Under the pieces are notes generated by a model that was not told where the DNA came from, ran no database searches, and saw only the letters and a program-made list of their open reading frames with translations. This document shows, in pieces, positions 1 through 64,000 of a stretch of DNA of 64,000 nucleotides. The stretch lies in the IMG/VR virus record IMGVR_UViG_3300009370_001221, positions 124,001 through 188,000 of that record, one strand, 5' to 3'. Made by a program: the position numbers and the translations under genes. Position 1 is the first letter of the stretch. Every line of letters starts with the position of its first letter.

Positions 1-163
1 TTTCTTGAATTTCTGCTCTACGTGCTTTAGATAATTTGCCTAATTCACCGAGTGCTTTGCGAGCACGAGCGGCAGCTGCTTTAACACCTTTATCTTCGAA
101 TTTTGCTGATTCGCTCAAGTAACTATCTACTTGGTCTAAAATTTGTTGATGGATCGTTGCCAT
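1..163 (-). CDS. Histone H1-like (Hc1-type) small basic DNA-binding protein, 3' end runs off the window (not in ORF track)
   Basis: Reverse complement from ATG at 163 reads MATIHQQILDQVDSYLSESAKFEDKGVKAAAARARKALGELGKLSKARRAEIQE. The KGxKAAAxRARKAL motif is typical of Hc1-like proteins. GGAG RBS about 8 nt upstream. Confidence 0.75.
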   Translation of the reverse strand, partial: MATIHQQILDQVDSYLSESAKFEDKGVKAAAARARKALGELGKLSKARRAEIQE

Positions 164-189
164 TTTCTATACTCCTTTGGTATTTGTAT

Positions 190-1947
190 TTACATTATCT
201 GTACGTCATCACTGTAATTTGTGAATCCGTTCTCTTTTGTAACTGTCAAAACGCTATGTACTCGCCCTGCCAGTTCATCCTTATGGGATATTAGGAACAC
301 ACTTTTGTTTCTATCTCTACTAACTTTTTTAAGTATGCTGATACTACCTTCCAATCCCAAAGTATCCATTCCACTATCTACTAATTCATCTATAATTAAT
401 AAGTTTATATTATTATATAAATGTTCCCAAACGTCTCTAAATGCCCAACTTAAACTTAAAATAAGTCTATTGCGTTCGCCTCTACTTAAATTATCAAAGT
501 CTAAGTCACGGCCATACTCTGTAATTTCAACACTTAAATCATTTTGGAATTCTACAGTATGTGGTAATCCTATTCTATCTAAATAATAACTTAAACGTTT
601 ATTTAAGAATGCCAAGTTTTGATCTATTATACGTTTACGTATAAACGAATCCTTATTTACGAGCAAACGTAATAAAAATTCCTGATGTTCTCGCACTCTT
701 ACTATATCATTTAGTTTATCATAATTAACTTCTTGCAATACAGAATCTTGAAGATCTTCTATTTGACTGCTAAACGGATCAACTGCATCTATTTTAGTTG
801 CTAATTCCTTTTTTAAATACTCTAAACTTGAATCATGTTTATAAGCATCAGCAATCGTTTCATAAAATGTTTCTATTTCAGTATCTATATTATCTATCTC
901 ATCTATTTTTTTAATTATAGATTTTAAATTTTTCTTTTCCTTTTTTATTATGTCTTTATGTTCGTTTATCTGCGTGTTTATATCAGATAACATTTCTTGA
1001 TGCAATGCATCATGTAATGGTTGCCCACATGCATGACATTTTTTGTCTTCTGCTGATGCTAAATTAGTATTATAATTTTTCAGTTCTCTTTCATACTTTG
1101 TTAATGAACTCTCTGATGTTCTGCGTTCACGTTCATAACTGCGTAATTTGGATTCTATTTTTTCAATGTCTGCTTTTTTAGTATGTAATGCTAATTCATC
1201 CTCTATATTCACTGCTATTAATTTATCAATTGCTTTGTTTAGTTTATCTATTTCAGTATTTTTTGATTCTTCCCACGCTTTTTGTTTCAAACGCAAACTG
1301 TTTATTGTTGTCTCTATATTCTCATTTGCTTTTATTATACCTTTTATTGCGTATTCTTCTTCAGTTATTTTATCTTTAGTTACTTTTACTACTTCTCTTA
1401 AACTCTCTGCCTTTTCACTTAATAAAGTTATACCCAATAATTCCTCAATTACCTCACGTTGATCAGCAACACGCATCGCTAAAAATGGTTCAGTATATGT
1501 ATTAAGTGCTACAATATGTTTGAATATCGTATGCCCTAATCCTATATCACGCTCTATCTCTTCTTGTGTTTGCCTATTTTCACCTTGCGCCGAACTTTCT
1601 TCATCCTGCTTAAAATATTTTAATGTAGCAGGCCGTCTGCCGCGCTCTATACGATAGTCTTGACCATCCTTCTCATACTCAATAGTAACTAACATATTTT
1701 TACCGTTAGTTTTGTTTATGAGATTATCTTTTTTAATATTAGTTAATGCTGAACCATACAACACATAACTCAACGCATTAACAATAGTAGTCTTACCAGT
1801 ACCGTTACGAGCACCAGCATCATCGCCACCCAAGTCCAAATTCTCACCCAATACTAATGTAAGATCTTGTCTGTTTAAATCTACCGCTTGGGTTTGATTA
1901 CCCACGCTCATAAAATTTTTAACTGTTAGAGATTTTAATACTAACAC
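190..1947 (-). CDS. Recombination endonuclease ATPase subunit (T4 gp46 / SbcC / Rad50-like)
   Basis: Walker A (NGTGKTT), long coiled coil with CHAC zinc hook, ABC signature LSRGE, Walker B LLIIDE, H-loop LISH. Confidence 0.95.
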   Translation of the reverse strand: MLVLKSLTVKNFMSVGNQTQAVDLNRQDLTLVLGENLDLGGDDAGARNGTGKTTIVNALSYVLYGSALTNIKKDNLINKTNGKNMLVTIEYEKDGQDYRIERGRRPATLKYFKQDEESSAQGENRQTQEEIERDIGLGHTIFKHIVALNTYTEPFLAMRVADQREVIEELLGITLLSEKAESLREVVKVTKDKITEEEYAIKGIIKANENIETTINSLRLKQKAWEESKNTEIDKLNKAIDKLIAVNIEDELALHTKKADIEKIESKLRSYERERRTSESSLTKYERELKNYNTNLASAEDKKCHACGQPLHDALHQEMLSDINTQINEHKDIIKKEKKNLKSIIKKIDEIDNIDTEIETFYETIADAYKHDSSLEYLKKELATKIDAVDPFSSQIEDLQDSVLQEVNYDKLNDIVRVREHQEFLLRLLVNKDSFIRKRIIDQNLAFLNKRLSYYLDRIGLPHTVEFQNDLSVEITEYGRDLDFDNLSRGERNRLILSLSWAFRDVWEHLYNNINLLIIDELVDSGMDTLGLEGSISILKKVSRDRNKSVFLISHKDELAGRVHSVLTVTKENGFTNYSDDVQIM

Positions 1948-2972
1948 TAAATGCTCCTATATATGTCTAGTAGCATTTGTGGATCATAATGTTCACTCTC
2001 AATATTAGAAAGTTGGTCTATAACTATAGAGTCAATACTGTCAAAATTTAACTCTATGTCTTCATTCAATATATCTAAATCTAATTTCTCCTTGTCTGGC
2101 AATAAACTTAACTCACGCATTTTAAATTGTTCAGCAAATGTCTCTTTAACATAGTTTGCCTCTTCGTAAGTAATATCAATATCCATAGTAACCCTAGCAT
2201 AGGTTTTCTCAGTTAGATAATAACCCGGATCATCCAGTAATTGCGATAATTTTAATGTTTTATATGAAGGTGCATCAGGCCACGCAACAAACTCTGGCTC
2301 GCCATCCCACTCCAACATCATCATACCTCGCTCATCATCCCAAGCATCACTGTAGTTGTGGGGGAAACAATTGCCTACATATACAACATTCTTGCGTTGC
2401 TGTCTTTTATGAAAGTGGCCGCTAAAAACATAATCTGCTTTATGCATATCTTCAGCATGTAACTCATTAGTTTCAGGCATTTGTATCATTGCGTTCATAT
2501 AGAAATGTGGCAACTCGAAATGTCCAAAGATATATTTTGCTTTTACTTTCTTTAATTTTTTGTAATCATCACCCACGAGCCAAGGCACAATAGCACAATT
2601 TCCCGCATTAAACGGTTCATCTACTATTGTTATACCAGAGAATCTACTAGCAAACTCTACACTATTAAGATCACGCCTATCTCTGTAATATAAGTCGTGA
2701 TTGCCCGTGATAAAGTAAAAATTATCAAACGAACTGCCTAGTTTTTCCAAACTACGCAGGCTATAGTTCAGTGTGCTGACATTGATGCTGGCTCTATGAT
2801 GGTGCCAGTCTCCCAAAAATATGGCAGTTTCGCAATTGTTTTCTTGTGCGGTTGCTATGAACCAATCTACAAAATCTTCGCAATCTTTATTGTGTGTTAT
2901 TGAGTTACTTTTATTACCAAAGTGAATGTCTGTACATACTGCTATTTTATTGAATAAATTATCCGTACTCAT
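1947..2972 (-). CDS. Recombination endonuclease nuclease subunit (T4 gp47 / SbcD / Mre11-like)
   Basis: Metallophosphoesterase motifs DIH, GDWHH, GNHD, GHF, SGHFH. Coupled to the gp46-like gene. Confidence 0.93.
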   Translation of the reverse strand: MSTDNLFNKIAVCTDIHFGNKSNSITHNKDCEDFVDWFIATAQENNCETAIFLGDWHHHRASINVSTLNYSLRSLEKLGSSFDNFYFITGNHDLYYRDRRDLNSVEFASRFSGITIVDEPFNAGNCAIVPWLVGDDYKKLKKVKAKYIFGHFELPHFYMNAMIQMPETNELHAEDMHKADYVFSGHFHKRQQRKNVVYVGNCFPHNYSDAWDDERGMMMLEWDGEPEFVAWPDAPSYKTLKLSQLLDDPGYYLTEKTYARVTMDIDITYEEANYVKETFAEQFKMRELSLLPDKEKLDLDILNEDIELNFDSIDSIVIDQLSNIESEHYDPQMLLDIYRSI

Positions 2973-2979
2973 TTATATT

Positions 2980-3008
2980 ATTATAACGTACTTAAAGTAA
3001 AGTGTCAA
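2980..3008 (-). promoter_or_regulatory. Consensus sigma70 promoter for gp47-gp46, probably leaderless transcript
   Basis: TTGACA (3008-3003), 17 nt, TATAAT (2985-2980). ATG begins after 7 nt and there is no SD. The -35 box overlaps the upstream gene's TGA stop. Confidence 0.85.
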
Positions 3009-3826
3009 GAAGACGATGGTGCTGTATTTGATGTATTTTGATTCTGTCTTGTATAACTTGGTGCAATATTATTCATCTCTAGAATATCATCACGAATATT
3101 TTGATTTTTCTTTTCTGTGTTTAATATTTTAGTAAAGGAATTAGTAATTATTGCTGTATAATAAGCAAATGGATTTTGACTTTTGCTTTCATCAAACAAC
3201 AATCCTACTTGAACTAGTTGTAATATTGCTTGGCCACGCATCTCATCATTATATGTATATCCACGCCAATTAGATCTTGTTCCGTATCTATCACACAATT
3301 TAATAAACATTCGTGCTAACGTATCAGTCATATGCCCATGTTCCTTACAGAATTCTCCCTTTTTTAAATCACCTTTCCAATGACTTTTACCAACGCATAT
3401 TAATACACTTTCTTTACTATCATCATTAAACCGAAAGTGTTGATAAGGCGGAAAAGGTAACTTTTCATAATGATCTGCGACAGATTTAGGAGTTTTTACT
3501 CTGCCGTGTTGTAGTGGTATGTGCTCAAATGACATTATTCTAAACACTAGATCAGATTTTGCTATCTTTTTCCAATTTACTTGAAAGTCAATTAATCTAG
3601 GTTTTTTCTTTTTATTTGTATTTTCTGCTACTGCAATAGCATGATTATTTTTTGCTATTTTCGCGGCTCTATTGCGTTTTGCTTGGGCAACAGAACGTAT
3701 GTTTATTTTTTCAATGTTAGGAAGGATTATATCATAATCCTGATCTGTTGGTGTTAAATAACTACTATAACTATTTTTTGATTTATGTATTTCTTCTAAT
3801 ATATCTTTGTTTCGTAAGTATATCAT
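3005..3826 (-). CDS. Late-transcription sigma factor (T4 gp55-like)
   Basis: N-terminal YLRNKDILEEI and C-terminal NWRGYTYNDEM...FDESKSQNPFAYYTAIITNSF...EKKNQ match the gp55 family pattern. Confidence 0.75.
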   Translation of the reverse strand: MIYLRNKDILEEIHKSKNSYSSYLTPTDQDYDIILPNIEKINIRSVAQAKRNRAAKIAKNNHAIAVAENTNKKKKPRLIDFQVNWKKIAKSDLVFRIMSFEHIPLQHGRVKTPKSVADHYEKLPFPPYQHFRFNDDSKESVLICVGKSHWKGDLKKGEFCKEHGHMTDTLARMFIKLCDRYGTRSNWRGYTYNDEMRGQAILQLVQVGLLFDESKSQNPFAYYTAIITNSFTKILNTEKKNQNIRDDILEMNNIAPSYTRQNQNTSNTAPSSS

Positions 3827-3844
3827 TAAGGTTTCGCTCCATCA

Positions 3845-3852
3845 TATTTATA
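3845..3852 (-). promoter_or_regulatory. T4-type late promoter motif TATAAATA upstream of the gp55-like gene
   Basis: Plus strand TATTTATA at 3845-3852 is TATAAATA on minus, 18 nt before the ATG, with GGAG RBS in between. Confidence 0.55.
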
Positions 3853-3856
3853 CTAT

Positions 3857-3885
3857 ATTATAATACACGTACATTAAAAAGTCAA
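3857..3885 (-). promoter_or_regulatory. sigma70 promoter for the gp55-like gene
   Basis: TTGACT (3885-3880), 17 nt, TATAAT (3862-3857). Confidence 0.8.
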
Positions 3886-3886
3886 A

Positions 3887-3892
3887 TAAATA
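3887..3892 (+). promoter_or_regulatory. Late promoter core TAAATA upstream of baseplate operon
   Basis: TAAATA recurs in 5 plus-strand intergenic gaps upstream of structural genes (3887, 9703, 28075, 28766, 30377). Confidence 0.55.
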
Positions 3893-3915
3893 ATGTTATA
3901 ATATAGGAAAAAAAT

Positions 3916-4656
3916 ATGGCTATACGTGGACTATCACCAAGACTAGGAAACTTACTTGCTAAAGCAATACCTTTTGGTGCTGGGTTATTTGGTAGCTCAG
4001 GTAGTGGGAATCCAACTATTAGATGGAATGGCCCAGCAAAAGAACACAATCATGACTGGCGAACAAAACTTACATTAAGTTCAGCTACCAAAAATTTATT
4101 AGTCGGTAGTACAGTACTGCGTCCATTACACGACACCGGCGGTATTATTTTTCCTTATACACCAACTATTTTTGTACAGCATTCAGCAAATTTTGGTTCT
4201 AGTCAATTAACACATAGCAATTATGACCACCCTGCATTTGATAGTCATACAATTGGTGATTTAACTATTACTGGTCAGTTTACTGCTAATAGTTCTGCAG
4301 AAGCAGACTATGTATTAGCAGTATTACATTTTTTAAGAACAACAACTAAAATGTTTTTCGGCCAGGATTCAGACTTTCCGCCAGGAACACCTCCTCCTGT
4401 TTTGAGATTAAATGGGTTTGGAGATCATATATTTAAAAATATACCAGTAGTAGTAATAAACTTTAACATGGAAATGCCGGGAACTGTTGACTATGTCAGA
4501 ACAACAAATACTTTGTCAATGATTCCAACATCTACTACTATAGCAATTACAGTTAAACCTGTATACTCTAGAGCATCTACTTCAAAACGATTTGGACTTA
4601 AAAAGTTTGCGAGTGGTGCGTTACTAGGTAGTGGTAGTGAAGGGGGATTTATTTAA
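3916..4656 (+). CDS. Baseplate tail-tube initiator/cap-like protein (gp48/gp54-like)
   Basis: Conserved GIIFPYTPTI...THSNY...HFLRTTTKMFFG...PPPVLRL pattern. First gene of the baseplate cluster. Confidence 0.55.
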   Translation: MAIRGLSPRLGNLLAKAIPFGAGLFGSSGSGNPTIRWNGPAKEHNHDWRTKLTLSSATKNLLVGSTVLRPLHDTGGIIFPYTPTIFVQHSANFGSSQLTHSNYDHPAFDSHTIGDLTITGQFTANSSAEADYVLAVLHFLRTTTKMFFGQDSDFPPGTPPPVLRLNGFGDHIFKNIPVVVINFNMEMPGTVDYVRTTNTLSMIPTSTTIAITVKPVYSRASTSKRFGLKKFASGALLGSGSEGGFI

Positions 4657-4958
4657 TGACAGTTACTTACTCAGCTGATAGTCCGTATGCCATTACTCCT
4701 ATAGCCAATAATAAATTAGATTTGATGACTTATAGAACATTTTCTTTTGAGCCAGATGATATGGTGTATACAATTGATCAACTTTACAACAATAGACCAG
4801 ATTTATTAGCGCATGATTTATATGGGAGATCCACTTTTTGGTGGGTTTTTACTGTACGTAATCCAGATATTATAGTAGATCCTATTTGGGATTTTACTAC
4901 TGGTACCACAATATATCTTCCACAATTATCTACGTTAACACGATCATTAGATGGATAA
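4656..4958 (+). CDS. Baseplate wedge protein gp53-like (LysM-like)
   Basis: YNNRPDLLAHDLYG...WWVF..RNP motif and synteny. Confidence 0.7.
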   Translation: MTVTYSADSPYAITPIANNKLDLMTYRTFSFEPDDMVYTIDQLYNNRPDLLAHDLYGRSTFWWVFTVRNPDIIVDPIWDFTTGTTIYLPQLSTLTRSLDG

Positions 4959-4964
4959 TATAGC

Positions 4965-7900
4965 ATGGCAGCTTCAGACGTAACATTAGATGGTACTGCG
5001 GCAACGAGCAGACATGCTGAATCAACTGGGCATTCTCCCCATGCGGCAACACCAGCAGACGCAGGCCAAGCTGATAGTAGTGGTGGGTTACAATCTGAAA
5101 TAAATGCTAACCAAACTATTATAGCAAACAAACCTGGCCCAGAATGCCCTGATAATATTTTACATAATTATGCCAATTATACATATAAAATTAGTTTAAT
5201 GACTTGGGATTCGATAGAAGATTATAATGCAGATATTCAAAATGGAAAATGGCCATTAAAAGAAAATAATAAAAAAGTATTATTTTCTAGTGGTGGTATT
5301 GCTGAGCATGGGCCCGGAGCAAGTGGTCCTCCAGGTAGAAATTATCCAACACCTGCTCCACGACATGAAGAATTTGATGTGGATTTTTATATATCTTCTT
5401 TTACTACAACGTCTATTATGGGACTCAGTGGTGAATCAAGAGCCACTAATATTTTTGAATGTAATATGGAAGTCGTTGAACCTATTGGCGCAACGCTTTT
5501 AGAAAGGTTCTATACATTAGTTACAAGAGATGGGCGAGAAAATTGGGCAGAATTTCCACTTCTTATTAAAATAGAATTTATTGGATATGATGAATCTGGG
5601 AAGCCTGAGCTTATTAAACCAGCAATGAGACAAATACCAGTGAGACTTATAAACATGGTGTTTGATGTTGCTGGGGATGGGTCGACGTGTGGTCTTCAAT
5701 TTGTTGCATCCACCACTATTAAAAAAGACCATCCGCGAAATATTAAAATGGAAAGTAATGAATTGTGGGGTGTAACAGTAGGAGAATTTTTAACTGAATT
5801 TGCTCAGATTTATAACGATAACCAAAAGCATAGAACACATATAGGCCCCAATATGGATGAGGCTCGTGCATTGGTGAGTCAGGGCGCCAGCGCCAACGCC
5901 GGCGGCGCCGGAACAAACACCGCCGCTTTTGATGATATGGGTTCTGGATCTGCCGCAATAGCAGGCCCTAAGGTTCAAGAAGTTGCTGATACAATAGAAT
6001 TTGATATTGATCCTGCGATAGCAAAAGCTAAGATAGTACTAGAGGTAGCAGAGGACGCTCAACTAGAGGAAAAACCAAAAGAAGATCCATTTAAAGATAT
6101 GCCGCCAATATGGGTAGGACACGGCGTTGGAGTGAAGGCCGTGAAGGCGAGAGCTGCTATTAGAAAAAAAGTAAAAGATAGAGAAGCAAAGGCAGAAGCC
6201 GAAAAAAGCAAAGGAATTATTCCTGTAAAAGAAGGCAACCCAGCAAAAGTATCTATTGCCGCAGGCACCAAACAATTGGCCGTTATTGAAAAAATTATTA
6301 CTTTTAGTGAATATATCACTGACCAATTAATAGATCCAGAGAATGCATTCGAAGGGGGAACAAACAAAAGTAACCTAAAAAATAAAGAACTTTTAAAAAA
6401 TCCAGATCAAGGATTATTATGGTGGAAAGTTACCTTTGTTCCTGTACTAAAAGAATGGGATGACGCAAGAGGCCAATATGGTATGCATACTATTATTCAA
6501 ATTACACCATACAGAGTAAATGATCCAGTAACTACTGGTGGTAAATGTGAGATAGGCGTGGGCGTAACAGCACCTGCTATGCGTAATTACCAATACATAT
6601 ATACTGGCCAAAATATAGATGTTAAAGATTTTGCAATTAGTTTTAATAATTCTTTTATGCAAAGTATGATAGGGCAAGGAACAGGAGATTCTAAAAAAGC
6701 AAAAGTAGATGAGAGTAAAAATTCAGGGACTGGCCCAGGCCTAGCAAAATCAAATGCTACAACACCTGCATCTGCTGATCAACATGATCGCAGATATAGT
6801 ACTGGATCAAACCATAATAGTAAACAAAAGGCGGCCGGCACTATATTAGAAAATTTATATAGAAAGTTAGGTTCTGATATGATGCAATGTACTATTAATA
6901 TTGTCGGGGATCCACTCTATATACAACAAGACGGTATTGTAAATGTAGGACGAAAGACTAAAACAGGAACCATTGATCATAATTGGGCCATAGATCCAGC
7001 AAATGGTGCCGCATTGGCTGACCATCAAGATGCCCATATATATCTTTCATACAAAACACCAACCGACTATAGTGAAGGGACTGGTTTAATGGACTTTAAT
7101 GCGGGGGATCCAAGACATAGATCAAGTACATTAAGTGGTTATTACAGAGTGTGGGAGGTTGTTAATACTTTTCAAGGTGGAGAATTCAATCAATCGTTAA
7201 ATTTAACTCGTGTATATAACCAATGGAGAGAACAAAAGTACAATCCTTTAGAGGAAGGGAGTTTTAATGATAGGTCAGATTTTACTCAAGGAGGAGCAAG
7301 CCTGGGTGCAGGTGCAAGCCTGGGGCAAATTGCAAATTCTATAGCAACATCAGGTGGATCCGCCAAAAGAGATACTACATCAGAAGCATCATTAACTACT
7401 AGACAACGCGATCAACTAGCCATACAACAAGATACATTAAAAAAAGAAATAGATCTTGAACGTACTATTCTAATGAATGAAGCAACGGACCCTGGTGTAT
7501 TAAGTGTGCGAGATTCAAGAACTACTTCTAGTAATGTGTTTGTTTCCAATGATAATGCCCGCAATAAACAAAATACAGATGAAAATAAAATAAGATTTGA
7601 TGCGGCACAAAAAAAATTAACTAATATTAACGCACTATCCGACACCTCATCAGTAGAACAACAAACCACATTTGCTGATAATGTAAATGCAATGGGAAAT
7701 AATACTGACACATTAAGTCAAACATTTGATAATGATAGTTTAACTCCAACCTTTTCTGAAAACAGCGGACACCCTAGCCAAACATCTGTAGCTGGATTAC
7801 GCAGTAGTGCATTACACAAAACATTAACAGGAGTAGCAAATGGTACAAGTATTGTTTCTACTACAAATAATGGTGCACCATTATTTGATTATAATAAAAA

Positions 7901-8165
7901 AGGTGGGCTATATGGAGTTGCTGAAAATGAAATTAATTTGTCTTCATACACAGCCGATGATAAGGCATCCATTAATACTAACGAAGAATTAATTAGAACA
8001 CAACGCGAAATTCTTATTGGAACAGGAAATTTAGTTGCTAAAAAGGCCGCATACACCATTGCGAATGACGCAAGTAAAACCAATCAAACAATTCATGGTA
8101 AGTATGGTAATATATACAGAACGTGGGAGGAAGTAGGTTATTTTCAAAACTTACTAATATCATAA
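4965..8165 (+). CDS. Baseplate hub protein (gp27-like) with long low-complexity C-terminal extension
   Basis: Position between gp53-like and gp5-like genes. Late hub motifs YIYTGQNIDVKDF, INIVGDPLYI, SGYYRVWEVVNTFQGGEFNQSLNLTR. Confidence 0.55.
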   Translation: MAASDVTLDGTAATSRHAESTGHSPHAATPADAGQADSSGGLQSEINANQTIIANKPGPECPDNILHNYANYTYKISLMTWDSIEDYNADIQNGKWPLKENNKKVLFSSGGIAEHGPGASGPPGRNYPTPAPRHEEFDVDFYISSFTTTSIMGLSGESRATNIFECNMEVVEPIGATLLERFYTLVTRDGRENWAEFPLLIKIEFIGYDESGKPELIKPAMRQIPVRLINMVFDVAGDGSTCGLQFVASTTIKKDHPRNIKMESNELWGVTVGEFLTEFAQIYNDNQKHRTHIGPNMDEARALVSQGASANAGGAGTNTAAFDDMGSGSAAIAGPKVQEVADTIEFDIDPAIAKAKIVLEVAEDAQLEEKPKEDPFKDMPPIWVGHGVGVKAVKARAAIRKKVKDREAKAEAEKSKGIIPVKEGNPAKVSIAAGTKQLAVIEKIITFSEYITDQLIDPENAFEGGTNKSNLKNKELLKNPDQGLLWWKVTFVPVLKEWDDARGQYGMHTIIQITPYRVNDPVTTGGKCEIGVGVTAPAMRNYQYIYTGQNIDVKDFAISFNNSFMQSMIGQGTGDSKKAKVDESKNSGTGPGLAKSNATTPASADQHDRRYSTGSNHNSKQKAAGTILENLYRKLGSDMMQCTINIVGDPLYIQQDGIVNVGRKTKTGTIDHNWAIDPANGAALADHQDAHIYLSYKTPTDYSEGTGLMDFNAGDPRHRSSTLSGYYRVWEVVNTFQGGEFNQSLNLTRVYNQWREQKYNPLEEGSFNDRSDFTQGGASLGAGASLGQIANSIATSGGSAKRDTTSEASLTTRQRDQLAIQQDTLKKEIDLERTILMNEATDPGVLSVRDSRTTSSNVFVSNDNARNKQNTDENKIRFDAAQKKLTNINALSDTSSVEQQTTFADNVNAMGNNTDTLSQTFDNDSLTPTFSENSGHPSQTSVAGLRSSALHKTLTGVANGTSIVSTTNNGAPLFDYNKKGGLYGVAENEINLSSYTADDKASINTNEELIRTQREILIGTGNLVAKKAAYTIANDASKTNQTIHGKYGNIYRTWEEVGYFQNLLIS

Positions 8166-8166
8166 A

Positions 8167-9672
8167 ATGGTACGACGAGAATTTAATATAGGCGCACCTA
8201 CTGATGCTAAATCAAAAATTGAACGCCGTGGTCCAGGCCCATATGTTGGTATAGTAAAGGGATTTGGTGATCCATCTGGTATGAACAGAATTGCTGTTTA
8301 TATACCTGCATTGCAAAGCCAACGTCTATCATCTCAAACAACTAATCAAAAACAAGAAACTCGAGCAAATACTGTGTTATGTAATTTATTACTTCCATAT
8401 TATGGTAGAACAAATCGCACAGGTAATGAAAAATCATCGTATGCTGGTACATCAAAATCATACGGAATGTGGTTCCCTACACCAGACGTAGATAGTCTTG
8501 TAATGGTAATATTTGTTGATGGTAAGCAAGAAGAAGCATATATTATAGGAGGTGTTCCTGAGCCATATATGCTTCACATGGTACCAGGCATTGCAACTAG
8601 TCCAGCATTTCATCCCAATACTGCAACAACAAAAGCAGGAATAAAGTCTGTTATGGCCGGTGGTACTGCCGAATTACCAGTAGCAGAGTTTAATAGACAA
8701 GCCGCTGAAGAAAGAAATGACTTTTTAAACATTTTAAAACCATTACATCCATTAGCTGATATATTAATGTCACAAGGATTGCAAAATGATTATGTTAGAG
8801 GACTTTCAACATCTAGCGCACAACGTGAATCTCCGTCCAATGTTTTTGGTGTTTCTACTCCTGGACCATTAGATCCTAACGGTCCTAAAATAAAACAAGG
8901 ATTGGTTACTCCACAAAATCCTGGTTATGATTGGCCTGCTAATCGAGATAGTGGCCATACTTTTGTCATGGATGATGGTGACAATAGTGGTAGAAATAGA
9001 AACATTAGATTAAGAACAGGAACTGGCCATCAAATATTATTAAATGATACAGATGGTATAATTTATATAGGCAACGCAACTGGTACTACTTGGGTTGAAA
9101 TGACTAATGAAGGACAAATTGATGTGTTTAGTAAGCAAGATGTTAGTGTGCATACTGAAGGCAACATGAACTTTTTAGCAGATAAAAATGTTCATATACA
9201 ATCTGGTGAGGATTTAGTTATGCTTGCTGGGCACAATCTAAGAGTTGAAACAAATCCTGCCTCAGTAAGTGGTAAGGGACATGCCCATTTCTTTATTAAT
9301 GGTAATATGAAACAAACTGCTACAGGTACATTTAATATTAAATCAACAGACTGGTTTAATGTTACTGCCAAAGAAGCAATTAGTGTTACAACTTTAGCTT
9401 GTATGTATTTTAAAAGTGGCGGTGGCAAGGAGAATCCAATTAAACTTAATACAGAAGTAGGTAACCCGGCTGAAGAAGCATCGCATATTCCGTTATACGA
9501 AAAACCATGGGTTACGTTGGATGATAAAACTGAAACTTATAAAGTAGATGGCGAAAATCAATATACAATCGCAATGCAACGTGTTCCAATGCATGAACCA
9601 GATCCGCGCGATCATCAGAACGGCCTAGGGCCTACTGTTGGCAGTCCTCCACATGTAACTAAAAAACCATAG
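8167..9672 (+). CDS. Baseplate central spike protein (gp5-like OB-fold plus beta-helix), no lysozyme domain evident
   Basis: GPYVGIVK..DP..MNRIAVYIP OB-fold start, SYGMWFPTPD, GHTFVMDDGD...IRLRTGTGHQILLND, C-terminal beta-repeat region. Confidence 0.7.
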   Translation: MVRREFNIGAPTDAKSKIERRGPGPYVGIVKGFGDPSGMNRIAVYIPALQSQRLSSQTTNQKQETRANTVLCNLLLPYYGRTNRTGNEKSSYAGTSKSYGMWFPTPDVDSLVMVIFVDGKQEEAYIIGGVPEPYMLHMVPGIATSPAFHPNTATTKAGIKSVMAGGTAELPVAEFNRQAAEERNDFLNILKPLHPLADILMSQGLQNDYVRGLSTSSAQRESPSNVFGVSTPGPLDPNGPKIKQGLVTPQNPGYDWPANRDSGHTFVMDDGDNSGRNRNIRLRTGTGHQILLNDTDGIIYIGNATGTTWVEMTNEGQIDVFSKQDVSVHTEGNMNFLADKNVHIQSGEDLVMLAGHNLRVETNPASVSGKGHAHFFINGNMKQTATGTFNIKSTDWFNVTAKEAISVTTLACMYFKSGGGKENPIKLNTEVGNPAEEASHIPLYEKPWVTLDDKTETYKVDGENQYTIAMQRVPMHEPDPRDHQNGLGPTVGSPPHVTKKP

Positions 9673-9702
9673 TTATATATAGTAGCATATTATTAAATTA
9701 AC

Positions 9703-9708
9703 TAAATA
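9703..9708 (+). promoter_or_regulatory. Late promoter core TAAATA, 6 nt before ATG (leaderless)
   Basis: CTAAATA-TTGTAC-ATG with no SD. Confidence 0.6.
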
Positions 9709-9714
9709 TTGTAC

Positions 9715-10107
9715 ATGGCTATTACGTATAAAGGGTTTTCGACCTACAAAAAACAATTTTCCAACTCATACACTTTGAGTGGATTTGAACTTGCAAAACA
9801 AGATTTAACAAATCATTTTAACATTCGCAAGGGTGAAAAACTAATGAATCCAGAATTTGGGTCCATAGTTTGGGATGCATTATACGAGCCACTAACAGAC
9901 GAAATAGTATCTGAAATAGAAGAAGATATTAAAAGTATTATTGGGTATGATCCAAGATTGGAAGCAGAAAGCATATTGCTTGAACAGTATGAAAATGGAT
10001 TGCTTTTAGAATTACAAGTAAAATATATACCTGATCAAATATTAGGATCACTTTTGTTTGATTTTAATAACACATCTGGCCAAGTAACAGTGAGAGAAAC
10101 AGCATAA
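9715..10107 (+). CDS. Baseplate wedge subunit gp25-like
   Basis: YKGFST...LAKQDLTNHFNIRKGEKLMNPEFGSIVWDALYEP...YDPR motif. ATG 9715 preferred over TTG 9709. Confidence 0.85.
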   Translation: MAITYKGFSTYKKQFSNSYTLSGFELAKQDLTNHFNIRKGEKLMNPEFGSIVWDALYEPLTDEIVSEIEEDIKSIIGYDPRLEAESILLEQYENGLLLELQVKYIPDQILGSLLFDFNNTSGQVTVRETA

Positions 10108-13100
10108 TGGCATTAACAACAAGACAAAACACAATTTATCAAGCAGAAGATTGGAAGGTAGTATATCAATCTTTTATTAATGCTGATTTTGAAAGTTATG
10201 ATTTTGAAACATTGCGTAAGTCAATGATTGATTATCTTAAATTATATTACCCTGAAGATTTTAATGACTACGTTGAAAGTTCAGAGTTTATAGCATTAAT
10301 AGATCTTATTGCTTACATGGGACAAAATATTAGTTACAGAGTAGACTTAAACTCACGTGAAAACTTTCTTGCTACTGCTGAACGTAGAGAAAGCATATTA
10401 AGATTAGCAAGACTCGTTAGTTATAATTCTAAACGAAATATAAATGCTAGTGGAATGTTAAAATTGGCAAGTATTTCTACAACAGAAGATGTATATGATT
10501 CTAACGGAACAAACTTGGCAAATACTACTATTACATGGAATGACATTAACAATATTGATTATGCAGAGCAAGTTAATTTAATATTAAATGCCGCGATGGT
10601 AACAACACAAAAAGTTGGTACTCCCAATTTAAAAAGTACTCTCAATAATGTAAAAACAGAACAATATCAAATTAATATACCAGCAGGCACATTACCAATA
10701 TATTCTTTTACGAAAGAAGTAGAAGGCATTTCTATGGATTTTGAAATTACTAATGCTACATTTAAAGATAAAACTTATGTTTATGAACAGGCACCAAGTA
10801 ATGTATCCCCTTTTGGTATATTATATAGAAATGACGGTAAAGGAAACGGTAGTGCTAATACAGGATATTTTGTATATTTTAAACAAGGTATATTACAAAG
10901 TAGTAGTTTTACTATCAGTGATGCAATTCCTAATAGGCAAGTATTTGTTAATAATAGCAACATCTCTAATAATGATGTCTGGTTATATGAGTTAGATTCA
11001 AATAATGATTTATCTACGCTATGGACTCAAGTGCCGGCAGTAACAGGTAATAATATTATATTCAATAGTTTAAACAAAGATACAAGAACATTATATAGTG
11101 TAAACTCATTAGAAAGTGATCAAATATCATATGTTTTTGGTGATGGTATTTTTTCAAACATTCCACGCGGAACATATAGGGGTTACTTTAGACAAACCAA
11201 TGGTTTAGATTATATTATAAAAACAGACGACATGCAAAATGTTTCTATAGCCATGCCCTATATTAATAATAATAATTTAACGCATACATTAACATTTACA
11301 TTTAACTTGGAATCACAAGTTACAAATGCTACTACTAGAGAAACATTAGAGGACATTAAAACCAAAGCACCACAAAGTTATTATACACAAAATCGTATGG
11401 TAAATGGTGAAGATTATAATATATTTCCTATTACTTCTACAAATGAAATTATAAAAATTAAAGCAACAAATAGAACGTCGAGCGGTATTTCTCGCTACTT
11501 GGACGTAGTAGATCCAACAGCAAAATATTCTTCAACTAATATATTTGGCACAGATGGAATATTGTTTAGAGAATATTTCTCTAATACATTTGATTTTGAG
11601 TTTGCAAATGAAATGGATATATTACGAACAATTCGTGATAAGATAGAACCAATATTACGTGATGTGGGTAGTAAACATTATTACTTTGAAAAATATGATA
11701 GGATTACGGTTGGTGCAACGGTATGGGAACAAAGTACCACAAGTACTAATTCGAGCACCGGTTATTTTAAAAATAATTTAGGAGCATCTGTTCCTATAGG
11801 AGCATCTGCGCCAGCATCAGATAATAGAAAGTATTTGACCGGGAATGCCCTAGTAAAATTTAATGCACCAAGCGGCAAATATTTTAAATCAGATGGTAGT
11901 CTACATACTGGTAGTGTAGGCGATCCAGGTACATTTGCAAACATTTGGGCAATGATTAAAAGTGTAGTAGGTGATGGTCATAACAGTGGCGCAGGGAATT
12001 TAGCTAGCGGTGCCGGCCCAATTACAATTAGTGAGTTAATTGGTGATGGTGCTGAAGTTGCTGAAATTATTCCGCAGTTCATAACAGACTTGCCATCCGC
12101 TATGGAAACAGCAATGCTAACTAAAATCTTTAAACATGAAGAATTTGGTTTACGCTTTGATGCCACCACAAGAGAGTGGGTAATTATATTAGCGGCAGAC
12201 ATAGATACAACTTCTGAATTTTCATTTGCTTATGCTGGCGATACAACTAGTTTGAAAAGGGATGCAAGTTGGTTGATTAGATTTAAAAGTAACGGAACAA
12301 CATATACAACAACGTATAGAGGATTAAAGTATAGTATTGAAAGTGACATGGAAGCACGTTTTTACTTTGATAGTTCCGTTAAAATTTACAATTCACGCAC
12401 AGCAAAAACAGTCACAGATCAAGTTAATGTACTTGGTATTAATGCCCAACCTGATTCTAACACAGCAATGGATAAAGATCATATTTGGCAAATTTATGGA
12501 TTAGATACGGGTTTTTCAGGAGCAACAAATTCTCGCAGAGTACTAGTAACATTTTTGGATAGTGATGCTGACGGTATTCCAGATAATCCAGATCAATTTA
12601 CATTAGTTGTTGCCCCAACAGTAAATCCAAATACTAAATCAGTATTTTTTGAAAAGTTTACAGAAGAAAGTGGTGGGGAACAATGGAGATTAACTACTAA
12701 AACAGTTAATGTAACATATGCAACAGCAACAGCATTATCAGCTGCATCTACAACATTGTTTACTGATAAGGAAGTAATTTACTTGACTACAGATAAAGCA
12801 TTTAGAGTGTTCAATAAAACTGATAGTACATTTTTAGTCAGCACAGATTATAAAGTATATACTGGACGTAAATCACTTAAATTTAATTACAAACACAATT
12901 CACCATCAGATAGGAGAATTAATCCAGGGTTAAGCAATATTATTGATATGTATGTATTAACAAAAGCATATAGTAATGCATATACAAAGTACATTCAAGA
13001 TAATATAGGTATAGTTACTGAACCAACAACAAGTACAACAAACGAATTGAATACACAATTTAGTAACTTATTAGACTACAAAATGTTAAGTGATGAAATT

Positions 13101-13508
13101 ATTTTTCATCCAGTAAAATATAAACCATTATTTGGTGCAAAAGCATCAACTAACTTGCAAGCATCATTTAAAATTGTAAAAAATGCTAATTCAATAATAA
13201 CTGATACAGAAATTAAAACACAAACTATTGAAGCAATCAATGATTATTTTGATCAAAGTAATTGGGATTTTGGTGACACTTTTTATTTTACAGAATTATC
13301 AGCATATATTCACAATCAATTAACTCCGTATATTGCTACTGTTTTAATTGTACCAAAAGGTACGAATCAAAATTTTGGTAGTTTATTTGAAATACAAAGT
13401 AATAATGATGAAATTTTTATTAGTGATGCAAAAGTAGAAGATGTAGAAATTATAGATGCTGTAACTGCTTCTAAGATTAGAGCAAGCGGTACTATCATTA
13501 CTAGTTAG
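10107..13508 (+). CDS. Baseplate wedge subunit gp6-like
   Basis: DFETLRKSMIDYL...DFNDYVESSEFIALIDLIAY...ENFLATAERRES, FGDGIF, ETLEDIKTKAP..Y.TQNRMV..EDY. Confidence 0.85.
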   Translation: MALTTRQNTIYQAEDWKVVYQSFINADFESYDFETLRKSMIDYLKLYYPEDFNDYVESSEFIALIDLIAYMGQNISYRVDLNSRENFLATAERRESILRLARLVSYNSKRNINASGMLKLASISTTEDVYDSNGTNLANTTITWNDINNIDYAEQVNLILNAAMVTTQKVGTPNLKSTLNNVKTEQYQINIPAGTLPIYSFTKEVEGISMDFEITNATFKDKTYVYEQAPSNVSPFGILYRNDGKGNGSANTGYFVYFKQGILQSSSFTISDAIPNRQVFVNNSNISNNDVWLYELDSNNDLSTLWTQVPAVTGNNIIFNSLNKDTRTLYSVNSLESDQISYVFGDGIFSNIPRGTYRGYFRQTNGLDYIIKTDDMQNVSIAMPYINNNNLTHTLTFTFNLESQVTNATTRETLEDIKTKAPQSYYTQNRMVNGEDYNIFPITSTNEIIKIKATNRTSSGISRYLDVVDPTAKYSSTNIFGTDGILFREYFSNTFDFEFANEMDILRTIRDKIEPILRDVGSKHYYFEKYDRITVGATVWEQSTTSTNSSTGYFKNNLGASVPIGASAPASDNRKYLTGNALVKFNAPSGKYFKSDGSLHTGSVGDPGTFANIWAMIKSVVGDGHNSGAGNLASGAGPITISELIGDGAEVAEIIPQFITDLPSAMETAMLTKIFKHEEFGLRFDATTREWVIILAADIDTTSEFSFAYAGDTTSLKRDASWLIRFKSNGTTYTTTYRGLKYSIESDMEARFYFDSSVKIYNSRTAKTVTDQVNVLGINAQPDSNTAMDKDHIWQIYGLDTGFSGATNSRRVLVTFLDSDADGIPDNPDQFTLVVAPTVNPNTKSVFFEKFTEESGGEQWRLTTKTVNVTYATATALSAASTTLFTDKEVIYLTTDKAFRVFNKTDSTFLVSTDYKVYTGRKSLKFNYKHNSPSDRRINPGLSNIIDMYVLTKAYSNAYTKYIQDNIGIVTEPTTSTTNELNTQFSNLLDYKMLSDEIIFHPVKYKPLFGAKASTNLQASFKIVKNANSIITDTEIKTQTIEAINDYFDQSNWDFGDTFYFTELSAYIHNQLTPYIATVLIVPKGTNQNFGSLFEIQSNNDEIFISDAKVEDVEIIDAVTASKIRASGTIITS

Positions 13509-13516
13509 GAAACACC

Positions 13517-16500
13517 ATGGCCATACGTAAAACTGTAAATTTATTACCACAACAGTTCCAAACTGATGTAAATAAGAAATTTTTAAATGCTACATTAGAT
13601 CAATTAATATCTCCAGGAACAATGGAGATGTTATCTGGGTTTGTTGGGCGACGAGATGTTGATAATTTTAAAAATACAGATAGTTATATTGTTGAAACAG
13701 ATAATGATAGATTAAATTATCAACTTGAACCAGCAGTTACTATTAAAAAGGAATTGTCTGAAACAAAATATGATTTTGCCTCAACATATATAGATATTGT
13801 TAATTCAATTAGTGCCGCTGGCGGTGATAATAATAATCATGATAAACTGTTTAGTAATGAATATACAGTATGGTCACCACCAATTGATTATGACAAGACT
13901 ATTAACTATACAAAATATTACTGGCTACAAACAGGTCCAGATAGATGTGATATCACTGATCCTATCACTATTAGTGATATTGTAGGAAAGAAAACTTATA
14001 CATATACTTCAGTAGATGGCAATAAAACATTAAAATTTTCAACAGGACTTAAAGTACGATTTACTGGCACCGTTACGCCATCAACATACGCAAATATTGA
14101 TTATATTGTTGCGGACGTAGGCACAAGTATTAGATTAATTCCGTTAAGCGAATTATACACACCAGAGTCTGCTGTATATACATTAAGCAAAGATTACTTA
14201 ACTATCAAACGCGGTGCGATTGATGGTAACCAATGGAGTAATAATAACCGTTGGTTCCATGAAGAAATTATTGGAGTAACAGCAACATACAATAAAGATA
14301 CTGCTATATATGATTCAGCATTGCGAGCAAAAAGACCAATATTAGAATTTGATAATGATCTCAAATTATATGATTATGGTACAAAATTATTAACAACTGT
14401 TGATTTAGTTGATACAACTTTTACAGATGCTTTTACACAACTAGAAGGCGAGCCTGGCGGTTATATTGATGGTGTTGCATTGACCGCCGGACAAAAAGTT
14501 GTATTTACTGCCGATACTGATCCATTAGTAAATGGTTATATATATGATGTGCAATTTGTAACTATTGGCGGCGTAAGTGTTATTCATTTAGAAAAAAATA
14601 CTACTGTAGCAGATCCTGCAACAGATAATACTATTATTGTTAATAGCGGTGCTGATAATAAAGGCACACAATGGTATTACAAAAATAGTAAGTGGTACAA
14701 GGGACAAGTAAAAACTGGATTGAACCAAGCACCGATATTTGACGTATTTGATAAAAACGGAAATAGTTTTTCAACATACGCAAGTAGCACATTTGCTGGA
14801 TCAAATATCTTTAGTTATGCTGTAAACAGTGCCGGTACTGCTGACACAGAATTAGGCTTTGCCCTAACATATAAAAACTTTACTAACATTGGCGACATTA
14901 TTTTTAATGATAACCTAATTAAGGATAGTTTTTCATATACATCTGATGCCACAGCGGGCACTACAACATCCGTAAGACTTGCTACAGGATTCTTACATAA
15001 AAATACGGCTCTAACCACATATTCCACACTTTCTAATTGGGAAAAGGCTCCATTTGAAAGTAGACAATTTATACAAAATACTATTGTTGTAGGGTCAGAA
15101 TTAAAGCAATTTAAGGTAACTACTATTCCTAAAACGGAAACAACAGCAAAGAATTTAATTGTTACAGTAAATGGTAAGTTAAAAGAAAAAGGCACTGGTA
15201 CAACAACAAAAGATTATTATGTTACTACAGATACTGGATTTCAATATGTTAATTTTACAAACAATTTAACTATTGGCGATATATTAGTTATTAAGGTACA
15301 TACAGACACAAGTATTGAAAAATTAACTACTGGAGAGTTTTATACAATACCAACTAATTTAAGCAACAATCCACTAAATGATATGACAACTACTACTAAT
15401 TTTACATTAGGACAAGTTAGAGATCATATCAGTAGTTGTATTGAAAATAGTTTAGACTTTTCCGGTGCTACGTTAGGTAGTAATAATATTCGAGACATTG
15501 GCGATATTGCTACACTTGGTACTAAAATTATACAAAATACTGGCAGTTTGCTCAAAGCAGGTTATATGTTAACTAATGGAACATATAATTTAATTGACTC
15601 AATAACTCATGCTTCGAATGAATATAATAGATTTAAAAATCAATTTTTAAATAAAGCAAAAACTATTGGAGACTTTACAAGCACTTCAGATAGATTAGAC
15701 AAAACACTACGAGCAATGGCAGCTGAAAAAAATAGCACAATGCCATATTTTGATAGTGATATGGTAGCATTTTCAACAGACATTACGACATTATCATATA
15801 CAGTATTTGATATTGACAATAAACAATTTGAACTTAATACAACATATAATGACACAATCCCTGGACAAACAGCGGTATTAGTTTATAAAAATGATGTAAT
15901 GTTGTTAAAAGATCAAGACTATACTTTTTCTACTACCACACCGTTTGTTACTTTAACAAGTAACATTACATTGGCAGAAAACGATGTTATTAAACTTGTT
16001 GAATACACTAATACTGGTGGTAACTTTATTCCACCAACACCAACTAAATTAGGATTGTATCCTAAATATGTTCCAAGCAAATATTCTGATGACACATACA
16101 CAACTACTATTGACGTAATACAGGGACATGATGGATCTATTACACCAGCATATAGTGATTATAGAGATGATTTATTATTAGAGTTAGAAAGACGAATTTA
16201 TAATAATATAAAAGCAGTATATAACTTTAAGCTAGTAGATATTAATAGTGTAATACCATCTCGTTTTAGAAAAACACAATACTCAACAGACACTGTAAAC
16301 AACATATTAGCCATAGAATTAGCACAATGGGCGAATAATAATAATGTTGATTATACTAAAAATAGTTATTATGTTTCTGGTTCTGATTGGACTTACAATT
16401 ATAAAAACATAAAAGATACCTTAAGTGATGCGGAATTTTTACCAGGTTATTGGAGAGCAATTTACAAATACTTTTATGATACTGATCGCCCACACACTCA

Positions 16501-19500
16501 TCCGTGGGAAATGCTTGGATTTAGCATTAAACCAAGTTGGTGGGAAACAACTTACGGCCCTGCTCCATACACTAAAGACAACTTGGTGCTGTGGACAGAT
16601 ATAGAAGCAGGTAAAATTGTAAGTGGTGATAGAGCAGGCACATATATTGAATATGCTCGTCCTGGATTGGTGGCTACTTTTATACCAACTGACGCGGCCG
16701 GCGATTTAAAATCACCAACAAGTATTGGTATAGTTGGACTTGTGACTGGAGAAATTCAAGGAAACTTTTCAGTTGGGCACCAAGGCCCTGTTGAAACAGC
16801 ATGGCGCCGAAGCAGTTATTATCCTTTTGCAATTCAAATATTACTAGCCTTAACAAAACCAGCAAAATATTGTGAATTTATGTTTGATACAAGTAAAATA
16901 ACCACTAACATGTTGGGGCATTATGTTGATAAAACGACTACTTTACCTATTAAACCAAATGTATCTAAGATACATTCATACATTAATACAGATTCAACAG
17001 TTGATTATACATTAGGTTATAACAATTGGGTAGTAGATTATTCAAAATATTTAGGTCTTAATACAACAACATTTTATAAACAATTAAATGCTTTGGGTAT
17101 TAATTTAGCATATAAGATGTCGGGGTTTGCTGATAAAGATAAATTAAAAATCATACTAGAACAAATATCTCCTTCTAAATCCACAACAGATATTTTTATA
17201 CCACAAGAAGATTACAATTTTCATTTAATGGAAAGTAGTCCTATCCAAAGTATCAATTATAGTGGCGTAATTATTACAAGAAGCACGGGTGGTTGGAAAA
17301 TAGATGGTTATAATAAAAAACAACCAACATTTAAAATTTTACCAAGTATTATTACTAGTAATAGACGACGAACTGTAAGTGTTGGAGGATATGCTCCTAA
17401 ATGCTCAGAATTAATCACTGGGCGATCTTACTCTGTTAATGAATATATTAAATCTGGTGATATCTATTATCAAGTTAAAACTGCGTTTATAGCAGGTGAC
17501 GGTGATGACTTGGCTAATCTTACTCGCATTGCCAAATTACCCACAATTGGTGGCGTGTCAGCAACTCAATATGATGACTATAGCACAACAGTTGCAACTA
17601 TACCATATGGTAAAGAATACACAACAGTTCAAGAAGTATATGACTTTTTAATTAGTTATGGAAGATATTTAGAAAGTGTTGGCTTTGTATTTGATAATGT
17701 AACAAATGGGTTTGACTATATTGAAGATTGGAAAAATACTGCAAAAGAATTTTTATTCTGGACTTTGCATAACTTTTCTATAGGATCAATGATTACGTGT
17801 AGTGCTGGAGCAAATACTATTAAATTGAATTTAGTATCAGCACAAATTGATACAATGTCAAATAATATGTTACCATCGAGTGTTATAGATCAAAATAGAG
17901 ATAGAATTTCAGTAAACAATTTATTTTATAGTAGAATAGACAATAATTTTCAACTATCCGTTAGTGATAATACTGACGGTATATACGCGGCTACATTTAA
18001 TCCTATACAAACAGAACATTTATTAATACTTGAAAATGAAACAGTGTTTAAGGATGTTATTTGGTCATTATTTACTGGTAGTAGACAAAATAGAATTAAA
18101 CTAGTTGGTTATAAAACTGAACTATGGGATGGTACACAACAGTTACCAGGTTATGTATTATTAGATGATACCGTTGATGATTGGGACATTAATAAAAGTT
18201 ATCCAATTGGAGAAATAGTAAAATTTAAAGATAAATTTTATGCTAGTAAATTTAATCATGACCCAAATGATTTAACAGAACTTGGAAAATTTGACTTTAG
18301 TAAATGGAAATTATTAGATCGGGTTAATGGTGGCTTATTAACTAACCTAGACTCTAAAGCAGACAACTTTAGAGGTTATTATGAAATTGAAGATGATGGA
18401 AGAATTATAGAAACTGATACATTGGCATCTAATTTGATAGGTTTTCAAAATAGAAAATATTTAGAAAATTTACAAATTGGTGATATAGCTCAAAAGAAAT
18501 TCTATCAAGGATTTATTAAAGAGAAAGGCACATCATCTATTACTAATAAATTATTAAGAGCAAAACTACCAGCAATAGATAGCACACTTAACTTATACGA
18601 AGAGTGGGCATTTAGAGTTGGTGAGTACGGTTCTGTAGCAAGTTCACAAGTAATTGAATTTAAACTAAAAGAAAATGAATTTACAGATAATCCAGAACTA
18701 ATTGAGATTATTAATACTGCTGAACAATATAAAAATACAAATATTACACATAGGCCAAGTGACTTATATCAAAAACCACTTGAACCAAGACAGTTTAACA
18801 AAAATGTATTTAAAAATTTAGCAGAGGATATTAGCACAAGAGATTATTTGCCTGATGCTGGTTACGCACGTTTAGATGACGTACAGCACAAAGTATTAAG
18901 TCTAGAAAATTGGGTACCTAACAATACGGTAGACATTACTGAAAATATCAATATTGATACACAACTAATAGGTAAAACTTCTTATACTTCAACAGAAGGT
19001 ATAATCACAACACTAACAAATGGTATGGTAGTTAAATTTACTGGAATTAATACTATTCCTACCTCATATAAAACTGGTACTTGGATAGTAACTGGTGTTG
19101 ATGAATCTATAAAACTTACTGAAAAAAGCGAGTATTTAAATTCTCTAAATGTAGGTGATAAAATGTGGGTTGCAAATTCTGCTACATATCCACCAACATA
19201 CGCAGAAAATTCAAATGACTGGAATGTATATAGAATAACAAGTACTAAAAATAATCCTATATCTATAACAGGAGATACGATTGCAAATACTATTAAAGTA
19301 ACATTTAAAAATCCTGTAGATTCTATATTAGTAAATGAGATTATAATTTTACGAAGATTTGTTGATAGTACTATCCCTGCAATAGACTGGAGCGGGGTTT
19401 ACAAAGTTAAAACTAATTTTACTAGCGATGGACTCAATGTATTAGAATTATATGCCGATTTGGATCTATCTGCATCATTTGAAACTTTATCTTTAAATGA

Positions 19501-22500
19501 AACTAGTACACGTGGTGAATTTTTAAAGCTAGAAAGTGCTAGGTATGCAACTACTTCGGCACTAGTTAATAGAACAGAACCAACGCACGGGTGGGAAGAT
19601 GGTGATTATGCTTGGATTGATAATCATAATAGCACTAACAAATGGGCAGTACTTGAAAAGAAAGATCCTTATACATTAGGAAAAGAATTATATCCTAACG
19701 GTAAAGCAACCAATACAGGATTTGGACAAGGCGTTGCAGGCAATAAAGACTTGTCAACAATATTAGTTGGGTCAGTATATGATACAACATCAGCAGGTAG
19801 CATTGAGCAATGGACACGTGATGTTGCTACAGTGTTTGATGTTAAAAGTATATTTGTAAGTGATATCACTTCAAAGACAGCAGGCACATTAAATACTTCA
19901 GGTTACTTACTAACAGTAGAAAGTGATGGTTTACCACACCCAGCACCATTTGGAACATTTCCTACAACAGACGGAAAGAATCCAAATAGAGTTGTAACAC
20001 GCAACTATAAACATACATTTAAAACTCGTGTAGGAACAAATACTACAGCGGCACCACAAGTAGCAGTACCACTCGGTGGTATTGGCATAATGGCTAACGG
20101 TGTTGTAATAGCAAGTCCTTCAGCAACAGCAACATTACCAAACGACAATGGTCCAGCCAAGGGCGTTGCCCCAACAGGATTTGAATGGAACGCTGTAGAG
20201 AACGCAACGGCAGTTGGTATGGATGCATCACATGGGCATCCACAAGAAGATAATCAGTACCATTACCACAGCGGCAAATTTTTAAGCCAATGGGATTACC
20301 ATGTATATCAAGCAAATACATATTATCAAGGCACCAATTATAGTGGTGATCACTGGAGGCACACTGACGGTCATTCCAAAATCCTAGGCTATGCATATGA
20401 TGGTTATCCAATCTATGGCCCATTCGGCTACCAAACTGCCACTGATTCAACAACCACGCCACTGCGTATGACATCAGCATACCAAAAACACACAGATCCA
20501 GTATCTGGACGTGGTTATACATACACAGAATACCCTGCAGGTACATTTATAAATGACTATCAGTTTAATTCTGCTGTAGGAACATTAGACAAGCACAATG
20601 GTCGTTACTGTGTAACGCCAGATTATCCTGATGGAACTTATGCTTACTTCTTAACAATTACTAGTGCTGGCGTTCCAGTATATCCTTACATTATTGGACC
20701 AACATTTAAAGAGATACCAACATTAGAAACAGACACAGTGCCAGTAGATCCAGGTGGTAGTAATGCACAAACAATTGCATTAACGCCTGGAGAGTTCACA
20801 TATAGCAATACTGTTGTGGATGGTAGTAAATTAAAGAATAGTGGTTGGGCAGGCTGGCAATTTGATATGGCAGTTGACGATGACTATGTAGTAACAAGTG
20901 CGCCAAATAGTAATAGCGGACAAGGTTATGCTATTGTGCTTAAAAAGAAAACAGACAAAACATATGAACCATTTGACATTATGCGTTCACCAAGTCCCAC
21001 AACAAATGGGTATTTTGGTTATGATATTGCTGTAAGTAAAAGCGGCACGTATGTATTAGTAGGAGCTCCAGGTGAACTAAAAGCATATATGTATAAATTA
21101 GGAACAGGTGTTACAGCAAGTAATGAATACTTCAATGGCGATGGTTCAACTAATGTTTTTACTTTCTCTTCAACATCATTTAGTAATAGTAATGAACTAA
21201 CTGTAATTGTAGATGGCCAAATTAAAATTGAAACATTAGACTATACATTAAGTGCTACACAAATTACATTTGTAGCCGCTTCAATACCACCAAGTGGTAC
21301 TAATAATATCCATGTAAGAAAAGGAAATTATTATAGTGCAATCAAAACATTTACTGGCGCATCAGGTACAGACTTTGGCCGTAGTGTTGCATTAAGTGAC
21401 GATGGTACTATTGCATTTATTGGTCAACCAAACAAAGCAGATGGTACAGCATTATCTGCAGGTGCAACTGAAGTTTGGAGTAAAACACCAACAGACACAT
21501 ATTTTAAAATACAAGATATTAAAAGTAATATATCTAGTACTAATGAAAATTTTGGTAAGGAAGTAGAATGTGGTGTAGATGGTCATATAGTTGCTATTGG
21601 TTCACCAGGCACTGACTTTCTAGTAATAAAAGAAATAACTACGGATGCTATCAACGCCGGCCAAGTTGAATGCTGGATCGACAATACAAAACATACTGGT
21701 ACAATAACTGGCACAGTTGCTAATCCAACTGTAAGCATTGGTGATAAACTTGTTATTAATGATCAAGAAGTAACATTTACTGGTACAGCACTATCTAATG
21801 TAGTAAGTGATATTACTGCTAAAGCAATACCACATATAACAGCATCCGCAACAAGTGATAACAAGTTAAAAATTGTTAGCACAAAAACAGATGCTAACGC
21901 AAAACTTACAATACGTGCAGGCACAACAAACGGCGGGACAGTGTTTACAGCATTAGGCTTAACACTATACACATATAAATCAGCATTGCGCCATCCAGAT
22001 GGTCCGCAAAATGCTTTTTATGGTGAGCATATTAAATTTAATAATACTGCGACAATGATTACAATTGGATCACCTTCAAGCTCAAGTGAATTTGAATTAA
22101 CGTTAGATGGTAACTTGACAAAATTTGACCAGCAAAACACTATAATCACTGACGTTCAACCTGATTCTGGTTCTGCTTTAATATATGATATTAATACTGA
22201 CTTAACATATTCATTAATACAGCGAGTAGATTGGGCAAACCGTAAAAAGAATGACAAATTTGGTACAGGCCTTGCAATGATTGGTAATACAGCATTAATT
22301 GGTGCTCCTGGTGATGATTATTTTGTGGAGGAACTAAAAACTGCTGACGGTGTGGCAACTGCGTATGCTATAACAGGGCAATTTACTACTGATAATTTAG
22401 AAATTAGTATGAATGGTCGAACAATGTTACAAGCAGAATTTAGTAGTGACAACGCATCACCAAATAGTACTGTTACATTTACAACAGCACCAGTTGCAAC

Positions 22501-25500
22501 ATCAGCAATAGTGTTTAAAAAATACACACAAAATACTGGTTCTGTATTAGAAGCAACTAATACAAATAATAAAGTTGCATGGAATAGTAAACGCACTCAA
22601 TCCGATAAAATTGATATTGGTGCTATTAATAAAGTCATTACGTATGATAAATCAACTAATAAATTTATCGATTATATTGACTATCATGATCCAATTAAAG
22701 GCAAAATACCAGGCGTTGCTGATGAAGAAATTAGTTTTAAAACAATTTATGATCCAGCAGTATACAATGTTACTTTTAATGCAACAGTAGTTAATGACTT
22801 AAAAAATCATTGGGGTCCTAATGAAGTTGGGGTACTATGGTGGGATTTAACTAATACAAAATATATTGAGTATGAACAAGGTGAACTAGAGTATAAACGT
22901 CTTAACTGGGGCAAATTGTTCCCTGGTACACAAATTAATATATATGAGTGGATAGAGAGTGACTCATTACCCTCAACATATGTATCATTAGGAGGTGACG
23001 GCACTCCAAAATTTGCTGATGATTCAGCATATGTAGAGTATCAAAAGTATAATACATCTACAAATACGTTGGAGCCAATTTATTACTATTGGGTTAAAAA
23101 CAAAACATCTGTGCCAGAAGTTTCCAACGCATATTTGGACGCTAATGGACAAATTAAATTTGCGGCGCATGGTAAGGAACTTGAGTTAAAGAGTTTTATA
23201 CCAGCCGCTACGAGAAAATTGCCAGCAAAAACTGTCGCAACAATACTAACAAATCCTACTGCATATGGATTAAAATACATTGGTATTGCCGCACAGAATG
23301 CATTTATTGGATATAATCTACAAACAGGACTAACTGGTGAGAATATTATTTTAAGTATTGAATATGATACTGTTAAAAATGATATACCGTTACATACAGA
23401 ATGGCAACTAGTACAAAAGAATAATCCACTATCAAAACCAAACAATTATTTAATTACTAAACTAGGTGATAGTTTAGCAGGAAAAGATGTAAGTGAAAAT
23501 CTTGTACCAGATACAAACGTACATGTTGGATCACGGTATGGTATAATGGAATACCCACGTCAAAGTATGTTTATTGATAGATTGGGTGCTATTAAAGTAT
23601 TAGTAAACTTCTGTAATTCTGTATTTACTAAACACAGAATGGCATTAGATTATAGTTTAATAAAAATTTCATCAGCAGATAAAGCACCAACATATGGATA
23701 TGGTGAAACTGTAGCAACATATACTGAACTAACTTATATTAATACAAATACAATTACAGATGGTTATAAAGTAATTGTTGCAAGTGATGAAACAAGAGGC
23801 AATTATTGGGTAACATATCAATGGAGTGTTAGTGATAATAGATGGAATTTAGAGAAAAAACAAAAATATGATACAACAAAATATTGGGATTATATTGACT
23901 GGTATGCTACTGGTTATGACTCTAATACTATTATTGATTATACGGTCGCAACAGAAAATGACCGCGCAAAATTAGACACTAAACTTAACGATGTTGTTAA
24001 AGTATTAAATGATGGACAAAGCAAATGGATATTATATAAAAATACTAGTGCCTCAACTACTGATGTATACGATATAATTGGTCAAGAAAATGCTACAATT
24101 AAATTTAAAACAACATTATATACAACAACTACGCCGTTGGCAGAGTTGCGTTATATTATTGATGCATTAAACACACAATTATTTGTCAGTGACTTAGAAG
24201 TTGAATTTAATAAATTATGGTTTGAATTAATACATTTTATCTTGTATGATCAAAACTTACAAGTAGACTGGGCATTTAAAACTAGTTTTGTAACAATCAA
24301 TCAAACTGTACGTAAACTATCTGAATTAGTAAATTATAGTTATGATGTGCAAGATAGTGTTAGAGATTTTATTAATGAAGCAAAACCATACAGAACAAAT
24401 ATTAGAGAATATGTATACCGTTATGATTACACTGAATTACCACAAATAGGAAATACTGATTTTGATTTGCCAGGCTACTATGATACAACAGACAAATTAT
24501 TTAGATCACCTAATGTATATGAAGCAGACGACGATGCTCGTATGCTTACAGCACCTTGGGTTGATTGGAAAAATCATTATACAAAGAAAGTAGTTAGTGT
24601 TAATGTTTTAACTGCCGGCAGTGGTTATGCAACTACTGCAACATCAACATATGATGCAGTTGGTTATGATATTACTGGATATGATCACAGTGCAACTACA
24701 GCATCTCCACCAATAGTTACTATTTCAAGTGGCGCACAATGGAAATTAGGTTATACTTATGATGAAACCAAAATACCTGGCGCCGCAGGCGCACAGGCAG
24801 TTCTTGTAGTACCAGAACACAGTCCAGATACATTATGGTACTATAGTGGTACAGAACAAGGCACAACTCAATGGAAAGATATGGGTTGGAAAGTTACAAT
24901 AAAACCTAAATTAGCAACTAATGAAAGTAAAACGTTTGCTGTAACTGTAGTATTGGATGGCACAGGCAAACCAGATTTTTATATAGATGGCACAGAACGA
25001 CCTAACCTTATTTTGTACAGGGGGTCAACATACACATTCACACAAACAGACGTAAGCAATCTAGGTTACGGGTTCTTTAGGTTCTCGGCAATAGAAGATG
25101 GCACACATAGAGATGGCTCTGGCGCAACTGCTGTTCCTGTAATGAAAACACCTGGTTTAGCAAGTGTTGATTCTATTACAGTAACCAACGGTGGTACAGG
25201 TTATGTAACCACTCCAATAGTAACTATATCAGGCGGTAGTGGTAGTGGTGCAACTGGTTATGCTAATTTAGAAAACTATAAAGTAAGAGACCTTAAAGAA
25301 ACAATTAAATTTGATCGTGTTGATGCACCATCACATGTTAAAACAATTGCCGTAACTGCTGGAGGCAGTGGATATACCTCAGCACCTACGGTAACAATAA
25401 CAAATGCCTCAGGAGATACAACAGGCGTTGGTGCAAGTGCCAAAGCGGTTATTACCGGTGGAGCAGTAACAGCGGTTATTGTAGAACAAGAAGGCACAGG

Positions 25501-28069
25501 TTATACTGCCGCACCAACAATTAGTTTTACTGGTGGCGGTGGCAGTAGTGCTACAGCAACAGCAACAGTTTCATACTCATCCTATAATAAGTTAGAAACA
25601 GCACATGAGGCGGCCGCTAAAAAGCACAGCGATCGTTTAACATTATATTATGCTGGTGGACAAGCAGGCACAGGTAGTACAAAAACATGGGATAATAAGA
25701 CAGCTGACATTTTAACCTATGATGCAGTTATAGCAGACTCAGGATTACAATATAAAGCAAACAAAGTAACAGGTGCTACATTTGATATGGAACCTGGTTA
25801 TGATAGAGCATCATTCTCATCTTCGGCATTTGATGATTCTGAAATTAGTCCAGAAGGTATAGCAGTTATCTCAAGTGTAGATACTGATTTAGGCGGTGGT
25901 GACTTTAGTACAACTGGTGGTATAGATCCTGCTGATGTTGTAGTAGATGGTGACGGCTTTGTAACAGAATATACATCACATGCACCAGAAGAACAAGTAC
26001 CCGGTCGTGTATTTGATACATTGGATATTAAAGTATATGAAATGCCTTCACCACGTGAATCAGGCGTTACTATTAAAAAACATACATTTGAAGGTAATGG
26101 TTCAACTGTAACATATGATTTTACTGGCAAGGGCGGACTGCCTACAAATCTTGAAGGTATTGAAGTATATGTAAATAATTCATTAAAGAAACTAACAACC
26201 GATTATACTGTTTCTATTAGAAGTAATGATATAACAATGGTTTCTCCTGTGCCAACAGGACAATTAATACATTTTGTATTAATTGAAACAGGTGGTGATA
26301 CTGTTACATCAACTAAACAAGATTTTTATGGGGACGGTTCAACAACACAATATGTTGTGAATGTTCCATATGAATATGCACAATATTTGTATGTGACTGT
26401 AAACGGTGTAGAAAATAATCCAACATGGACAGCAACCAGTTATTATAAAAAAACAAAATTAACTTTTGCGTCAGCACCTCCAAGTGGCGGCCGCATACGA
26501 GTACATACATTCAATAAGTCAGGATTAACACTTACAAATGCAGGCAGTGGCTACACATCGGCTCCAGCAGTAACATTTAGTGGAGGTGGAGGTAGTGCGG
26601 CAGCTGCTACAGCAGTTATCAATGCTGAAGGCAAAGTAAGTGGATTAATTGTAACAAATGCAGGTACTGGATATACATCAGCACCAACTGTTACAATTGC
26701 AGGCACAGCAACCGCAACTGCTACTGTAACTGATGGTAAAATAGAAGCAATTAGACCATTTGTTAAGGTTGAAAGTGAAGAACAAACAATTACTGTTCCC
26801 GGCAGTCCAACATGGCCTGCAAGTTACACTTATACATATGGTCAGGATAACTTCTTTGATTTTGGTCCTGACGCCGCAAAAGTGTTTGTGTATTTAAATA
26901 ATGAACGATTGAATCCACCAGATACAGAATACTATACTGGTGATGGGTCAACTGCTGTATATGCCTGTCCGTCTAATCCAACTATTGCATATGCTTCAGT
27001 AACTGATGCAATGGTTCAGGTACACGTAGATGGTGTATTAAAAACACTTACAACAGATTATACATTTACTGGTGGAACACCACCACGTGATGAAATAACA
27101 TTTGCTGTTGGTAAAGTACCAGCGGCAGGTGCAGAAATAGCAATTACAGTTAGAAACGGGCAGTATTGGATTCCAAATGATTATCAAATTATACTTGAAA
27201 ATGGTAGCGGTGTATCTGTTACTGCTGGAACAATTGCTACAGGTGATAAATTGTTTATACAGTCATTTGCTAATCAGAGATATAGCAAAGGCAAAACAAT
27301 TGTAATAAAAGGCACATCAGTTGCAACGGCTACTTCACTAGAAAAATATGATGCAGTAATTTATGATTCGTCTGGTTATGCTGGTGATGTAAGTGTATCA
27401 ATCTCAACACCAATATATGATATATCCGCATTAGAAAATAATTCAAATTATGTATGGGTATGGTTAAATGGTGTACCACAAATTGCTAACCACGATTACT
27501 ATATAACTGGAACTAAACTAGTAATGACTCCATTAAGTGGTAGCATATTAGCGTCAGATATGATTACTGTTAGTGGTATGAGACAAGCAGAACAACGACC
27601 TGGTATTGCTTTTAGAATTTGGAAAGATATGTTTGACAAGACATCTTACTATAGAATTGCATCAGCAAATACAACAACACTGTCTACAGCATTAGCAATG
27701 ACAGATATAGAAATTAATGTAACAGACGCAACTAAATTGTTGACACCTGTTCCAACAACAGCAACGCCAGGTGTGATATTCATTAATGGCGAGCGTATAG
27801 AATATTGGGAAATAGATGGTAATAAACTAAAAAGAATACGTCGTGGCACATGGGGCACAGGTGCTCATGCTACACATGCTTCAGCAAGTGAAGTAGTAGA
27901 TGGCAGTAAACAACAATTAATTCCAGGATCAACAGTACATACTAAAGTTTGGTATGATCAAGGAACAACACCAGCCGCGGCTACAAACGGCTTAGGTTTG
28001 GGTATGGCAACTGGTAAGGAAGTAACGTTCCTTAAAGAGGCACCGCTATCAACTCCCAAGGTAATATAA
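13517..28069 (+). CDS. Giant mosaic baseplate wedge/tail structural protein (gp7-like scaffold; YHYH domain, FG-GAP-like propeller, GDGST and GxGY-x4-P repeats)
   Basis: One uninterrupted 4850-aa ORF after gp6. N-terminal TVNLLPQQFQTDVNKKFLNATLDQL. Internal domains recognised by motif (see findings). Confidence 0.7.
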   Translation: MAIRKTVNLLPQQFQTDVNKKFLNATLDQLISPGTMEMLSGFVGRRDVDNFKNTDSYIVETDNDRLNYQLEPAVTIKKELSETKYDFASTYIDIVNSISAAGGDNNNHDKLFSNEYTVWSPPIDYDKTINYTKYYWLQTGPDRCDITDPITISDIVGKKTYTYTSVDGNKTLKFSTGLKVRFTGTVTPSTYANIDYIVADVGTSIRLIPLSELYTPESAVYTLSKDYLTIKRGAIDGNQWSNNNRWFHEEIIGVTATYNKDTAIYDSALRAKRPILEFDNDLKLYDYGTKLLTTVDLVDTTFTDAFTQLEGEPGGYIDGVALTAGQKVVFTADTDPLVNGYIYDVQFVTIGGVSVIHLEKNTTVADPATDNTIIVNSGADNKGTQWYYKNSKWYKGQVKTGLNQAPIFDVFDKNGNSFSTYASSTFAGSNIFSYAVNSAGTADTELGFALTYKNFTNIGDIIFNDNLIKDSFSYTSDATAGTTTSVRLATGFLHKNTALTTYSTLSNWEKAPFESRQFIQNTIVVGSELKQFKVTTIPKTETTAKNLIVTVNGKLKEKGTGTTTKDYYVTTDTGFQYVNFTNNLTIGDILVIKVHTDTSIEKLTTGEFYTIPTNLSNNPLNDMTTTTNFTLGQVRDHISSCIENSLDFSGATLGSNNIRDIGDIATLGTKIIQNTGSLLKAGYMLTNGTYNLIDSITHASNEYNRFKNQFLNKAKTIGDFTSTSDRLDKTLRAMAAEKNSTMPYFDSDMVAFSTDITTLSYTVFDIDNKQFELNTTYNDTIPGQTAVLVYKNDVMLLKDQDYTFSTTTPFVTLTSNITLAENDVIKLVEYTNTGGNFIPPTPTKLGLYPKYVPSKYSDDTYTTTIDVIQGHDGSITPAYSDYRDDLLLELERRIYNNIKAVYNFKLVDINSVIPSRFRKTQYSTDTVNNILAIELAQWANNNNVDYTKNSYYVSGSDWTYNYKNIKDTLSDAEFLPGYWRAIYKYFYDTDRPHTHPWEMLGFSIKPSWWETTYGPAPYTKDNLVLWTDIEAGKIVSGDRAGTYIEYARPGLVATFIPTDAAGDLKSPTSIGIVGLVTGEIQGNFSVGHQGPVETAWRRSSYYPFAIQILLALTKPAKYCEFMFDTSKITTNMLGHYVDKTTTLPIKPNVSKIHSYINTDSTVDYTLGYNNWVVDYSKYLGLNTTTFYKQLNALGINLAYKMSGFADKDKLKIILEQISPSKSTTDIFIPQEDYNFHLMESSPIQSINYSGVIITRSTGGWKIDGYNKKQPTFKILPSIITSNRRRTVSVGGYAPKCSELITGRSYSVNEYIKSGDIYYQVKTAFIAGDGDDLANLTRIAKLPTIGGVSATQYDDYSTTVATIPYGKEYTTVQEVYDFLISYGRYLESVGFVFDNVTNGFDYIEDWKNTAKEFLFWTLHNFSIGSMITCSAGANTIKLNLVSAQIDTMSNNMLPSSVIDQNRDRISVNNLFYSRIDNNFQLSVSDNTDGIYAATFNPIQTEHLLILENETVFKDVIWSLFTGSRQNRIKLVGYKTELWDGTQQLPGYVLLDDTVDDWDINKSYPIGEIVKFKDKFYASKFNHDPNDLTELGKFDFSKWKLLDRVNGGLLTNLDSKADNFRGYYEIEDDGRIIETDTLASNLIGFQNRKYLENLQIGDIAQKKFYQGFIKEKGTSSITNKLLRAKLPAIDSTLNLYEEWAFRVGEYGSVASSQVIEFKLKENEFTDNPELIEIINTAEQYKNTNITHRPSDLYQKPLEPRQFNKNVFKNLAEDISTRDYLPDAGYARLDDVQHKVLSLENWVPNNTVDITENINIDTQLIGKTSYTSTEGIITTLTNGMVVKFTGINTIPTSYKTGTWIVTGVDESIKLTEKSEYLNSLNVGDKMWVANSATYPPTYAENSNDWNVYRITSTKNNPISITGDTIANTIKVTFKNPVDSILVNEIIILRRFVDSTIPAIDWSGVYKVKTNFTSDGLNVLELYADLDLSASFETLSLNETSTRGEFLKLESARYATTSALVNRTEPTHGWEDGDYAWIDNHNSTNKWAVLEKKDPYTLGKELYPNGKATNTGFGQGVAGNKDLSTILVGSVYDTTSAGSIEQWTRDVATVFDVKSIFVSDITSKTAGTLNTSGYLLTVESDGLPHPAPFGTFPTTDGKNPNRVVTRNYKHTFKTRVGTNTTAAPQVAVPLGGIGIMANGVVIASPSATATLPNDNGPAKGVAPTGFEWNAVENATAVGMDASHGHPQEDNQYHYHSGKFLSQWDYHVYQANTYYQGTNYSGDHWRHTDGHSKILGYAYDGYPIYGPFGYQTATDSTTTPLRMTSAYQKHTDPVSGRGYTYTEYPAGTFINDYQFNSAVGTLDKHNGRYCVTPDYPDGTYAYFLTITSAGVPVYPYIIGPTFKEIPTLETDTVPVDPGGSNAQTIALTPGEFTYSNTVVDGSKLKNSGWAGWQFDMAVDDDYVVTSAPNSNSGQGYAIVLKKKTDKTYEPFDIMRSPSPTTNGYFGYDIAVSKSGTYVLVGAPGELKAYMYKLGTGVTASNEYFNGDGSTNVFTFSSTSFSNSNELTVIVDGQIKIETLDYTLSATQITFVAASIPPSGTNNIHVRKGNYYSAIKTFTGASGTDFGRSVALSDDGTIAFIGQPNKADGTALSAGATEVWSKTPTDTYFKIQDIKSNISSTNENFGKEVECGVDGHIVAIGSPGTDFLVIKEITTDAINAGQVECWIDNTKHTGTITGTVANPTVSIGDKLVINDQEVTFTGTALSNVVSDITAKAIPHITASATSDNKLKIVSTKTDANAKLTIRAGTTNGGTVFTALGLTLYTYKSALRHPDGPQNAFYGEHIKFNNTATMITIGSPSSSSEFELTLDGNLTKFDQQNTIITDVQPDSGSALIYDINTDLTYSLIQRVDWANRKKNDKFGTGLAMIGNTALIGAPGDDYFVEELKTADGVATAYAITGQFTTDNLEISMNGRTMLQAEFSSDNASPNSTVTFTTAPVATSAIVFKKYTQNTGSVLEATNTNNKVAWNSKRTQSDKIDIGAINKVITYDKSTNKFIDYIDYHDPIKGKIPGVADEEISFKTIYDPAVYNVTFNATVVNDLKNHWGPNEVGVLWWDLTNTKYIEYEQGELEYKRLNWGKLFPGTQINIYEWIESDSLPSTYVSLGGDGTPKFADDSAYVEYQKYNTSTNTLEPIYYYWVKNKTSVPEVSNAYLDANGQIKFAAHGKELELKSFIPAATRKLPAKTVATILTNPTAYGLKYIGIAAQNAFIGYNLQTGLTGENIILSIEYDTVKNDIPLHTEWQLVQKNNPLSKPNNYLITKLGDSLAGKDVSENLVPDTNVHVGSRYGIMEYPRQSMFIDRLGAIKVLVNFCNSVFTKHRMALDYSLIKISSADKAPTYGYGETVATYTELTYINTNTITDGYKVIVASDETRGNYWVTYQWSVSDNRWNLEKKQKYDTTKYWDYIDWYATGYDSNTIIDYTVATENDRAKLDTKLNDVVKVLNDGQSKWILYKNTSASTTDVYDIIGQENATIKFKTTLYTTTTPLAELRYIIDALNTQLFVSDLEVEFNKLWFELIHFILYDQNLQVDWAFKTSFVTINQTVRKLSELVNYSYDVQDSVRDFINEAKPYRTNIREYVYRYDYTELPQIGNTDFDLPGYYDTTDKLFRSPNVYEADDDARMLTAPWVDWKNHYTKKVVSVNVLTAGSGYATTATSTYDAVGYDITGYDHSATTASPPIVTISSGAQWKLGYTYDETKIPGAAGAQAVLVVPEHSPDTLWYYSGTEQGTTQWKDMGWKVTIKPKLATNESKTFAVTVVLDGTGKPDFYIDGTERPNLILYRGSTYTFTQTDVSNLGYGFFRFSAIEDGTHRDGSGATAVPVMKTPGLASVDSITVTNGGTGYVTTPIVTISGGSGSGATGYANLENYKVRDLKETIKFDRVDAPSHVKTIAVTAGGSGYTSAPTVTITNASGDTTGVGASAKAVITGGAVTAVIVEQEGTGYTAAPTISFTGGGGSSATATATVSYSSYNKLETAHEAAAKKHSDRLTLYYAGGQAGTGSTKTWDNKTADILTYDAVIADSGLQYKANKVTGATFDMEPGYDRASFSSSAFDDSEISPEGIAVISSVDTDLGGGDFSTTGGIDPADVVVDGDGFVTEYTSHAPEEQVPGRVFDTLDIKVYEMPSPRESGVTIKKHTFEGNGSTVTYDFTGKGGLPTNLEGIEVYVNNSLKKLTTDYTVSIRSNDITMVSPVPTGQLIHFVLIETGGDTVTSTKQDFYGDGSTTQYVVNVPYEYAQYLYVTVNGVENNPTWTATSYYKKTKLTFASAPPSGGRIRVHTFNKSGLTLTNAGSGYTSAPAVTFSGGGGSAAAATAVINAEGKVSGLIVTNAGTGYTSAPTVTIAGTATATATVTDGKIEAIRPFVKVESEEQTITVPGSPTWPASYTYTYGQDNFFDFGPDAAKVFVYLNNERLNPPDTEYYTGDGSTAVYACPSNPTIAYASVTDAMVQVHVDGVLKTLTTDYTFTGGTPPRDEITFAVGKVPAAGAEIAITVRNGQYWIPNDYQIILENGSGVSVTAGTIATGDKLFIQSFANQRYSKGKTIVIKGTSVATATSLEKYDAVIYDSSGYAGDVSVSISTPIYDISALENNSNYVWVWLNGVPQIANHDYYITGTKLVMTPLSGSILASDMITVSGMRQAEQRPGIAFRIWKDMFDKTSYYRIASANTTTLSTALAMTDIEINVTDATKLLTPVPTTATPGVIFINGERIEYWEIDGNKLKRIRRGTWGTGAHATHASASEVVDGSKQQLIPGSTVHTKVWYDQGTTPAAATNGLGLGMATGKEVTFLKEAPLSTPKVI

Positions 28070-28074
28070 TAGGA

Positions 28075-28080
28075 TAAATA
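28075..28080 (+). promoter_or_regulatory. Late promoter core TAAATA, 6 nt before ATG (leaderless)
   Basis: ATAAATA-CTTCAG-ATG at 28087. Confidence 0.6.
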
Positions 28081-28086
28081 CTTCAG

Positions 28087-28761
28087 ATGGAAAACAATGA
28101 AATCAAGCAAGAAACCAGTGAAGAGCAAGAAGAAATGCAAGAGAAACAACCTAACGAAATTCCAGGCGTAAACGTCGAGGGTTTTATTAAAATATTTGAT
28201 CCAGATTCGGAAGAAGTATTTGTAGAACAACGTAACGCTATTCATTATGAAAACTTTTCCAAAGCATTAGCAGACAGTATTTCTAATCAGACTACTGGCT
28301 TTATACACGAAATGCACTTCGGTAATGGTGGCACATCCGTGTCTACTACAGGCATTATAACATATCTACCTGCTAACAATTCAGGTGCGTCTTCGGATTT
28401 GTATAATAAAACTTATTACAAAGTTGTTGATGGAACTAGTTCCTCAAATACAGATCCTACAAGAAATAAAATGACTATAAGCCACACAAGTGGTACAATT
28501 TATACTGATATTTTAGTAACTTGTTTGCTTGATTATGGAGAGCCTGCAGGGCAAGAGGCATTTGATAACTCATCAGCACTAGATGGGTCATATGTTTTTG
28601 ATGAATTAGGGTTAAAAAGTTGGGAATCAGGTGGTATTGCTACAGGTAATTTATTAACACATGTAGTATTTCACCCAGTACAAAAATCACTTAATCGGTT
28701 AATTCAAATAGATTATACGATAAGGATACAAACATTAACGAATCTAAGTAGTGCAACATAA
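28087..28761 (+). CDS. Conserved virion structural protein (tail/baseplate-fibre attachment type)
   Basis: FGNGGT, CLLDYGEP, FDELGL, LLTHVVFHPVQKSLNR motifs typical of T4-like tail-region proteins, plus synteny. Confidence 0.55.
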   Translation: MENNEIKQETSEEQEEMQEKQPNEIPGVNVEGFIKIFDPDSEEVFVEQRNAIHYENFSKALADSISNQTTGFIHEMHFGNGGTSVSTTGIITYLPANNSGASSDLYNKTYYKVVDGTSSSNTDPTRNKMTISHTSGTIYTDILVTCLLDYGEPAGQEAFDNSSALDGSYVFDELGLKSWESGGIATGNLLTHVVFHPVQKSLNRLIQIDYTIRIQTLTNLSSAT

Positions 28762-28765
28762 TAGA

Positions 28766-28771
28766 TAAATA
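28766..28771 (+). promoter_or_regulatory. Late promoter core TAAATA (leadered, AGGAGA RBS at 28801)
   Basis: ATAAATA followed by a small hairpin and AGGAGA 8 nt before the GTG start. Confidence 0.55.
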
Positions 28772-28814
28772 GAAATATACGTATTTTAAAAAGTCGACTC
28801 AGGAGAGATAAAAA

Positions 28815-30359
28815 GTGGCATATACAGTTAACAAAACGAGTGGTGCAGTTTTATCCGTAATTGCGGATGGAACATTAGACACTACAACGAATTTAACCTT
28901 AATTGGTAAAAACTATTCCGGTTATGGTGAAGTTCAAAATGAAAACTTCGTAAAACTACTAGAAAACTTTGCTAACTCCTCCCAACCGTCCTCACCACTC
29001 GCTGGCCAGCTCTGGTGGGACACAACAAATACCGCACTCAAAGTATATACCGGAACAGCTTGGGTAGAATCAGGTGGTGTTACATCCGCATCTTCAGCAC
29101 CTTCGAGCCCAGTAGAAGGTGATTTATGGTTTGATACTACAAATGATCAATTAAAAGCATGGAATGGTTCAGCGTGGATTGTTATTGGACCAAGTTATTC
29201 GGGTGGTGTATTAAGTGGAGCAATAGTAGATACAATAGTAGATAATGCATCAGGAACACACACAGTAGTAAAAATGTATGTTGCTAATACATTAGTAGGA
29301 ATTGTTTCTAAAGATAGTGTTTTTACACCAAACGTTGCTATATCAGGATTTGCAACAGTAAGTCCAGGATATAATTTAAGTACAAATGTAACAGGCGCAA
29401 AATATACAGGCACAGCAACAGACTCCGATAAGTTGGGTGGTGTTGCGGCCGCAAATTATTTGCGTTCAAATGCTAACGATACAACAAGTGGAACACTTGG
29501 CGTTGTCAATGATAATGGTATGACCATTGGTGTCGACTCTGATTTATCAATGAGTGTATCTGGTAATGATGTAACAATTAAGAACGTTACAAGCAACGGT
29601 AATTTACTATTTGGTATTAACCAAGGTGGTTCACCAGCAACTGCTATTACTATTAGTGGTTCAACAAACTCAGTAACTATCGCAGGTGACTTAACAGTTA
29701 GTGGCACAACTACTACACTTAATACAAACAACTTACTTGTAGAAGATCCATTAATTGTTCTTGCTAAGAATGTAACCGGCGCACCATCATTTGATTCTGG
29801 TTTAATAGTAGAGCGTGGCACTCAGCCTAACACAGGTTGGATTTGGGATGAATCTCAAGACCAATGGGCCGCAGTTAATACAACTGAAACAGGTTCAACA
29901 GCAGGCAATGTAGCAATTGATTCATACGCAAACATACAATGTGCTACAATGACGGGTATTTCAACACAAGCGAAATATGCTGACTTGGCGGAAAACTTTA
30001 CAGCAGATTATGCATATGATCCAGGAACAGTATTGCAAATTGGTGGTGAGCATGAAGTTACTATGTGTGAAACTGATGCTTCAGAAGATGTGCTAGGTGT
30101 TGTTAGTTCATATCCAGCATACTTAATGAACAGTGAAGAAGACGGCGTCACAGTAGCAATTGCAGGTCGTGTACCAGTTAAAGTATCAGGCCCAGTTACT
30201 AAGGGTGATAGATTAGTTTCAGCAGGTAATGGCACAGCAAGAAAAGCTTCTAAAGAAGAATGCACTCCATGGAATGTTATTGGGCGGGCCTTAGAAAGCG
30301 ATATTGATAAAGAGGAAACACATATTACATTAGTTATGTGCATTGTTAAAGTAGTTTAA
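28815..30359 (+). CDS. Tail fibre-like protein with C-terminal intramolecular chaperone-like domain
   Basis: GKNYSGYGEVQNENFVKLLENFA, two PxxGxLWxD motifs, C-terminal YADLAE...PGTV...GVVSSYPAYLMN...GRVPVKV..PV.KGDRLV. Confidence 0.7.
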   Translation: MAYTVNKTSGAVLSVIADGTLDTTTNLTLIGKNYSGYGEVQNENFVKLLENFANSSQPSSPLAGQLWWDTTNTALKVYTGTAWVESGGVTSASSAPSSPVEGDLWFDTTNDQLKAWNGSAWIVIGPSYSGGVLSGAIVDTIVDNASGTHTVVKMYVANTLVGIVSKDSVFTPNVAISGFATVSPGYNLSTNVTGAKYTGTATDSDKLGGVAAANYLRSNANDTTSGTLGVVNDNGMTIGVDSDLSMSVSGNDVTIKNVTSNGNLLFGINQGGSPATAITISGSTNSVTIAGDLTVSGTTTTLNTNNLLVEDPLIVLAKNVTGAPSFDSGLIVERGTQPNTGWIWDESQDQWAAVNTTETGSTAGNVAIDSYANIQCATMTGISTQAKYADLAENFTADYAYDPGTVLQIGGEHEVTMCETDASEDVLGVVSSYPAYLMNSEEDGVTVAIAGRVPVKVSGPVTKGDRLVSAGNGTARKASKEECTPWNVIGRALESDIDKEETHITLVMCIVKVV

Positions 30360-30376
30360 AAACTATTTGCTTTTGC

Positions 30377-30382
30377 TAAATA
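30377..30382 (+). promoter_or_regulatory. Late promoter core TAAATA (leadered, AGGAGA RBS)
   Basis: CTAAATA, then hairpin ATAACG-ATATA-CGTTAT, then AGGAGA 8 nt before ATG 30452. Confidence 0.55.
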
Positions 30383-30451
30383 TAGATACATAACGATATA
30401 CGTTATTCTCGAGAAAGAAAAAACGATAATTTATCCTAGGAGAAATCGAAT

Positions 30452-31366
30452 ATGGCATATACATCAGGTGATACGATTCTAGCAGCTCACTATAACAGTT
30501 TCGTATCTGATTTTAATACTAACTGGGGGACAGGAAGTGGTGATCAAGGCTACGGCCAATCAAATACACTTTCCTCGGTCTCAGCTGGTGATACTGTAAC
30601 TGCCACCCAATGGTCTACACTTTTAGCAAGAGAGACAAGCGCCGCGGCACACCAAGGCACTACTCTAACGTCGATTACCTCACCAAACGCAGGCGATACA
30701 ATTAGTGCATTTACAGCATTAGCTGCAAATACAGCATTGATTAACACAAATAGACACAATATTGACAGTGGAAAATATGCTGATACCACAAGCACAGAGA
30801 GTGGTTCAGGAAGTTGGACAACAAGTACAGTACATACTTTTACATTAACTTTTGCCAGTGCTGATGCGGCAAGATATTATTACAATTGTGGCGGTTCAAC
30901 CCGCTTTAGTTTTAGTAGATCAGGCGGTACTTCACATACAAAGAATACAGAATGGTCGAATTTGGCAACAGCGTGTGGTACAGTTATTTTTGCTGTACAA
31001 GGCACAACCAAGTCAGGTGGTTCTGGATCAACAACAACCTTGGCAACAACTATTGGTTATCAAGATATGACAACATCAAACCAAACATTGTTTAAACAGA
31101 TGGAAGGTGATAACCCTTATACTGCTAACTTTATTCAGATAGAAGCAAAAACTAATGCTGTTGATAGTGGCGGCAATGGTGATAATGGACACATACTAAC
31201 ATTTGTAGTTACATGGTCTGATGCGGCTGGTGATACATTTAATGATACTGTAGATGGTACAGTAACAGATACTATTACACATAGAACACCAAACACAAGT
31301 TCATTAAATAATGCAAGTTGGAGTGCGGCACCTTCATATAGTAATACAAGTTTTAGTCAGTCATAA
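30452..31366 (+). CDS. Virion structural (fibre-associated) protein, Ser/Thr/Gly-rich
   Basis: MAYTSGDTILAAHYN N-terminus, repeated AGDT(V/I)(T/S)A motif, last gene of the tail cluster. Confidence 0.55.
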   Translation: MAYTSGDTILAAHYNSFVSDFNTNWGTGSGDQGYGQSNTLSSVSAGDTVTATQWSTLLARETSAAAHQGTTLTSITSPNAGDTISAFTALAANTALINTNRHNIDSGKYADTTSTESGSGSWTTSTVHTFTLTFASADAARYYYNCGGSTRFSFSRSGGTSHTKNTEWSNLATACGTVIFAVQGTTKSGGSGSTTTLATTIGYQDMTTSNQTLFKQMEGDNPYTANFIQIEAKTNAVDSGGNGDNGHILTFVVTWSDAAGDTFNDTVDGTVTDTITHRTPNTSSLNNASWSAAPSYSNTSFSQS

Positions 31367-31369
31367 TAG

Positions 31370-31398
31370 TTGACAATTTGTTGTATCTAATGTATAAT
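31370..31398 (+). promoter_or_regulatory. Perfect consensus sigma70 promoter heading the modification cluster, probably leaderless
   Basis: TTGACA (31370-75), 17 nt, TATAAT (31393-98). ATG at 31406 after 7 nt, no SD. Confidence 0.88.
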
Positions 31399-31405
31399 AT
31401 TTTAT

Positions 31406-31756
31406 ATGAGTGTGAAAGATACAGTAAAAAAGAAATTTAACCAAAAAGTGGCTCACGCAACAAAGCGTGAGACCACTTTAGGTTTACTATCCCTCCCTTA
31501 TAACAGCGGTTTATTTAAAATAACAAGAGAATTAATTAATTTTGCCGAATTAATGTCGCTACGTTCCGCGATAGCAGAGTCGGCAGACTTAAAAGCAAAT
31601 CCCACAGTAGTATTAGATTCATATGATAATCCTATATTAATAGAAAATCCACGAGACTTTACTGAGAAACTGTGGCAACGATACTATGAAGTCAATAACG
31701 AATATCTCGAAGATATCAAAACTATTAGGGCAACAAGAAAACCCGAACAAATCTAA
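31406..31756 (+). CDS. Hypothetical protein
   Basis: 116-aa ORF directly behind the promoter and coupled to the next gene (TAATG). Confidence 0.7.
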   Translation: MSVKDTVKKKFNQKVAHATKRETTLGLLSLPYNSGLFKITRELINFAELMSLRSAIAESADLKANPTVVLDSYDNPILIENPRDFTEKLWQRYYEVNNEYLEDIKTIRATRKPEQI

Positions 31757-32595
31757 TGCCTACCGAAAATGGCGTACTATTATTTGCATACGATAACGAA
31801 TCTATAAAATATACAGAACTTGCCAAACTCTGTGCGTTACTTGTACGCAAACACTTACCTAATACAGGAGTTACATTAGTCACTGATAACTCTATCGATG
31901 GTCCTTTTGATGATGTTATATTGGTCGAGACAGGTAACAGTGGACGTAGAACATTTAGAAACCCTAATGGAGAGACAGAAGAAGTCACTTGGCATAATAA
32001 AACTCGCCCACAAGCATACGATTTAACTCCGTATGAAAAAACATTACTGCTAGATGTAGACTATCTAATGTTTAATAACTCATTGCAGTGGCTATTTCAA
32101 TCTGATAAAGAGTTAATATGCCACAATACCGCTTATGATATTACAGGAAAAGAAAGTCTTATAGACGAAAAAATGCTACATTGGAGTAGTATTCCAATGT
32201 TATGGGCAACTGTATTATACTTTACTAAAAATAATACAGCAAAAGAATTTTTTAATCTAGTTAAATTAGTACAAGACAACTATCAATACTATTATAACTT
32301 ATATAATTTCAAGATGGGTCCATACAGGAATGACTATGCTATAAGTATTGCATATAATTTATTAAGTTTGGAACATTATATCTTAGATCCACTCTTTACC
32401 CTCCCCTCACAATTTACACTTGAAAATGTTCGAGAAGATGGAACTCTTGTGTATAACGCTGATGGAGAGATAGCATACATAAAAAATACTAATGTGCATA
32501 TTATGAACAAACATAGTATTATAGAACATGTAGATGAAATATTAAGATACGCAACACAACCAACACTTACACATGAAGCGAATCAAGGAACATGA
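31756..32595 (+). CDS. GT-A fold glycosyltransferase (GT8-like)
   Basis: YDLTPYEKTLLLDVDY (DxD), WATVLYF, RNDYAISIA. Confidence 0.7.
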   Translation: MPTENGVLLFAYDNESIKYTELAKLCALLVRKHLPNTGVTLVTDNSIDGPFDDVILVETGNSGRRTFRNPNGETEEVTWHNKTRPQAYDLTPYEKTLLLDVDYLMFNNSLQWLFQSDKELICHNTAYDITGKESLIDEKMLHWSSIPMLWATVLYFTKNNTAKEFFNLVKLVQDNYQYYYNLYNFKMGPYRNDYAISIAYNLLSLEHYILDPLFTLPSQFTLENVREDGTLVYNADGEIAYIKNTNVHIMNKHSIIEHVDEILRYATQPTLTHEANQGT

Positions 32596-33436
32596 TGAAC
32601 AAATTGGGTATTTTACATTTGTTCAGAATAACGACGATACTGATTATTTAAAACTAGCATACGCCTGTGGATTAAGTTTAAAAGCAACACAAACCATAAA
32701 CAAGTTTGCTATTGCTGTAGACAACAATACTAAACAACAATTAACAGAGAAACATTACAAAGTATTTGACTATGTAATAGACATTCCGTGGGGTGATGAT
32801 AGTGAGGATGACGCATGGAAATTAGGCAATGAATGGAAAGCATGGTCAATAACACCATTTAAAGAGACAGTTAAGTTAGATTGTGATATTGTGTTTACAC
32901 GCAATATAGATCATTGGTGGACATTTATGCGTGAGCAGGAAGTAATGATTGCGACAAATGTTCGCAAACTAGACGGTTCTATATCTAACTCACGCAAGTA
33001 CAGAAAACTCTTTGATATCAATAACTTACCTAACACTTATAGTGGGTTTATGTACTTCAGGTATGGTGAAAATAGTCTAAAACTATTTAAAACATTAAAA
33101 TGGGTTTATAAAAATTGGGATGAAGTATCACAACAATTAAAGAATTGTAGGGATGAAAAGCCTACAACTGATGTTGCGTTGGCAATAGCATTAGTGTTAC
33201 AAGAAGCAGAGTATACACATACAAACAATGTATTAGATTATCCAACATTTGTGCATATGAAAAATAGCATACTAGGTTGGCCAGAATCGCATAAGATAGA
33301 AGATATTATTAATATAGAGTATAGTGATGATGTTGGATTAATATTAGGTGTAGAGCCACAAATATATCCTGTACATGGCGCAGAGTGTAAAGAATACCTA
33401 GCAGATAAAACAATAGAATACTATGAAAGGAATTAA
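32573..33436 (+). CDS. GT-A fold glycosyltransferase (GT8-like), paralogue of previous gene
   Basis: ITPFKETVKLDCDIVF (DxD), YSGFMYF, TTDVALAIA, HMK. Confidence 0.7.
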   Translation: MKRIKEHDEQIGYFTFVQNNDDTDYLKLAYACGLSLKATQTINKFAIAVDNNTKQQLTEKHYKVFDYVIDIPWGDDSEDDAWKLGNEWKAWSITPFKETVKLDCDIVFTRNIDHWWTFMREQEVMIATNVRKLDGSISNSRKYRKLFDINNLPNTYSGFMYFRYGENSLKLFKTLKWVYKNWDEVSQQLKNCRDEKPTTDVALAIALVLQEAEYTHTNNVLDYPTFVHMKNSILGWPESHKIEDIINIEYSDDVGLILGVEPQIYPVHGAECKEYLADKTIEYYERN

Positions 33437-33860
33437 GCCATTAAACAAAAGTTCTGCTATAAAAGGCATTGATGATTTAATTGAAGCAATTGAAACTCAT
33501 GTTGAATTAGAATATGAAAAGCCTGACTATTGTTTATATTATACTGATCAAGGTATAATATATGAAGCATCGCCAGAAGAAGATATAAGAACACATATCA
33601 AGGTTCCTTCTAAATGGTTAGATACTAATCACATTACTGACTGGGTAATAGTTAAAGGCAAGTTAGAACCAGTTAAACATGATGTACATGACCGTTTAAG
33701 AAAATATACTAAAGTAACACACGCAACAGAATTAGATCCTGACTTGCCTGTGTATGTAACAGAAAAAGATCATAGAATTATCAAAAAAGTCATTACTGCT
33801 GATGAAGTAGTATTCAATAGAGATGAAAATTATTATCAATTACAACAGGAGAAAAGATGA
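33423..33860 (+). CDS. Hypothetical protein
   Basis: 145-aa ORF overlapping both neighbours in the operon. Confidence 0.6.
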   Translation: MKGIKPLNKSSAIKGIDDLIEAIETHVELEYEKPDYCLYYTDQGIIYEASPEEDIRTHIKVPSKWLDTNHITDWVIVKGKLEPVKHDVHDRLRKYTKVTHATELDPDLPVYVTEKDHRIIKKVITADEVVFNRDENYYQLQQEKR

Positions 33861-34084
33861 TTGTAAAACATGCTAAATTCCCTTGGGAAGTAAAGAAGGG
33901 GGAAATTATCAAAAATAAAGATTTTAAAAAAGCAATTAAAATTTACAGAAGCGTTAAGTCGTGGTGTGAAGAAAATTGTAAGAATGAATATATATTAGAT
34001 GATACTGTCTACGCCTTAGGTGTAAAAGTGTCATTCGAGAAAAAGGCGGAAGCCAATAAATTTGAAAAGGAATTCAATACATGA
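33857..34084 (+). CDS. Hypothetical small protein
   Basis: ATGA overlap with upstream gene, AGGAG RBS. Confidence 0.55.
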   Translation: MIVKHAKFPWEVKKGEIIKNKDFKKAIKIYRSVKSWCEENCKNEYILDDTVYALGVKVSFEKKAEANKFEKEFNT

Positions 34085-34093
34085 GGAAATACA

Positions 34094-34393
34094 ATGTGGG
34101 AACCATGGTTATTAATGATAATGTTAAGTGTGGGTCCATTTAATGGACAATACAATGGTGAGAATGATATTTGGTATAATATACGAATGCATTCAGAAGG
34201 AGAATGCCGACAAGCGGCAAGAGATATGATGAGAACACATCGTATATTCCAGCACCTCAATCCTACTTTACATATGGATGTTATATGTAGAAAAGAATTA
34301 CTTGCAGGAACATACAATCAAACAAACTCAAATTTTCCAAAATGTATTAATTATCGTCAATGTCTTGACATGTTTAAAAAAGAATATGACTGA
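34094..34393 (+). CDS. Hypothetical protein, hydrophobic N-terminus, 4 Cys
   Basis: GAGG RBS upstream, fills the operon gap. Confidence 0.5.
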   Translation: MWEPWLLMIMLSVGPFNGQYNGENDIWYNIRMHSEGECRQAARDMMRTHRIFQHLNPTLHMDVICRKELLAGTYNQTNSNFPKCINYRQCLDMFKKEYD

Positions 34394-35312
34394 AATAGTT
34401 GACATTGCTGACTTAGATTGCGTATACTTAACATACGACGAGCCACAAAAAGATGAGTTTTGGGCCAAGATACTAAACATGGTACCTTGGGCAATACACA
34501 TTGATGGTGTATATGGTTCGGATGCCGCCCATAAAGCGGCTGCCAATGCTTGTGATACTGAGCGATTTGTTTTAATAGATGGTGATAATTTACCTGATCC
34601 AGAGTTTTTTAACTTACAACTAACACTAGATGATGTTACTAAACATTGTGTGTTTAGATGGAAGGGTCGTAATGTTATTAACGGACTAATGTATGGCAAT
34701 GGTGGTTTAAGTTGCTGGCCTGTAGACTTTGTTTTAAACATGACTACACATGAAAACACTGATGGTTCTGATGAAACATTAGTAGAGTTTTGTTTTGACG
34801 ATAATTACAGACCAATGCATAACTGCTATAGTACAACATACCCAAATGGCTCAGCATTACACGCATGGCGTGCTGGGTTTAGAGAAGGTGTTAAAATGGT
34901 TTTAAACAAAGGAACTAAACCTGATTTAAAAACATTTGAAGAGCAAGTACATGCTCGCAACTTCGATAACTTATGCATATGGCAAACTGTTGGGCGTGAT
35001 GTTGAGCATGGCATATGGAGTATATACGGCGCACGTTTAGGGACATTTTTAACAATGCTTACTGATTGGGAGCATGTTAATGTAAGGGACTTCAAATATT
35101 TAAATGAAATGTTTAATGCAGAATATAAAGATAAGGATCCTGAAATAGAATCACAAGTAATAGGTGAAATATTACAAAACAAACTAAACATGCCTATATG
35201 TGAGATGAGTGCTGAGGCAAGTGTGTTCTTTAAAGCACATTACAGCAAGCATACAAACTACGATATAATGATACAAGAATTAGATGTAATACGCGGCATT
35301 GAAGGTTGGTAA
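34386..35312 (+). CDS. Phage GT-A-like glycosyltransferase/nucleotidyltransferase-fold protein
   Basis: YLTYDEP...HIDGVYGSDAAHKAAA..CDTERFVLIDGDN (DxD)...YGNGGLSCW...AWRAGFREGVKM. ATG 34386 preferred over the track start 34278. Confidence 0.65.
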   Translation: MTEIVDIADLDCVYLTYDEPQKDEFWAKILNMVPWAIHIDGVYGSDAAHKAAANACDTERFVLIDGDNLPDPEFFNLQLTLDDVTKHCVFRWKGRNVINGLMYGNGGLSCWPVDFVLNMTTHENTDGSDETLVEFCFDDNYRPMHNCYSTTYPNGSALHAWRAGFREGVKMVLNKGTKPDLKTFEEQVHARNFDNLCIWQTVGRDVEHGIWSIYGARLGTFLTMLTDWEHVNVRDFKYLNEMFNAEYKDKDPEIESQVIGEILQNKLNMPICEMSAEASVFFKAHYSKHTNYDIMIQELDVIRGIEGW

Positions 35313-36739
35313 TGGAACTTTATAAAGATAATAAGGGCGACAAAATAGAAGTTAAGGATGGAAAGTTTAAGTCAGATTTCTATAGAAGTGCTGAGGATAT
35401 TAAAGTACAGTTAGACTCAGTGTCTCCATCCTTTTGTCTTGCTAAATGGAATCAAGTTAGTTTACATTTACCTACAGGCTTAAACAACAGTTGCTATCAT
35501 CCACCACTGCATAAAATGGAGTTAGACACTCCATCTGCATTACATAATACACAACATAAGAAAGAAATGCGTAAACTTATGCTAGAAGGCGAACGTCCTA
35601 GCGAGTGCCAGTACTGTTGGAACATAGAAGATACTGGGCATATGAGTGATAGACATTACAGAAGTGGTGAGCCGTGGGCACAGATGGACTTTGATAATAT
35701 AGTTAATGCTCCGTGGGATGCAGATAAGAACCCGCGTTATGTAGAAGTAAACTTTAATCATAACTGTAACTTAAAATGTAGTTACTGTAGTCCACAGTTT
35801 AGTACTGCGTGGGAAAAGGAAATGAAACAACACGGTGCATGGCCTACATCTAAACCACATAACGCACCTGAACACTTTGAGATTAATCCTTGCATACCAC
35901 ACAGCAAATATAATCCTTATGTACATGCGTTTTGGGAATGGTGGCCTGACTTATATAAAGACTTAAAGCATTTCCGTATGACTGGTGGTGAACCTATGAT
36001 GGATAAAAATACGCATAAAGTATTTGATTACATTATAGACAACCCCAAAAGCGACTTACATTTAAACGTTACAAGTAACTTTAGTCCTGTAGACAACAAA
36101 TTGTTTGACAAGTATTTAGATAAAGTTAAACGTATATGTTTAGATGAGAAGGTAGAACACTTTATGCAATACGTTAGTGTAGATAGTTGGATGGAACAAG
36201 CAGAGTATATACGTAATGGGTTAGATTTTAATAAGATGTGTGATAACATCAACACATACTTAACGGAAGTTCCGTATAGAAACTCTTTAACGTTTATTAT
36301 AACATATAATAATTTAAGTGTTTCAGGAATGGATAAGTTATTAGCCTATATACACGGTTTGCGACAAGCATACAGCGAAACTTATCAACGTGTATGGTTT
36401 GATACGCCGTTATTGCGACAGCCTGCTTGGCAAAGCATACAGTTATTGCCTGAACCATATCAAGATATACACGATGAGAACATATGTTGGATGTTGGATA
36501 ACATGGAAGATGAGAAAACTCGCTTTAAAGGCTTTAAGGATTATGAAGTCCAACGTATGCAACGCGACTTGGCGTGGTGGCAAGAGAGTGATAAGTTAGA
36601 TCCAGAGTATATAGACAACTGTAAAGCAGACTTTTATCGCTTTTTTACTGAGCACGACAAACGTCGTGGCACTAATTTTATAAAAACATTCCCTGAAATG
36701 ATATATTGGTGGGAAGAATGTGAGAGGTTAGCACGTTGA
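35312..36739 (+). CDS. Radical SAM protein with N-terminal twitch/SPASM-like domain (#1)
   Basis: CNLKCSYC, TGGEP, N-terminal FCLAKW...SCYHPP...ECQYCW. ATG 35312 overlaps the upstream TAA. Confidence 0.9.
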   Translation: MELYKDNKGDKIEVKDGKFKSDFYRSAEDIKVQLDSVSPSFCLAKWNQVSLHLPTGLNNSCYHPPLHKMELDTPSALHNTQHKKEMRKLMLEGERPSECQYCWNIEDTGHMSDRHYRSGEPWAQMDFDNIVNAPWDADKNPRYVEVNFNHNCNLKCSYCSPQFSTAWEKEMKQHGAWPTSKPHNAPEHFEINPCIPHSKYNPYVHAFWEWWPDLYKDLKHFRMTGGEPMMDKNTHKVFDYIIDNPKSDLHLNVTSNFSPVDNKLFDKYLDKVKRICLDEKVEHFMQYVSVDSWMEQAEYIRNGLDFNKMCDNINTYLTEVPYRNSLTFIITYNNLSVSGMDKLLAYIHGLRQAYSETYQRVWFDTPLLRQPAWQSIQLLPEPYQDIHDENICWMLDNMEDEKTRFKGFKDYEVQRMQRDLAWWQESDKLDPEYIDNCKADFYRFFTEHDKRRGTNFIKTFPEMIYWWEECERLAR

Positions 36740-37644
36740 CTTTTGTAGCGGATATTAAAAAATTACATGTAGAACCCACTACAGTATGCCAGGCAGAGTG
36801 TCCTATGTGTATTAGAACTCTACAGGGTTATCATAGGACTATGGAAAATAAAGAATTATCATTTAATCAATTTAAAACATTAGTAAAACCATTAATACAC
36901 AACTTAGACCATGTACAATTTTGTGGTTCATTTGGAGATCCTATCGCGTGTAAAGATTTACGCATAATGATGTTATGGATTGGACAAATGAATCAACAAA
37001 CGCATGTTTCAATACACACAAATGGTGGGATAGGAAGCACAAAATTATGGACTCATATTGCTTATCTAACAAGAAGCAACCCTGCTAGTCGTGTTATATT
37101 TGCTATTGATGGATTAGAAGATACTAATCATTTATATAGAAAAAATGTTGTATGGAAAACCTTAATGAAAAATGCTAAAACATTTATCAATGCAGGAGGT
37201 GTAGGGCAAGTGGACATGATTGTATTTAAACACAACGAACACCAGATAGACGAAGCAAAACAATTAGCAAAGGATATGGGATTTAAAGCATTTAAAACTA
37301 AAGCAACTAGCAGATTTGCACATAACCCCAACACTGGATTGGAGCCGCCTACCAATCATTCATTTGAAATGAAAGATAAAGAGTTTGCATGCCACGTGGA
37401 AAAACAGAAAAGTGTTTATTTAAGTGCAGAAGGATTATGGTATCCATGTTGTTGGACACACGTAGCACATGCACAAAAAGATGACCAGTGGGGTGATCCT
37501 ATAGTAAATATCAATGATAGATCAACGAAATGGTATAATTTAGAAAAGAACATACTATCTAAACATTTAGATAAAGTATGCCATAGAGCGTGTGCTACAA
37601 CAGCATTTAGCGGTCAATGGACAACTGAGCAATACTTCTCATGA
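36736..37644 (+). CDS. Radical SAM protein with C-terminal SPASM-like domain (#2)
   Basis: CQAECPMC, GSFGDP, C-terminal C...GLWYPCCW...CHRAC. TTG start. Confidence 0.85.
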   Translation: MTFVADIKKLHVEPTTVCQAECPMCIRTLQGYHRTMENKELSFNQFKTLVKPLIHNLDHVQFCGSFGDPIACKDLRIMMLWIGQMNQQTHVSIHTNGGIGSTKLWTHIAYLTRSNPASRVIFAIDGLEDTNHLYRKNVVWKTLMKNAKTFINAGGVGQVDMIVFKHNEHQIDEAKQLAKDMGFKAFKTKATSRFAHNPNTGLEPPTNHSFEMKDKEFACHVEKQKSVYLSAEGLWYPCCWTHVAHAQKDDQWGDPIVNINDRSTKWYNLEKNILSKHLDKVCHRACATTAFSGQWTTEQYFS

Positions 37645-39005
37645 CATTAAGAACACCAGGTAGAGAATCAGATTTAAAAATTAAACGATGGCTTAACGAG
37701 ACAGTAAGTCCATCATTTTGTATGGCCAAGTGGCGAAACGCTACTATATGGCTTGGAAGTGGTATGACTACTAGTTGTCACCACCCGCCGGCACACAAAA
37801 TAGATATTAAAGAACTACTAAATAATTCATCAGCTATTCATAATACAAAACAAAAAAAGCAAGATAGAGAACAAATGCTTGCAGGCGAAAGGCCACCCGG
37901 TTGTGAATACTGTTGGAAAATAGAAGATATTGGGCCCGATGCTATATCCGATCGTGTCCATAAAAGCGTCATATATGATGAGGAGGACGTACATTATGTT
38001 AGACAAAAAGATGCCGAAGAAAACTTTGCATTACGCACTCTCGAGGCCGCCTTTGATAGGACTTGCAATTTTGCTTGTTCTTATTGCAATCCTGCTTTTA
38101 GTAGTACCTGGGTAAAGGATATAAAGAACAATGGTTCCTACGAGAAATTAAAGTCAGACGGCCGTAACCATTTCACACATCAACACAACGAAGCACAGTT
38201 ATATAAGCACGACGAAACAAATCCATTTACAGAAGCCTTTTGGCAATGGTGGCAAGAAGAACTACACGAAACACTAGATGAGTTTAGGATAACTGGTGGC
38301 GAACCCTTAATGTCGGGCGAAATATGGAAGTTATTTGAATGGTTCAAACTAACAGACAAAAAGTCCGATATGAGGCTCGCTATCAATTCTAACTTAGGTG
38401 CTAAAGACGAACTAATAGATCGCTTTATAGAGAACGCACAACATATTCCACACTTACATCTATATACATCTTGTGAAGCATTCGGCGCACAAGCAGAGTA
38501 TATTAGAGACGGATTAGTATGGGATAAATGGGTAGAAAACTGCCATCGTGTATGTAGGGACGGTAATTTAGAAGGCTTCCATATGATGTGTACTATTAAC
38601 AGTTTGTGCTTGGATTCCTTGCCAAAGTTCTTAGATCACGTAATGAGTTTTAAACAACAGTACGGACGTGACTTTCCTACGTTTACTTTAAACATATTAA
38701 GGTTTCCATCCTTCCAATCTCCACTAGTGCTACCGCAATCAATACGGCAACAATACAGAGACAACTTAGAGCAATGGCTTGTTTTAAACGAAGACAATCT
38801 ACACGAAATGGAAGGCAATCACATACTACGACTGTTAGATTATTTAAGTGTAGTAGATAAACCACACAGCGATACGTTCGAACCAGAAGCACTACAGAAC
38901 GACTTTTATCACTTCTATAAACAATACGACACACGACGAAACAAGAACTTTACAGAGACTTTCCCTAACTTAAAACAATGGTATGAGGAACTACCCCATG
39001 ACTAA
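37641..39005 (+). CDS. Radical SAM protein with N-terminal twitch domain (#3, paralogue of #1)
   Basis: CNFACSYC, TGGEP, FCMAKW...SCHHPP...GCEYCW. Confidence 0.9.
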   Translation: MTLRTPGRESDLKIKRWLNETVSPSFCMAKWRNATIWLGSGMTTSCHHPPAHKIDIKELLNNSSAIHNTKQKKQDREQMLAGERPPGCEYCWKIEDIGPDAISDRVHKSVIYDEEDVHYVRQKDAEENFALRTLEAAFDRTCNFACSYCNPAFSSTWVKDIKNNGSYEKLKSDGRNHFTHQHNEAQLYKHDETNPFTEAFWQWWQEELHETLDEFRITGGEPLMSGEIWKLFEWFKLTDKKSDMRLAINSNLGAKDELIDRFIENAQHIPHLHLYTSCEAFGAQAEYIRDGLVWDKWVENCHRVCRDGNLEGFHMMCTINSLCLDSLPKFLDHVMSFKQQYGRDFPTFTLNILRFPSFQSPLVLPQSIRQQYRDNLEQWLVLNEDNLHEMEGNHILRLLDYLSVVDKPHSDTFEPEALQNDFYHFYKQYDTRRNKNFTETFPNLKQWYEELPHD

Positions 39006-39022
39006 TACGCTAAAGTGGGCGG

Positions 39023-39067
39023 GGCCGAGTCACACCCAGCCGAAACACCTGGTTTGGCGAAATTTTT
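39023..39067 (+). repeat. 45-bp element, copy A (inverted partner at 53287-53331)
   Basis: GGCCGAGTCACACCCA-GCCGAAAC-ACCTGGT-T-TGGCGAAATTTTT, 38/45 identical to the reverse complement of 53287-53331. Confidence 0.9.
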
Positions 39068-39122
39068 TACACAGTAGATACCATATCGGAACATAACAAT
39101 GCAGGGCGGAGGATTTGAATAT

Positions 39123-39296
39123 ATGAATTATTTAAAAAACATACCACGTTGGGGTACTGCACTACTATTAATAGTGTGTGGCATCTGCATAGGAATACTG
39201 TTATCACTAACTTTATTATGTGGTACGGGTGAGCATGAAGTAATCGTAAACAACTTCCTAGGGTATGAGCAACTAATGGTAATTAAACGCTTATGA
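39123..39296 (+). CDS. Small membrane protein
   Basis: GGAGG RBS 10 nt before ATG 39123, one hydrophobic segment. Confidence 0.55.
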   Translation: MNYLKNIPRWGTALLLIVCGICIGILLSLTLLCGTGEHEVIVNNFLGYEQLMVIKRL

Positions 39297-39535
39297 TAAT
39301 AAAACTATTAAAAACAATAAAGAACGTAGTGGATCCTAACTACTGGGCAAGTGAGATAGGCAATAAAACAGGTGCGTACGACAAAGCACATAACAGTAAG
39401 TTGGCTAATTGGTCACGTAGTCTTACAGGATGGAAGTGGTGGGCATGGCAACTAGGCGGAGGTTTGGTGTTTGTTATTGTGATGGAACTGTTATTAAATC
39501 TGCTGGGTATGAGTATGTTACCCTGGAGATGGTAG
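39293..39535 (+). CDS. Small Trp-rich membrane protein
   Basis: ATGA overlap. 80 aa, 8 Trp, C-terminal hydrophobic helix. Confidence 0.6.
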   Translation: MIIKLLKTIKNVVDPNYWASEIGNKTGAYDKAHNSKLANWSRSLTGWKWWAWQLGGGLVFVIVMELLLNLLGMSMLPWRW

Positions 39536-39720
39536 GGTCGGGTTATCTGTCGGGTTGTCGAACGACGGGGAAAATTTTTTCCTATAGGGCAGAATATTTC
39601 GAGCGACAAAAAAAATTAGAAACATACAACATGCCCGATTTGTTTTTTCTACCACATGCATTGTCACTACGCCCCAACTCTTTTTTCTTTTTCAAAAAGT
39701 TTTTTTTATTTTAAAATATT
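39536..39720. other. 185-bp non-coding region with multiple A/T tracts between GC-rich blocks
   Basis: GGGGAAAATTTTTTCC quasi-palindrome, A8 at 39608, T6 at 39643, T-tracts 39681-39707. Longest intergenic gap in the window. Confidence 0.6.
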
Positions 39721-41049
39721 ATGGATAAAGGTTACCTTAACAAAGATACACCATTCAATACCACTACACTGTTATTGGATCGTAATAAACAATCGTTGCC
39801 TAATAGCTTCTTTACTATAGAAGAACGTGACTTATTATGTAATAGTGATGTATTCTGTATGCTACCGTGGATCCATATACACGGATGGTCCGATGGTAAT
39901 GCTTACCCGTGCTGTATGGCAGAGCCTAATGAACCTATAGGTAATCTTAGAGATTATACACTCGAAGAAGTATGGAACAATGCCTCCTATAGGACTATGC
40001 GACACAATATGCTCAATGGCATACCGTGTAAGGAGTGTAATAAGTGTTATGAGAAGGAGCGTAATGGGTTTTATTCATTACGTAATGAGAGTAATAGAAA
40101 TTTCGCATATAGTATAAAGGATATCACCACCACTCCTGATGGTTCATCACCAGTTAATCCAATCTATTGGGATGTTCGCTTTACCAATATGTGTAACTTT
40201 AAGTGTAGGATGTGTGGGCCACAGTTTAGTTCTAATTGGGTAAACGAGTATAACAGTATGTATGGGCAATCGGATATAGAGAAAATAAGTTATACGAGAG
40301 GTAATAAGCAATTAAACTGGGAAATGATAGAGCCATATATAGACAATCTCCATAAGATATACTGGGCAGGAGGTGAGCCTTTAATGATGGAAGAACATTG
40401 GCGTATAATGGATGAATTGATTAAGCGAGATAAGTTAGATGTATCGTTAGTATACAATACTAACTTTAGCGAAGTCAAGTATAAGGGGCGTTCAGTATTC
40501 GATATGTGGAGATTATTCGATGATGTCAGTATAGGAGCATCGTTAGATGGAATGGGTGATAGAGCAGAGTATATACGTAAGGGAACGGTGTGGGATACTA
40601 TAGTAAGGAATCGTTACGACATGCTCGATGTGTGCCCAGACGTAGACTTTTTTCCCAGTGCCACATTGCAGGTATTAAACGCATACCACCTACCAGACTT
40701 TCATAACGATTGGGTAGAGCGCGGCCTTATAGGCGTATACGACTTTCATGTAAACATTCTCCAAGGGCCCGACTATTATAGACTCAGTATACTACCCGAC
40801 TATATGAAGGAAGAAGTTAAGTCACTATACGAAGAACACATAAGTAGTATAGCAGATGCCGACGACATTAAGCGAGCCACCAATGGTTTCGAGAGTGCAA
40901 TCAACTTTATGTATAGTGAAGATAGAACGGATCTTATACCAGAGTTCCGTAAAGAAATTACCAAGTATGATAACCACCGTAATGAAGATTTTCAAACGGT
41001 ATTCCCAGAGTTGATACCACTATTCAAAACCTTCCCGGAGAGGTCTTAA
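39721..41049 (+). CDS. Radical SAM protein with N-terminal SPASM domain (#4)
   Basis: FCMLPWIH...DGNAYPCC...ECNKCY, CNFKCRMC, AGGEP. Confidence 0.9.
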   Translation: MDKGYLNKDTPFNTTTLLLDRNKQSLPNSFFTIEERDLLCNSDVFCMLPWIHIHGWSDGNAYPCCMAEPNEPIGNLRDYTLEEVWNNASYRTMRHNMLNGIPCKECNKCYEKERNGFYSLRNESNRNFAYSIKDITTTPDGSSPVNPIYWDVRFTNMCNFKCRMCGPQFSSNWVNEYNSMYGQSDIEKISYTRGNKQLNWEMIEPYIDNLHKIYWAGGEPLMMEEHWRIMDELIKRDKLDVSLVYNTNFSEVKYKGRSVFDMWRLFDDVSIGASLDGMGDRAEYIRKGTVWDTIVRNRYDMLDVCPDVDFFPSATLQVLNAYHLPDFHNDWVERGLIGVYDFHVNILQGPDYYRLSILPDYMKEEVKSLYEEHISSIADADDIKRATNGFESAINFMYSEDRTDLIPEFRKEITKYDNHRNEDFQTVFPELIPLFKTFPERS

Positions 41050-41071
41050 TAGACAGGGCCCTAGAATAACG

Positions 41072-42316
41072 ATGGACTATAATGATAAAAAGCCACTAAA
41101 GATTGATTGGAATGATCTTTCACTATACCAACAATTGGTATTAGAAGAAAACCCATCATTCTGTATGTATCCTTGGACACATTTACACGCATACCCAGAT
41201 AGTTCTGTTCATCTATGCTGTATGAGTGAGATGGATATGCCAGTCGGTAATCTAAATGATAACACGCTGGAGGAAATTTGGCATAGCGAACATATGGTGA
41301 ATATACGTAATAGAATGATTGATGGACTACACAATCCAGAATGCGTCAAGTGTTATGAACAAGATAAGAATGGCTTTATGAGCGGCCGGGTATCAGCGAA
41401 TAAACATTTCGGACACCATATAGCAAAGGCCAATAGTATAGAACCAGACTATGAGATAATATACTGGGATGTTCGGTTTAGCAACCTATGCAATTTTCGC
41501 TGTCGAACGTGTGGTCCCCTGTTTTCAAGCAATTGGTATCAGGATTATGTTAAATTACACCAAAATTCCCCTACAAATAGTAAGGTTATTACGTGTAATC
41601 TGGATATCGAAGAGTGTATCAGGCATATACCATACGTAGAACAGATATATTTCGCTGGTGGAGAACCCCTAATGATGGCCGCACATTGGGAGATTATTGC
41701 CGAATTACTAAAGCAAAATAGAACCGACGTTAAGTTAATATACAATACCAATTTTTCGCAACTCAAATATAAGCAATTGAGTATACTGGATATGTGGAAA
41801 GAGTTTGACTCCGTTAGTATAGGTGCTTCATTAGACGGTTCGGGTATGCGAGGAGAGTATATAAGGAAAGAAACTGTATGGAAAGATATAGTCGATAATA
41901 GAGAACAGATGTTACGAGTATGCCCAAACGTTGATTTCTATATAAGTTGCACGTTGAGTATACTGAATTCGTATCATATGCCAGACTTTCATAAAGAATG
42001 GATCAACTATGGCCTAATAGGAGCACCTGACTTTAACGTGAATATACTAATGAATCCTCCGCATTACCGTATAGACAATTTACCAATGCCAGATAAGGAG
42101 GCGGTAATAGAAAAATACAAACGACATATCGACTATCTTAGTCCAATCGATCCTCTCCAACGTGCAACCAATGGTTTTCAAAGTGCAATTAACTTTATTG
42201 AACAACCGAGCAATGCTAGACTATTCTTAGAGTTTATGGCACTCACCGCTAAAATGGATAAGATTCGTTCTGAGTCGTTTAATGAAACCTTTCCGGAGTT
42301 TAGTTTTGTCAATTAA
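41072..42316 (+). CDS. Radical SAM protein with N-terminal SPASM domain (#5)
   Basis: FCMYPWTH...HLCC...ECVKCY, CNFRCRTC, AGGEP. Confidence 0.9.
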   Translation: MDYNDKKPLKIDWNDLSLYQQLVLEENPSFCMYPWTHLHAYPDSSVHLCCMSEMDMPVGNLNDNTLEEIWHSEHMVNIRNRMIDGLHNPECVKCYEQDKNGFMSGRVSANKHFGHHIAKANSIEPDYEIIYWDVRFSNLCNFRCRTCGPLFSSNWYQDYVKLHQNSPTNSKVITCNLDIEECIRHIPYVEQIYFAGGEPLMMAAHWEIIAELLKQNRTDVKLIYNTNFSQLKYKQLSILDMWKEFDSVSIGASLDGSGMRGEYIRKETVWKDIVDNREQMLRVCPNVDFYISCTLSILNSYHMPDFHKEWINYGLIGAPDFNVNILMNPPHYRIDNLPMPDKEAVIEKYKRHIDYLSPIDPLQRATNGFQSAINFIEQPSNARLFLEFMALTAKMDKIRSESFNETFPEFSFVN

Positions 42317-43667
42317 GGATGATCTCAACCGTGTTCGAAACCCTGCGTTCAAAGCAATTCCTACTCTGTGTTACTTACCGTTTATTCATTTAGAAGCGTC
42401 TGCAATTGGGGACGTAAAGCCTTGTTGTATGACGGAAGGTCCTGTCCTGGATGAAGATCGTAATCCTTATAACTTATCAACTTGTACTCTGAAGGAGGCG
42501 TTTAACTCTCAGCATATGAAACAAATGAGGGCAGACTTTCTGCAAGGTAAAAAGCCTTCTAACTGTAAGAAGTGTTGGGATGAAGAGTCTCAAGGAATAA
42601 CTTCTAAACGTTTAATTTGGGCAGAGCAATTCAGTTTAAAATACCCAGAGTTGGACTACGTTTTTACAAATGAAGTCAATGACTCGAACCTGGTTTATTT
42701 AGACTTAAAACTAGGAACCATTTGCAACTTAAAGTGTCGTATTTGTGGGCCGATGAGTAGTTCAAAGTGGGCGCAGGATGAAATAGATGTCGCTGTTCAG
42801 TTTGAAGGTGTTCAAAAGAGTGAAATAAAGGACTTAAAAGCGTACCAGTGGCAAAAGCAAGGGCAGTGGCCTCGAACAAACGATCGCTTCTGGCGCAACT
42901 TGGAAGAGATTCTGCCGGGAGTGGTTCATTTAGAGTTTACTGGAGGAGAGCCTTGGTTAATTAACGAGCACTTTGAGTTGTTAGAGCAGGCCGTTCGGGA
43001 TGGTTTTGCAGGTCGCATCTACCTTCATTACAACACAAATGGTACGCAGTTGCCTCTCCATGCTTTGGAAAACATTTGGCCTCATTTCAAAGGGGTCAAG
43101 GCTTCCTTTTCTGTGGATGACGTTGGGGAGAAGTTTGAGTACCAACGGTCTGGCGCCAAGTGGGACGAGGTTAATTACAACATTAATTACTTGTGTGCAA
43201 ATAAATTAGAAAATATGGAGACTGAGATTTGTACCACCCTGTCTTTGTTTAATATTGCGTCTCTAATTCATCTCCAGCAGTGGATCAGGGACATTGAAAA
43301 CTTAGACACTTGGTACCTTAATCTCATGCACCAGCCAGAGCACTTTAACATTTCAATTCTACCCGATTGGGCCAAGGACGAGATTGCTTACGGACTCCTC
43401 CATTACAATTGGAACGCGGTTGACAGGCTCACTGCGTTTAAACACCGGGATGAGTTCTTGAAGGTAATTAAAAGTATTGTAGAGTACATGTATTACCATG
43501 AAGTCAGTGACTTGGAGCATGAACGTGCGTATTTGCATGACGTAATTTACAAAATAGACGCGATTCGGGGGCAGAAACTCGTGGAGGTCGACCCCAGATT
43601 GTGCGAATTTCTGGGTTACAGGCACCAAGGGCAGAAAGAAAAATGGAAAGCAAAAAACCAACCGTAA
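42282..43667 (+). CDS. Radical SAM protein with N-terminal SPASM domain (#6)
   Basis: LCYLPFIH...KPCC...NCKKCW, CNLKCRIC, TGGEP. Confidence 0.9.
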   Translation: MKPFRSLVLSIKDDLNRVRNPAFKAIPTLCYLPFIHLEASAIGDVKPCCMTEGPVLDEDRNPYNLSTCTLKEAFNSQHMKQMRADFLQGKKPSNCKKCWDEESQGITSKRLIWAEQFSLKYPELDYVFTNEVNDSNLVYLDLKLGTICNLKCRICGPMSSSKWAQDEIDVAVQFEGVQKSEIKDLKAYQWQKQGQWPRTNDRFWRNLEEILPGVVHLEFTGGEPWLINEHFELLEQAVRDGFAGRIYLHYNTNGTQLPLHALENIWPHFKGVKASFSVDDVGEKFEYQRSGAKWDEVNYNINYLCANKLENMETEICTTLSLFNIASLIHLQQWIRDIENLDTWYLNLMHQPEHFNISILPDWAKDEIAYGLLHYNWNAVDRLTAFKHRDEFLKVIKSIVEYMYYHEVSDLEHERAYLHDVIYKIDAIRGQKLVEVDPRLCEFLGYRHQGQKEKWKAKNQP

Positions 43668-44959
43668 AACCAAAATCGCTCTGTCTTGCCCCTTTCGTGC
43701 ATACCTACATTTCACCACAGTCCGAAAGACGCTTATGTTGTGCGTCTAGAGAGCCGGCCAACGCTTTTAAGCAGTATATCGACACTGATTCTGGCTCTGG
43801 AACGTATAAACCAATGACATTAGAGCAACATTGGAACAGTGACCACATGAAAAGAGTAAGAAAGGCGCACATGAACGGTGACATCATACCCGAATGCCAA
43901 GTGTGTAATGAGAAATTACTCAATACCGACGTATACCGGGACTACTTTTGGCATTTGTTTAAAGAAAAATACAATGACATATGGGAAAAAACGGATGACA
44001 CGGGTTATACTACCATGAAACCTGTCAGCTGGGACTACCGATTTAGTAATTTGTGTAACTTTAAGTGCCGAATGTGTGGTGACATGTTAAGTAGTGCGTG
44101 GGAATCGGAAGAAAAAGTCAATGACATGGTAGATTACAATGACATTTCTAATAATTGGATGCGACCGGACGTAAGAAAAAAGATAAGTGAGTTCCAAAGT
44201 AGTGTAGTTGAGCAAGAATTTAGTGACGCAGTTAATGACCACCGTGTGGAAGAGATATATTGGGTAGGTGGAGAGCCATTAATGATGGAAGAACACTGGC
44301 GTTACATGAAAAAAATTATAGAACTAGGTGACGGAGCAAAAGTTTATGCAAGATACAACACAAACCTGTCAAGAATTGAGTACAAGGGATGTCATTTGTT
44401 TAAAGACATCCTTGACAACATAAGAGATTGGCAAATTTGTGCGTCAATTGACGGAACTAATGTCATTGGTGAGTACATTAGGGATGGTTTACACTATGAC
44501 ACGTGGTTGGAATACTACAAATTAGGAATGGAACACCAAAAAACTCCAAACCAAATGCGTTTGGACTTCACTTTAACCCTTCCGGGCCTTTACGAAGTAA
44601 AAAATATGTTTGACTTGAGTAAAGAATTGGATACTCCACTGTTGGCCAAGGTGACATTTGCATTTACCCCTGACATAATCATGTCTCCCATGTCATTACC
44701 TAGGGGAATACTAAATAGTTTTATAGACGAACTGTTAGAATATTGTCAACCTTATACATGGAAGCAAAAACCTTTAATAGATGTCCTAGAGAACATGAAA
44801 AATCGACCCAACTTCGAGGAACAATGGCCCGAAGAATACGTAAAGGGTGCAAAGGGTGGCAAGAAAAGAGTATTAAGAATAGAAAAAATACGAAACGATA
44901 AAGTTCGTTTAGAAGATATACTTAAGGATCAATTATTATCATGGTGGGAGGCATTATGA
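43643..44959 (+). CDS. Radical SAM protein with N-terminal SPASM domain (#7)
   Basis: LCLAPFVH...RLCC...ECQVC, CNFKCRMC, VGGEP. ATG 43643 preferred over the track start 43601. Confidence 0.9.
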   Translation: MESKKPTVKPKSLCLAPFVHTYISPQSERRLCCASREPANAFKQYIDTDSGSGTYKPMTLEQHWNSDHMKRVRKAHMNGDIIPECQVCNEKLLNTDVYRDYFWHLFKEKYNDIWEKTDDTGYTTMKPVSWDYRFSNLCNFKCRMCGDMLSSAWESEEKVNDMVDYNDISNNWMRPDVRKKISEFQSSVVEQEFSDAVNDHRVEEIYWVGGEPLMMEEHWRYMKKIIELGDGAKVYARYNTNLSRIEYKGCHLFKDILDNIRDWQICASIDGTNVIGEYIRDGLHYDTWLEYYKLGMEHQKTPNQMRLDFTLTLPGLYEVKNMFDLSKELDTPLLAKVTFAFTPDIIMSPMSLPRGILNSFIDELLEYCQPYTWKQKPLIDVLENMKNRPNFEEQWPEEYVKGAKGGKKRVLRIEKIRNDKVRLEDILKDQLLSWWEAL

Positions 44960-46011
44960 ATCACGGAAAAAAGTTTGAGTATGTCTGGCTAGATGGTTAT
45001 ACGCCAGAACCTTCATTAAGAAGTAAAGTAAAAATTGATAACAACGCAGTAAGATGGTCATTTGATGGTTCATCAACGCAACAAGCGGAAGGTGGAAGTT
45101 CAGATTGTATTTTAAATCCTGTTTCACAGTATTATATGCTTGATAGAATTAGACCAGATGCAACAAGACGTATGACAGGCGAAGACATGAGTGCAACTTA
45201 TGTCATGTGTGAGGTTTTAGACTCAGAAAATAAAGCACATCCTAGTAATACACGTCACGCAGTTAAGAATGTTAGTGACGATTGGTGGTTTGGATTTGAA
45301 CAAGAGTACTTTATGTACCAGGATGGACGTCCATTAGGCTGGCCTAAAAAAGGAGAGCCAAGGGCACAAGGAGATTACTACTGTGGTGTAGGTAGTGACA
45401 ATGTTGTTGGTAGAGAAATTGTTGACCGACATACCGAAGCATGTATGAATGCAGAAATTGGCATTACAGGAACCAATGCAGAGGTTGCCTTAGGGCAATG
45501 GGAGTTCCAAGTTTTAGGAAAAGGAGTTAAAGCAGGCGATGACCTTTGGATGGCAAGATATATTTTAATTAAAATTGCTGAAAAACATGGCGTGTCAATT
45601 AACCTTGCACCTAAACCTGTAAAGGGTGACTGGAATGGCACAGGTATGCATACAAATTTCTCTAATAATAACATGAGAAGTTATGGAACGGAGCAATTAA
45701 TGACCAATATGTGTGAAGCATTAGGAAAGGTTCACGAAATTGGCATCAAAGAGTATGGTTCAGACAACGACCAACGTTTAACAGGGTTACATGAAACACA
45801 AAGCATAGATGAATTTAGTTATGGTGTTAGTGATCGCGGTGCAAGTATACGAATTCCAATTTATACTACACAAAATGATTGGCACGGTTACTTGGAAGAT
45901 AGGCGTCCAGCAGGTAATGCAGACCCGTATCGTATTATTAAACATATTACAGATACATGTGACGGTGTTACCAACGGTCAAAAGACTGGATCAATATACG
46001 ACGAAAGGTAA
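44956..46011 (+). CDS. glnII: Glutamine synthetase type II
   Basis: [80 protein letters not shown]. Confidence 0.92.
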
Positions 46012-46022
46012 AGGAAGGTGAC

Positions 46023-46238
46023 ATGAAGAAAGATATACATCCAAAGTATGAAGTAATAAAAGTAAAGTGCCATTGTGGCAATGAATTCGAAACCAGGTCC
46101 ACCTTATGTAAAGATTTATACGTGGAAGTATGCTCTAATTGTCACCCTTTCTATACAGGTGGAGCAGGCAAAGTAAAAGTTGAGGGACGAGTAAGTAAGT
46201 TCCAAGAAAAGTATGGAAGAAAGGACATAAAAAAATGA
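46023..46238 (+). CDS. rpmE: 50S ribosomal protein bL31 (Zn-ribbon, type A)
   Basis: MKKDIHPKY...CHCG...[12 protein letters not shown]...[20 protein letters not shown]. Confidence 0.95.
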
Positions 46239-46966
46239 AATACGTTAAGAATAATATGTTATACGAAGGTAAAGCAAAGAAGATTTGGTCAATCGAAGGG
46301 TTGCAATTTCGTAATCAAGTCATTATGTACTTTAAAGATGATGCTACTGCGTTTAACGCGGAAAAGAAAAGCGAGTTTGATGGCAAAGGTGAACTTAATT
46401 GTTGGATTAGTGACGTACTTTTACGTGCAATGGAACATTTAGGTGTACCGACACACTATGTAGAGAAGATTAGTGACAGAGAAATTGTTGCTGATCACGT
46501 GGCTATAATTCCTATAGAGGTAATTGTACGTAATGTTGCCGCAGGAACATTTTGTAAACGTTATGGTTTAGAAAATGGAACTAAACTTAATCATGCTATT
46601 GTAGAGTATTGTGTTAAAGATGATGATTTAGGTGATCCACCTATAGCATGGGAGGCAATTACAGCATTAGAACCTTCTCGTGAAAAAGAATTAAAAGCAA
46701 TGACTGCAATGACTAGAGATGTTAATAAGTATCTCAAGGCAATTTTTTACACTTTGGGATTAGTGCTAGTAGATTTCAAGTTAGAATTTGGAATTAACCA
46801 ATATGGTGACATAGTTTTAGCAGATGAAATTTGTCCTGACACAATGCGTCTATGGGATGTTAATACAATGCAGTCCTTTGACAAAGATTTGTTTAGGTTT
46901 GACAAAGGTGACTTGTTAGCAGGATACAAGGAAGTTAAAAGGAGGCTAGAAGCATGGCAGGATTAG
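46235..46966 (+). CDS. purC: SAICAR synthetase
   Basis: [59 protein letters not shown]. Confidence 0.95.
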
Positions 46967-47364
46967 TAGGAATTATCATGGGAAGTCCATCCGATAGTGA
47001 ATGCATGAACAACTGTGTTGATATTTTAGAGGAGGAAGATATACCCTTTGACTATATTGTAGCATCAGCACACAGAGATCCGGAGAAAGTTAAACAATGG
47101 GTAGAAGAAGCAGAAGAAAGAGGCAACAGAATAATTATTGCCGCCGCTGGTATGGCGGCCGCATTGCCTGGCGTATGCGCCGCATACACAAGTCTGCCAG
47201 TTATTGGCGTACCCATGTCGTCCGAACTAAATGGCATGGATAGTTTGTTAAGTATTTCACAAATGCCAAAGGGTGTACCAGTTGCATGTATGTCTATTGG
47301 CAAAGCAGGTGCAATAAATGCCGCGTATTTGTCAAAACGAATACTAGATTTACTAGATGCTTAA
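46954..47364 (+). CDS. purE: N5-CAIR mutase (AIR carboxylase catalytic subunit)
   Basis: IIMGSPSD, ASAHRDP, IAAAGMAAALPGVCAA, PVIGVP, DSLLSISQMPKGVPVA. Confidence 0.95.
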   Translation: MAGLVGIIMGSPSDSECMNNCVDILEEEDIPFDYIVASAHRDPEKVKQWVEEAEERGNRIIIAAAGMAAALPGVCAAYTSLPVIGVPMSSELNGMDSLLSISQMPKGVPVACMSIGKAGAINAAYLSKRILDLLDA

Positions 47365-47797
47365 AGATAAAATTACGCAAGACATGAAGGACGCAATGCG
47401 TTCAAAGGACAAGCAAAGGTTGGAAGCAATCCGTTTGCTACGTGCCGCTATTCAAAGACGTGAAGTTGATGATCGTGCTGAGTTAGACGAAGCAGGAGTA
47501 ATAAGTGTCATTGAAAAAATGGTAAAACAAGGCAAAGACTCCATTGAACAATTTGCAAAGGGTAATAGGCAAGACCTTGTTGCTAAAGAAGAGTCTACTT
47601 TGGTAGTAATAGAGGAATATTTGCCTAAACAATTAAGCGAAGCAGAAGTAGATGCGTTAATAGACGAAGCCTTTAAGGAAACTGGCGCAAAAACAATTAA
47701 AGAGATGGGTAAAGTAATGGGTTGGATAAAACCCAAAGGGCAAGGAAAGGTAGACATGGGTGCTGTTAGTGCTAAAATTAAAAAAAGGTTAACATGA
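47357..47797 (+). CDS. yqeY: GatB/YqeY domain protein
   Basis: DMKDAMRSKD...SIEQFAKGNRQDLVAKE...YLPKQLSEAEV...MGKVMG. Confidence 0.92.
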   Translation: MLKDKITQDMKDAMRSKDKQRLEAIRLLRAAIQRREVDDRAELDEAGVISVIEKMVKQGKDSIEQFAKGNRQDLVAKEESTLVVIEEYLPKQLSEAEVDALIDEAFKETGAKTIKEMGKVMGWIKPKGQGKVDMGAVSAKIKKRLT

Positions 47798-48900
47798 AAA
47801 TACTTGATAAACTAACAATGCGTTTACGTAGTGATGATTTTAGCACTATGGAAGTGTACATGGATGTTTATGACACACCTTTAGGACGTAAATGGTTAAC
47901 TGCACTAAACGACATACTTAATCAAAACTTAATACTAGAAAAAAACTATTGTTTCATGGGATTTATTTTTGGCCAAAGGGACGGTGAAGTAATTTTAAAT
48001 GAAATAAATCACGCAATTAAATTTATAAACGAACATAGTAATATAGATTATAAAATAGAAACAGATGAATACAATTTAGAAAATTGTTTACAGTATGGAG
48101 ATGTTGGTATAGACTTGCCTGGACTAATGGTTAATCATGAAAGGTTTAATTGGTTACACAGATGGTTTGAAGAATTGCAAGGACACGATACTGGTGACGT
48201 AAAAACATCAATGACGTATCATTATTGGAGAGCAGACAAAGAAACAAAATACTATATTAGGCAATTAAACTTATTATGTCACGAGTTTGAAACGTGGGCA
48301 TTAAGTAATCGTAAGTTAGTACAAGCACCAGAATGGATGCAAAAGTCGCAATTAATGTGTTGGCTAAACGCTCCTAGATTCAACTTAGATTCCGACGAGG
48401 ACTTTACGGAGTTTGGTGTCCACGCACTAACAAAAAACTTCGGCGGTGTATATGTAGGTGTTAATAAAGCAGTAGGCAAGACTCATTGGGAAGTATTTAA
48501 TGACGAAGGAGGTGAATCGGGCTCACTGGGAGAAATAACAACTGCTTTATACACACAAACTAAAGCCGCCGGCGATTTTGATATAAATTGGTCGCCTAAT
48601 GAACATTTTTCAGAGCATGAATGGAGAGAACGAAAAATAATTGAGTTTTGTGATTGGCTACGAAGTAATAATTTAGATCCAGATGATCCTTCATTAACAT
48701 TAGGGCACCCAAAGGTAGGACAAGTTGACTTAGAACGTTCTTTTAATACGGAGAATACTCCTATTGTTTGGTATGTTTTAAATAACTTTTTAGATGTACA
48801 AAGTTTAAAAACATCAGACGCATATGCAGAATGGAATTATCGTTGGTATGATGATAAATTTGTTAATATGTCAATAGAGGCCATGCCTGGTGTCTGTTAA
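47794..48900 (+). CDS. Hypothetical protein, His-containing motifs
   Basis: 368-aa coupled ORF with NWLHRWFEELQG and LNLLCHEFE motifs. No family recognised. Confidence 0.7.
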   Translation: MKILDKLTMRLRSDDFSTMEVYMDVYDTPLGRKWLTALNDILNQNLILEKNYCFMGFIFGQRDGEVILNEINHAIKFINEHSNIDYKIETDEYNLENCLQYGDVGIDLPGLMVNHERFNWLHRWFEELQGHDTGDVKTSMTYHYWRADKETKYYIRQLNLLCHEFETWALSNRKLVQAPEWMQKSQLMCWLNAPRFNLDSDEDFTEFGVHALTKNFGGVYVGVNKAVGKTHWEVFNDEGGESGSLGEITTALYTQTKAAGDFDINWSPNEHFSEHEWRERKIIEFCDWLRSNNLDPDDPSLTLGHPKVGQVDLERSFNTENTPIVWYVLNNFLDVQSLKTSDAYAEWNYRWYDDKFVNMSIEAMPGVC

Positions 48901-49864
48901 ATTAGTAATATCAGGTGGTGATAGTTTTACCTTTGGCAGTGAGTTGTCAGATATTGATGAAACTGGAAAGACGCTTGTCCAGCTAATGCCAAGTAAATTT
49001 TCCTGGGCAGATCTAGTAGCACAAAAATTAAAAGCAATACATATTAATACTGCTTGGCCTAGTCGAAGTAATAGTTTTATTACTAGGCATATCATACACG
49101 AAGTATCTAAAGCATTACACTACAATCAGAACATTAATTCCGGAATACTCGGACGGCCAGGCCGAATTCGTCCGTATAGACCTAATGAAATATTCGTTCA
49201 AGTAATGTGGACATATCTTGGAAGACACGAAGTTCTTGTTAATAATTTACTTCACGAGTATGATCGAGGAGGCAAAGCAGGCAAGCCTGGAACTGGTCCA
49301 ATATATTATGATAGACCGGATTCTCCATGGTTTAATGTAGATCCACATAGTGCTTTAGATGATGTTGATAATAAACTTATAGGGTTTGCAAATTATATAG
49401 AAGAGTATTATAAAGTTACTGGAGAGTTAACTGATCATTATATATCTCTTAAAGAAATTTTATTTTTACAAGAATTTTTAGAGAATAGAAACATTAAATA
49501 TATGTTTACGTATGTACACTCTGAGGTTATAGATCAACTTACTGGTATAGATGTAAAAAATGAATATACAACAGATTTAGATACACCTATAGATATTATT
49601 GATGAACTGCGTAGAGAAATAAAATTTGATGAGTGGTTTAGTTTTTCTTCTTGGGAAATGTTTGATAGAAAATCGTATGGTGGATTTAAACGCCCAGAAA
49701 AAGATTATATTGGTTTTTGGAATTGGGCAGCCGGATCACAACGCACAAGTCCAACAAAGAAGAGGAAAAAATATAAATTTGGTCCTGGAGGCCACCCATT
49801 AGAACAAGCACATATAGATGCGGCGGAGATAATATATGATCACATTAGTAATCTCTGGGGGTGA
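48890..49864 (+). CDS. SGNH/GDSL-like hydrolase or acyltransferase (#1)
   Basis: SGGDSFTFGSEL block I, SRSN block II, C-terminal GHPLEQAH. Confidence 0.65.
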   Translation: MSVKLVISGGDSFTFGSELSDIDETGKTLVQLMPSKFSWADLVAQKLKAIHINTAWPSRSNSFITRHIIHEVSKALHYNQNINSGILGRPGRIRPYRPNEIFVQVMWTYLGRHEVLVNNLLHEYDRGGKAGKPGTGPIYYDRPDSPWFNVDPHSALDDVDNKLIGFANYIEEYYKVTGELTDHYISLKEILFLQEFLENRNIKYMFTYVHSEVIDQLTGIDVKNEYTTDLDTPIDIIDELRREIKFDEWFSFSSWEMFDRKSYGGFKRPEKDYIGFWNWAAGSQRTSPTKKRKKYKFGPGGHPLEQAHIDAAEIIYDHISNLWG

Positions 49865-50744
49865 TAGTTTCACGTTTGGTAGTGAATTGTCAGATGATTG
49901 TGGCACGATGCACGTGCCGGTAGTCACCAGCACACCCTATCATCGACCAACTCAACCTATAAGGCTAGGGCCATTCGCAGCTGCAAGTAAACATTCTTGG
50001 GCCAATTTAACAGCAAATAAATTAAATGCAAAACATATTAACACGGGAGAGAGTGGCCGTAGTAATTCCTATATTGTTAGGCATATTATTAATATAATAT
50101 ATGAAGCATTAGAACACAACTATAAACCTGACGAAATATTTGTTCAAGTAATGTGGACATTTGTGGCAAGACAAGAAATTGCTGTAAATTTTGACATAAA
50201 AAGGTATGATAGTCCGTGGTTTGCTGTAGATCCTTATGTATGTGAGGATGAGACTAAATCAAATTGGTTTAAAAAAGTATCCAAAAGTGTGCCAAATTGG
50301 CAAGAAGTACATGATGATATGCATAAGCGATATTTAATAAACAAAGATTTAGGGTTAGTAGACTATGCAAAATCATATTATACAGTTGTAAGTGATTTGC
50401 ATGACAAATATACATCACTACAGAAAATTTTAATGCTACAAGACTTTTTAGAGAGTAGAAATGTTAAATATATGTTTACATATGTCAATGAACATGTAAT
50501 GAAAGGCCTTATTAGTATAGATAAGTTTACTAATGGCTTACATAGTTTTATAAAATTTGATGAGTGGTTTAAATTTCCCGGCGATAAAGAGTTTATGGGG
50601 TTCGATGATTGGGCAAAAGCAAATGGTTATCCATATGCTACGTCACATCCACTTGAACAGGCACATAAAGATGCCGCGGAACTGTTATATGAAAAAGCCA
50701 AACAAATTATCACAGGAAGCGTGGGGCCAATACCCGGAGAGTGA
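49836..50744 (+). CDS. SGNH/GDSL-like protein (#2, tandem paralogue of #1)
   Basis: SGGDSFTFGSEL, GRSN, SHPLEQAH. Shares FVQVMWT with #1. Confidence 0.65.
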   Translation: MITLVISGGDSFTFGSELSDDCGTMHVPVVTSTPYHRPTQPIRLGPFAAASKHSWANLTANKLNAKHINTGESGRSNSYIVRHIINIIYEALEHNYKPDEIFVQVMWTFVARQEIAVNFDIKRYDSPWFAVDPYVCEDETKSNWFKKVSKSVPNWQEVHDDMHKRYLINKDLGLVDYAKSYYTVVSDLHDKYTSLQKILMLQDFLESRNVKYMFTYVNEHVMKGLISIDKFTNGLHSFIKFDEWFKFPGDKEFMGFDDWAKANGYPYATSHPLEQAHKDAAELLYEKAKQIITGSVGPIPGE

Positions 50745-50745
50745 T

Positions 50746-50895
50746 GTGCAAGAAAAATTAAAAAGTTTAATAGTACACAAACCTAGTAAAGGTTATCGTT
50801 GGTTACGGGATAAGATACTTACTATTAAACGAGAACTTAAATATCGTAAACGTTTAAAAGAATTGAAAAAGAAAGATCCATTTATATATAAATGA
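50746..50895 (+). CDS. Small basic hypothetical protein (49 aa)
   Basis: GTG start with GGAG 6 nt upstream, ends LKELKKKDPFIYK, ATGA overlap with next gene. The longer track ORF 50557 overlaps SGNH #2. Confidence 0.5.
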   Translation: MQEKLKSLIVHKPSKGYRWLRDKILTIKRELKYRKRLKELKKKDPFIYK

Positions 50896-51134
50896 ACATA
50901 TTAGATTTACACGGTTATAACTTACAAGATGCATACAACGAAACATTAAGTTTTCTCAGAGATATGCACAAAGACAAAGAGAAAAAAGTAAAAGTTATTA
51001 CTGGTAAAGGAGCAATTGCAAAAGAATTCCCTTTTTGGATAGAAAAAAGTTCTTATATAAAAAGGTTTGAACCAACAAATGATGGAGGTTGTTGGTACAT
51101 CACTATGGCTGATCAATACCGACCAACAATGTAA
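50892..51134 (+). CDS. Stand-alone Smr domain protein
   Basis: LDLHG...A...FL...VKVITGKG Smr signature in 80 aa. Confidence 0.8.
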   Translation: MNILDLHGYNLQDAYNETLSFLRDMHKDKEKKVKVITGKGAIAKEFPFWIEKSSYIKRFEPTNDGGCWYITMADQYRPTM

Positions 51135-51721
51135 TGATTTTTACCAATGGTGATAGTTTTACTTACGGAGATGAATTAGATAAACCGTATAGCGAAGCAT
51201 GGCCGTATATTTTATCACAGATGCTTAATTTAGACGTAGTAAATTTTGGTGAAAATGGTAAAGATAATGCTGGTATAGTACAAACAACAAAAGATTATTG
51301 GTCTATTACTGGTAGTTTTTCTGAAGCCTTCCCGCCTACAATTTGGATTATACAGTGGTCAACATTCAGACGATTTAACGACAACCCCCCAATAGATGTA
51401 ATATTACAAAAATTAGACAAGCAATATTTGCTTGATTTATACTTTGTACATGTAAGAGACTTACAAGATTGGTTTGAAGAGCATAATTTTTCTTATATAA
51501 TGTTTAATGGTTTTGATAATGAAAAATACATAAGTGATAGTGATTCAGAGTTTAAGCAACTAGTTGACGATAAGTATTTTATAGGCTGGCCAGATGAAGC
51601 AGTAGTAAATTGGGTATATGAATATGAACATGGTCCTAGAGGCCACCCAAGAGCAGAAGGCCATAGAAGAATAGCGGAAATACTCTATGAAAATATTAGG
51701 AGTAAGTTGCGGTTTCCATGA
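51134..51721 (+). CDS. SGNH/GDSL-like protein (#3)
   Basis: TNGDSFTYGDEL, GKDN, GHPRAEGHRRIA. Confidence 0.7.
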   Translation: MIFTNGDSFTYGDELDKPYSEAWPYILSQMLNLDVVNFGENGKDNAGIVQTTKDYWSITGSFSEAFPPTIWIIQWSTFRRFNDNPPIDVILQKLDKQYLLDLYFVHVRDLQDWFEEHNFSYIMFNGFDNEKYISDSDSEFKQLVDDKYFIGWPDEAVVNWVYEYEHGPRGHPRAEGHRRIAEILYENIRSKLRFP

Positions 51722-53288
51722 TGCGGCAATTAGTTTAATAGATGACGGTGAAATATTGTTCGCTGGACACGCAGAACGTTATAGCAAAGTAAAACACGAT
51801 AAAGAATTAAACAGCAAGTTACTTAACAACGCATTAGATTATGGTTACCCCGATTTTGTCTCATACTATGAAAATCCGTGGCTTAAGAAAACTAGACAGT
51901 TGTATTCCGGGCAATGGAAAGACTTGTTTACAGAGTTTAGCATTAAAAAGAAAATAGCATACAACACAGGGTTTAGATGGAACAAAACTAGTTTTAATTA
52001 TCATAATCATCACCACAGCCACGCCGCCGCAGGCTTCCAAACAAGTCCTTTTAATGATGCCACTGTAGTAGTAATAGATGCTATTGGAGAATGGGATTGT
52101 ATTACGTTATGGAATGCATATTATGATGGTAATGGCCAAGCCTGCTATGAAAGAATTTGGGGAGCAAAGTATCCTAATAGTGTAGGACTGTTTTACAGTG
52201 CGATGACGCAAAAAGTTGGCTTGCGGCCGTTAGATGAAGAGTATATTTTAATGGGTATGGCAGCATATGGAGAGCCAATTTATAATAGAGAAATACTAGA
52301 TAAGTTTTGGAAAATTGGCGGTCCGAAAATACTTCGTGCAAGAGAAAACTTACATTTAGGCACTGATTGGCACAGTGGCCCGCCATGGACGTCACAAGAT
52401 GACGATATGGTAGAACAAGACCAATACGATATAGCCGCTTCTGCTCAAGTTGCACTAGAACAAGTTGTAACATACATAATGAATTTTGCACGGCGTATTG
52501 GCAAGTCTCCTAATTTAGTTTACATGGGAGGTGTTGCGTTAAATTGCGTTTGTAATACTAATATTTCCCGCATTTGGGAGGATGTTTGGATTATGCCCAA
52601 TCCTGGTGATGCTGGCAGTAGTTTAGGCGCGGCCGCCCTAACATATGGTAAGAAACTAAACTGGCGAGGGCCGTTCCTGGGGTATGATATAAAAGGTGAA
52701 TACCCAGATGGAGAAATTATAAAAGAATTAATGTCCTCACGTCAAATTGTGGGCGTTGCCAACGGTAGAGCGGAGTTTGGTCCAAGGGCACTAGGCAATA
52801 GGACATTGTTTGCTGATCCACGCGGGCCAGACATTAAAGATAAAGTAAATGAGATAAAGCGTCGGCAAAAGTTTAGGCCGTTTGCTCCAATGATACTCGA
52901 AGAGAGATCAGAAGAGTACTTTGAAATGCCACTAGTAACTACACCAGCACATCCTTCTACACGCCCTTCTTTTTCCGTACATAAGTCAGGTCAACCGCAT
53001 CATTTTACAATGACACACATTCCAAGTCCGTTTATGCAGTATGTAGGACGGTGTAGACAGCCAGATAAGTTTCCGGCGATTGTACATAAGGATGGCACAA
53101 GCAGAGTGCAGACGGTAGGGCCAAATGATAATCCTAATGTACGTAAATTGCTTAAGATGTGGGAATATTATACAGGTTGTCCAATGTTGTTAAATACTAG
53201 TTTAAACATTAGAGGCGAGCCAATGGTAAATGACATTGAAGACGCCAAGCGTTTTACTGAACTATATGGTGTAAAAGTATGCACATAA
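51687..53288 (+). CDS. Carbamoyltransferase (NodU/CmcH/TobZ family)
   Basis: ILGVSCGFHDAA, HHHSHAAA, VIDAIGE, MGMAAYG, GGVALNC, PGDAGSSLGAA, EFGPRALGNR, FRPFAP, HKDGTSRVQTV, LLNTSLN. Confidence 0.93.
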   Translation: MKILGVSCGFHDAAISLIDDGEILFAGHAERYSKVKHDKELNSKLLNNALDYGYPDFVSYYENPWLKKTRQLYSGQWKDLFTEFSIKKKIAYNTGFRWNKTSFNYHNHHHSHAAAGFQTSPFNDATVVVIDAIGEWDCITLWNAYYDGNGQACYERIWGAKYPNSVGLFYSAMTQKVGLRPLDEEYILMGMAAYGEPIYNREILDKFWKIGGPKILRARENLHLGTDWHSGPPWTSQDDDMVEQDQYDIAASAQVALEQVVTYIMNFARRIGKSPNLVYMGGVALNCVCNTNISRIWEDVWIMPNPGDAGSSLGAAALTYGKKLNWRGPFLGYDIKGEYPDGEIIKELMSSRQIVGVANGRAEFGPRALGNRTLFADPRGPDIKDKVNEIKRRQKFRPFAPMILEERSEEYFEMPLVTTPAHPSTRPSFSVHKSGQPHHFTMTHIPSPFMQYVGRCRQPDKFPAIVHKDGTSRVQTVGPNDNPNVRKLLKMWEYYTGCPMLLNTSLNIRGEPMVNDIEDAKRFTELYGVKVCT

Positions 53289-53331
53289 AAATTTCGCCAC
53301 ACCAGGTAGTTTATTTGGGTGTGACTCGGCC
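53287..53331 (-). repeat. 45-bp element, copy B (inverted relative to 39023-39067)
   Basis: Minus strand GGCCGAGTCACACCCA-AATAAACT-ACCTGGT-G-TGGCGAAATTTTT. Fills the whole gap from the carbamoyltransferase stop to the next ATG. Confidence 0.9.
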
Positions 53332-54021
53332 ATGACCTCCATTGCATTTTGTGGTGATAGTTTTTGTAAAATATATGACGAACAACCATATCTGGGATGG
53401 CCAAATTTATTATGGCACCATTATGATGCTAACATTGTATGTGACGGTATGGCCGGCTGTGCTTTAATTCATTCGTATGAAAAGCTTTTACCAGTGGTAG
53501 ATAAAGCAGATTATGTAATATTTTGTATTACAGATCCTGCTAGGTTACCAAATAGAGAAGCATTGCCAATGTTTTACAATCCAAGGCCCTGGATTGGATG
53601 CTCCGGGGACCGCGGCCCACCTTCTACAATCGAACAATCCGCTCTTAAATATTATAAACATATTTTTTATGAAGAATATCATAACATGGCACAAAAAGGT
53701 ATATTAATGCAAATAGATGAATTAATGGTTCAAAAACAAAAAAAATGTATTTGGTTTCCTTGTTTTGAAAATAGTATGCAAGAATATATACCACAAAGTG
53801 GACCAATTGCTGATATTAGCTTAGGAGAAATTAGCTTCAATGAATATAAAAATAAAGGTTTTTCTAAGAAAAAATACAGTGATGTAAAAATAGAAGATGA
53901 TAGAATATGTCATTTGAGTGAAGAAAATAATATTAAGATGGCTAATTTAATTATTGATATAATTAAAAATGATAATTTTAATCCTAAAGAAATAAAACTG
54001 GGAGATTATTTTAATGGCTAA
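53332..54021 (+). CDS. SGNH/GDSL-like protein (#4, divergent)
   Basis: AFCGDSFC, C-terminal CHLSEENNIKMA. Confidence 0.55.
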   Translation: MTSIAFCGDSFCKIYDEQPYLGWPNLLWHHYDANIVCDGMAGCALIHSYEKLLPVVDKADYVIFCITDPARLPNREALPMFYNPRPWIGCSGDRGPPSTIEQSALKYYKHIFYEEYHNMAQKGILMQIDELMVQKQKKCIWFPCFENSMQEYIPQSGPIADISLGEISFNEYKNKGFSKKKYSDVKIEDDRICHLSEENNIKMANLIIDIIKNDNFNPKEIKLGDYFNG

Positions 54022-54706
54022 AAACGGAAAGAGTGATGTTAGTAAACATGATTTTGAAAAACTAGCAAATAGTAAGAAAAGTAAAGACAGAACACCATTC
54101 CCTGCAGGGAAGGTTCCTGAACGTGAATCAGAAGATACTATAGTTATCTATGGTGCTAAACGTGCTGGTAATCATTACTTACAGAGTTATTTTCATTCAA
54201 TTGGTGAGAAGTGTGAGTTTAGGCATGAAGCAGCTCATGCTAAAAAGTTATTTTTAACAAAAGGCAAACAGTTAATTATACTTGTACGTAATCCAGAAGA
54301 CCAGATAATATCTAATACCTATAGTATGTTTAATGCTGATAAAGATGGGTATGGTGTTGGTACAAAAGATCGACCATTAAAAGATTTATCTGCCCAGGCT
54401 ATACCTTATCAAGTAGTAGGACAAGCATGTGAATATTTAAAAAAATTCACAGACACTATGATTACATTAACTATGTCATATCCATTTCAATTCGTATTGT
54501 ATGATACCATAATACAGAATAAATTAAATAGTATATACACGCAACGTGATCCACAGTACTATAAAGATTATATATTAAATTACGACGATATTTTAATAAT
54601 GTTAGCAAATAGCGATATTTGTGAATATTGTTTAACACATTGGCGTGCTTATAACTTACAACAAACTGTCTACTATCCAGAATTAGCAAATGTTAATAAA
54701 TCGTAA
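54014..54706 (+). CDS. Sulfotransferase-like P-loop protein
   Basis: YGAKRAGNHYL (5'-PSB-like) and LVRNPEDQIIS (3'-PB-like). Confidence 0.55.
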   Translation: MAKNGKSDVSKHDFEKLANSKKSKDRTPFPAGKVPERESEDTIVIYGAKRAGNHYLQSYFHSIGEKCEFRHEAAHAKKLFLTKGKQLIILVRNPEDQIISNTYSMFNADKDGYGVGTKDRPLKDLSAQAIPYQVVGQACEYLKKFTDTMITLTMSYPFQFVLYDTIIQNKLNSIYTQRDPQYYKDYILNYDDILIMLANSDICEYCLTHWRAYNLQQTVYYPELANVNKS

Positions 54707-55871
54707 AATTCTCTCAAATACTACGGCAACTAAATTCCAAGTAAGAAGAAAATATAGAGAACGTAAAGGTCCTTTATTAGAAAAAGATTATACATGTTGG
54801 TATCCACATCGTAGTCTAACAATTGATCAACTAGGAGAATGTTATATATGTACATGTGAAGCATGGTTACCTTATTCTGTTGGAAATATTTTAGAATTCG
54901 ATGATCTTACCGACATTTGGACTAATAATATTGCTAGAAAACTCCAAAACAATACTAAAACCGGCACAACATTTAAATTTTGTGATACTTCAATTTGTAA
55001 TCCGTGGTCAAAATCGTATCAACAAGCAAGAGCGTTACCATATCAAATTGCAATTTGTACAGATGATAGTTGTAATTTGCGATGCCCTAGTTGTCGTACT
55101 GATCTGATTCATTTTAATAAAGGTCCAATATACGAAAAAAGAAAATTATATACTGATAGAATTACATCGTTAATGAAAGACTTTGATCTACCTGTTTCGT
55201 GTGCTTTGGGTGGTAGTGGAGAGATTTTTAGTTCTAAAATTTTGTCTGATGTTTTGTATAATTATGAGCCAAATGATAAACATCGATTTAAAATTAAAAC
55301 TAATGGAACTCTTATAGATAACCGAGTTAAAGATAGTCCAATTATGCAAAAACTTTCAGAATTTACAATCAGTATTGATGCTGGGAGCAAATCAGTATAT
55401 GATGTTGTAAGACCTCCGGCTAACTGGAATAAATTAAGATCAAATTTAGATTTTTTAAGGGAAAATAATTTTCAATTATCTTTTAATTTTGTCCTCCAAA
55501 AAGCCAATTTATATGATGTAATTAATTTTGCAGATTTATGTGAGCATTATGGTGCTATAGGACACTATGAAGGTATAAATGATTGGGGTACATGGAATTA
55601 CGAAACTTATTTAAAACAAAGAATCCATCAACCTGAAGATGAATTATATTCCGAGTGGAATAAAATTAAAGAACAACTTCTTCAGCATTCATGGAGAGAT
55701 TATTTAATATTTGCTTCTAATATTGATACAGAAAACCAATTTACATATGAGAGATTATATTCCAAACACCCAAACAAGAATTATTTACCGCTAGGATACA
55801 ATGAAAATGATGGGACATACCACAGTGAAAGACATCCGATGCTAGGTCTTAAATGGACATTAGATAATTAA
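54690..55871 (+). CDS. Radical SAM protein with N-terminal SPASM-like domain (#8)
   Basis: CWYPHRSLTIDQLGECYICTC, CNLRCPSC, GGSGE. Confidence 0.88.
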   Translation: MLINRKILSNTTATKFQVRRKYRERKGPLLEKDYTCWYPHRSLTIDQLGECYICTCEAWLPYSVGNILEFDDLTDIWTNNIARKLQNNTKTGTTFKFCDTSICNPWSKSYQQARALPYQIAICTDDSCNLRCPSCRTDLIHFNKGPIYEKRKLYTDRITSLMKDFDLPVSCALGGSGEIFSSKILSDVLYNYEPNDKHRFKIKTNGTLIDNRVKDSPIMQKLSEFTISIDAGSKSVYDVVRPPANWNKLRSNLDFLRENNFQLSFNFVLQKANLYDVINFADLCEHYGAIGHYEGINDWGTWNYETYLKQRIHQPEDELYSEWNKIKEQLLQHSWRDYLIFASNIDTENQFTYERLYSKHPNKNYLPLGYNENDGTYHSERHPMLGLKWTLDN

Positions 55872-55877
55872 TTAGTT

Positions 55878-58800
55878 ATGTACGACAAAATATATAGGAA
55901 AGATTATGATATTCAACAGGCGTCCGAAAGATGTAAAACGAGACATTATTGGTACATTGATAATGGGGTTGATTGTAGTGATTTTGATTTTAATTGGACT
56001 CCTGTTCCATGGGAATCTAGATTTACTCACGTATTCCCTAGTAAATGGCAACGTGACGGAGGTATTAGGTTAGTAAACAAAGACTATCCTAATGGCGATG
56101 TTAAATTTAATAAAGAAAAGCAAGTTAGTAGAGTTCCCATTAAAGATAAATGGGTACTTGATCCTGATACTGATTATATCCATTTTGATTTTAGCTGGCA
56201 TCCAGATACATTTACAGGGGTATATACTTATGTCTTCCCATCACAGTGGCAACGTGATGGAGGTACTAGGTATGTAATAGAGCCTGACGCTCCTATTAAA
56301 TACGTATCTGATCAAGTAACAGTAAGAATACCAAATAAGGATAATTGGAGGCTGAACAAATATACTGACTATACTAATTTCGACTTTAGTTGGCATCCAG
56401 ATTTATCGCAAGGCGTGTATAATTATATATTCCCATCACAGTGGCAACGTGATGGCGGCACACAATATATGGTTGACCGGCTCGCTTTTCCTAAGTACGT
56501 ATCCGATCAAATAACAAAACGCATTAGTGATTTAAGATATTGGACAATACCAGATGATGTAGATACTGATGCGTTTGACTTTAGTTGGCATCCTGATCCA
56601 GCACATGGATCATGGACATACGTTTTTCCTTCATTATGGCAACGTAATAGTAGCGTAACGTATCGTATAATGCCAGACGCACCAAAAAAATATGTAAGTG
56701 ATCAAGTAATACGTCCACTACCTAATAAAAAAGATTGGATAATTCCTGACAATATAGATGAGGATAGTTTTGATTTTAGTTGGATGCCTGACCCAGATGA
56801 TCCTCCATACATATATGTTTTTGGCACACAATGGCAAAAGGATGGCGGCCCAATATATAAAGTAGAAGGTGCTACTGAAATATCTTACTGTACTGAACAA
56901 TATGCAAAAGCAGTACCGGGTAGAATGCGTCACTGGCATATAACACCAACAGGCACAGACTATAGTTCATTTGATTTTAGTTGGCATCCAGAAGAGGCAC
57001 AAAAAGACTATAAACACATATTTGGTACACAATGGCAAAGAACAAGTCCTATATATTACTATAGCGGAAGTGATCCTAACCCTAAAGTAAATTACGTAAG
57101 TGACCAACGTGTTACAATGAAAAGTAATGCGTTGCCACGTTACACAATAGAAACAACACTAGAAGATTTAATAGAATCACATCCTGAAGAACGCTTTTGG
57201 GCGTTAAATGCAGAGATGGATTATGACAAGTTTGATTTTAGTTGGCATCCTGATTTAAGTCAAATGGATTATGTCCATGTGTTTGGTTCTCAGTGGCAAA
57301 AGCATAGTCAAACATACTATGTTAATGCTCCTGCTTATTTGAAAGGTAATACCCACTTAAATTTTGTGGGTGATCAAAAGGTAGTAGCGAATAGTACTCT
57401 AGATATATTTTATATGGACAGAGGTGGTGAAGGAAGTAAGGAACGCTTCAATTCACTGGCTCTGAGACACTCTCAGACGCTCAAGACACGCTACTTTGGT
57501 AATACTCGCGATACTTTACTGCGTTGTGCTAAAAAATGCAAGACAAAGCGTTTTTGGGCGGTGTCAAGTGAGAATAGTTATGGTGATTTTAATTTTGACT
57601 GGCATTGTGAGCCATGGCAAAATGGTATGCTCCATGTGTTTGGTTCAAAATGGAATAAATGGAGTAATACGTTCCTTGTAAATGCTGATGACTTTATTCG
57701 TACGTTTGATTGGGCAGATAAAATAGAGGATGTGTATAATTTAAACTTCGTAGAGGATCAACTAGTAACTACACTGGATGATTTAAACAATATTATATTT
57801 TTGGACTTTGGTAACAGTAATGCTGAAGAAGCATATGAAACTGTATACAGTAAGCACCCAAGAGTTAAACGTATACGCTTTTTTGACAACTATTTGGATA
57901 CATTTAAGAGAATAATGGCCAAAGCCGATACAGATTATTTTTGGGTCACTAGTAGCATATGCGATTATAGCCAATTTGACTTTAGTTGGCAACCGGAGCC
58001 GTGGCAGGACACAATGTTACACACATTCCAAAGCGGAGAACAGAAGTTTGGTGATACTTTCTATGTTAATAAGGCACATGCAGAGGAACAGTTAAAAGAT
58101 ATTAAGTTATTGGACTGGTATGACAAAGTAAACTATTGTAATGAGCAAATAGTAACAAGAACAGAGTGGCCTGAAGTAATATATGACACAGATTTAGTTA
58201 CTGCTATAAAAGAACACACATTTGAGTCACCTTATGTTGCTTTTAAACATAGATCAATGGCCGAATATAAAACAAATTACGACCCAAGTGTTTGGCGCTC
58301 AGAAGATCGCTCTTTACACGTACTTTCACAGAGTGGATCTGTGTCCGTAGTACCGAAAGACTGTAAAGAGCAAATTTCAAGGCAAGTTTATGACTATCCC
58401 TATATCTTGCGCCACGAAGGCATTTATATGCCCGATAAACCACAAGATATAGTGTTTATTTCATATGATGAAAAGAATGCCCAGGAAAACTATGAAGTGT
58501 TATTAAAATCCTTTCCATATGCTAAACGAGTTGATGGCGTAGAGGGTATGCTTAATGCTATGCAAGAAGCGGCACGTATATGTGAAACTCCATACTTTTA
58601 TGCTGTATTTGCTAAAACAGTATTGCATGAAAACTTTAAATTCAACTACCAACCCGATTGGTTATCTAATCCTAAAAACTATGTCTTTTATGCGTATAAT
58701 CCTGTGTTAGACTATAGTTATGGACACGGTAGTATTGTTATGTACGATGCAGAGTGGCTTAAGGATGTTACAGAGGCAGAATTAGATATAGATTTTACAA

Positions 58801-59099
58801 CTACACACGAAATAGAAGTAATACCTGAGGTAAGTTGTATAAACGTATTTGACAGTGAATATAGTGCGTGGCGCACAGCGTTTAGAGAAGCATATAAGTT
58901 ATGTGCCAGTAATACTGTAGAGGACAAGTATAGATTAAAGTTATGGACTACAAAAGACAATACAGAGTTTGGAGAGTATAGTAAGCAAGGTGCTTTATGT
59001 GGTGTAGAACATTACAGCAAAATACAAGATGATTTTAATATTACTGACTGGAAGTGGTTAAGGAAGCAATTTGATCTATGGTATTCGCGACCTGTATAG
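55878..59099 (+). CDS. 1073-aa protein with 9 DFSWHPD-type repeats and degenerate GT-A-like domains
   Basis: Repeats FDFSWHPD..Y..F.(S/T)QWQRDGG about every 65 aa. C-terminal FISYDE...RVDGVEG...AWRTAFRE is homologous to 34386-35312. Confidence 0.75.
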   Translation: MYDKIYRKDYDIQQASERCKTRHYWYIDNGVDCSDFDFNWTPVPWESRFTHVFPSKWQRDGGIRLVNKDYPNGDVKFNKEKQVSRVPIKDKWVLDPDTDYIHFDFSWHPDTFTGVYTYVFPSQWQRDGGTRYVIEPDAPIKYVSDQVTVRIPNKDNWRLNKYTDYTNFDFSWHPDLSQGVYNYIFPSQWQRDGGTQYMVDRLAFPKYVSDQITKRISDLRYWTIPDDVDTDAFDFSWHPDPAHGSWTYVFPSLWQRNSSVTYRIMPDAPKKYVSDQVIRPLPNKKDWIIPDNIDEDSFDFSWMPDPDDPPYIYVFGTQWQKDGGPIYKVEGATEISYCTEQYAKAVPGRMRHWHITPTGTDYSSFDFSWHPEEAQKDYKHIFGTQWQRTSPIYYYSGSDPNPKVNYVSDQRVTMKSNALPRYTIETTLEDLIESHPEERFWALNAEMDYDKFDFSWHPDLSQMDYVHVFGSQWQKHSQTYYVNAPAYLKGNTHLNFVGDQKVVANSTLDIFYMDRGGEGSKERFNSLALRHSQTLKTRYFGNTRDTLLRCAKKCKTKRFWAVSSENSYGDFNFDWHCEPWQNGMLHVFGSKWNKWSNTFLVNADDFIRTFDWADKIEDVYNLNFVEDQLVTTLDDLNNIIFLDFGNSNAEEAYETVYSKHPRVKRIRFFDNYLDTFKRIMAKADTDYFWVTSSICDYSQFDFSWQPEPWQDTMLHTFQSGEQKFGDTFYVNKAHAEEQLKDIKLLDWYDKVNYCNEQIVTRTEWPEVIYDTDLVTAIKEHTFESPYVAFKHRSMAEYKTNYDPSVWRSEDRSLHVLSQSGSVSVVPKDCKEQISRQVYDYPYILRHEGIYMPDKPQDIVFISYDEKNAQENYEVLLKSFPYAKRVDGVEGMLNAMQEAARICETPYFYAVFAKTVLHENFKFNYQPDWLSNPKNYVFYAYNPVLDYSYGHGSIVMYDAEWLKDVTEAELDIDFTTTHEIEVIPEVSCINVFDSEYSAWRTAFREAYKLCASNTVEDKYRLKLWTTKDNTEFGEYSKQGALCGVEHYSKIQDDFNITDWKWLRKQFDLWYSRPV

Positions 59100-59952
59100 C
59101 ATTAGTAACATCTGATTTTGGTGTTTCGCGTGTTTCCACGCAATCTATAAAGTGTCCTAATTCGTTTTCTAAAGGCGTTCTTCCTGTATAAGGAATAACT
59201 TCAGTTTGTATATCTTTATTCAACCTATTGTTTTCTAACTTACTATGATTAGTAATAGTTAAAGTTTCCTCGTCAGTATCCCATATAGCACAGCCTTTGG
59301 TGCCTATTACTGTAACTATTCGTTTACGCATAGGACTATACCAACCAACATCTACTTCTACAGAAACACCGTAACAATGCCCAGTAAAATGTATTCTGTC
59401 ATAAGTTGTAGCATAGTTATTACTTAAATTATAAACGTTAACGTCCTTTACAACTATGGAATTATCCATAAGGTACTGTATAATACTAATGTCATGTGGT
59501 GCTAAACTTAATAATGGTGTTGTTTTAGTTTGATATATGCCCCAATTAAGACGCTCTGTTTTAATATGTCTTATCTCACCTAATACGCCGTCTGTTATTA
59601 GTTGTTTTAGTGTTATACAATGGGGATGATATAAAAATATATGTCCTACCATTAAAACTTGATCATCTTGTAATATGTCGCGTAACTCTTTACATTGCTC
59701 TAATGTTTCTGCTAACGGTTTTTCAACGTAAACATCATGGCCGTTTAGTATTAGTTTTCTTGCTGATGTATAATGATCCCATAATGGTGTAGCAAGTATA
59801 ACAGGGTCTAACGTGTCTATTTCATCAATAGTTTGTCCGTTTTTAATGTCTATAATTTGTGGTACTATGCCCTGCCTTTCAATAGCATGGGCCACCTTTG
59901 TACCCCAGTAGCCTGCGCCAACTAACCAAATTTTATTAATATCAAAAGCCAT
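59041..59952 (-). CDS. Gfo/Idh/MocA family NAD-dependent oxidoreductase (WlbA/WbpB-like sugar 3-dehydrogenase)
   Basis: VGAGYWG, ATP..DH, VYVEKP, LMVGH, DHxxHD-type LAPHDI. Confidence 0.85.
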   Translation of the reverse strand: MAFDINKIWLVGAGYWGTKVAHAIERQGIVPQIIDIKNGQTIDEIDTLDPVILATPLWDHYTSARKLILNGHDVYVEKPLAETLEQCKELRDILQDDQVLMVGHIFLYHPHCITLKQLITDGVLGEIRHIKTERLNWGIYQTKTTPLLSLAPHDISIIQYLMDNSIVVKDVNVYNLSNNYATTYDRIHFTGHCYGVSVEVDVGWYSPMRKRIVTVIGTKGCAIWDTDEETLTITNHSKLENNRLNKDIQTEVIPYTGRTPLENELGHFIDCVETRETPKSDVTNAIQVANTIDQIASLTTSSQ

Positions 59953-61075
59953 TTGCTGTTTCTATAATATAATCTTGTTGTTCGTCTGTTAAACTATGAT
60001 AGCAAGGTAGACTTACTATGCTATGAGCAACTCTTTCTGCATTTGGACAATTACCCGGATAATTTTCATAAGCAGGTTGTTTTGTCATTGGAACACGATA
60101 ATGTACATTACATTGTATGCCGTTATTGTTCATATAGCTTATAAAATCATCCCTGTATTGCTCAAGTAATGTACCAAAGTATCCAGGAATTTCCCGCATC
60201 ATTATAACGTAAACATACCAGGTATGTGTATTATCAGGAAGTGCTTGTGGTGTTACAAACTTATCTTGATCAAGCATTTCATTATATTTTGTGCATATTT
60301 CACGTTTACGTTCAAGCCAATTGGCCAAATAAGGTAATTTTGCCTCTACAATTTTTGCTTGTATGTTATCTATTCTAGCATTATAACCCATTGTGTGATA
60401 TAACCACTTATCATTCCTGCCATGATCTCTATACATTCGTGCCTTGTCAATTAGTCCTTTCTTGCCAGTAATAGCACCAGCGTCACCCATCGCACCTAAA
60501 TTTTTAACAGGATTAAAACTAAAACAAGTTAAGTCTACTAAATTACCAACACGTTGTCCTTTATATTTTGCACCAAAACTTTGTGCGGCATCTTCAATTA
60601 ACCGCAAGCCATGATAATCGTCACTAGAATGGTTATCTACTATCTCTTTTAGTTTATCAATATCTGGTGTTTGCCCATAAGTGTCTACAAACAATATTGC
60701 TCGAGTCTTAGTGTTTATTGCTTCTTCTACTTTGTTTACATCAATTAAATAATTATGGTCTATATCCACAAATACAGGAGTAGCACCTACTTGTAAAATT
60801 GCTTCAGCCGTGCTTACAAAAGTATGTGGTGTAGTAATTATTTCTTGTCCGGTCCAGTCCAATTGAAGTGATAACAATGCACACAATAAAGCAGTTGATC
60901 CACTACCTGTTGAAGCACATGCTTCAGCACCTGTGTATTCTGCCATAACGTTTTCAAAATTATCTGTTACTGGACCAGTAATAAAATGACTGCCGTCTAT
61001 ACAATATTGTATAGCGGCGTCTATATCTTCTTTTGCTTCAATATATTGACTTTTAAGATCTGTAAAAGGAATCAT
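59942..61075 (-). CDS. DegT/DnrJ/EryC1/StrS PLP-dependent sugar aminotransferase
   Basis: MIPFTDLKSQY, IEDAAQSFG, SFNPVKNLGAMGDAG, GYNARID, SLPCY. Confidence 0.93.
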   Translation of the reverse strand: MIPFTDLKSQYIEAKEDIDAAIQYCIDGSHFITGPVTDNFENVMAEYTGAEACASTGSGSTALLCALLSLQLDWTGQEIITTPHTFVSTAEAILQVGATPVFVDIDHNYLIDVNKVEEAINTKTRAILFVDTYGQTPDIDKLKEIVDNHSSDDYHGLRLIEDAAQSFGAKYKGQRVGNLVDLTCFSFNPVKNLGAMGDAGAITGKKGLIDKARMYRDHGRNDKWLYHTMGYNARIDNIQAKIVEAKLPYLANWLERKREICTKYNEMLDQDKFVTPQALPDNTHTWYVYVIMMREIPGYFGTLLEQYRDDFISYMNNNGIQCNVHYRVPMTKQPAYENYPGNCPNAERVAHSIVSLPCYHSLTDEQQDYIIETANGF

Positions 61076-62048
61076 CTTTATCTCTTAACCATTCCCAAGT
61101 ATCAACAAACCCTTCTTCAATGTCTATTATGGGATCATATCCGAGTAAGTTTCTTGCTTTAGTATTACTACATGTGCCACGTTTACCAAACGCTTCGTTA
61201 TGCTCTGCTATTTTTATTTGACTATTGCTGTTAGTTACTTCAATTGCTACTGTTGCCGCTTCAACTAGAGTGCGGCTTCTTTCTCTTGTAATGTTGAATG
61301 TTTCATCAGCGGCCCTATCGTTTAATACACATTGCACCATACCTTTTATAAAGTCATCCATGTGTGTAAAGTCTATACTTGAGTCTCCATTAACATATAT
61401 AGTTTCATTGTTTGCGGCCTGCAATAAAAATTTCGGAACAACTCTGTCTATTATATCACGTGGTCCATATACAGCACTCGGACGTACAATAGTATATTCT
61501 ACATTGTGTTCGTTACAGTATCGTTTAACAATGCCTTCACTCGCTAGTTTTAATATACCATAATCGCTTTTGGGTTGCATTTGATTCCAATCTTCTCTCA
61601 TGCCATAAAAATGTCCGCCTGATGGCCAATCACCATATACCATACTGCTACTAACGTGGATAAATCGTTTAATGATACCTTGACTACCATATAATAAATT
61701 GTATACGCCTTTAACAAGGGAGTCGCAAGCCATTACGGGGTCATATTGTACTAATTTTACGCGAGAGAATGCCGCTAGGTTAACTATAATGTCTGGTTCG
61801 TATTTCTCTATTACCCTAGCAATACCTTTAGTGTTTTTAATATTTTCGTGTACAGGTGCCCGTAGTTTAGTTTGACTCATAAACTTTTGGCGATTAGAGG
61901 TCGTTATCCAAAACTCTCTAGGAGGGATTACGCCGTAATCAGTCTGTATATCTACAATAAGGATAGAGTGGCCAAGTGTTTCTAGTGCAACGGATAAATT
62001 ATGCCCTATAAACCCTGCGCCACCAGCAATTAGTATTTTCATAGCCAA
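61053..62048 (-). CDS. NAD-dependent nucleotide-sugar epimerase/dehydratase (extended SDR)
   Basis: AGGAGFIG, SSSMVYG, YGILK (YxxxK), RPSAVYGP, DFTHMDD. Confidence 0.9.
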   Translation of the reverse strand: MAMKILIAGGAGFIGHNLSVALETLGHSILIVDIQTDYGVIPPREFWITTSNRQKFMSQTKLRAPVHENIKNTKGIARVIEKYEPDIIVNLAAFSRVKLVQYDPVMACDSLVKGVYNLLYGSQGIIKRFIHVSSSMVYGDWPSGGHFYGMREDWNQMQPKSDYGILKLASEGIVKRYCNEHNVEYTIVRPSAVYGPRDIIDRVVPKFLLQAANNETIYVNGDSSIDFTHMDDFIKGMVQCVLNDRAADETFNITRERSRTLVEAATVAIEVTNSNSQIKIAEHNEAFGKRGTCSNTKARNLLGYDPIIDIEEGFVDTWEWLRDKDDSFYRS

Positions 62049-62941
62049 GTTGATTTAAATTCATTAAGGTCCCTTTTACTTATACCATATTTTTTAGCAA
62101 CGCCGTCTTCGCCTCTAAAATCCTCTAATATGTTAAGCCACTTTTCTTTATCAATTAGTCTTTTAAGTATATCAACTTCCATTCTGCTTAAAGTGTGTGC
62201 GTTTTCTATAAAATCTTCATATGCTTCAGAGGCAATTGGAAACTTTTCTTTGACTAAACTATACATTGTGCGAGCAAGTTCTTGTATTTCCCACTGAGCG
62301 TGTTCATCCGCTCGTAGTTTGGTGTAATGGAAAAAGTTGTTTAAGTCTATTTTCCAATATAGTTCTGTGTAGTTGTTAAGTGGCAACACGATACGAGACA
62401 GTTCCCTAGACAAGCCTTGGCGATCTACAAAGTTATAATTGTCGTTCGGGTGCTCTCCTAAAAGACTTAAATAATCGTCGTAGTTTGATGCACCAATACG
62501 TTTAATAGTATTAAAGCACATCTGCTCTTCCATAGGAGGTAGTTTACCTCCGCGGCCTTGCTTGTTACTTGTACTCTGTGGCTTTAGATTGTCTCTATTT
62601 GGGATATAGAATTCGTCTGACATAACACTATATCTTCCAGAGTACTCGTTTAAGTTTGCTGTCCTATGTCGTACGTGTTGCCTCATAACGAAGATAGGCA
62701 TCTTTAAGTGGAACTTAACTTCGCACATTTCTACGGGAGATGTATGTTTGTGCTTAACTAGATATCTTATTAATGCTCTATCGTTTCTAGTTCCTTTGGT
62801 ACCCTTACCATAAGAAACACGGGCCGCTTGGACTATCGACTCATCAGTTCCCATAGTGTCTATGAGTCCTACGAAGCCGTGGTCCAAATACTTTACATAG
62901 TTTGTACTGCTTTCAAAATCAATGTCATTAACTTGTGTCAT
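62039..62941 (-). CDS. thyX: FAD-dependent thymidylate synthase
   Basis: AARVSYG, HTSPVE, RHRTANLNEYSGRY (RHR-x7-S), RIVLP, LRADEHAQWEI. Confidence 0.95.
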   Translation of the reverse strand: MTQVNDIDFESSTNYVKYLDHGFVGLIDTMGTDESIVQAARVSYGKGTKGTRNDRALIRYLVKHKHTSPVEMCEVKFHLKMPIFVMRQHVRHRTANLNEYSGRYSVMSDEFYIPNRDNLKPQSTSNKQGRGGKLPPMEEQMCFNTIKRIGASNYDDYLSLLGEHPNDNYNFVDRQGLSRELSRIVLPLNNYTELYWKIDLNNFFHYTKLRADEHAQWEIQELARTMYSLVKEKFPIASEAYEDFIENAHTLSRMEVDILKRLIDKEKWLNILEDFRGEDGVAKKYGISKRDLNEFKSTWL

Positions 62942-63261
62942 AAATTTTTCAATGTTTCGTCTGTGGTTGATTGAATATCCGTTGATATTTTTCCGATGTT
63001 TAAAATATAATCAACGGAGACTATTTCATCTTCAAATTCTTCCATTCGTTCTTCTAAAGCAATTTCTAAATCTTCTGGTGGAATGCCTTGTTGTAATAAT
63101 TCTACTACACTAACAATAATTTCTTGTTTACCTATAGTATGTACTACTAAATGGTCAATATATTCCACAGGTATGTTGGTTATATCAACCCCCTCTATTA
63201 TTGTCTCCCACCTATTTAAAAATGCTCTAGTTAAACAAATACTATCATTAGGCTGTGGCAC
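62938..63261 (-). CDS. Hypothetical acidic protein
   Basis: 107-aa ORF coupled to thyX (ATGA overlap). Confidence 0.6.
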   Translation of the reverse strand: MPQPNDSICLTRAFLNRWETIIEGVDITNIPVEYIDHLVVHTIGKQEIIVSVVELLQQGIPPEDLEIALEERMEEFEDEIVSVDYILNIGKISTDIQSTTDETLKNL

Positions 63262-63817
63262 GAGCCTTAGTCTTCTTTTTAGTTGTTGCTTTCTTTTTGA
63301 CTGTTTTTGGCATCAACTCATCTGCCTCTTCTCTTAACCTCGCCGCTTCTGATTCCATCATTGCAGCTTGATTATTAAGACTTTCAGCAATTTGTGCATC
63401 ACTCATTACACTTCCATCTTCTGTTTGACTTTGCTGTGCAACTACGGCGGGACTGCCAGTATCACTACTTACTTCATTTGCTCTAATTGCATCATTTACT
63501 TGATTTAATGGAACTGCATTCTGTGAATCAGGCGTTAGTGCTACATCGTTTGTTGGAAGTTTCATTATTTTGCGAGTAGAATGTAATGTTTCCAAAATAG
63601 GACGTCCTTCTTTATTCATATGGTGATGTAGCACATCAGCCAATTGATTGGATTGTTGCCCTTCAAGGCCCTCTAATACTGCCATTAAAGAGTCGTGTTC
63701 TGTCTCTGGTAACGATCTTGTCTTTACCACTAAACAATTATCTGGCTCGCCGGGAACTTCCCTGAAAAGTACTACTACTTTGTCGCTTGTTGATATTTGC
63801 TTGCCAACGTGTTTCAT
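63248..63817 (-). CDS. Hypothetical protein
   Basis: 189-aa ORF with AGGAG RBS. Confidence 0.7.
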   Translation of the reverse strand: MKHVGKQISTSDKVVVLFREVPGEPDNCLVVKTRSLPETEHDSLMAVLEGLEGQQSNQLADVLHHHMNKEGRPILETLHSTRKIMKLPTNDVALTPDSQNAVPLNQVNDAIRANEVSSDTGSPAVVAQQSQTEDGSVMSDAQIAESLNNQAAMMESEAARLREEADELMPKTVKKKATTKKKTKARATA

Positions 63818-63826
63818 ATATTTCTC

Positions 63827-64000
63827 CTATTCCTCATCTGCAGGTGGTTCAATCTCTGCTGTTGGTGTATCATCATCTTCAGCTGGTGTATCTGGTGCTG
63901 GAACATGATGTTGTAAAAATGCTATTAATCTATCATAAGTCATACCAACTGCCGATAGTTCAGCGGCATTGAAAGCACCCCTACGGGAACTTACTTCAAT
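63827..64000 (-). CDS. Hypothetical protein, 3' part only (not in ORF track)
   Basis: Open frame from the window end: IEVSSRRGAFNAAELSAVGMTYDRLIAFL...acidic tail, TAG at 63829-63827. Confidence 0.6.
   Translation of the reverse strand: MEVSSRRGAFNAAELSAVGMTYDRLIAFLQHHVPAPDTPAEDDDTPTAEIEPPADEE

What the first reader, a model, noticed from the sequence alone, without database searches (positions are those of the whole stretch)
1..64000. Apparent avoidance of GCWGC revealed by Ala-Ala codon pairs
Seen: single Ala codons are mostly GCA/GCT, but in Ala-Ala pairs the first codon is usually GCC/GCG. Examples: 6830 gcggcc, 8700 gccgct, 25608 gcggccgct, 29443 gcggccgca, 47139 gccgccgct...gcggccgca, 52022 gccgccgca, 52627 gcggccgcc. 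My by-eye tally is roughly 45-50 GCS-GC against about 15 GCW-GC, the opposite of what an AT-rich genome predicts. Known: GCWGC is a restriction-modification target (TseI/ApeKI; GCAGC for BbvI). Inference: long-term selection by a host defence recognising GCWGC, which is a host-prediction clue. It may also mean that any phage DNA modification does not protect this site.
Basis: partly seen in the sequence, partly recalled or inferred. Interest (0 to 1): 0.6.

Follow-up and report, generated by a model that had tools for sequence, protein, structure and literature searches.

The report
Jumbo phage avoids GCAGCV and AGCT

Summary
In called genes of the window, 15 Ala-Ala pairs start with GCW and 69 with GCS, although 83% of other Ala codons are GCW (Fisher p = 5e-35). 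Under codon-shuffled nulls, GCWGC is 15 observed against 61-75 expected in the window. In the whole 235-kb contig it is 86 against 272-318 (z about -21 to -25), the most depleted 5-mer.

The avoided word is asymmetric, not GCWGC. Of 89 GCAGC sites, 78 are followed by T. GCAGCA and GCAGCG are at O/E 0.01-0.03, GCAGCC at about 0.1-0.2, and GCAGCT carries no GCAGC penalty. AGCT is a second, independently avoided word (O/E 0.27-0.33).

Depletion holds on both strands, in all frames and in every 20-kb bin. It persists in relatives whose four-fold sites differ by 29%, and is absent from other marine phages tested the same way.

Best reading: selection by host sequence-specific nucleases, one with a six-base asymmetric target (Type III/IIG/IIS/BREX style) and one AluI-like. 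TseI, ApeKI and BbvI all cut GCAGCT, so they do not fit unaided. The host could not be identified. This is a known kind of signal, with a more precise motif.

The parts
1..64000 (.). Whole window: depletion of GCAGCV (3 sites in genes against 44-53 expected) and of AGCT (39 against 131-167), with compensating excess of GCSGC (91 against 35-49). GCNGC as a whole is unchanged (106 against 109).
   Evidence: 200 codon shuffles, nulls A and B
52260..52265 (+). The only surviving GCAGCA in the window. It lies inside the carbamoyltransferase-like ORF 51687-53288.
   Evidence: ORF family
49727..49732 (+). Surviving GCAGCC, the weakly tolerated C flank.
34538..34543 (-). Surviving GCAGCC on the minus strand (GGCTGC on plus).
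72..79 (.). GCAGCTGC, an example of the tolerated T-flanked form, counted on both strands. Other GCAGCTGC at 26600-26607 and 49977-49984. Single GCAGCT sites start at 4968, 15719, 30482, 54230 and 63363 on plus; on minus the GCTGC cores start at 6153, 12741 and 30722.
   Evidence: site list
25610..25618 (+). Other examples at 6831, 8701, 29445, 47140, 52023 and 52629.
13517..28069 (+). 4850-aa ORF (YHYH, FG-GAP and T7 tail-fibre N-terminal domains). At 14.5 kb it is the largest single ORF in the window. It holds three GCWGC sites (15719, and 26600/26603 in one GCAGCTGC), all of the GCAGCT form.

Best explanation
The window lies in an uncultured marine jumbo myovirus: a 235-kb IMG/VR contig, about 67% complete, distantly related to Rak2/GAP32/121Q-type phages. 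Its lineage has been under long-term purifying selection against two short DNA words, removed mostly through synonymous codon choice.

Word 1 is the asymmetric hexamer GCAGCR, extended more weakly to GCAGCC (written GCAGCV). GCAGCT is not a target. Word 2 is the palindrome AGCT.

The most likely agents are sequence-specific nucleases of the hosts' defence systems. An AluI-like Type IIP enzyme would account for AGCT. For GCAGCV the agent would be a system with a six-base asymmetric site, as is typical of Type III, Type IIG/IIS or BREX-like systems.

Shown here: the depletion, its exact sequence limits, its DNA-level symmetry, its persistence and its lineage specificity. Inferred: that the agent is host restriction, and which enzyme class it belongs to.

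The Ala-Ala codon-pair reversal follows directly. GCA-GCA, GCA-GCG, GCA-GCC and Y/G-preceded GCT-GCN are forbidden spellings. Ala-Ala is therefore written GCS-GCN or, at the cost of one AGCT, GCA-GCT.
For: (1) Size of the effect. GCWGC is 86 against 318/272 in the contig. GCAGCV is 11 against 221/189. GCAGCA is 2 against 138/122.

(2) Flank rule. The base after GCAGC is T 78, C 8, A 2, G 1. O/E under null B is A 0.02, G 0.03, C 0.22, T 0.91 in G000, the same in G001, and A 0.05, G 0.18, C 0.92, T 0.63 in G007. All 32 AGCAGC occur as AGCAGCT, so the rule is asymmetric rather than a symmetric flank preference.

(3) Conditional model. Synonymous swaps that never create GCAGCV, combined with one uniform AGCT weight, reproduce the data. 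G000: GCAGCT 80±6 (observed 75), AGCT 172 (176), GCSGC 354 (364). G001, G007, G011 and G013 fit likewise.

(4) DNA-level effect. Depletion appears in sense and antisense and in all three frames (5/99, 1/11, 0/8 and 1/3, 0/5, 4/61). It also appears in non-coding DNA (3 GCWGC against 9 GCSGC).

(5) Uniformity. GCAGCV O/E is 0-0.15 in every 20-kb bin.

(6) Maintenance. G001 (323 kb; 194 orthologues, 82.7% aa identity; 29% of four-fold sites differ) shows 17 against 310/258. None of the few GCAGCV sites at conserved Ala-Ala pairs is shared between the two genomes, while GCAGCT sites turn over freely. Twenty-three further fragments agree.

(7) Lineage specificity with the same pipeline. G008, G009, G010, G012 and G016 avoid AGCT but hold GCWGC at 0.9-1.1; G014 is milder, at 0.67.

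(8) AGCT and GCWGC are the two most depleted of all 4-, 5- and 6-base palindromes. TGCA, TGCGCA (0 sites), GTGCAC, CTGCAG and CTWAG are also low, which fits hosts rich in restriction systems.
Against: No host and no cognate enzyme were found, and avoidance alone cannot name the agent. In the literature library searched here, the word GCAGCR turned up only as a DREME-derived m4C methylation motif in Clostridioides difficile, and no restriction enzyme of that specificity was found; REBASE itself was not available. The C flank is graded (about 0.1 in G000, 0.3 in G007, about 1 in G011 and G013). That needs either several related enzymes or a leaky position. A phage-encoded shield (the SPPY methylase) acting on GCAGCY would give the same counts. 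Gene calls were made by a simple longest-ORF rule.
Confidence: 0.65

Rival explanations
1. The host enzyme is a plain GCWGC or GCAGC cutter (TseI/ApeKI/BbvI type). The T-flanked subset, and partly the C-flanked one, is shielded by a methyl group placed by the phage's own divergent SPPY methyltransferase acting on GCAGCY. Only unshielded sites were purged.
For: One conserved methylase-like gene exists just outside the window (G000 189961-191226, minus strand; 421 aa). It has motif I DSSCGWGD and motif IV TSPPYF, and a sub-threshold to threshold PF01555 match (24.1 bits in G000, 26.8 in G001). It has 917 metagenomic homologues, many tagged PF01555, and 26-30% identity to annotated N4-cytosine or DNA methylases of Vibrio and Staphylococcus phages. 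Tolerance of the C flank differs between G000/G001 and G007, whose methylases are only 67% identical.
Against: Foldseek finds only generic class I SAM methyltransferases such as Trm11 and CmoB, with no DNA methylase on top, so even the substrate is unproven. Five other phage lineages carry 38-40% homologues and show no GCWGC avoidance or shielding pattern (a sixth, G014, only a mild dip to 0.67). The shield would have to block the GCWGC enzyme yet leave AGCT restriction untouched, because GCAGCT bears the full AGCT penalty. A six-base asymmetric methylase is no simpler an assumption than a six-base asymmetric nuclease.
Confidence: 0.15
2. Mutual cross-protection. Two host systems (AGCT and GCWGC) each methylate the cytosine that the two words share in GCAGCT. 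The overlap would then be safe from both, and would be exempt from both avoidances.
For: Under plain codon-shuffle nulls, GCAGCT looks exempt (O/E 0.77-0.98) while the 15 other NNAGCT flanks are at 0.08-0.39. The shared cytosine makes cross-protection chemically possible: M.BatI methylates the first C of GCWGC.
Against: The exemption from AGCT avoidance is an artefact of the null. Allowed Ala-Ala spellings are inflated about 3.5-fold (292 against 83). Conditional on no GCAGCV, neutral GCAGCT would be about 190 against 75 observed. A uniform AGCT penalty predicts 80±6. GCAGCT is therefore penalised like any other AGCT.
Confidence: 0.03
3. The phage avoids the target words of a nuclease of its own, for example one that degrades host DNA or a homing or nicking enzyme, rather than those of host enzymes.
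For: Self-avoidance would give the same strand-symmetric, genome-wide depletion, conserved within the clade. The contig is only 67% complete, so a gene could have been missed.
Against: No such nuclease was identified. AGCT avoidance is shared by ten of twelve unrelated marine phage contigs examined, which points to something common in the hosts. Several further classical restriction palindromes are also depleted.
Confidence: 0.08
4. Context-dependent mutation, for example deamination of methylated cytosines in these words, rather than selection.
For: Methylated words can decay by mutation. This was not tested directly.
Against: O/E of 0.01-0.03 is far beyond known mutational depletion. Depletion depends on the base after the word (T against A or G), is equal on both strands, and is absent in phages of similar G+C. 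GCNGC as a whole is conserved, so codons were re-spelled rather than lost.
Confidence: 0.05
5. Translational codon-pair bias at Ala-Ala.
For: The signal was first seen as a codon-pair effect.
Against: The same word is depleted on the antisense strand (4 against 61), in the two other reading frames, and in non-coding DNA. GCA-GCT is used freely while GCA-GCA is not (42 against 1).
Confidence: 0.02

Closest known systems
Restriction-site avoidance in phage genomes. From my own knowledge, not checked here: Sharp 1986; Gelfand and Koonin 1997; Rocha, Danchin and Viari 2001; Rusinov et al. 2018.
   Same: Short words are depleted against composition- and codon-preserving nulls, on both strands, and specifically to one lineage. 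Several classical palindromes (AGCT, TGCA, CTGCAG, GTGCAC, TGCGCA) are low together.
   Different: The strongest non-palindromic word is an asymmetric six-mer with a degenerate last base, purged to O/E 0.01-0.05. No host or enzyme is known, and the phage is an uncultured marine jumbo virus.
TseI / ApeKI (GCWGC) and BbvI (GCAGC) restriction enzymes. Specificities are from my own knowledge of REBASE/NEB.
   Same: They share the five-base core GCAGC/GCTGC.
   Different: These enzymes do not read the sixth base, so they would cut GCAGCT. Here GCAGCT is tolerated at 75-78 sites while GCAGCR is almost absent.
Type III and BREX-type targets: asymmetric 4-6-base words. Examples are GCAG of H. pylori HP0593 and CGCAG of M.FpsJII. 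From my own knowledge: CAGCAG of EcoP15I, and T7's escape from it by site orientation.
   Same: An asymmetric word of five to six bases containing GCAG, with a degenerate position.
   Different: No orientation bias was seen among survivors (GCAGCC 4+/4-, 8+/9-, 13+/16-). The word is removed outright rather than kept in one orientation. The enzyme class was not tested.
GCWGC-type methylases: M.AbaBS3I (m4C, Chloroflexi CL500-11), M.BatI (GCDGC, Bacillus anthracis prophage) and M.Cdi1226 (Clostridioides difficile).
   Same: They show that GCWGC-centred modification systems occur in plankton and in prophages.
   Different: These are methylases with palindromic or GCDGC specificity. None has the 3' V rule, and none is linked to this phage.
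AluI-type AGCT systems and AGCT m4C methylation in marine and lake Thaumarchaeota. Also the GMAGCTKC m4C motif in Ca. Methylopumilus.
   Same: AGCT is a modified word in abundant plankton. AGCT is avoided by this phage and by nine of the eleven other phage contigs tested.
   Different: Methylation was reported without proof of a cognate nuclease. The phage has bacterial-type features: SD-like sites, T4-like late promoters and Rak2-like structural genes.

Membership tests
Restriction-site avoidance (phage counter-defence by loss of target words) | The word is depleted relative to a null that keeps protein sequence and codon usage. | tested here: met
   GCWGC 86 against 318/272. GCAGCV 11 against 221/189. 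AGCT 176 against 650/528. Window alone: 15 against 75/61.
Restriction-site avoidance (phage counter-defence by loss of target words) | The effect acts on DNA, not on translation: both strands, all frames and non-coding DNA. | tested here: met
Restriction-site avoidance (phage counter-defence by loss of target words) | Maintained by selection in diverged relatives and absent in unrelated phages of similar composition. | tested here: met
   G001, G007 and the fragments share it. Four-fold sites are 29% diverged and GCAGCV sites are never shared. G008-G010, G012 and G016 lack it; G014 shows only a mild dip (0.67).
Restriction-site avoidance (phage counter-defence by loss of target words) | A host enzyme with the matching specificity exists. 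| not testable with these tools
   The host is unknown. The only lead is a 5-kb contig binned in a Vicingus MAG. That genome has 1720 GCAGCA, and none of 87 genomes of its order avoids the word. The absence of self-avoidance neither proves nor excludes a host.
Target of a TseI/ApeKI-type enzyme (palindrome GCWGC) | Every GCWGC is a target whatever its flanks, and any flank effect is symmetric. | tested here: not met
   78 of 89 sites are GCAGCT. AGCAGC occurs only as AGCAGCT. O/E is T 0.91 against A 0.02.
Target of a BbvI-type enzyme (GCAGC, Type IIS) | The five-base word suffices for recognition. | tested here: not met
   Same data. The sixth base decides the outcome. A model that forbids only GCAGCV fits the counts.
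Target of a Type III / IIG / BREX-like system (asymmetric 5-6-base word) | An asymmetric word of 5-6 bases, often with one degenerate position. | tested here: met
   GCAGCR/GCAGCV.
Target of a Type III / IIG / BREX-like system (asymmetric 5-6-base word) | A cognate adenine methylation on one strand and a matching Mod/Res or PglX gene in the host. | not testable with these tools
   No host genome or methylome is available.
Phage-encoded DNA methyltransferase (N6A/N4C, PF01555) | SAM-binding motif I and catalytic (D/N/S)PP(Y/F) motif IV in a Rossmann fold. | tested here: met
   DSSCGWGD and TSPPYF are invariant in 37 homologues. The model has pLDDT 90.
Phage-encoded DNA methyltransferase (N6A/N4C, PF01555) | A match to the family over Pfam's threshold, and a structural match to DNA methylases. 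| tested here: inconclusive
   24.1 bits in G000 (cut-off 26.7) and 26.8 bits in G001. A direct Pfam scan was blank. Foldseek's top hits are tRNA and small-molecule methyltransferases.

The most novel reading that the evidence does not exclude
The clade divides the work between two escape routes. Its divergent SPPY methyltransferase, from a large family known only from metagenomes, would methylate GCAGCY and so shield those sites from a GCWGC-type host enzyme. Every site it cannot shield (GCAGCR) has been purged by synonymous change. The flank rule would then read out the specificity of an uncharacterised phage methylase directly from the genome sequence.
Probability: 0.12. Interest if true: 0.6.

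Novelty: new member of a known kind. Interest (0 to 1): 0.4.

Why it matters
Restriction-word avoidance is textbook biology, so the finding is not new in kind. Three points give it some value.

First, the exact word is now defined: GCAGCR, with a weaker effect at C and none at T. It is purged to 1-5% of expectation across a clade of uncultured marine jumbo phages. That gives a concrete motif to look for in marine metagenome methylomes, which is one of the few ways to link such phages to hosts.

Second, AGCT avoidance in ten of the twelve marine phage contigs examined (eleven of them chosen for carrying the SPPY methylase family, so not a random sample) suggests that an AluI-like barrier is common among plankton with 31-38% G+C.

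Third, there is a methodological caution. Plain codon-shuffle nulls made the overlap word GCAGCT look exempt from AGCT avoidance.

Tried and rejected
1. Mutual exemption (XOR) of GCAGCT through overlapping methylation. I pursued this through. I rejected it when conditional MCMC nulls showed that GCAGCT carries the normal AGCT penalty.

2. A GMAGCT exemption in G011, which recalled the Methylopumilus GMAGCTKC m4C motif. The GCAGCT part is explained by competition among spellings. The GAAGCT part (18 against 22) rests on one 62-kb contig and remains unexplained.

3. Host identification.
- blastn against cultured phages found nothing.
- tblastn found only 35% relatives, with Proteobacterial hosts.
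- The genome-collection scan found one 5-kb contig in a Vicingus MAG. That MAG and 86 genomes of its order do not avoid GCAGCA.
- SD-like sites precede about a third of the crudely called starts. This is not diagnostic.
- The sequencing runs that hold the stretch are marine or seawater metagenomes only.

4. Methylase characterisation.
- The PDB sequence search was blank, and NCBIfam was blank.
- Pfam was blank on direct scan, and PHROGs was weak.
- Foldseek gave only generic methyltransferases.
- Cluster names were all 'hypothetical protein'.

5. No C5-methylase, D12 Dam or phage Dam family is present in G000 or G001.

6. Literature. A search for the degenerate words (GCAGCR and five variants) returned only a DREME-derived m4C motif in C. 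difficile; it found no restriction enzyme with the GCAGCR/V specificity. No supplement was held for the marine methylome paper.

Full report
WHAT THE WINDOW IS

The window is bases 124001-188000 of a single 235,363-bp IMG/VR viral contig. The contig is linear, has a CheckV completeness of 67% and is 35.8% G+C.

Its genes are those of a T4-like or Rak2-like jumbo myovirus. They include an SbcC-like gp46 nuclease subunit and a baseplate wedge protein that is 34-38% identical to those of GAP32, 121Q, Atu_ph07, Phosso and SCTP-2. There is also a 4850-aa protein with YHYH, FG-GAP and T7 tail-fibre domains. No cultured phage is close at the DNA level. Runs that hold the sequence are marine or seawater metagenomes from several studies.

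CHECK OF THE OBSERVATION

The window has 17 GCWGC against 92 GCSGC. The contig has 89 against 373.

In called ORFs, Ala codons are 82-84% GCA/GCT unless the next codon is also Ala. In that case only 18% (window, 15 against 69) or 22% (contig, 84 against 292) are GCW. Fisher p is 5e-35 for the window and 1e-128 for the contig.

- Null A permutes synonymous codons within each gene.
- Null B permutes third bases only among codons that share amino acid, first two bases and following base. It therefore also keeps dinucleotides.

GCWGC in the window is 15 against 74.7 (A) or 60.7 (B), with z of -12.7 and -9.9. In the contig it is 86 against 318 or 272, with z of -24.7 and -21.1. That makes it the most depleted of all 5-mers. 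GATC, GGCC, CCWGG and GANTC stay at 0.9-1.1. GCNGC as a whole is unchanged (450 against 465), so the excess of GCSGC is compensation.

THE WORD IS NOT GCWGC

Of the 89 GCAGC sites, read on whichever strand carries GCAGC, 78 are followed by T, 8 by C, 2 by A and 1 by G.

The Ala-Ala table shows the same rule (observed against expected):
- GCA-GCA: 1 against 98
- GCA-GCG: 0 against 18
- GCA-GCC: 4 against 24
- GCA-GCT: 42 against 52

Under null B the O/E values are GCAGCA 0.02, GCAGCG 0.03, GCAGCC 0.22 and GCAGCT 0.91. The 5' side has no effect. All 32 AGCAGC occur as AGCAGCT. The rule is therefore asymmetric, not the symmetric flank effect a palindrome-reading dimer would show.

AGCT is a second avoided word. 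It is the most depleted 4-mer, at 176 against 650/528. Among all palindromes of 4, 5 and 6 bases, AGCT, GCWGC and TGCA rank first to third. TGCGCA (0 sites in both genomes), GTGCAC, CTGCAG and CTWAG are also low.

A FALSE LEAD AND ITS CORRECTION

Under nulls A and B, GCAGCT (O/E 0.77-0.98) stood out from the 15 other NNAGCT classes (0.08-0.39). This looked like mutual exemption of the overlap word. I explored cross-protection by overlapping methylation, using comparison phages and the literature.

The effect is an artefact. An Ala-Ala pair must be spelled somehow. With most GCW-GCN spellings forbidden, the allowed ones are inflated about 3.5-fold (292 against 83).

I built a conditional null to test this.
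- Forbidding GCAGCR alone puts the neutral expectation for GCAGCT at about 177. Forbidding GCAGCV puts it at about 191. The observed count is 75.
- Forbidding GCAGCV and applying one uniform AGCT weight of 0.10 predicts GCAGCT 80±6 (observed 75), AGCT 172 (176) and GCSGC 354 (364).
- For G001, a weight of 0.15 predicts 124 (110), 312 (322) and 478 (525).
- G007, G011 and G013 are fitted equally well when GCAGCR is forbidden.

GCAGCT therefore pays the ordinary AGCT price and none of the GCAGC price. The two avoidances are independent.

On the conditional scale the C flank stands at about 0.11 in G000 (8 against 71) and 0.34 in G007 (28 against 82). It is about 1 in G011 and G013.

NATURE OF THE EFFECT

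GCAGCV is depleted on the sense strand in frames 0, 1 and 2 (5/99, 1/11, 0/8) and on the antisense strand (1/3, 0/5, 4/61). In non-coding DNA there are 3 GCWGC against 9 GCSGC. This rules out codon-pair or translational causes.

GCAGCV depletion is uniform, at O/E 0-0.15 in each 20-kb bin. AGCT depletion is graded. It is 0.02-0.14 at contig positions 1-20 kb and 180-235 kb, and 0.52 at 100-120 kb, where the large structural genes lie.

RELATIVES

IMG/VR holds a clade of relatives.

G001 is 322,647 bp and 90% complete. It shares 194 reciprocal orthologues at a mean 82.7% aa identity, and 29% of four-fold sites differ. It shows the same picture: GCWGC 127 against 447/371, GCAGCV 17 against 310/258, GCAGCT 110 against 137/112, and AGCT 322 against 914/756.

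At 214 conserved Ala-Ala pairs, only 95 hexamers are identical between the two genomes. GCAGCT sites are gained and lost freely. The four GCAGCV sites of each genome are never shared. The depletion is therefore maintained, not merely inherited.

G007 is 179 kb, with a baseplate protein 72% identical. It avoids GCAGCR and AGCT but tolerates GCAGCC more. Twenty-three fragments agree.

CONTROLS FROM OTHER PHAGES

I fetched nine other marine phage contigs, chosen only because they encode a homologue of the methylase-like gene described below. They have 31-41% G+C.
- Six (G008, G009, G010, G012, G014, G016) avoid AGCT strongly (0.06-0.33). Five of them hold GCWGC at 0.9-1.1 and G014 at 0.67. All six avoid GCAGCT like any other AGCT.
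- G011 and G013 show a milder GCAGCR deficit.

The pipeline therefore does not manufacture the signal. GCAGCV avoidance is specific to certain lineages, while AGCT avoidance is widespread.

PHAGE MODIFICATION GENES

G000 and G001 have no C5-methylase, D12 Dam or phage Dam family.

One conserved 421-aa protein lies about 2 kb beyond the window's right end (G000 189961-191226, minus strand). It has motif I DSSCGWGD and motif IV TSPPYF. Its PF01555 match is marginal (24.1 and 26.8 bits against a cut-off of 26.7).

It has 917 metagenomic homologues and distant kin annotated as N4-cytosine or DNA methylases in Vibrio and Staphylococcus phages. A confident model (pLDDT 90) matches only generic class I methyltransferases. 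It is a candidate DNA methylase of unknown specificity.

Whatever it does, it does not protect GCAGCR or AGCT. It could in principle shield GCAGCY, and I keep that as the main rival.

INTERPRETATION

The data fit long-term selection by sequence-specific nucleases of the hosts. An AluI-like enzyme would explain AGCT. A system reading the asymmetric hexamer GCAGCR, with leaky recognition of C at the last position in the hosts of G000 and G001, would explain the other word.

Asymmetric words of five or six bases with a degenerate position are typical of Type III, Type IIG/IIS and BREX systems. Related words such as GCAG and CGCAG are reported for Type III methylases.

They fit only if a shield is added.

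Survivor sites show no orientation bias. The phage therefore did not take the T7-type orientation escape from a Type III enzyme.

HOST CLUE

The only taxonomic lead is a 5.1-kb contig, 85% identical at the baseplate protein, binned in a MAG labelled uncultured Vicingus sp. (Bacteroidota). That genome has 1720 GCAGCA. None of 87 genomes of its order is poor in the word.

Self-avoidance is not required of a host, so this neither supports nor excludes it.

GCWGC-type methylation is reported in Chloroflexi, Bacillus prophages and Clostridioides. AGCT methylation is reported in Thaumarchaeota and, in extended form, in Ca. Methylopumilus. By itself the motif has little power to name a host. Matched to a methylome it could.

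VERDICT

This is a clear, well-delimited example of a known phenomenon in an uncultured marine jumbo phage clade. Novelty: new member of a known kind. Interest: 0.4.

Noticed in passing
window 35306-43667 and 54690-55871, with 44941-46966 and 51687-53288: An unusual concentration of at least five, perhaps eight, radical-SAM or SPASM enzyme genes: Pfam matches Radical_SAM and/or SPASM in six ORFs and PHROGs adds one more, though every Radical_SAM score lies just under Pfam's 29.5-bit cut-off and only the SPASM matches clear theirs. They sit beside a glutamine-synthetase-like gene, a SAICAR synthetase (PurC) and a NodU/Nol-type carbamoyltransferase. The product of this cluster is unknown. It could make a modified peptide, sugar or nucleotide.
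   Followed up: partly
window 59041-63817 (minus strand) and G000 189239-189964: Nucleotide-sugar genes: a GFO/IDH/MocA oxidoreductase, a DegT-type aminotransferase, an NAD-dependent epimerase/dehydratase, and a phosphomannomutase-like gene just outside the window. They resemble the glycan-modification cassettes of large marine phages.
   Followed up: partly
G000 whole contig; 20-kb bins: AGCT avoidance is graded along the genome. It is nearly absolute in the small-gene regions at 1-20 kb and 180-235 kb (O/E 0.02-0.14; 1 site against 47 expected at 200-220 kb). It is weakest at 100-120 kb, among large structural genes (0.52). GCAGCV avoidance is flat. The cause is unknown; candidates are timing of exposure on entry, expression constraints and gene age.
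   Followed up: partly
G000 whole contig; window 3845 (minus strand): TATAAATA occurs 17 times, 14 of them within 60 nt upstream of a gene start on the same strand. This is the T4-type late promoter word. TAAATA/TATTTA is correspondingly depleted inside genes (183 against 335-382).
   Followed up: partly
window and G000/G001 genome-wide: Further depleted words remain unexplained or not assigned to an enzyme. AGCCC/GGGCT is at O/E 0.2-0.4, with all four hexamer extensions examined (AAGCCC, CAGCCC, AGCCCC, AGCCCT) absent from the window. AGCGC/GCGCT is at 0.35-0.5 and CTWAG at 0.56-0.73. TGCGCA has 0 sites in both genomes. GTGCAC is at 0.1-0.2, CTGCAG at 0.3 and TGCA at 0.65-0.7.
   Followed up: partly
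G008-G016 (IMG/VR contigs behind loci L064, L066, L068, L073, L075, L092, L102, L122, L052): Ten of the twelve marine phage contigs examined avoid AGCT strongly. Individual ones also avoid GATC (G008, 0.24-0.46), CTGCAG (G008, G010, G012, G016: 0-0.12) or GGCC (G014, G015: 0.12-0.24). Each has its own restriction-word fingerprint.
   Followed up: partly
G011 (L146-L149): GAAGCT is not depleted (18 against 21.6) although AGCT overall is at 0.35-0.44. This recalls the m4C motif GMAGCTKC reported for Ca. Methylopumilus, a genome with no recognisable methylase gene (PMC6329791). It rests on a single 62-kb contig.
   Followed up: no
G006 and 86 genomes of its order: The tool's control pattern ACGACG is nearly absent (0-10 copies in about 3 Mb) from many of these genomes, while others hold 100-400 copies. 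That is a sharp lineage-specific avoidance of a CG-containing word.
   Followed up: no
L042 (CAYRAD010000222.1): A 5.1-kb contig encoding a baseplate wedge protein 85% identical to the window's is binned in a MAG labelled uncultured Vicingus sp. It is either a binning artefact or a hint of a Bacteroidota host.
   Followed up: partly
window 13517-28069 (+): A single 4850-aa ORF with a YHYH domain, FG-GAP repeats and a T7 tail-fibre N-terminal domain. It is presumably a giant fibre or baseplate-attached protein.
   Followed up: partly

What the first reader, a model, noticed from the sequence alone, without database searches (positions are those of the whole stretch)
2972..31406. Leaderless mRNAs from both early and late promoters
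Seen: two perfect TTGACA-N17-TATAAT promoters each have ATG exactly 7 nt after the -10 box with no SD (gp47 at 2972 minus; 31406 plus). Two TAAATA late motifs each have ATG exactly 6 nt downstream (9715, 28087). Other TAAATA promoters (28766, 30377) have leaders with AGGAGA. Known: sigma70 starts about 7 nt after -10, T4 late promoters start a few nt after TATAAATA, and leaderless mRNAs initiate on 70S ribosomes. Inference: the phage uses leaderless initiation for the first genes of several operons.
Basis: partly seen in the sequence, partly recalled or inferred. Interest (0 to 1): 0.6.

Follow-up and report, generated by a model that had tools for sequence, protein, structure and literature searches.

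The report
Promoters fused directly to start codons
An uncultured marine giant phage places both host-type and T4-type late promoters so close to about 38 start codons that the messenger RNAs should begin at the AUG itself, with no ribosome-binding leader. Its uncultured relatives share the late-promoter version of this layout; T4 and two cultured cousins do not.

Summary
All four sites are in the sequence exactly as described.

- **Genome:** the window lies in a 235,363-bp phage contig from seawater. It is a T4-core jumbo phage, distantly related to PA5oct and RaK2.
- **Late motif:** the exact hexamer TAAATA sits 5 nt before the first ATG of a long ORF 19-21 times and 6 nt before it 4 times. 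Any other distance has about 1. By T4 numbering, a 5-nt gap puts the A of ATG at +1.
- **Sigma70-type promoters:** these sit 6 nt (8 cases) or 7 nt (3 cases) before a first ATG, against a background of about 1 per distance.
- **The 38 candidate genes:** 37 have no Shine-Dalgarno sequence, 35 have no alternative SD-supported start, and all begin with ATG.
- **Gene classes:** the sigma70 class holds replication genes (DNA polymerase, primase, SbcD). The TAAATA class holds virion and packaging genes (gp25, PAAR, large terminase).
- **Conservation:** TAAATA-N5-ATG upstream of gp25 is kept down to 45% protein identity. The pattern is 3-6-fold enriched in five related uncultured contigs, but not in PA5oct, RaK2 or T4, whose late genes have SD leaders.
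- **Missing evidence:** no transcript 5' ends could be mapped, so leaderless expression remains a strong inference, not a demonstration.

I rate it a new variant of a known kind.

The parts
2970..3008 (-). Sigma70-type promoter fused to the start codon: -35 TTGACA 3008-3003, 17-nt spacer, -10 TATAAT 2985-2980, 7 nt, ATG 2972-2970. No SD. The -35 overlaps the stop codon of the gp55-like gene.
   Evidence: The geometry is kept in relatives at 94-100% protein identity.
1947..2972 (-). SbcD/gp47-like recombination nuclease gene (341 aa), predicted first gene of a leaderless transcript. It is followed by the SbcC/gp46-like gene at 190-1947.
   Evidence: Pfam Metallophos and PHROG 100, E=3e-62. There is no in-frame start between ATG 2972 and the DIH metallophosphoesterase motif.
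3005..3826 (-). gp55-like late sigma factor (273 aa), the presumed reader of the TAAATA promoters. Its own upstream region (3827-3885) carries TTGACT-N17-TATAAT, a perfect TATAAATA and a GGAG SD.
   Evidence: PHROG 12791, E=8e-76, and PHROG 234. Best cultured relative is PA5oct at 46% identity. Upstream sequence read.
9703..9717 (+). Late-type promoter core TAAATA (9703-9708), 6 nt, then ATG 9715 of the gp25-like baseplate gene (9715-10107). No SD.
   Evidence: TAAATA-N4-7-ATG (mostly N5) is conserved in homologues down to 45% identity.
28075..28089 (+). TAAATA (28075-28080), 6 nt, then ATG 28087 of a 224-aa late protein (28087-28761). It lies 17 nt after the stop of the 4,850-aa ORF. There is a weak AGGA 12 nt upstream.
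   Evidence: Homologues have TAAATA at N4-N6 in many relatives and an AGGA SD instead in others.
31370..31408 (+). Perfect TTGACA (31370-31375), N17, TATAAT (31393-31398), N7, ATG 31406 of a 116-aa ORF (31406-31756). This ORF heads a co-directional array that runs into a radical-SAM gene cluster.
   Evidence: The N17 and N6/7 geometry is kept down to 72% identity while the spacer sequence changes.
28766..28817 (+). Leadered comparator: TAAATA 28766-28771, about 43-nt leader, SD AGGAGA 28801-28806, GTG start 28815.
   Evidence: It shows that the same hexamer works at a distance with an SD, and there tolerates a non-ATG start.
30377..30454 (+). Leadered comparator: TAAATA 30377-30382, leader with a 6-bp hairpin, SD AGGAGA 30438-30443, ATG 30452.

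Best explanation
The phage builds many transcription units in which the promoter's -10 element sits at the exact distance from an ATG that makes the A of the ATG the first transcribed base.

Two classes do this:
1. Promoters of the host sigma70 type (TTGACA-N17-TATAAT, then 6-7 nt) in front of replication and nucleotide-metabolism genes: DNA polymerase, primase, exonuclease, dNMP kinase and SbcD/gp47.
2. T4-type late promoters reduced to the exact hexamer TAAATA (then 5 nt, less often 4 or 6) in front of virion and packaging genes: gp25, a PAAR spike tip, large terminase and a wedge-like protein. These are presumably read by the phage's gp55-like sigma.

The resulting mRNAs would start with 5'-AUG, or carry one extra base. 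They have no Shine-Dalgarno sequence, so they would be translated by the leaderless route, in which the ribosome binds the 5'-terminal AUG.

Roughly as many late promoters keep a 15-65-nt leader with an AGGAG-type SD. The major capsid gene has an SD, although no TAAATA lies within 80 nt upstream of it. Leaderless and SD-led expression therefore coexist. The leaderless form may mark lower-copy proteins and ties their translation to their own promoter.

Shown here: the motifs, the spacing peaks, the absence of SD, the conservation and the functional split. Inferred: the start-site position, which sigma reads which promoter, and the translation mode.
For: 1. Spacing peaks. Exact TAAATA to first ATG of an ORF of at least 50 aa gives 19 at d=5, 4 at d=6 and a mean of 0.92 elsewhere (P about 7e-19). 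Sigma70-type promoters give 8 at d=6, 3 at d=7 and a mean of 0.95 elsewhere (P about 5e-6).

2. Sequence-specific recognition.
- One-mismatch variants of TAAATA show no peak.
- The hexamer is about 2-fold depleted overall: 62 against 142.9 +/- 12.6 in window shuffles, and 272 against 514 genome-wide.
- The same hexamer also appears about 17-27 nt upstream of SD-led starts. It therefore behaves as a promoter, independent of the ATG.
- There is no conservation at -35, as in T4.

3. Geometry. The T4 review places the first T of TATAAATA at -13, so N5 gives A = +1. The base before the ATG is T or C in 19 of 21 N5 sites, a typical -1/+1 pyrimidine-purine step.

4. No SD and no way round it. 37 of 38 candidates have no SD, and only 3 have any SD-supported start in the next 50 codons. 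Beside the 21 ATG starts, only one TTG and no GTG opens a long ORF at N5. N-termini are conserved from the ATG in homologues of gp25, gp47, the 31406 ORF and the 28087 ORF.

5. Functional split. It matches a T4-like temporal programme, and a gp55 homologue is present.

6. Conservation.
- gp25 keeps TAAATA-N4-7 (mostly N5) down to 45% protein identity while the flanks diverge.
- The 31406 family keeps N17 and N6/7 with a changed spacer.
- TAAATA-N5-ATG counts against a reversed-pattern control are 24 vs 6 here. In five related contigs they are 46 vs 7, 25 vs 4, 32 vs 6, 9 vs 3 and 9 vs 3. An N9 spacing is not enriched.

7. Precedent for the inference. A promoter box localised at about -10 from gene starts is the criterion GeneMarkS-2 uses to call leaderless transcription.
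Against: - No transcription start site was measured. The only RNA-library data are short assembled contigs at 28.6-31.1 kb that miss the sites and cannot show 5' ends.
- The host is unknown, so its capacity for leaderless translation is unknown.
- 32 of the 38 genes lie just behind a same-strand gene (median gap 24-31 nt). Read-through transcripts carrying these ATGs internally must also exist.
- In 80%-identity relatives the gp47 promoter is kept, but the ATG lies 11-15 nt after the -10, without an SD. A strictly 5'-terminal AUG is therefore not essential for that gene.
- The first 40 nt of the candidates are not significantly less structured than those of SD-led genes (P=0.07).
- Gene calls outside the window are my own crude ones.
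Confidence: 0.72

Rival explanations
1. The genes are translated mainly from longer polycistronic transcripts by SD-independent internal initiation. This could be termination-reinitiation across the short gaps, or S1-mediated binding to AU-rich sequence. The promoters next to the ATGs would then add little.
For: 32 of 38 candidates follow a same-strand gene after 4-129 nt. An RNA-library contig crosses the 28761/28815 junction. The 80%-identity relatives of gp47 have 11-15 nt between the -10 and the ATG, without an SD.
Against: Generic AU-richness or coupling does not predict any of the following:
- an exact hexamer with no tolerance for one mismatch;
- a one-nucleotide-sharp spacing peak that equals the T4 +1 position;
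- a second peak at the sigma70 +1 position.

The TAA of TAAATA can be the upstream stop codon at only 2 of 27 sites. Six candidates follow an opposite-strand gene, so no coupling is possible there.
Confidence: 0.15
2. TAAATA-N5-AUG is an RNA-level signal, for example the site of a phage or host endoribonuclease that trims longer transcripts to a 5'-AUG. It would not be a promoter.
For: Processing that creates leaderless mRNAs has been proposed in E. coli for MazF cutting at ACA (own knowledge). The motif lies on the sense strand, and its fixed distance would fit a cleavage ruler.
Against: The hexamer is the core of the T4-family late promoter, and a gp55 homologue is encoded. The same hexamer precedes SD-led late genes at 17-65 nt, where trimming to an AUG makes no sense. 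The sigma70 class shows the same fusion with an unrelated motif.
Confidence: 0.05
3. The pattern is an artefact: chance in AT-rich DNA, or wrongly chosen start codons whose real SD-led starts lie downstream.
For: The genome is 64% A+T. Gene calls outside the window are home-made. Three late candidates have an SD-supported start within 50 codons.
Against: - Control hexamers of the same composition show no peak.
- Reversed-pattern and N9 controls are flat.
- Poisson P is about 1e-18 for the late class and about 5e-6 for the sigma70 class.
- Homologue alignments fix the ATG in all four reader sites.
- PA5oct, RaK2 and T4 scanned for the same TAAATA-to-ATG spacing show no excess.
Confidence: 0.03

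Closest known systems
Phage lambda cI mRNA from the PRM promoter (classical leaderless phage mRNA)
   Same: A sigma70 promoter is placed so that transcription starts at the A of the AUG. There is no SD, and translation begins at a 5'-terminal AUG (own knowledge).
   Different: Lambda has a single regulatory gene of this kind. Here at least 11 sigma70-type and at least 27 late-type units are built this way, including DNA polymerase and virion genes, and the layout is shared across a clade.
T4 late promoters (gp55 sigma, TATAAATA at -13 to -6)
   Same: A gp55 homologue is present. The promoter is a -10-only A/T motif with no -35 element, it lies upstream of virion genes, and the region downstream of the box is AT-rich.
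   Different: The core is the 6-mer TAAATA, and the first two positions are not conserved. The sigma is 273 aa, against about 185 aa in T4 (own knowledge). In T4 the listed TAAATA-to-ATG distances were mostly 13-30 nt with GGAG-type SDs and no obvious N5 excess (listing incomplete). Here about half of the late promoters abut the ATG.
Late promoter ATAAATA of RaK2-like jumbo phages (CBB, GAP32) and PA5oct
   Same: The phage supergroup and gene order are the same: gp46-gp47-gp55, and gp5-gp25-gp6 followed by a giant virion protein. The late motif is the same.
   Different: In PA5oct and RaK2 the motif lies 17-30 nt upstream with an SD. TAAATA-N5-ATG is not enriched: 15 vs 12 and 5 vs 17.
Bacteria with frequent leaderless transcription (GeneMarkS-2 group C, for example Mycobacterium and Deinococcus)
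   Same: The genome has dual start architecture: a -10 box localised about 10 nt from some starts and SD sites at the others.
   Different: Here the genome is a phage, and two different sigma specificities are both fused to ATGs. The early promoters carry a full -35/-10 consensus.
Poxvirus late promoters (TAAATG initiator overlapping the start codon); recalled from memory, not tested here
   Same: A viral late-promoter core is fused to the ATG of late genes.
   Different: The polymerase and host domain are unrelated. Poxvirus late mRNAs gain a 5' poly(A) head by slippage. The resemblance is only conceptual.

Membership tests
Leaderless mRNA | The primary 5' end coincides with the start codon (0 to a few nt of 5' UTR) | not testable with these tools
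   Only assembled RNA-library contigs were available. None covers 28087 or 31406, and contigs cannot show 5' ends.
Leaderless mRNA | No Shine-Dalgarno sequence or other leader upstream of the start | tested here: met
   37 of 38 candidates have an anti-SD duplex weaker than -4.5 kcal/mol, and most are at or above 0.
Leaderless mRNA | AUG start codon (non-AUG starts are poorly used at a 5' end) | tested here: met
   At N5, long ORFs open with ATG 21 times, TTG once and GTG never. An SD-led late gene uses GTG.
Leaderless mRNA | -10 promoter box localised at a fixed distance of about 6-7 nt from the start codon (GeneMarkS-2 criterion) | tested here: met
   Sigma70 -10: peak at 6-7 nt. TAAATA: peak at 5 nt, which equals the +1 position by T4 numbering.
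Leaderless mRNA | Initiation by direct ribosome binding to the 5'-terminal AUG | not testable with these tools
   This needs toeprinting or in vitro translation, and the host is unknown.
T4-type late transcription system | gp55-family sigma encoded by the phage | tested here: met
   Window 3005-3826 (-): PHROG 12791, E=8e-76, and PHROG 234, E=5e-24.
T4-type late transcription system | TATAAATA-like -10 box without a -35 element upstream of virion genes | tested here: met
   Exact TAAATA lies upstream of gp25, PAAR, TerL and others. There is no information content upstream of the hexamer. Only the last 6 of T4's 8 positions are conserved.
T4-type late transcription system | gp33 co-activator and gp45 sliding-clamp activator | not tested
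   Not searched. The CBB paper reports no gp33 or gp45 homologues in that relative.
Host sigma70 (RpoD) promoters | TTGACA and TATAAT hexamers separated by 16-18 nt | tested here: met
   12 perfect and 31 one-mismatch sites in 235 kb. That they are read by the host holoenzyme is inferred, because the host is unknown.

The most novel reading that the evidence does not exclude
Systematic leaderless expression may be a takeover strategy of this uncultured jumbo-phage clade. By fusing both early and late promoters to AUGs, and by altering the ribosome or initiation factors, the phage would keep its own leaderless messages translated while SD-dependent host translation is damped. The candidate ribosome-altering factor is the phage-encoded bS21 homologue with its 35-residue N-terminal extension. 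This would be a phage-imposed switch in the mode of translation initiation.
Probability: 0.1. Interest if true: 0.85.

Novelty: new variant of a known kind. Interest (0 to 1): 0.6.

Why it matters
Leaderless mRNAs in phages are known mostly as single cases, such as lambda cI. T4-type late transcription is a textbook system whose messages carry SD leaders.

Here about one gene in seven of a giant phage is predicted to be expressed from a message that begins at its AUG. These include the DNA polymerase, the large terminase and baseplate parts. They come from two unrelated promoter classes, and the late-promoter design is shared by a widespread uncultured clade but absent from cultured cousins.

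If confirmed, this would:
- show that gp55-type promoters can be used as leaderless expression units;
- give a simple sequence rule (TAAATA-N5-ATG) that fixes start codons and late genes in thousands of metagenomic jumbo-phage contigs, where standard gene callers will misplace starts;
- say something about the translation apparatus of the unknown marine host;
- offer a natural test bed for why a genome mixes leaderless and SD-led expression. One idea is that it reflects protein copy number, since the major capsid gene is SD-led while gp25, PAAR and the terminase gene are leaderless.

Tried and rejected
- **Near-identical DNA search** of the phage collection: no match. The closest cultured relatives are only 35-46% identical in protein.
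- **RNA evidence.** One run search and one read-laying run were allowed. The four RNA-library runs gave only 126-786-nt assembled contigs between 28,593 and 31,135, none at 28087 or 31406. They give no information on start sites.
- **Host inference from the phage bS21.** The nearest bacterial homologues are a mix of Saprospiria, Bacteroidia, Margulisiibacteriota and Clostridia at 40-52% identity, so no call is possible. A Bacteroidota host looks unlikely. The Bacteroidetes-type TAnnTTTG box shows no positional enrichment. About a third to a half of the genes have SD sequences. The early promoters are of the E. coli type.
- **bS21 as the cause of leaderless use.** It is present in this phage and in the three most strongly enriched relatives. 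It is also present in PA5oct, whose late genes in the 40-kb stretch examined are mostly SD-led, and it is absent from RaK2. The link is unsupported, so I keep it only as the speculative novel case.
- **5' structure.** The first 40 nt of the candidates are only slightly less structured than those of SD-led genes (-2.9 vs -3.5 kcal/mol, P=0.07).
- **One-mismatch variants of TAAATA:** not enriched at N5, so I did not widen the class.
- **Other translation-factor homologues.** S1 (PF00575) and IF3_C (PF00707) were not found in the genome.
- **Literature.** Searches found no report of leaderless T4-type late messages. The phiKZ and AR9 studies report no leaderless phage transcripts.


Full report
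**What the window is.** The window is bases 124,001-188,000 of a 235,363-bp linear phage contig. It has 35.8% G+C and is rated about 67% complete. It recurs in seawater and marine metagenomes.

The contig carries T4-core genes:
- SbcC/gp46 and SbcD/gp47;
- a 273-aa gp55-like late sigma;
- gp5, gp25 and gp6;
- a gp23-type capsid protein and a gp20-type portal.

Its gene order is that of the jumbo phages PA5oct and RaK2: gp46-gp47-gp55, then gp5-gp25-gp6 followed by a giant virion protein. Protein identity to them is only 35-46%. No cultured phage is close.

**The observation.** So are the two leadered TAAATA promoters with AGGAGA. Three of the four ATGs have no SD at all. The fourth (28087) has only a weak AGGA 12 nt upstream.

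Homologue alignments fix each ATG as the real start:
- The gp25 N-terminus MAITYKGF and the gp47 N-terminus are conserved from residue 1.
- In the 31406 family the ATG is conserved, whereas the nearby GTG is not.

**Genome-wide test: sigma70-type promoters.** Among 43 sigma70 matches with at most one mismatch, eight have the ATG of a long ORF 6-7 nt after the -10. I then allowed one mismatch in the -10 and two in the -35, and asked only for first ATGs of ORFs of at least 50 aa. The distance histogram reads 8 at 6 nt and 3 at 7 nt, against 0.95 per bin elsewhere (P about 5e-6).

**Genome-wide test: the late motif.** The result is sharper here. TAAATA occurs 272 times on both strands. A long-ORF ATG follows after exactly 5 nt 21 times (19 if restricted to first ATGs) and after 6 nt 4 times. 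At any other distance from 0 to 20 nt it follows 0-4 times (P about 7e-19). Five control hexamers of similar composition show no comparably sharp peak; ATAAAT, which overlaps TAAATA by one base, shows only the same peak shifted by 1 nt.

**Why TAAATA is a promoter and not just A/T-rich context.**
- The hexamer must be exact. One-mismatch variants are not enriched at N5.
- It is strongly avoided elsewhere. The window has 62 copies against 142.9 +/- 12.6 in dinucleotide-preserving shuffles, and the genome has 272 against 514 expected from base composition.
- It also occurs 17-65 nt upstream of SD-led late genes, both here and in relatives.
- Nothing is conserved at -35, as in T4.
- A related motif, ATAAATA, has been proposed as the late promoter of the RaK2-like phages CBB and GAP32.

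**Why the spacing means leaderless.** The T4 late-transcription review numbers the first T of TATAAATA as -13. TAAATA therefore spans -11 to -6, and the sixth base after it is +1. That base is exactly the A of the ATG in the N5 class.

The base before the ATG is a pyrimidine in 19 of 21 N5 sites. For sigma70, 6-7 intervening bases put the A at the 7th or 8th position after the -10, the usual start window (own knowledge).

Of the 38 candidates (27 late with N4-6, 11 sigma70-type):
- 37 lack an SD;
- only 3 have any SD-supported alternative start within 50 codons;
- all start with ATG, and beside the 21 ATG starts only one TTG and no GTG opens a long ORF at N5, whereas an SD-led late gene starts with GTG.

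A -10 box localised about 10 nt from gene starts is the accepted computational signature of leaderless transcription.

**Function split.** The sigma70-fused genes are DNA polymerase, primase, an exonuclease, dNMP kinase, SbcD/gp47, a dehydrogenase, a methyltransferase and small unknowns. The TAAATA-fused genes include gp25, a PAAR protein, the large terminase, a wedge-like structural protein and many unknowns.

This matches a T4-like early/middle versus late programme. The major capsid gene is SD-led (AGGAGA), and the portal gene has TAAATA followed by 21 nt. I read this as a hint, no more, that the leaderless form goes with lower-copy proteins.

**Context.** 32 of the 38 genes follow a same-strand gene after a short gap (median 24-31 nt). 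The promoters overlap the ends of upstream genes, so these are nested units inside gene arrays rather than classical operon heads.

Read-through transcripts must therefore exist, and on them these ATGs would lack any SD. Either such copies are poorly translated, which would tie expression to the gene's own promoter, or an SD-independent internal route also operates. That is the main rival explanation.

- **gp47.** The TTGACA-N17-TATAAT-N7-ATG arrangement is kept in relatives at 94-100% identity. In 80%-identity relatives the promoter stays but the ATG lies 11-15 nt after the -10, without an SD. In 55-59% relatives, a group keeps a promoter at the same place followed by a roughly 20-nt leader with GGAGA. 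The leader has therefore been lost along this lineage.
- **gp25.** TAAATA-N5 (range 4-7) is conserved down to 45% identity while all other upstream sequence diverges. One exception has a leader and an SD.
- **The 31406 family.** It keeps N17 and N6/7 down to 72% identity, with a different spacer sequence.
- **The 28087 family.** It has TAAATA at N4-N6 in many relatives and an AGGA SD in others.

**Relatives: whole-record counts.** Counts of TAAATA-N5-ATG against the reversed-pattern control, with N9 counts where measured:

| Record | N5 | Control | N9 |
|---|---|---|---|
| This contig | 24 | 6 | - |
| 322-kb near-twin | 46 | 7 | 11 |
| More distant contig | 25 | 4 | 4 |
| More distant contig | 32 | 6 | 8 |
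| More distant contig | 9 | 3 | 4 |
| More distant contig | 9 | 3 | 0 |
| PA5oct | 15 | 12 | - |
| RaK2 | 5 | 17 | - |

In the annotated PA5oct and RaK2 regions, most genes have an SD and the late motif lies 17-30 nt upstream. In T4, the listed TAAATA-to-ATG matches were mostly 13-30 nt apart with GGAG-type SDs and showed no obvious N5 excess (60 of the 160 matches were not listed).

**What could not be done.** No 5' ends could be mapped. The RNA-library runs that hold this phage are stored as short contigs that miss the sites. The host is unknown.

**Comparison with what is known, and verdict.** Single leaderless phage genes are classical (lambda cI). T4-type late promoters are also classical. 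I found no report of late promoters of this type fused to start codons, nor of a phage using leaderless units on this scale. The phiKZ and AR9 transcriptome studies report no leaderless phage transcripts.

I therefore rate the finding a real feature that extends well beyond the four sites. It is best explained as clade-wide leaderless expression from two promoter classes: a new variant of known kinds, with moderate to high interest, pending 5'-end mapping.

**Side observation.** The phage encodes a bS21 homologue. A published hypothesis holds that phage bS21 biases ribosomes towards phage messages late in infection. In E. coli, ribosomes lacking uS2 and bS21 favour the leaderless cI message. 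PA5oct also encodes bS21, yet its late genes in the region examined are mostly SD-led. Any link to the leaderless design is therefore speculative.

Noticed in passing
Genome 23021-23341 (-), outside the window; L173:1453-1773 (-): The phage encodes a ribosomal protein bS21 homologue (Pfam 58.9 bits). It is 106 aa long, has a 35-residue N-terminal extension and has its own strong SD, GGAGGA. It is also present in three related contigs and in PA5oct, but not in RaK2. Its nearest bacterial homologues are taxonomically mixed.
   Followed up: partly
window 13517-28069 (+): A single 4,850-aa ORF lies directly after the gp6-like gene. It is syntenic with the giant virion proteins of PA5oct (3,857 aa) and RaK2 (3,326 aa).
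   Followed up: no
window 35312-43664 (+): A run of at least five paralogous radical-SAM domain proteins lies downstream of the leaderless 31370 promoter. A further radical-SAM gene at genome 21348 has TAAATA-N5-ATG.
   Followed up: no
window 3827-3885 (-): The gp55-like sigma gene is preceded by TTGACT-N17-TATAAT, then a perfect T4 8-mer TATAAATA, then a GGAG SD. This suggests both early and late (self-amplifying) transcription of the late sigma.
   Followed up: no
whole window and genome: TAAATA is depleted about 2-fold: 62 against 143 +/- 13 in window shuffles, and 272 against 514 genome-wide. TATAAT is at expectation. This is consistent with selection against stray late promoters.
   Followed up: yes
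window 30390-30406 (+): A 6-bp hairpin (ATAACG / CGTTAT) lies at the predicted 5' end of the leadered late transcript from TAAATA 30377. It may be a 5' stabiliser.
   Followed up: no
genome 22433-22500 (+), outside the window: A perfect TTGACA-N17-TATAAT is followed after 6 nt by an 8-codon mini-ORF that contains GGAGG. Its first bases resemble the leaderless start of the 31406 family in a relative (L210). It may be a decayed leaderless gene reused as an SD leader.
   Followed up: no
IMG/VR relatives L006/G005 and L009-L011: A 322,647-bp contig, rated 90% complete and 97% identical in gp47, appears to be a fuller genome of nearly the same phage. This contig is therefore probably about two thirds of the genome.
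   Followed up: partly

What the first reader, a model, noticed from the sequence alone, without database searches (positions are those of the whole stretch)
31370..62048. About 30-kb phage-encoded glycan or macromolecule tailoring system adjacent to the tail genes
Seen: one co-directional, overlap-coupled run from a perfect sigma70 promoter (31370) encodes 3 GT-A-like proteins, 8 radical SAMs, 4 SGNH-like proteins, a NodU-type carbamoyltransferase, a sulfotransferase-like protein and a pseudo-GT repeat protein. A convergent NDP-amino-sugar trio faces it. Known: these classes make O-carbamoyl, O-acetyl and sulfate decorations on sugars (e.g. Nod factors, O-antigens), and a phage NodU-family enzyme is known to carbamoylate 5-hydroxymethylcytosine. 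Inference: an undescribed pathway for glycosylating and decorating virion proteins, remodelling the host surface, or hypermodifying DNA. The cluster uses a host-sigma promoter, not the TAAATA late motif, which suggests early/middle expression and fits DNA or host-surface targets. No dCMP hydroxymethylase is seen in this window.
Basis: partly seen in the sequence, partly recalled or inferred. Interest (0 to 1): 0.85.

Follow-up and report, generated by a model that had tools for sequence, protein, structure and literature searches.

The report
Phage radical-SAM and glycosyltransferase tailoring cassette
An uncultured marine jumbo phage carries a conserved, early-promoter-driven cassette of sugar-adding enzymes, five distinct radical-SAM enzymes and sugar-decorating enzymes that nobody has described; it is common in ocean phages, and what it modifies is still unknown.

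Summary
A perfect sigma-70 promoter sits at 31370-31398. Behind it lie eight radical-SAM genes, two GT8-like and one GT-A-like transferases, a repeat protein ending in a GT-A-like domain, SGNH-like proteins, an O-carbamoyltransferase and a convergent NDP-sugar trio.

It is not one 30-kb system. Comparison with more than 60 related phage contigs shows a core of about 11 gene families in fixed order. The other genes, including the NDP-sugar trio and the sulfotransferase-like gene, are lineage-specific.

The core starts at a promoter conserved in six relatives. It lies directly after the tail-fibre genes and lacks the phage's late motif. Its proteins have no predicted membrane segments. The five radical-SAM types are ancient, separately retained orthologue groups with an N-terminal twitch domain.

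In another phage lineage and in a bacterial MAG, family members sit among other glycosyltransferases, a sugar dehydrogenase and GDSL enzymes.

Best reading: a soluble glycan-building and tailoring cassette acting on a cytoplasmic acceptor, most likely the phage's own fibre proteins. The acceptor is inferred only. Ralstonia phage RsoM2USA carries the cassette and makes it testable.

The parts
28815..30359 (+). Tail-fibre-like protein (514 aa), immediately upstream of the cassette. Present in 1-4 tandem copies in relatives. Candidate context or acceptor.
   Evidence: PHROG tail-fibre and virion protein hits. Found in 49 of 49 related loci. ATAAATA late motif at 28765.
30452..31366 (+). Protein of 304 aa with 32% Ser+Thr; last gene before the promoter. 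Candidate glycan acceptor (inference only).
   Evidence: Composition. Found in 49 of 49 related loci. No family hit.
31370..31398 (+). Perfect sigma-70-type promoter at the head of the cassette.
   Evidence: 12 of 12 match. Two perfect sites in the window against 0.12 expected. A matching promoter lies at the same position in L002, L004, L009, L010, L012 and L007.
31406..31756 (+). Conserved small protein (116 aa), first gene of the cassette; function unknown. It does not look like a RiPP precursor.
   Evidence: Homologues at 26-31% identity in the same position in L004, L009, L010, L012, L007 and RsoM2USA gp354. No Pfam or PHROG hit.
31756..32595 (+). GT8-like (glycogenin-like) glycosyltransferase 1.
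   Evidence: Joint profile with its paralogue hits glycogenin-1 at E=1.2e-6. D-x-D and C-terminal His/Lys are conserved. Found in 49 of 49 loci.
32573..33436 (+). GT8-like glycosyltransferase 2, a paralogue of the previous gene.
   Evidence: Weak Pfam Nucleotid_trans hit, 17.3 bits against a cut-off of 22. Found in 49 of 49 loci.
33423..33860 (+). Lineage-specific 145-aa protein, unknown function.
   Evidence: Found only in L002 and L022.
34386..35312 (+). Divergent GT-A-like protein (308 aa). The true start is probably 34386, not 34278. Family known only from phages.
   Evidence: At least 8000 clusters at 90% identity, all about 308 aa. Invariant DGD motif. Model pLDDT 80. Only weak GT-A or nucleotidyltransferase fold matches, best E 0.012. 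The ESM Atlas holds virus-only clusters.
35306..36739 (+). Radical SAM type A (N-terminal twitch).
   Evidence: NF033640 313 bits. Orthologue group A in the tree. Found in 49 of 49 loci.
36736..37644 (+). Accessory radical SAM (302 aa) in the usual domain order with a Cys-rich C-terminus; lineage-specific insertion.
   Evidence: Pfam and NCBIfam hits. Absent from L002 and L004; found in 4 of 49 loci.
37641..39005 (+). Radical SAM type B (N-terminal twitch), the type most widely linked to the carbamoyltransferase.
   Evidence: NF033640 322 bits. 51% identical to RsoM2USA gp202, which lies 3 genes from the carbamoyltransferase. Group B in the tree.
39004..39720 (+). Lineage-specific insertion holding a terminator-like hairpin, one arm of a 64-nt inverted repeat, and small ORFs, one with a membrane-like segment.
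   Evidence: Absent in L002. Hairpin at 39039-39058. Inverted repeat I1. Hydrophobic segment.
39721..41049 (+). Radical SAM type C, copy 1.
   Evidence: NF033640 397 bits. Group C in the tree.
41072..42316 (+). Radical SAM type C, copy 2; a duplication not seen in most relatives.
   Evidence: NF033640 371 bits. Group C in the tree.
42282..43667 (+). Radical SAM type D.
   Evidence: NF033640 342 bits. Group D in the tree.
43601..44959 (+). Radical SAM type E.
   Evidence: NF033640 274 bits. Group E in the tree.
44941..47797 (+). Inserted cargo, not part of the core: GlnII-like glutamine synthetase, PurC, PurE and YqeY.
   Evidence: Pfam and NCBIfam hits. In L004 and L009 the type E radical SAM is followed directly by the 368-aa gene. 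The GS-like gene is in 1 of 49 loci (L022, the window's own lineage); PurC, PurE and YqeY are in 0 of 49.
47794..48900 (+). Conserved 368-aa core protein with a fold not found in the PDB.
   Evidence: Model pLDDT 82, pTM 0.83. No PDB match, best E 0.6. Ten BFVD matches, all uncharacterised phage proteins. Homologues follow the radical-SAM array in relatives.
48890..50744 (+). Two paralogous SGNH-like / DUF6071 proteins (324 and 302 aa).
   Evidence: 37% identical to each other. DUF6071 41.8 bits against a cut-off of 27. GDS and His motifs. Weak GDSL profile hits. RsoM2USA has three DUF6071 genes around its type B radical SAM and carbamoyltransferase.
50892..51134 (+). Smr-domain protein (cargo).
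   Evidence: Pfam Smr 43 bits. Found in 0 of 49 loci.
51134..51721 (+). Third SGNH-like protein (195 aa).
   Evidence: Weak Lipase_GDSL_2 hit. Motifs. Distant paralogue of 49836.
51687..53288 (+). O-carbamoyltransferase of the NodU/CmcH/TobZ family.
   Evidence: Carbam_trans_N 136 bits and Carbam_trans_C 164 bits. NovN, GdmN and TobZ matches. 53% identical to L004 and 43% to RsoM2USA gp199.
53332..54021 (+). Fourth SGNH-like protein (229 aa); lineage-specific.
   Evidence: GDS motif and a late His seen by eye. Found in 0 of 49 loci.
54014..54706 (+). Possible sulfotransferase (230 aa); lineage-specific.
   Evidence: PAPS-loop-like motifs seen by eye. PDB profile E=0.2. Only 22 homologous clusters.
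54690..55871 (+). Accessory radical SAM (393 aa) with an N-terminal SPASM-like region; not NF033640.
   Evidence: Pfam SPASM plus Radical_SAM. NF033640 36.7 bits, below cut-off. Found in 4 of 49 loci.
55878..59099 (+). Protein of 1073 aa: eight ~65-residue 'FDFSWHPD...QWQRDGG' repeats followed by a C-terminal GT-A-like domain related to the 34386 protein.
   Evidence: family D2. 37% identical to the 1026-aa protein downstream of the carbamoyltransferase in L004.
59041..62048 (-). Convergent NDP-sugar trio: a UDP-GlcNAc 3-dehydrogenase-like oxidoreductase, a DegT/PseC-like aminotransferase and an NDP-hexose 4,6-dehydratase-like SDR. Lineage-specific supply genes.
   Evidence: Pfam. NCBIfam, all below equivalog cut-offs. 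The first two are in 0 of 49 loci and an SDR is in 7 of 49. RsoM2USA has an SDR, gp358, near its cassette.

Best explanation
This is a conserved cassette of soluble cytoplasmic enzymes in a jumbo T4-like phage. It is transcribed from a host sigma-70-type (early) promoter.

Proposed mechanism (inferred):
1. Two GT8-like transferases, a divergent GT-A-like transferase and a large repeat-plus-GT-A-like protein add sugars from nucleotide sugars to the acceptor.
2. Five non-redundant radical-SAM enzymes with an N-terminal twitch (auxiliary Fe-S) domain carry out radical tailoring steps on the sugars or their nucleotide-sugar precursors. Candidate reactions are oxidation, deoxygenation, epimerisation or C-C chemistry.
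3. SGNH-like proteins and an O-carbamoyltransferase add or remove acyl groups and add carbamoyl groups.

The most likely acceptor is the phage's own fibre proteins, which are encoded directly upstream.

What is shown: the gene families, their conserved order, the promoter and the absence of membrane segments. What is inferred: the chemistry of each step and the acceptor.
For: ONE UNIT
- Fixed order in 49 of 49 IMG/VR loci with full flanks, and in L004-L012.
- A promoter conserved at the head.
- No late motif inside the cassette.
- Five radical-SAM orthologue groups, each strongly supported and each with one member per lineage.

GLYCAN CHEMISTRY
- The GT8-like profile hits glycogenin at E=1e-6.
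- The GT-A-like protein has an invariant DGD motif and weak GT-A fold matches.
- The carbamoyltransferase belongs to the family of NovN, GdmN and TobZ.
- In an independent lineage (L011), type A and B radical SAMs, DUF6071 and the carbamoyltransferase sit with a GT2, two GT7-lectin fusions, a methyltransferase, a UDP-glucose/GDP-mannose dehydrogenase and a GDSL enzyme.
- In a bacterial MAG, a family member lies among GT2, GT4, GDSL and B12 radical-SAM genes.
- An NDP-sugar SDR lies near the cassette in RsoM2USA, and an NDP-sugar trio lies near it here.
- The N-terminal domain aligns with the twitch domain of BtrN, a carbohydrate-type radical-SAM dehydrogenase. The core is closest to a RiPP SPASM enzyme, then to viperin and MoaA.

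CYTOPLASMIC ACCEPTOR
- No module protein has a membrane-like segment, so there is no priming transferase, flippase or polymerase.

FIBRE PROTEINS AS ACCEPTOR
- In the marine lineage (49 of 49 loci) the cassette directly follows the fibre genes and a 32% Ser/Thr protein; in RsoM2USA it follows virion genes.
- No terminator separates the cassette from those late genes, so late read-through is possible.
- Several bacterial family members are fused to TPR or Sel1 repeats, which usually bind proteins.
Against: - No acceptor was identified by any test. The fibre-protein link rests on adjacency and composition alone.
- An early promoter fits DNA or host targets at least as well as virion proteins.
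- No radical-SAM enzyme of this family has a known reaction.
- The closest solved core by sequence is a peptide-modifying SPASM enzyme, 8vpo.
- A radical-SAM cassette in the order B-D-E-B occurs next to an integrase in bacterial contigs without any glycosyltransferase. The radical SAMs therefore can work without the phage transferases.
- In L011 the cassette is not next to recognisable fibre genes.
- The GT-A and SGNH assignments are weak.
Confidence: 0.42

Rival explanations
1. Host envelope remodelling. The cassette modifies host lipopolysaccharide core or another envelope glycan at the cytoplasmic face early in infection. Possible purposes are blocking superinfection or stopping progeny from sticking to debris.
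For: - Early-type promoter and no late motif.
- From general knowledge, bacterial GT8 enzymes are mostly soluble LPS-core transferases.
- T4-like cyanophages carry 'LPS' clusters with carbamoyltransferases, epimerases and aminotransferases that were interpreted this way (PMC1079782, PMC3037559).
- The one cultured carrier infects a Gram-negative host.
Against: - The cassette has no membrane protein, priming transferase, flippase or ligase.
- It is fixed next to fibre genes rather than among host-takeover genes.
- None of its core families occurs in the cyanophage clusters apart from the carbamoyltransferase.
Confidence: 0.2
2. Protein or peptide maturation. The twitch radical SAMs act directly on a phage or host protein, making cross-links, epimerisations or similar changes as RiPP maturases do. 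The transferases would be a separate add-on.
For: - The closest solved relative of the core is a RiPP cyclopropyl synthase, at E=7e-9.
- Bacterial members are fused to TPR or Sel1 repeats.
- The radical-SAM cassette occurs alone next to an integrase.
- A small conserved protein opens the operon.
Against: - The 116-aa protein has no Cys-, Ser- or Thr-rich core, no leader-core pattern and looks folded.
- No RRE/PqqD, protease or exporter was detected.
- Association with glycosyltransferases and sugar-nucleotide enzymes recurs in three independent contexts.
Confidence: 0.13
3. DNA hypermodification. Sugars and carbamoyl groups are placed on a hydroxymethylated base of the phage genome.
For: - Early-type promoter.
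- A phage carbamoyltransferase of this superfamily makes 5-carbamoyloxymethylcytosine (PMC8670742).
- RsoM2USA has two thymidylate-synthase-like genes (PMC8504454).
Against: - Characterised 5hmC carbamoyltransferases sit within about 3 kb of a ThyA-type hydroxymethylase, dCMP deaminase and MazG-type genes. Here and in relatives the neighbours are radical SAMs, SGNH-like genes, an FNR-like gene and an Fe-S assembly gene.
- The window encodes ThyX, which points to ordinary thymidylate synthesis.
- The GT7-lectin fusions in L011 point to glycan or protein acceptors.
- The rest of the genome could not be inspected.
Confidence: 0.08
4. Soluble product. The cassette makes a free modified nucleotide, nucleotide sugar or small glycoside that acts on the host or on rival phages, as an anti-defence or signalling molecule.
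For: - All five twitch types show weak viperin-like similarity (22-34 bits) and MoaA-like similarity.
- All proteins are soluble.
- From general knowledge, the enzyme mix resembles aminoglycoside and nucleoside antibiotic pathways (BtrN, TobZ, DegT).
Against: - The viperin similarity is at the level of the shared radical-SAM core only.
- Four transferase-like proteins, one with eight repeats, suggest a polymeric or macromolecular acceptor.
- No exporter is present.
Confidence: 0.1
5. No system. The genes are unrelated auxiliary genes that happen to lie together.
For: The run contains clearly unrelated cargo (PurC, PurE, GS-like, YqeY, Smr) and lineage-specific insertions.
Against: - The core order is identical in 49 of 49 loci and across lineages at only 26-60% protein identity.
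- The promoter is conserved.
- Parts recur together in RsoM2USA, L011, L008 and a marine single-cell contig.
Confidence: 0.04

Closest known systems
'LPS' gene clusters of large T4-like cyanophages (P-SSM2, S-SSM7, S-SM2; PMC1079782, PMC3037559)
   Same: - Marine T4-type phages with clusters of sugar epimerases, aminotransferases, transferases and Nol-like carbamoyltransferases.
- Their function and target are likewise unknown.
- The carbamoyltransferase here matches those phages at 28-30% identity.
   Different: - No cyanophage in the collection has the twitch radical SAMs, the 308-aa GT-A-like protein or the type B radical SAM.
- The present cassette has a fixed position after the fibre genes, its own conserved promoter and five radical-SAM types.
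Virus-encoded virion glycosylation (chlorovirus and mimivirus machinery, including a glycogenin-like GT8, and mycobacteriophage capsid/tail glycosylation). These are recalled from general knowledge; the mycobacteriophage case is mentioned in PMC11256854.
   Same: Soluble virus-encoded GT-A or GT8-type transferases, placed near structural genes, that glycosylate virion proteins in the cytoplasm.
   Different: - None of those systems is known to include radical-SAM enzymes, SGNH-like proteins or a carbamoyltransferase.
- No sequence relationship was tested here beyond the glycogenin hit.
NF033640 N_Twi_rSAM (twitch domain-containing radical SAM protein), with BtrN as the solved twitch-domain enzyme
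   Same: - Six proteins score 273-397 bits against a cut-off of 170.
- They have four invariant N-terminal Cys plus CX3CX2C.
- The N-terminal region aligns with the BtrN twitch domain.
   Different: - No member of the family has a known reaction.
- In BtrN the twitch domain is C-terminal.
- Here five anciently diverged types act side by side.
O-carbamoyltransferases NodU/NolO, TobZ, NovN and GdmN, and the phage 5hmC carbamoyltransferase (PMC8670742)
   Same: Same two-domain architecture and strong sequence matches.
   Different: - It is not a NodU equivalog: 134 bits against a cut-off of 1000.
- It lacks the hydroxymethylase, deaminase and MazG neighbourhood of the DNA-modifying enzymes.
Fe-S-rich T4-like environmental viral genomes (Nishimura et al. 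2017, PMC5332604)
   Same: That paper reports a 183-kb marine T4-like genome with 12 radical-SAM genes and a paaD-type Fe-S gene. L004 likewise carries an FeS_assembly_P gene and an FNR-like gene beside the cassette.
   Different: The paper treats the genes as an Fe-S theme. It does not define the cassette, its order, its transferases or its promoter. I did not test whether that genome belongs to this clade.

Membership tests
Radical SAM superfamily | CX3CX2C cluster motif and a GGE-type SAM-binding motif | tested here: met
   CX3CX2C is present in all eight proteins. GGEP is invariant in the six twitch types. Pfam Radical_SAM scores are 23-29 bits, just under the 29.5-bit cut-off.
NF033640 N_Twi_rSAM | Score above the curated cut-off (170 bits) over the full model | tested here: met
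   The proteins at 35306, 37641, 39721, 41072, 42282 and 43601 score 313, 322, 397, 371, 342 and 274 bits. The proteins at 36736 and 54690 score 35.5 and 36.7 bits and are not members.
NF033640 N_Twi_rSAM | N-terminal twitch domain with Cys ligands for an auxiliary cluster | tested here: met
   Four invariant Cys (C46, C65, C106, C109 in the 39721 protein) lie ahead of the core motif. A Pfam SPASM hit covers residues ~30-100. The region aligns to the BtrN twitch domain. Cluster binding itself cannot be tested here.
Glycosyltransferase family 8 (glycogenin/LgtC type) | Sequence match to GT8 with a D-x-D motif and a C-terminal metal-binding His | tested here: inconclusive
   The profile hits only glycogenins, at E=1.2e-6, but over the first ~100 positions only. 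The second Asp, a late His and a Lys are invariant. No GT8 Pfam hit was found; only Nucleotid_trans at 17.3 bits against a cut-off of 22.
GT-A fold glycosyltransferase (308-aa protein and C-terminus of the 1073-aa protein) | GT-A Rossmann-like fold with a D-x-D motif | tested here: inconclusive
   DGD is invariant in 36 sequences. The top Foldseek matches are all GT-A or nucleotidyltransferase folds, but at E>=0.012 and TM<=0.33. The profile found no PDB sequence hit.
NodU/CmcH/TobZ O-carbamoyltransferases | Carbam_trans_N and Carbam_trans_C domains above their cut-offs | tested here: met
   136 and 164 bits against cut-offs of 24 and 27. NovN, GdmN and TobZ match at E 1e-36 to 1e-54.
NodU proper (NF041651 equivalog) | Score above 1000 bits | tested here: not met
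   134 bits.
5hmC carbamoyltransferase DNA-modification system (PMC8670742) | Carbamoyltransferase within a few kb of a ThyA-type dCMP hydroxymethylase, dCMP deaminase and MazG-type pyrophosphohydrolase | tested here: not met
   None of these genes lies in 31-62 kb of the window, near the carbamoyltransferase of L004-L006, or near that of L011. ThyX lies 9 kb away on the other strand. The rest of the genome was not available.
SGNH/GDSL hydrolase-acyltransferase superfamily | Block I GDS, block III Asn and block V His, plus a family match | tested here: inconclusive
   G9, S11, N77 and two late His are conserved in 16 sequences. The profile hits are nearly all GDSL/SGNH proteins but weak, best E 0.007. 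Pfam GDSL scores 21 bits against a cut-off of 33. DUF6071 is above its cut-off for the 49836 protein.
Sulfotransferase | PAPS-binding 5'-PSB and 3'-PB motifs with a family match | tested here: inconclusive
   Motif-like stretches were seen by eye. There was no Pfam or NCBIfam hit. The PDB profile hits sulfotransferases only at E=0.22.
RiPP biosynthetic cluster | Precursor peptide with leader and core, an RRE/PqqD-like element, and a protease or exporter | tested here: not met
   No such domains were found. The only small conserved ORF looks like a folded protein with no modifiable core. Remote RRE folds were not tested.
Wzx/Wzy- or ABC-dependent surface polysaccharide pathway | Membrane priming transferase, flippase or ABC exporter, polymerase or ligase | tested here: not met
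   No membrane-like segment occurs in any conserved protein of the run, and no such Pfam families were found.
Prokaryotic viperin (pVip) defence | Significant full-length match to pVip models | tested here: not met
   Only partial hits of 22-34 bits over the shared core. NF038283 scores 20-30 bits against a cut-off of 180.

The most novel reading that the evidence does not exclude
The five N-terminal-twitch radical-SAM enzymes, together with phage-only transferases and a protein of unseen fold, install a new kind of radical-tailored glycan or cross-linked glycopeptide on the fibres of an abundant clade of ocean jumbo phages. This chemistry would have no characterised counterpart. It would shape host recognition or virion durability in the sea.
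Probability: 0.3. Interest if true: 0.85.

Novelty: new variant of a known kind. Interest (0 to 1): 0.68.

Why it matters
- Abundance: the cassette is widespread. At least 594 IMG/VR contigs carry it, some up to 354 kb long, and the 308-aa protein alone has more than 8000 clusters at 90% identity.
- Neglect: it has no PHROG family, no literature and no cultured marine representative.
- Chemistry: it holds five separately conserved members of a radical-SAM family of more than 10,000 clusters, none with a known reaction. Working out one reaction would annotate a very large family.
- Structure: one core protein has a fold that gave no PDB match.
- Biology: if the target is the virion, this would be radical-SAM-dependent virion glycan tailoring, which I did not find described in any phage. 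If the target is the host surface or DNA, it would be a new early takeover or protection route.
- Testability: Ralstonia phage RsoM2USA carries both halves of the cassette, so ordinary genetics and mass spectrometry can address the question.

Tried and rejected
- Nucleotide search of 31370-51000 against 50,697 phage records found no match.
- PHROG scans of ten unknown proteins found nothing.
- ESM Atlas searches returned only unnamed virus clusters for the 308-aa protein and nothing usable for the 368-aa protein.
- PDB sequence searches gave no meaningful hits with one radical SAM, the 308-aa profile or the 368-aa profile.
- A plasmid search for a radical-SAM homologue gave only two marginal hits.
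- A Vibrio phage K566 locus with distant radical SAMs gave no useful context.
- The genome-contig scan returned only MAG contigs. Eight of the twelve repeat the phage cassette or its rSAM-carbamoyltransferase subset (L007-L012, L018) and look like phage DNA binned into MAGs labelled with different taxa. L013-L016 carry only a radical-SAM cassette, in L016 beside an integrase and housekeeping genes; L017 showed one hit. The scan therefore gave no host.
- The first alignment (A1) included a wrongly chosen RsoM2USA ORF, later shown to be a DNA ligase. I rebuilt it as A3.
- PADLOC found no defence-system membership.
- Literature searches for N-terminal SPASM or twitch enzymes, or radical SAM with carbamoyltransferase in phages, found nothing relevant.
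- I considered the 116-aa protein as a RiPP precursor and rejected it on its sequence pattern.
- I considered the whole 30 kb as one operon-like system and rejected it on synteny.
- Rfam and tRNA scans of the window were empty.

Full report
**What the window is**

The window comes from a large T4-type myovirus.
- It encodes gp46/gp47-like nuclease subunits, a gp55-like late sigma factor, a baseplate hub and a gp6-like wedge protein.
- The wedge protein is about 35% identical to those of jumbo phages such as Atu_ph07, SCTP-2 and GAP32.
- No phage in the 50,697-record collection matches the region at DNA level.
- Two IMG/VR contigs are 99.8-99.9% identical to 24.4-45.3 kb of the window, so the same phage population was sampled elsewhere.

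**Checking the observation**

The promoter is real.
- TTGACA-17-TATAAT lies at 31370-31398, in the 39-nt gap before the first gene.
- Only two perfect sites exist in 64 kb, against 0.12 expected.
- The other perfect site precedes the gp47-like nuclease gene, which is an early-class gene in T4 (general knowledge).

- There are eight radical-SAM proteins, all with CX3CX2C.
- There is a two-domain O-carbamoyltransferase.
- On the minus strand lie a GFO/IDH/MocA oxidoreductase, a DegT aminotransferase and an NDP-hexose epimerase/dehydratase.
- The two proteins at 31756 and 32573 are paralogues. Their joint profile hits only glycogenins (GT8), at E=1e-6, and conserves D-x-D and a late His.
- The next protein probably starts at 34386 and is 308 aa long. 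It has an invariant DGD motif. A fair model (pLDDT 80) gives top fold matches that are all GT-A or nucleotidyltransferase folds, but they are weak.
- The 1073-aa protein has eight ~65-residue repeats and a C-terminal copy of that 308-aa domain.
- The four SGNH-like proteins and the sulfotransferase-like protein rest on motifs and weak hits.

**What belongs together**

I compared the window with these related sequences:
- a close relative, L002;
- a marine lineage at about 50% protein identity, L004-L006;
- eight MAG-labelled contigs that repeat the phage cassette or part of it;
- 80 IMG/VR loci.

The gene order is fixed in 49 of 49 loci that have full flanks:
1. fibre protein, in 1-4 copies
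2. Ser/Thr-rich protein
3. promoter
4. small protein
5. GT8-like
6. GT8-like
7. GT-A-like
8. radical SAM A
9. radical SAM B
10. radical SAM C
11. radical SAM D
12. radical SAM E
13. 368-aa protein
14. SGNH/DUF6071-like protein
15. carbamoyltransferase

Two caveats apply. The loci were selected through the 308-aa protein, and flanks stop at 10 kb. Counts for downstream genes are therefore lower bounds.

These genes are absent from other lineages: PurC, PurE, the GS-like gene, YqeY, Smr, the 302-aa and 393-aa radical SAMs, the 39.0-39.7 kb insert, the sulfotransferase-like gene and the NDP-sugar trio. In L004 and L009 the 368-aa gene follows radical SAM E directly.

A tree of 51 radical SAMs gives five strongly supported groups, each with one member per lineage. 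The duplications are therefore old, and each type has been kept.

**Transcription**

- A sigma-70-type promoter occupies the same spot in L002, L004, L009, L010, L012 and L007. This holds even though the first gene is only 26-31% identical between lineages.
- The heptamer ATAAATA occurs 4 times against 45.8 ± 6.3 expected. All four lie just upstream of genes near 3.8 kb and 28 kb, and none lies in 31-62 kb. It behaves as a purged late-promoter core.
- The cassette is therefore an early-class unit.
- No terminator-like site was found between the end of the last late gene (31366) and the cassette, so late read-through is possible.

**What the cassette does**

Three independent contexts tie the radical-SAM family to sugar chemistry.
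- The cassette itself.
- A different lineage, L011 (a 248-kb contig). There, radical SAMs A and B, DUF6071 and the carbamoyltransferase sit with a methyltransferase, a GT2, two GT7-lectin fusions, a UDP-glucose/GDP-mannose dehydrogenase and a GDSL enzyme.
- A bacterial MAG, where a Sel1-fused family member lies among GT2, GT4, GDSL and B12 radical-SAM genes.

Other observations bear on the mechanism.
- The N-terminal domain of the radical SAMs has four invariant Cys and aligns with the twitch domain of BtrN.
- By sequence, the radical-SAM core is closest to a RiPP SPASM enzyme, then to viperin and MoaA.
- No conserved protein has a membrane-like segment. The cassette therefore cannot prime, flip or polymerise a surface polysaccharide by itself. 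This points to a cytoplasmic acceptor.
- In the marine lineage the cassette sits directly after the fibre genes and a 32% Ser/Thr protein; in RsoM2USA it sits after virion genes.
- Several bacterial homologues carry TPR or Sel1 fusions.

Together these make virion protein glycosylation the leading hypothesis, but no test addressed the acceptor.

The other readings remain open: host envelope, direct protein maturation, DNA and a soluble product. The DNA reading is weakened because the neighbourhood typical of 5hmC carbamoyltransferases is missing. A radical-SAM-only cassette (B-D-E-B) lies beside an integrase in bacterial contigs. The radical SAMs can therefore work without the phage transferases.

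**Relation to what is known**

- The nearest described thing is the set of 'LPS' clusters in large cyanophages, whose role is also unknown (PMC1079782, PMC3037559). They share only the carbamoyltransferase family.
- A marine survey noted a T4-like genome with 12 radical-SAM genes but did not define a cassette (PMC5332604).
- The core proteins have no PHROG family.
- The 368-aa protein has a confident model with no PDB match and only uncharacterised phage matches.
- The twitch family counts 10,476 clusters at 50% identity, and I know of no member with an assigned reaction.
- Among the 50,697 phage records, the 308-aa gene and a close type B radical SAM were found only in RsoM2USA. There the cassette is split in two: gp354-349 lie next to virion genes, and gp199-203 lie elsewhere. 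All of these genes are annotated as hypothetical.

**Verdict**

The finding is real and interesting, but its extent was overstated and its target is unknown. I rate it a new variant of a known kind, namely phage-encoded glycan gene clusters. Its distinguishing features are a conserved five-member radical-SAM core, phage-only transferases and a conserved early promoter.

Noticed in passing
window 3845-3892, 28074-28080, 28765-28771: The heptamer ATAAATA occurs only 4 times against 45.8 ± 6.3 expected. All four lie just upstream of genes (the late sigma gene, a virion gene and two fibre-region genes). It looks like a late-promoter core that is purged elsewhere.
   Followed up: partly
window 39004-39067 and 53287-53350: A 64-nt inverted repeat, 75% complementary, whose arms lie right after the stops of radical SAM B and the carbamoyltransferase, 14.2 kb apart. 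Each arm contains a GC-rich hairpin. It may be a shared terminator or a mobile regulatory element.
   Followed up: partly
window 13517-28069: A single ORF of 4850 aa between the baseplate wedge gene and the fibre genes, 12% Thr. RsoM2USA has a >288 kDa virion protein in the same place.
   Followed up: no
window 44941-47797: A GlnII-like glutamine synthetase (377 bits, below the 500-bit cut-off), PurC, PurE and YqeY are inserted inside the cassette and overlap-coupled to radical SAM E. The block is present only in this lineage.
   Followed up: partly
window 2980-3008 (minus strand): The second perfect sigma-70 promoter of the window, just upstream of the gp47-like nuclease gene.
   Followed up: no
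L004 about 2870-2900; L009 about 1830-1858: In two relatives the spacer between the -35 and -10 boxes of the cassette promoter is a GC-rich palindrome (GGGGCC..GCCCC; GGCGC..GCGCC). It could be an operator or stem-loop.
   Followed up: no
L013-L016 (e.g. L016 3941-12088): Bacterial MAG contigs carry a radical-SAM-only cassette (types B, D, E, B). In L016 it lies next to a phage-type integrase and a T4SS coupling-protein fragment and is flanked by housekeeping genes. This suggests a mobile island.
   Followed up: partly
L007-L012, L018: Contigs carrying the phage cassette or part of it are deposited in MAGs labelled Verrucomicrobia, Bacteriovoracaceae, Legionellales, Rickettsiales, Flavobacteriaceae, Betaproteobacteria and Gammaproteobacteria. 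This is probably phage DNA mis-binned into MAGs, so the labels give no host.
   Followed up: partly
L004 15695-18188: An FNR-like reductase and an FeS_assembly_P (PaaD-like) gene flank the carbamoyltransferase in a related lineage. They may supply electrons or clusters to the radical SAMs.
   Followed up: no
L002 15536-18181: In the close relative a single 881-aa gene call joins a homologue of the 54690 radical SAM to radical SAM E. This is either a fusion or a gene-calling artefact.
   Followed up: no
window 47794-48900: A confident model (pLDDT 82, pTM 0.83) has no PDB fold match. Its only matches are uncharacterised phage proteins, one from Agrobacterium phage Atu_ph07.
   Followed up: yes
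window 39293-39535: A small ORF with one strong membrane-like segment lies inside the lineage-specific insert between radical SAMs B and C.
   Followed up: no
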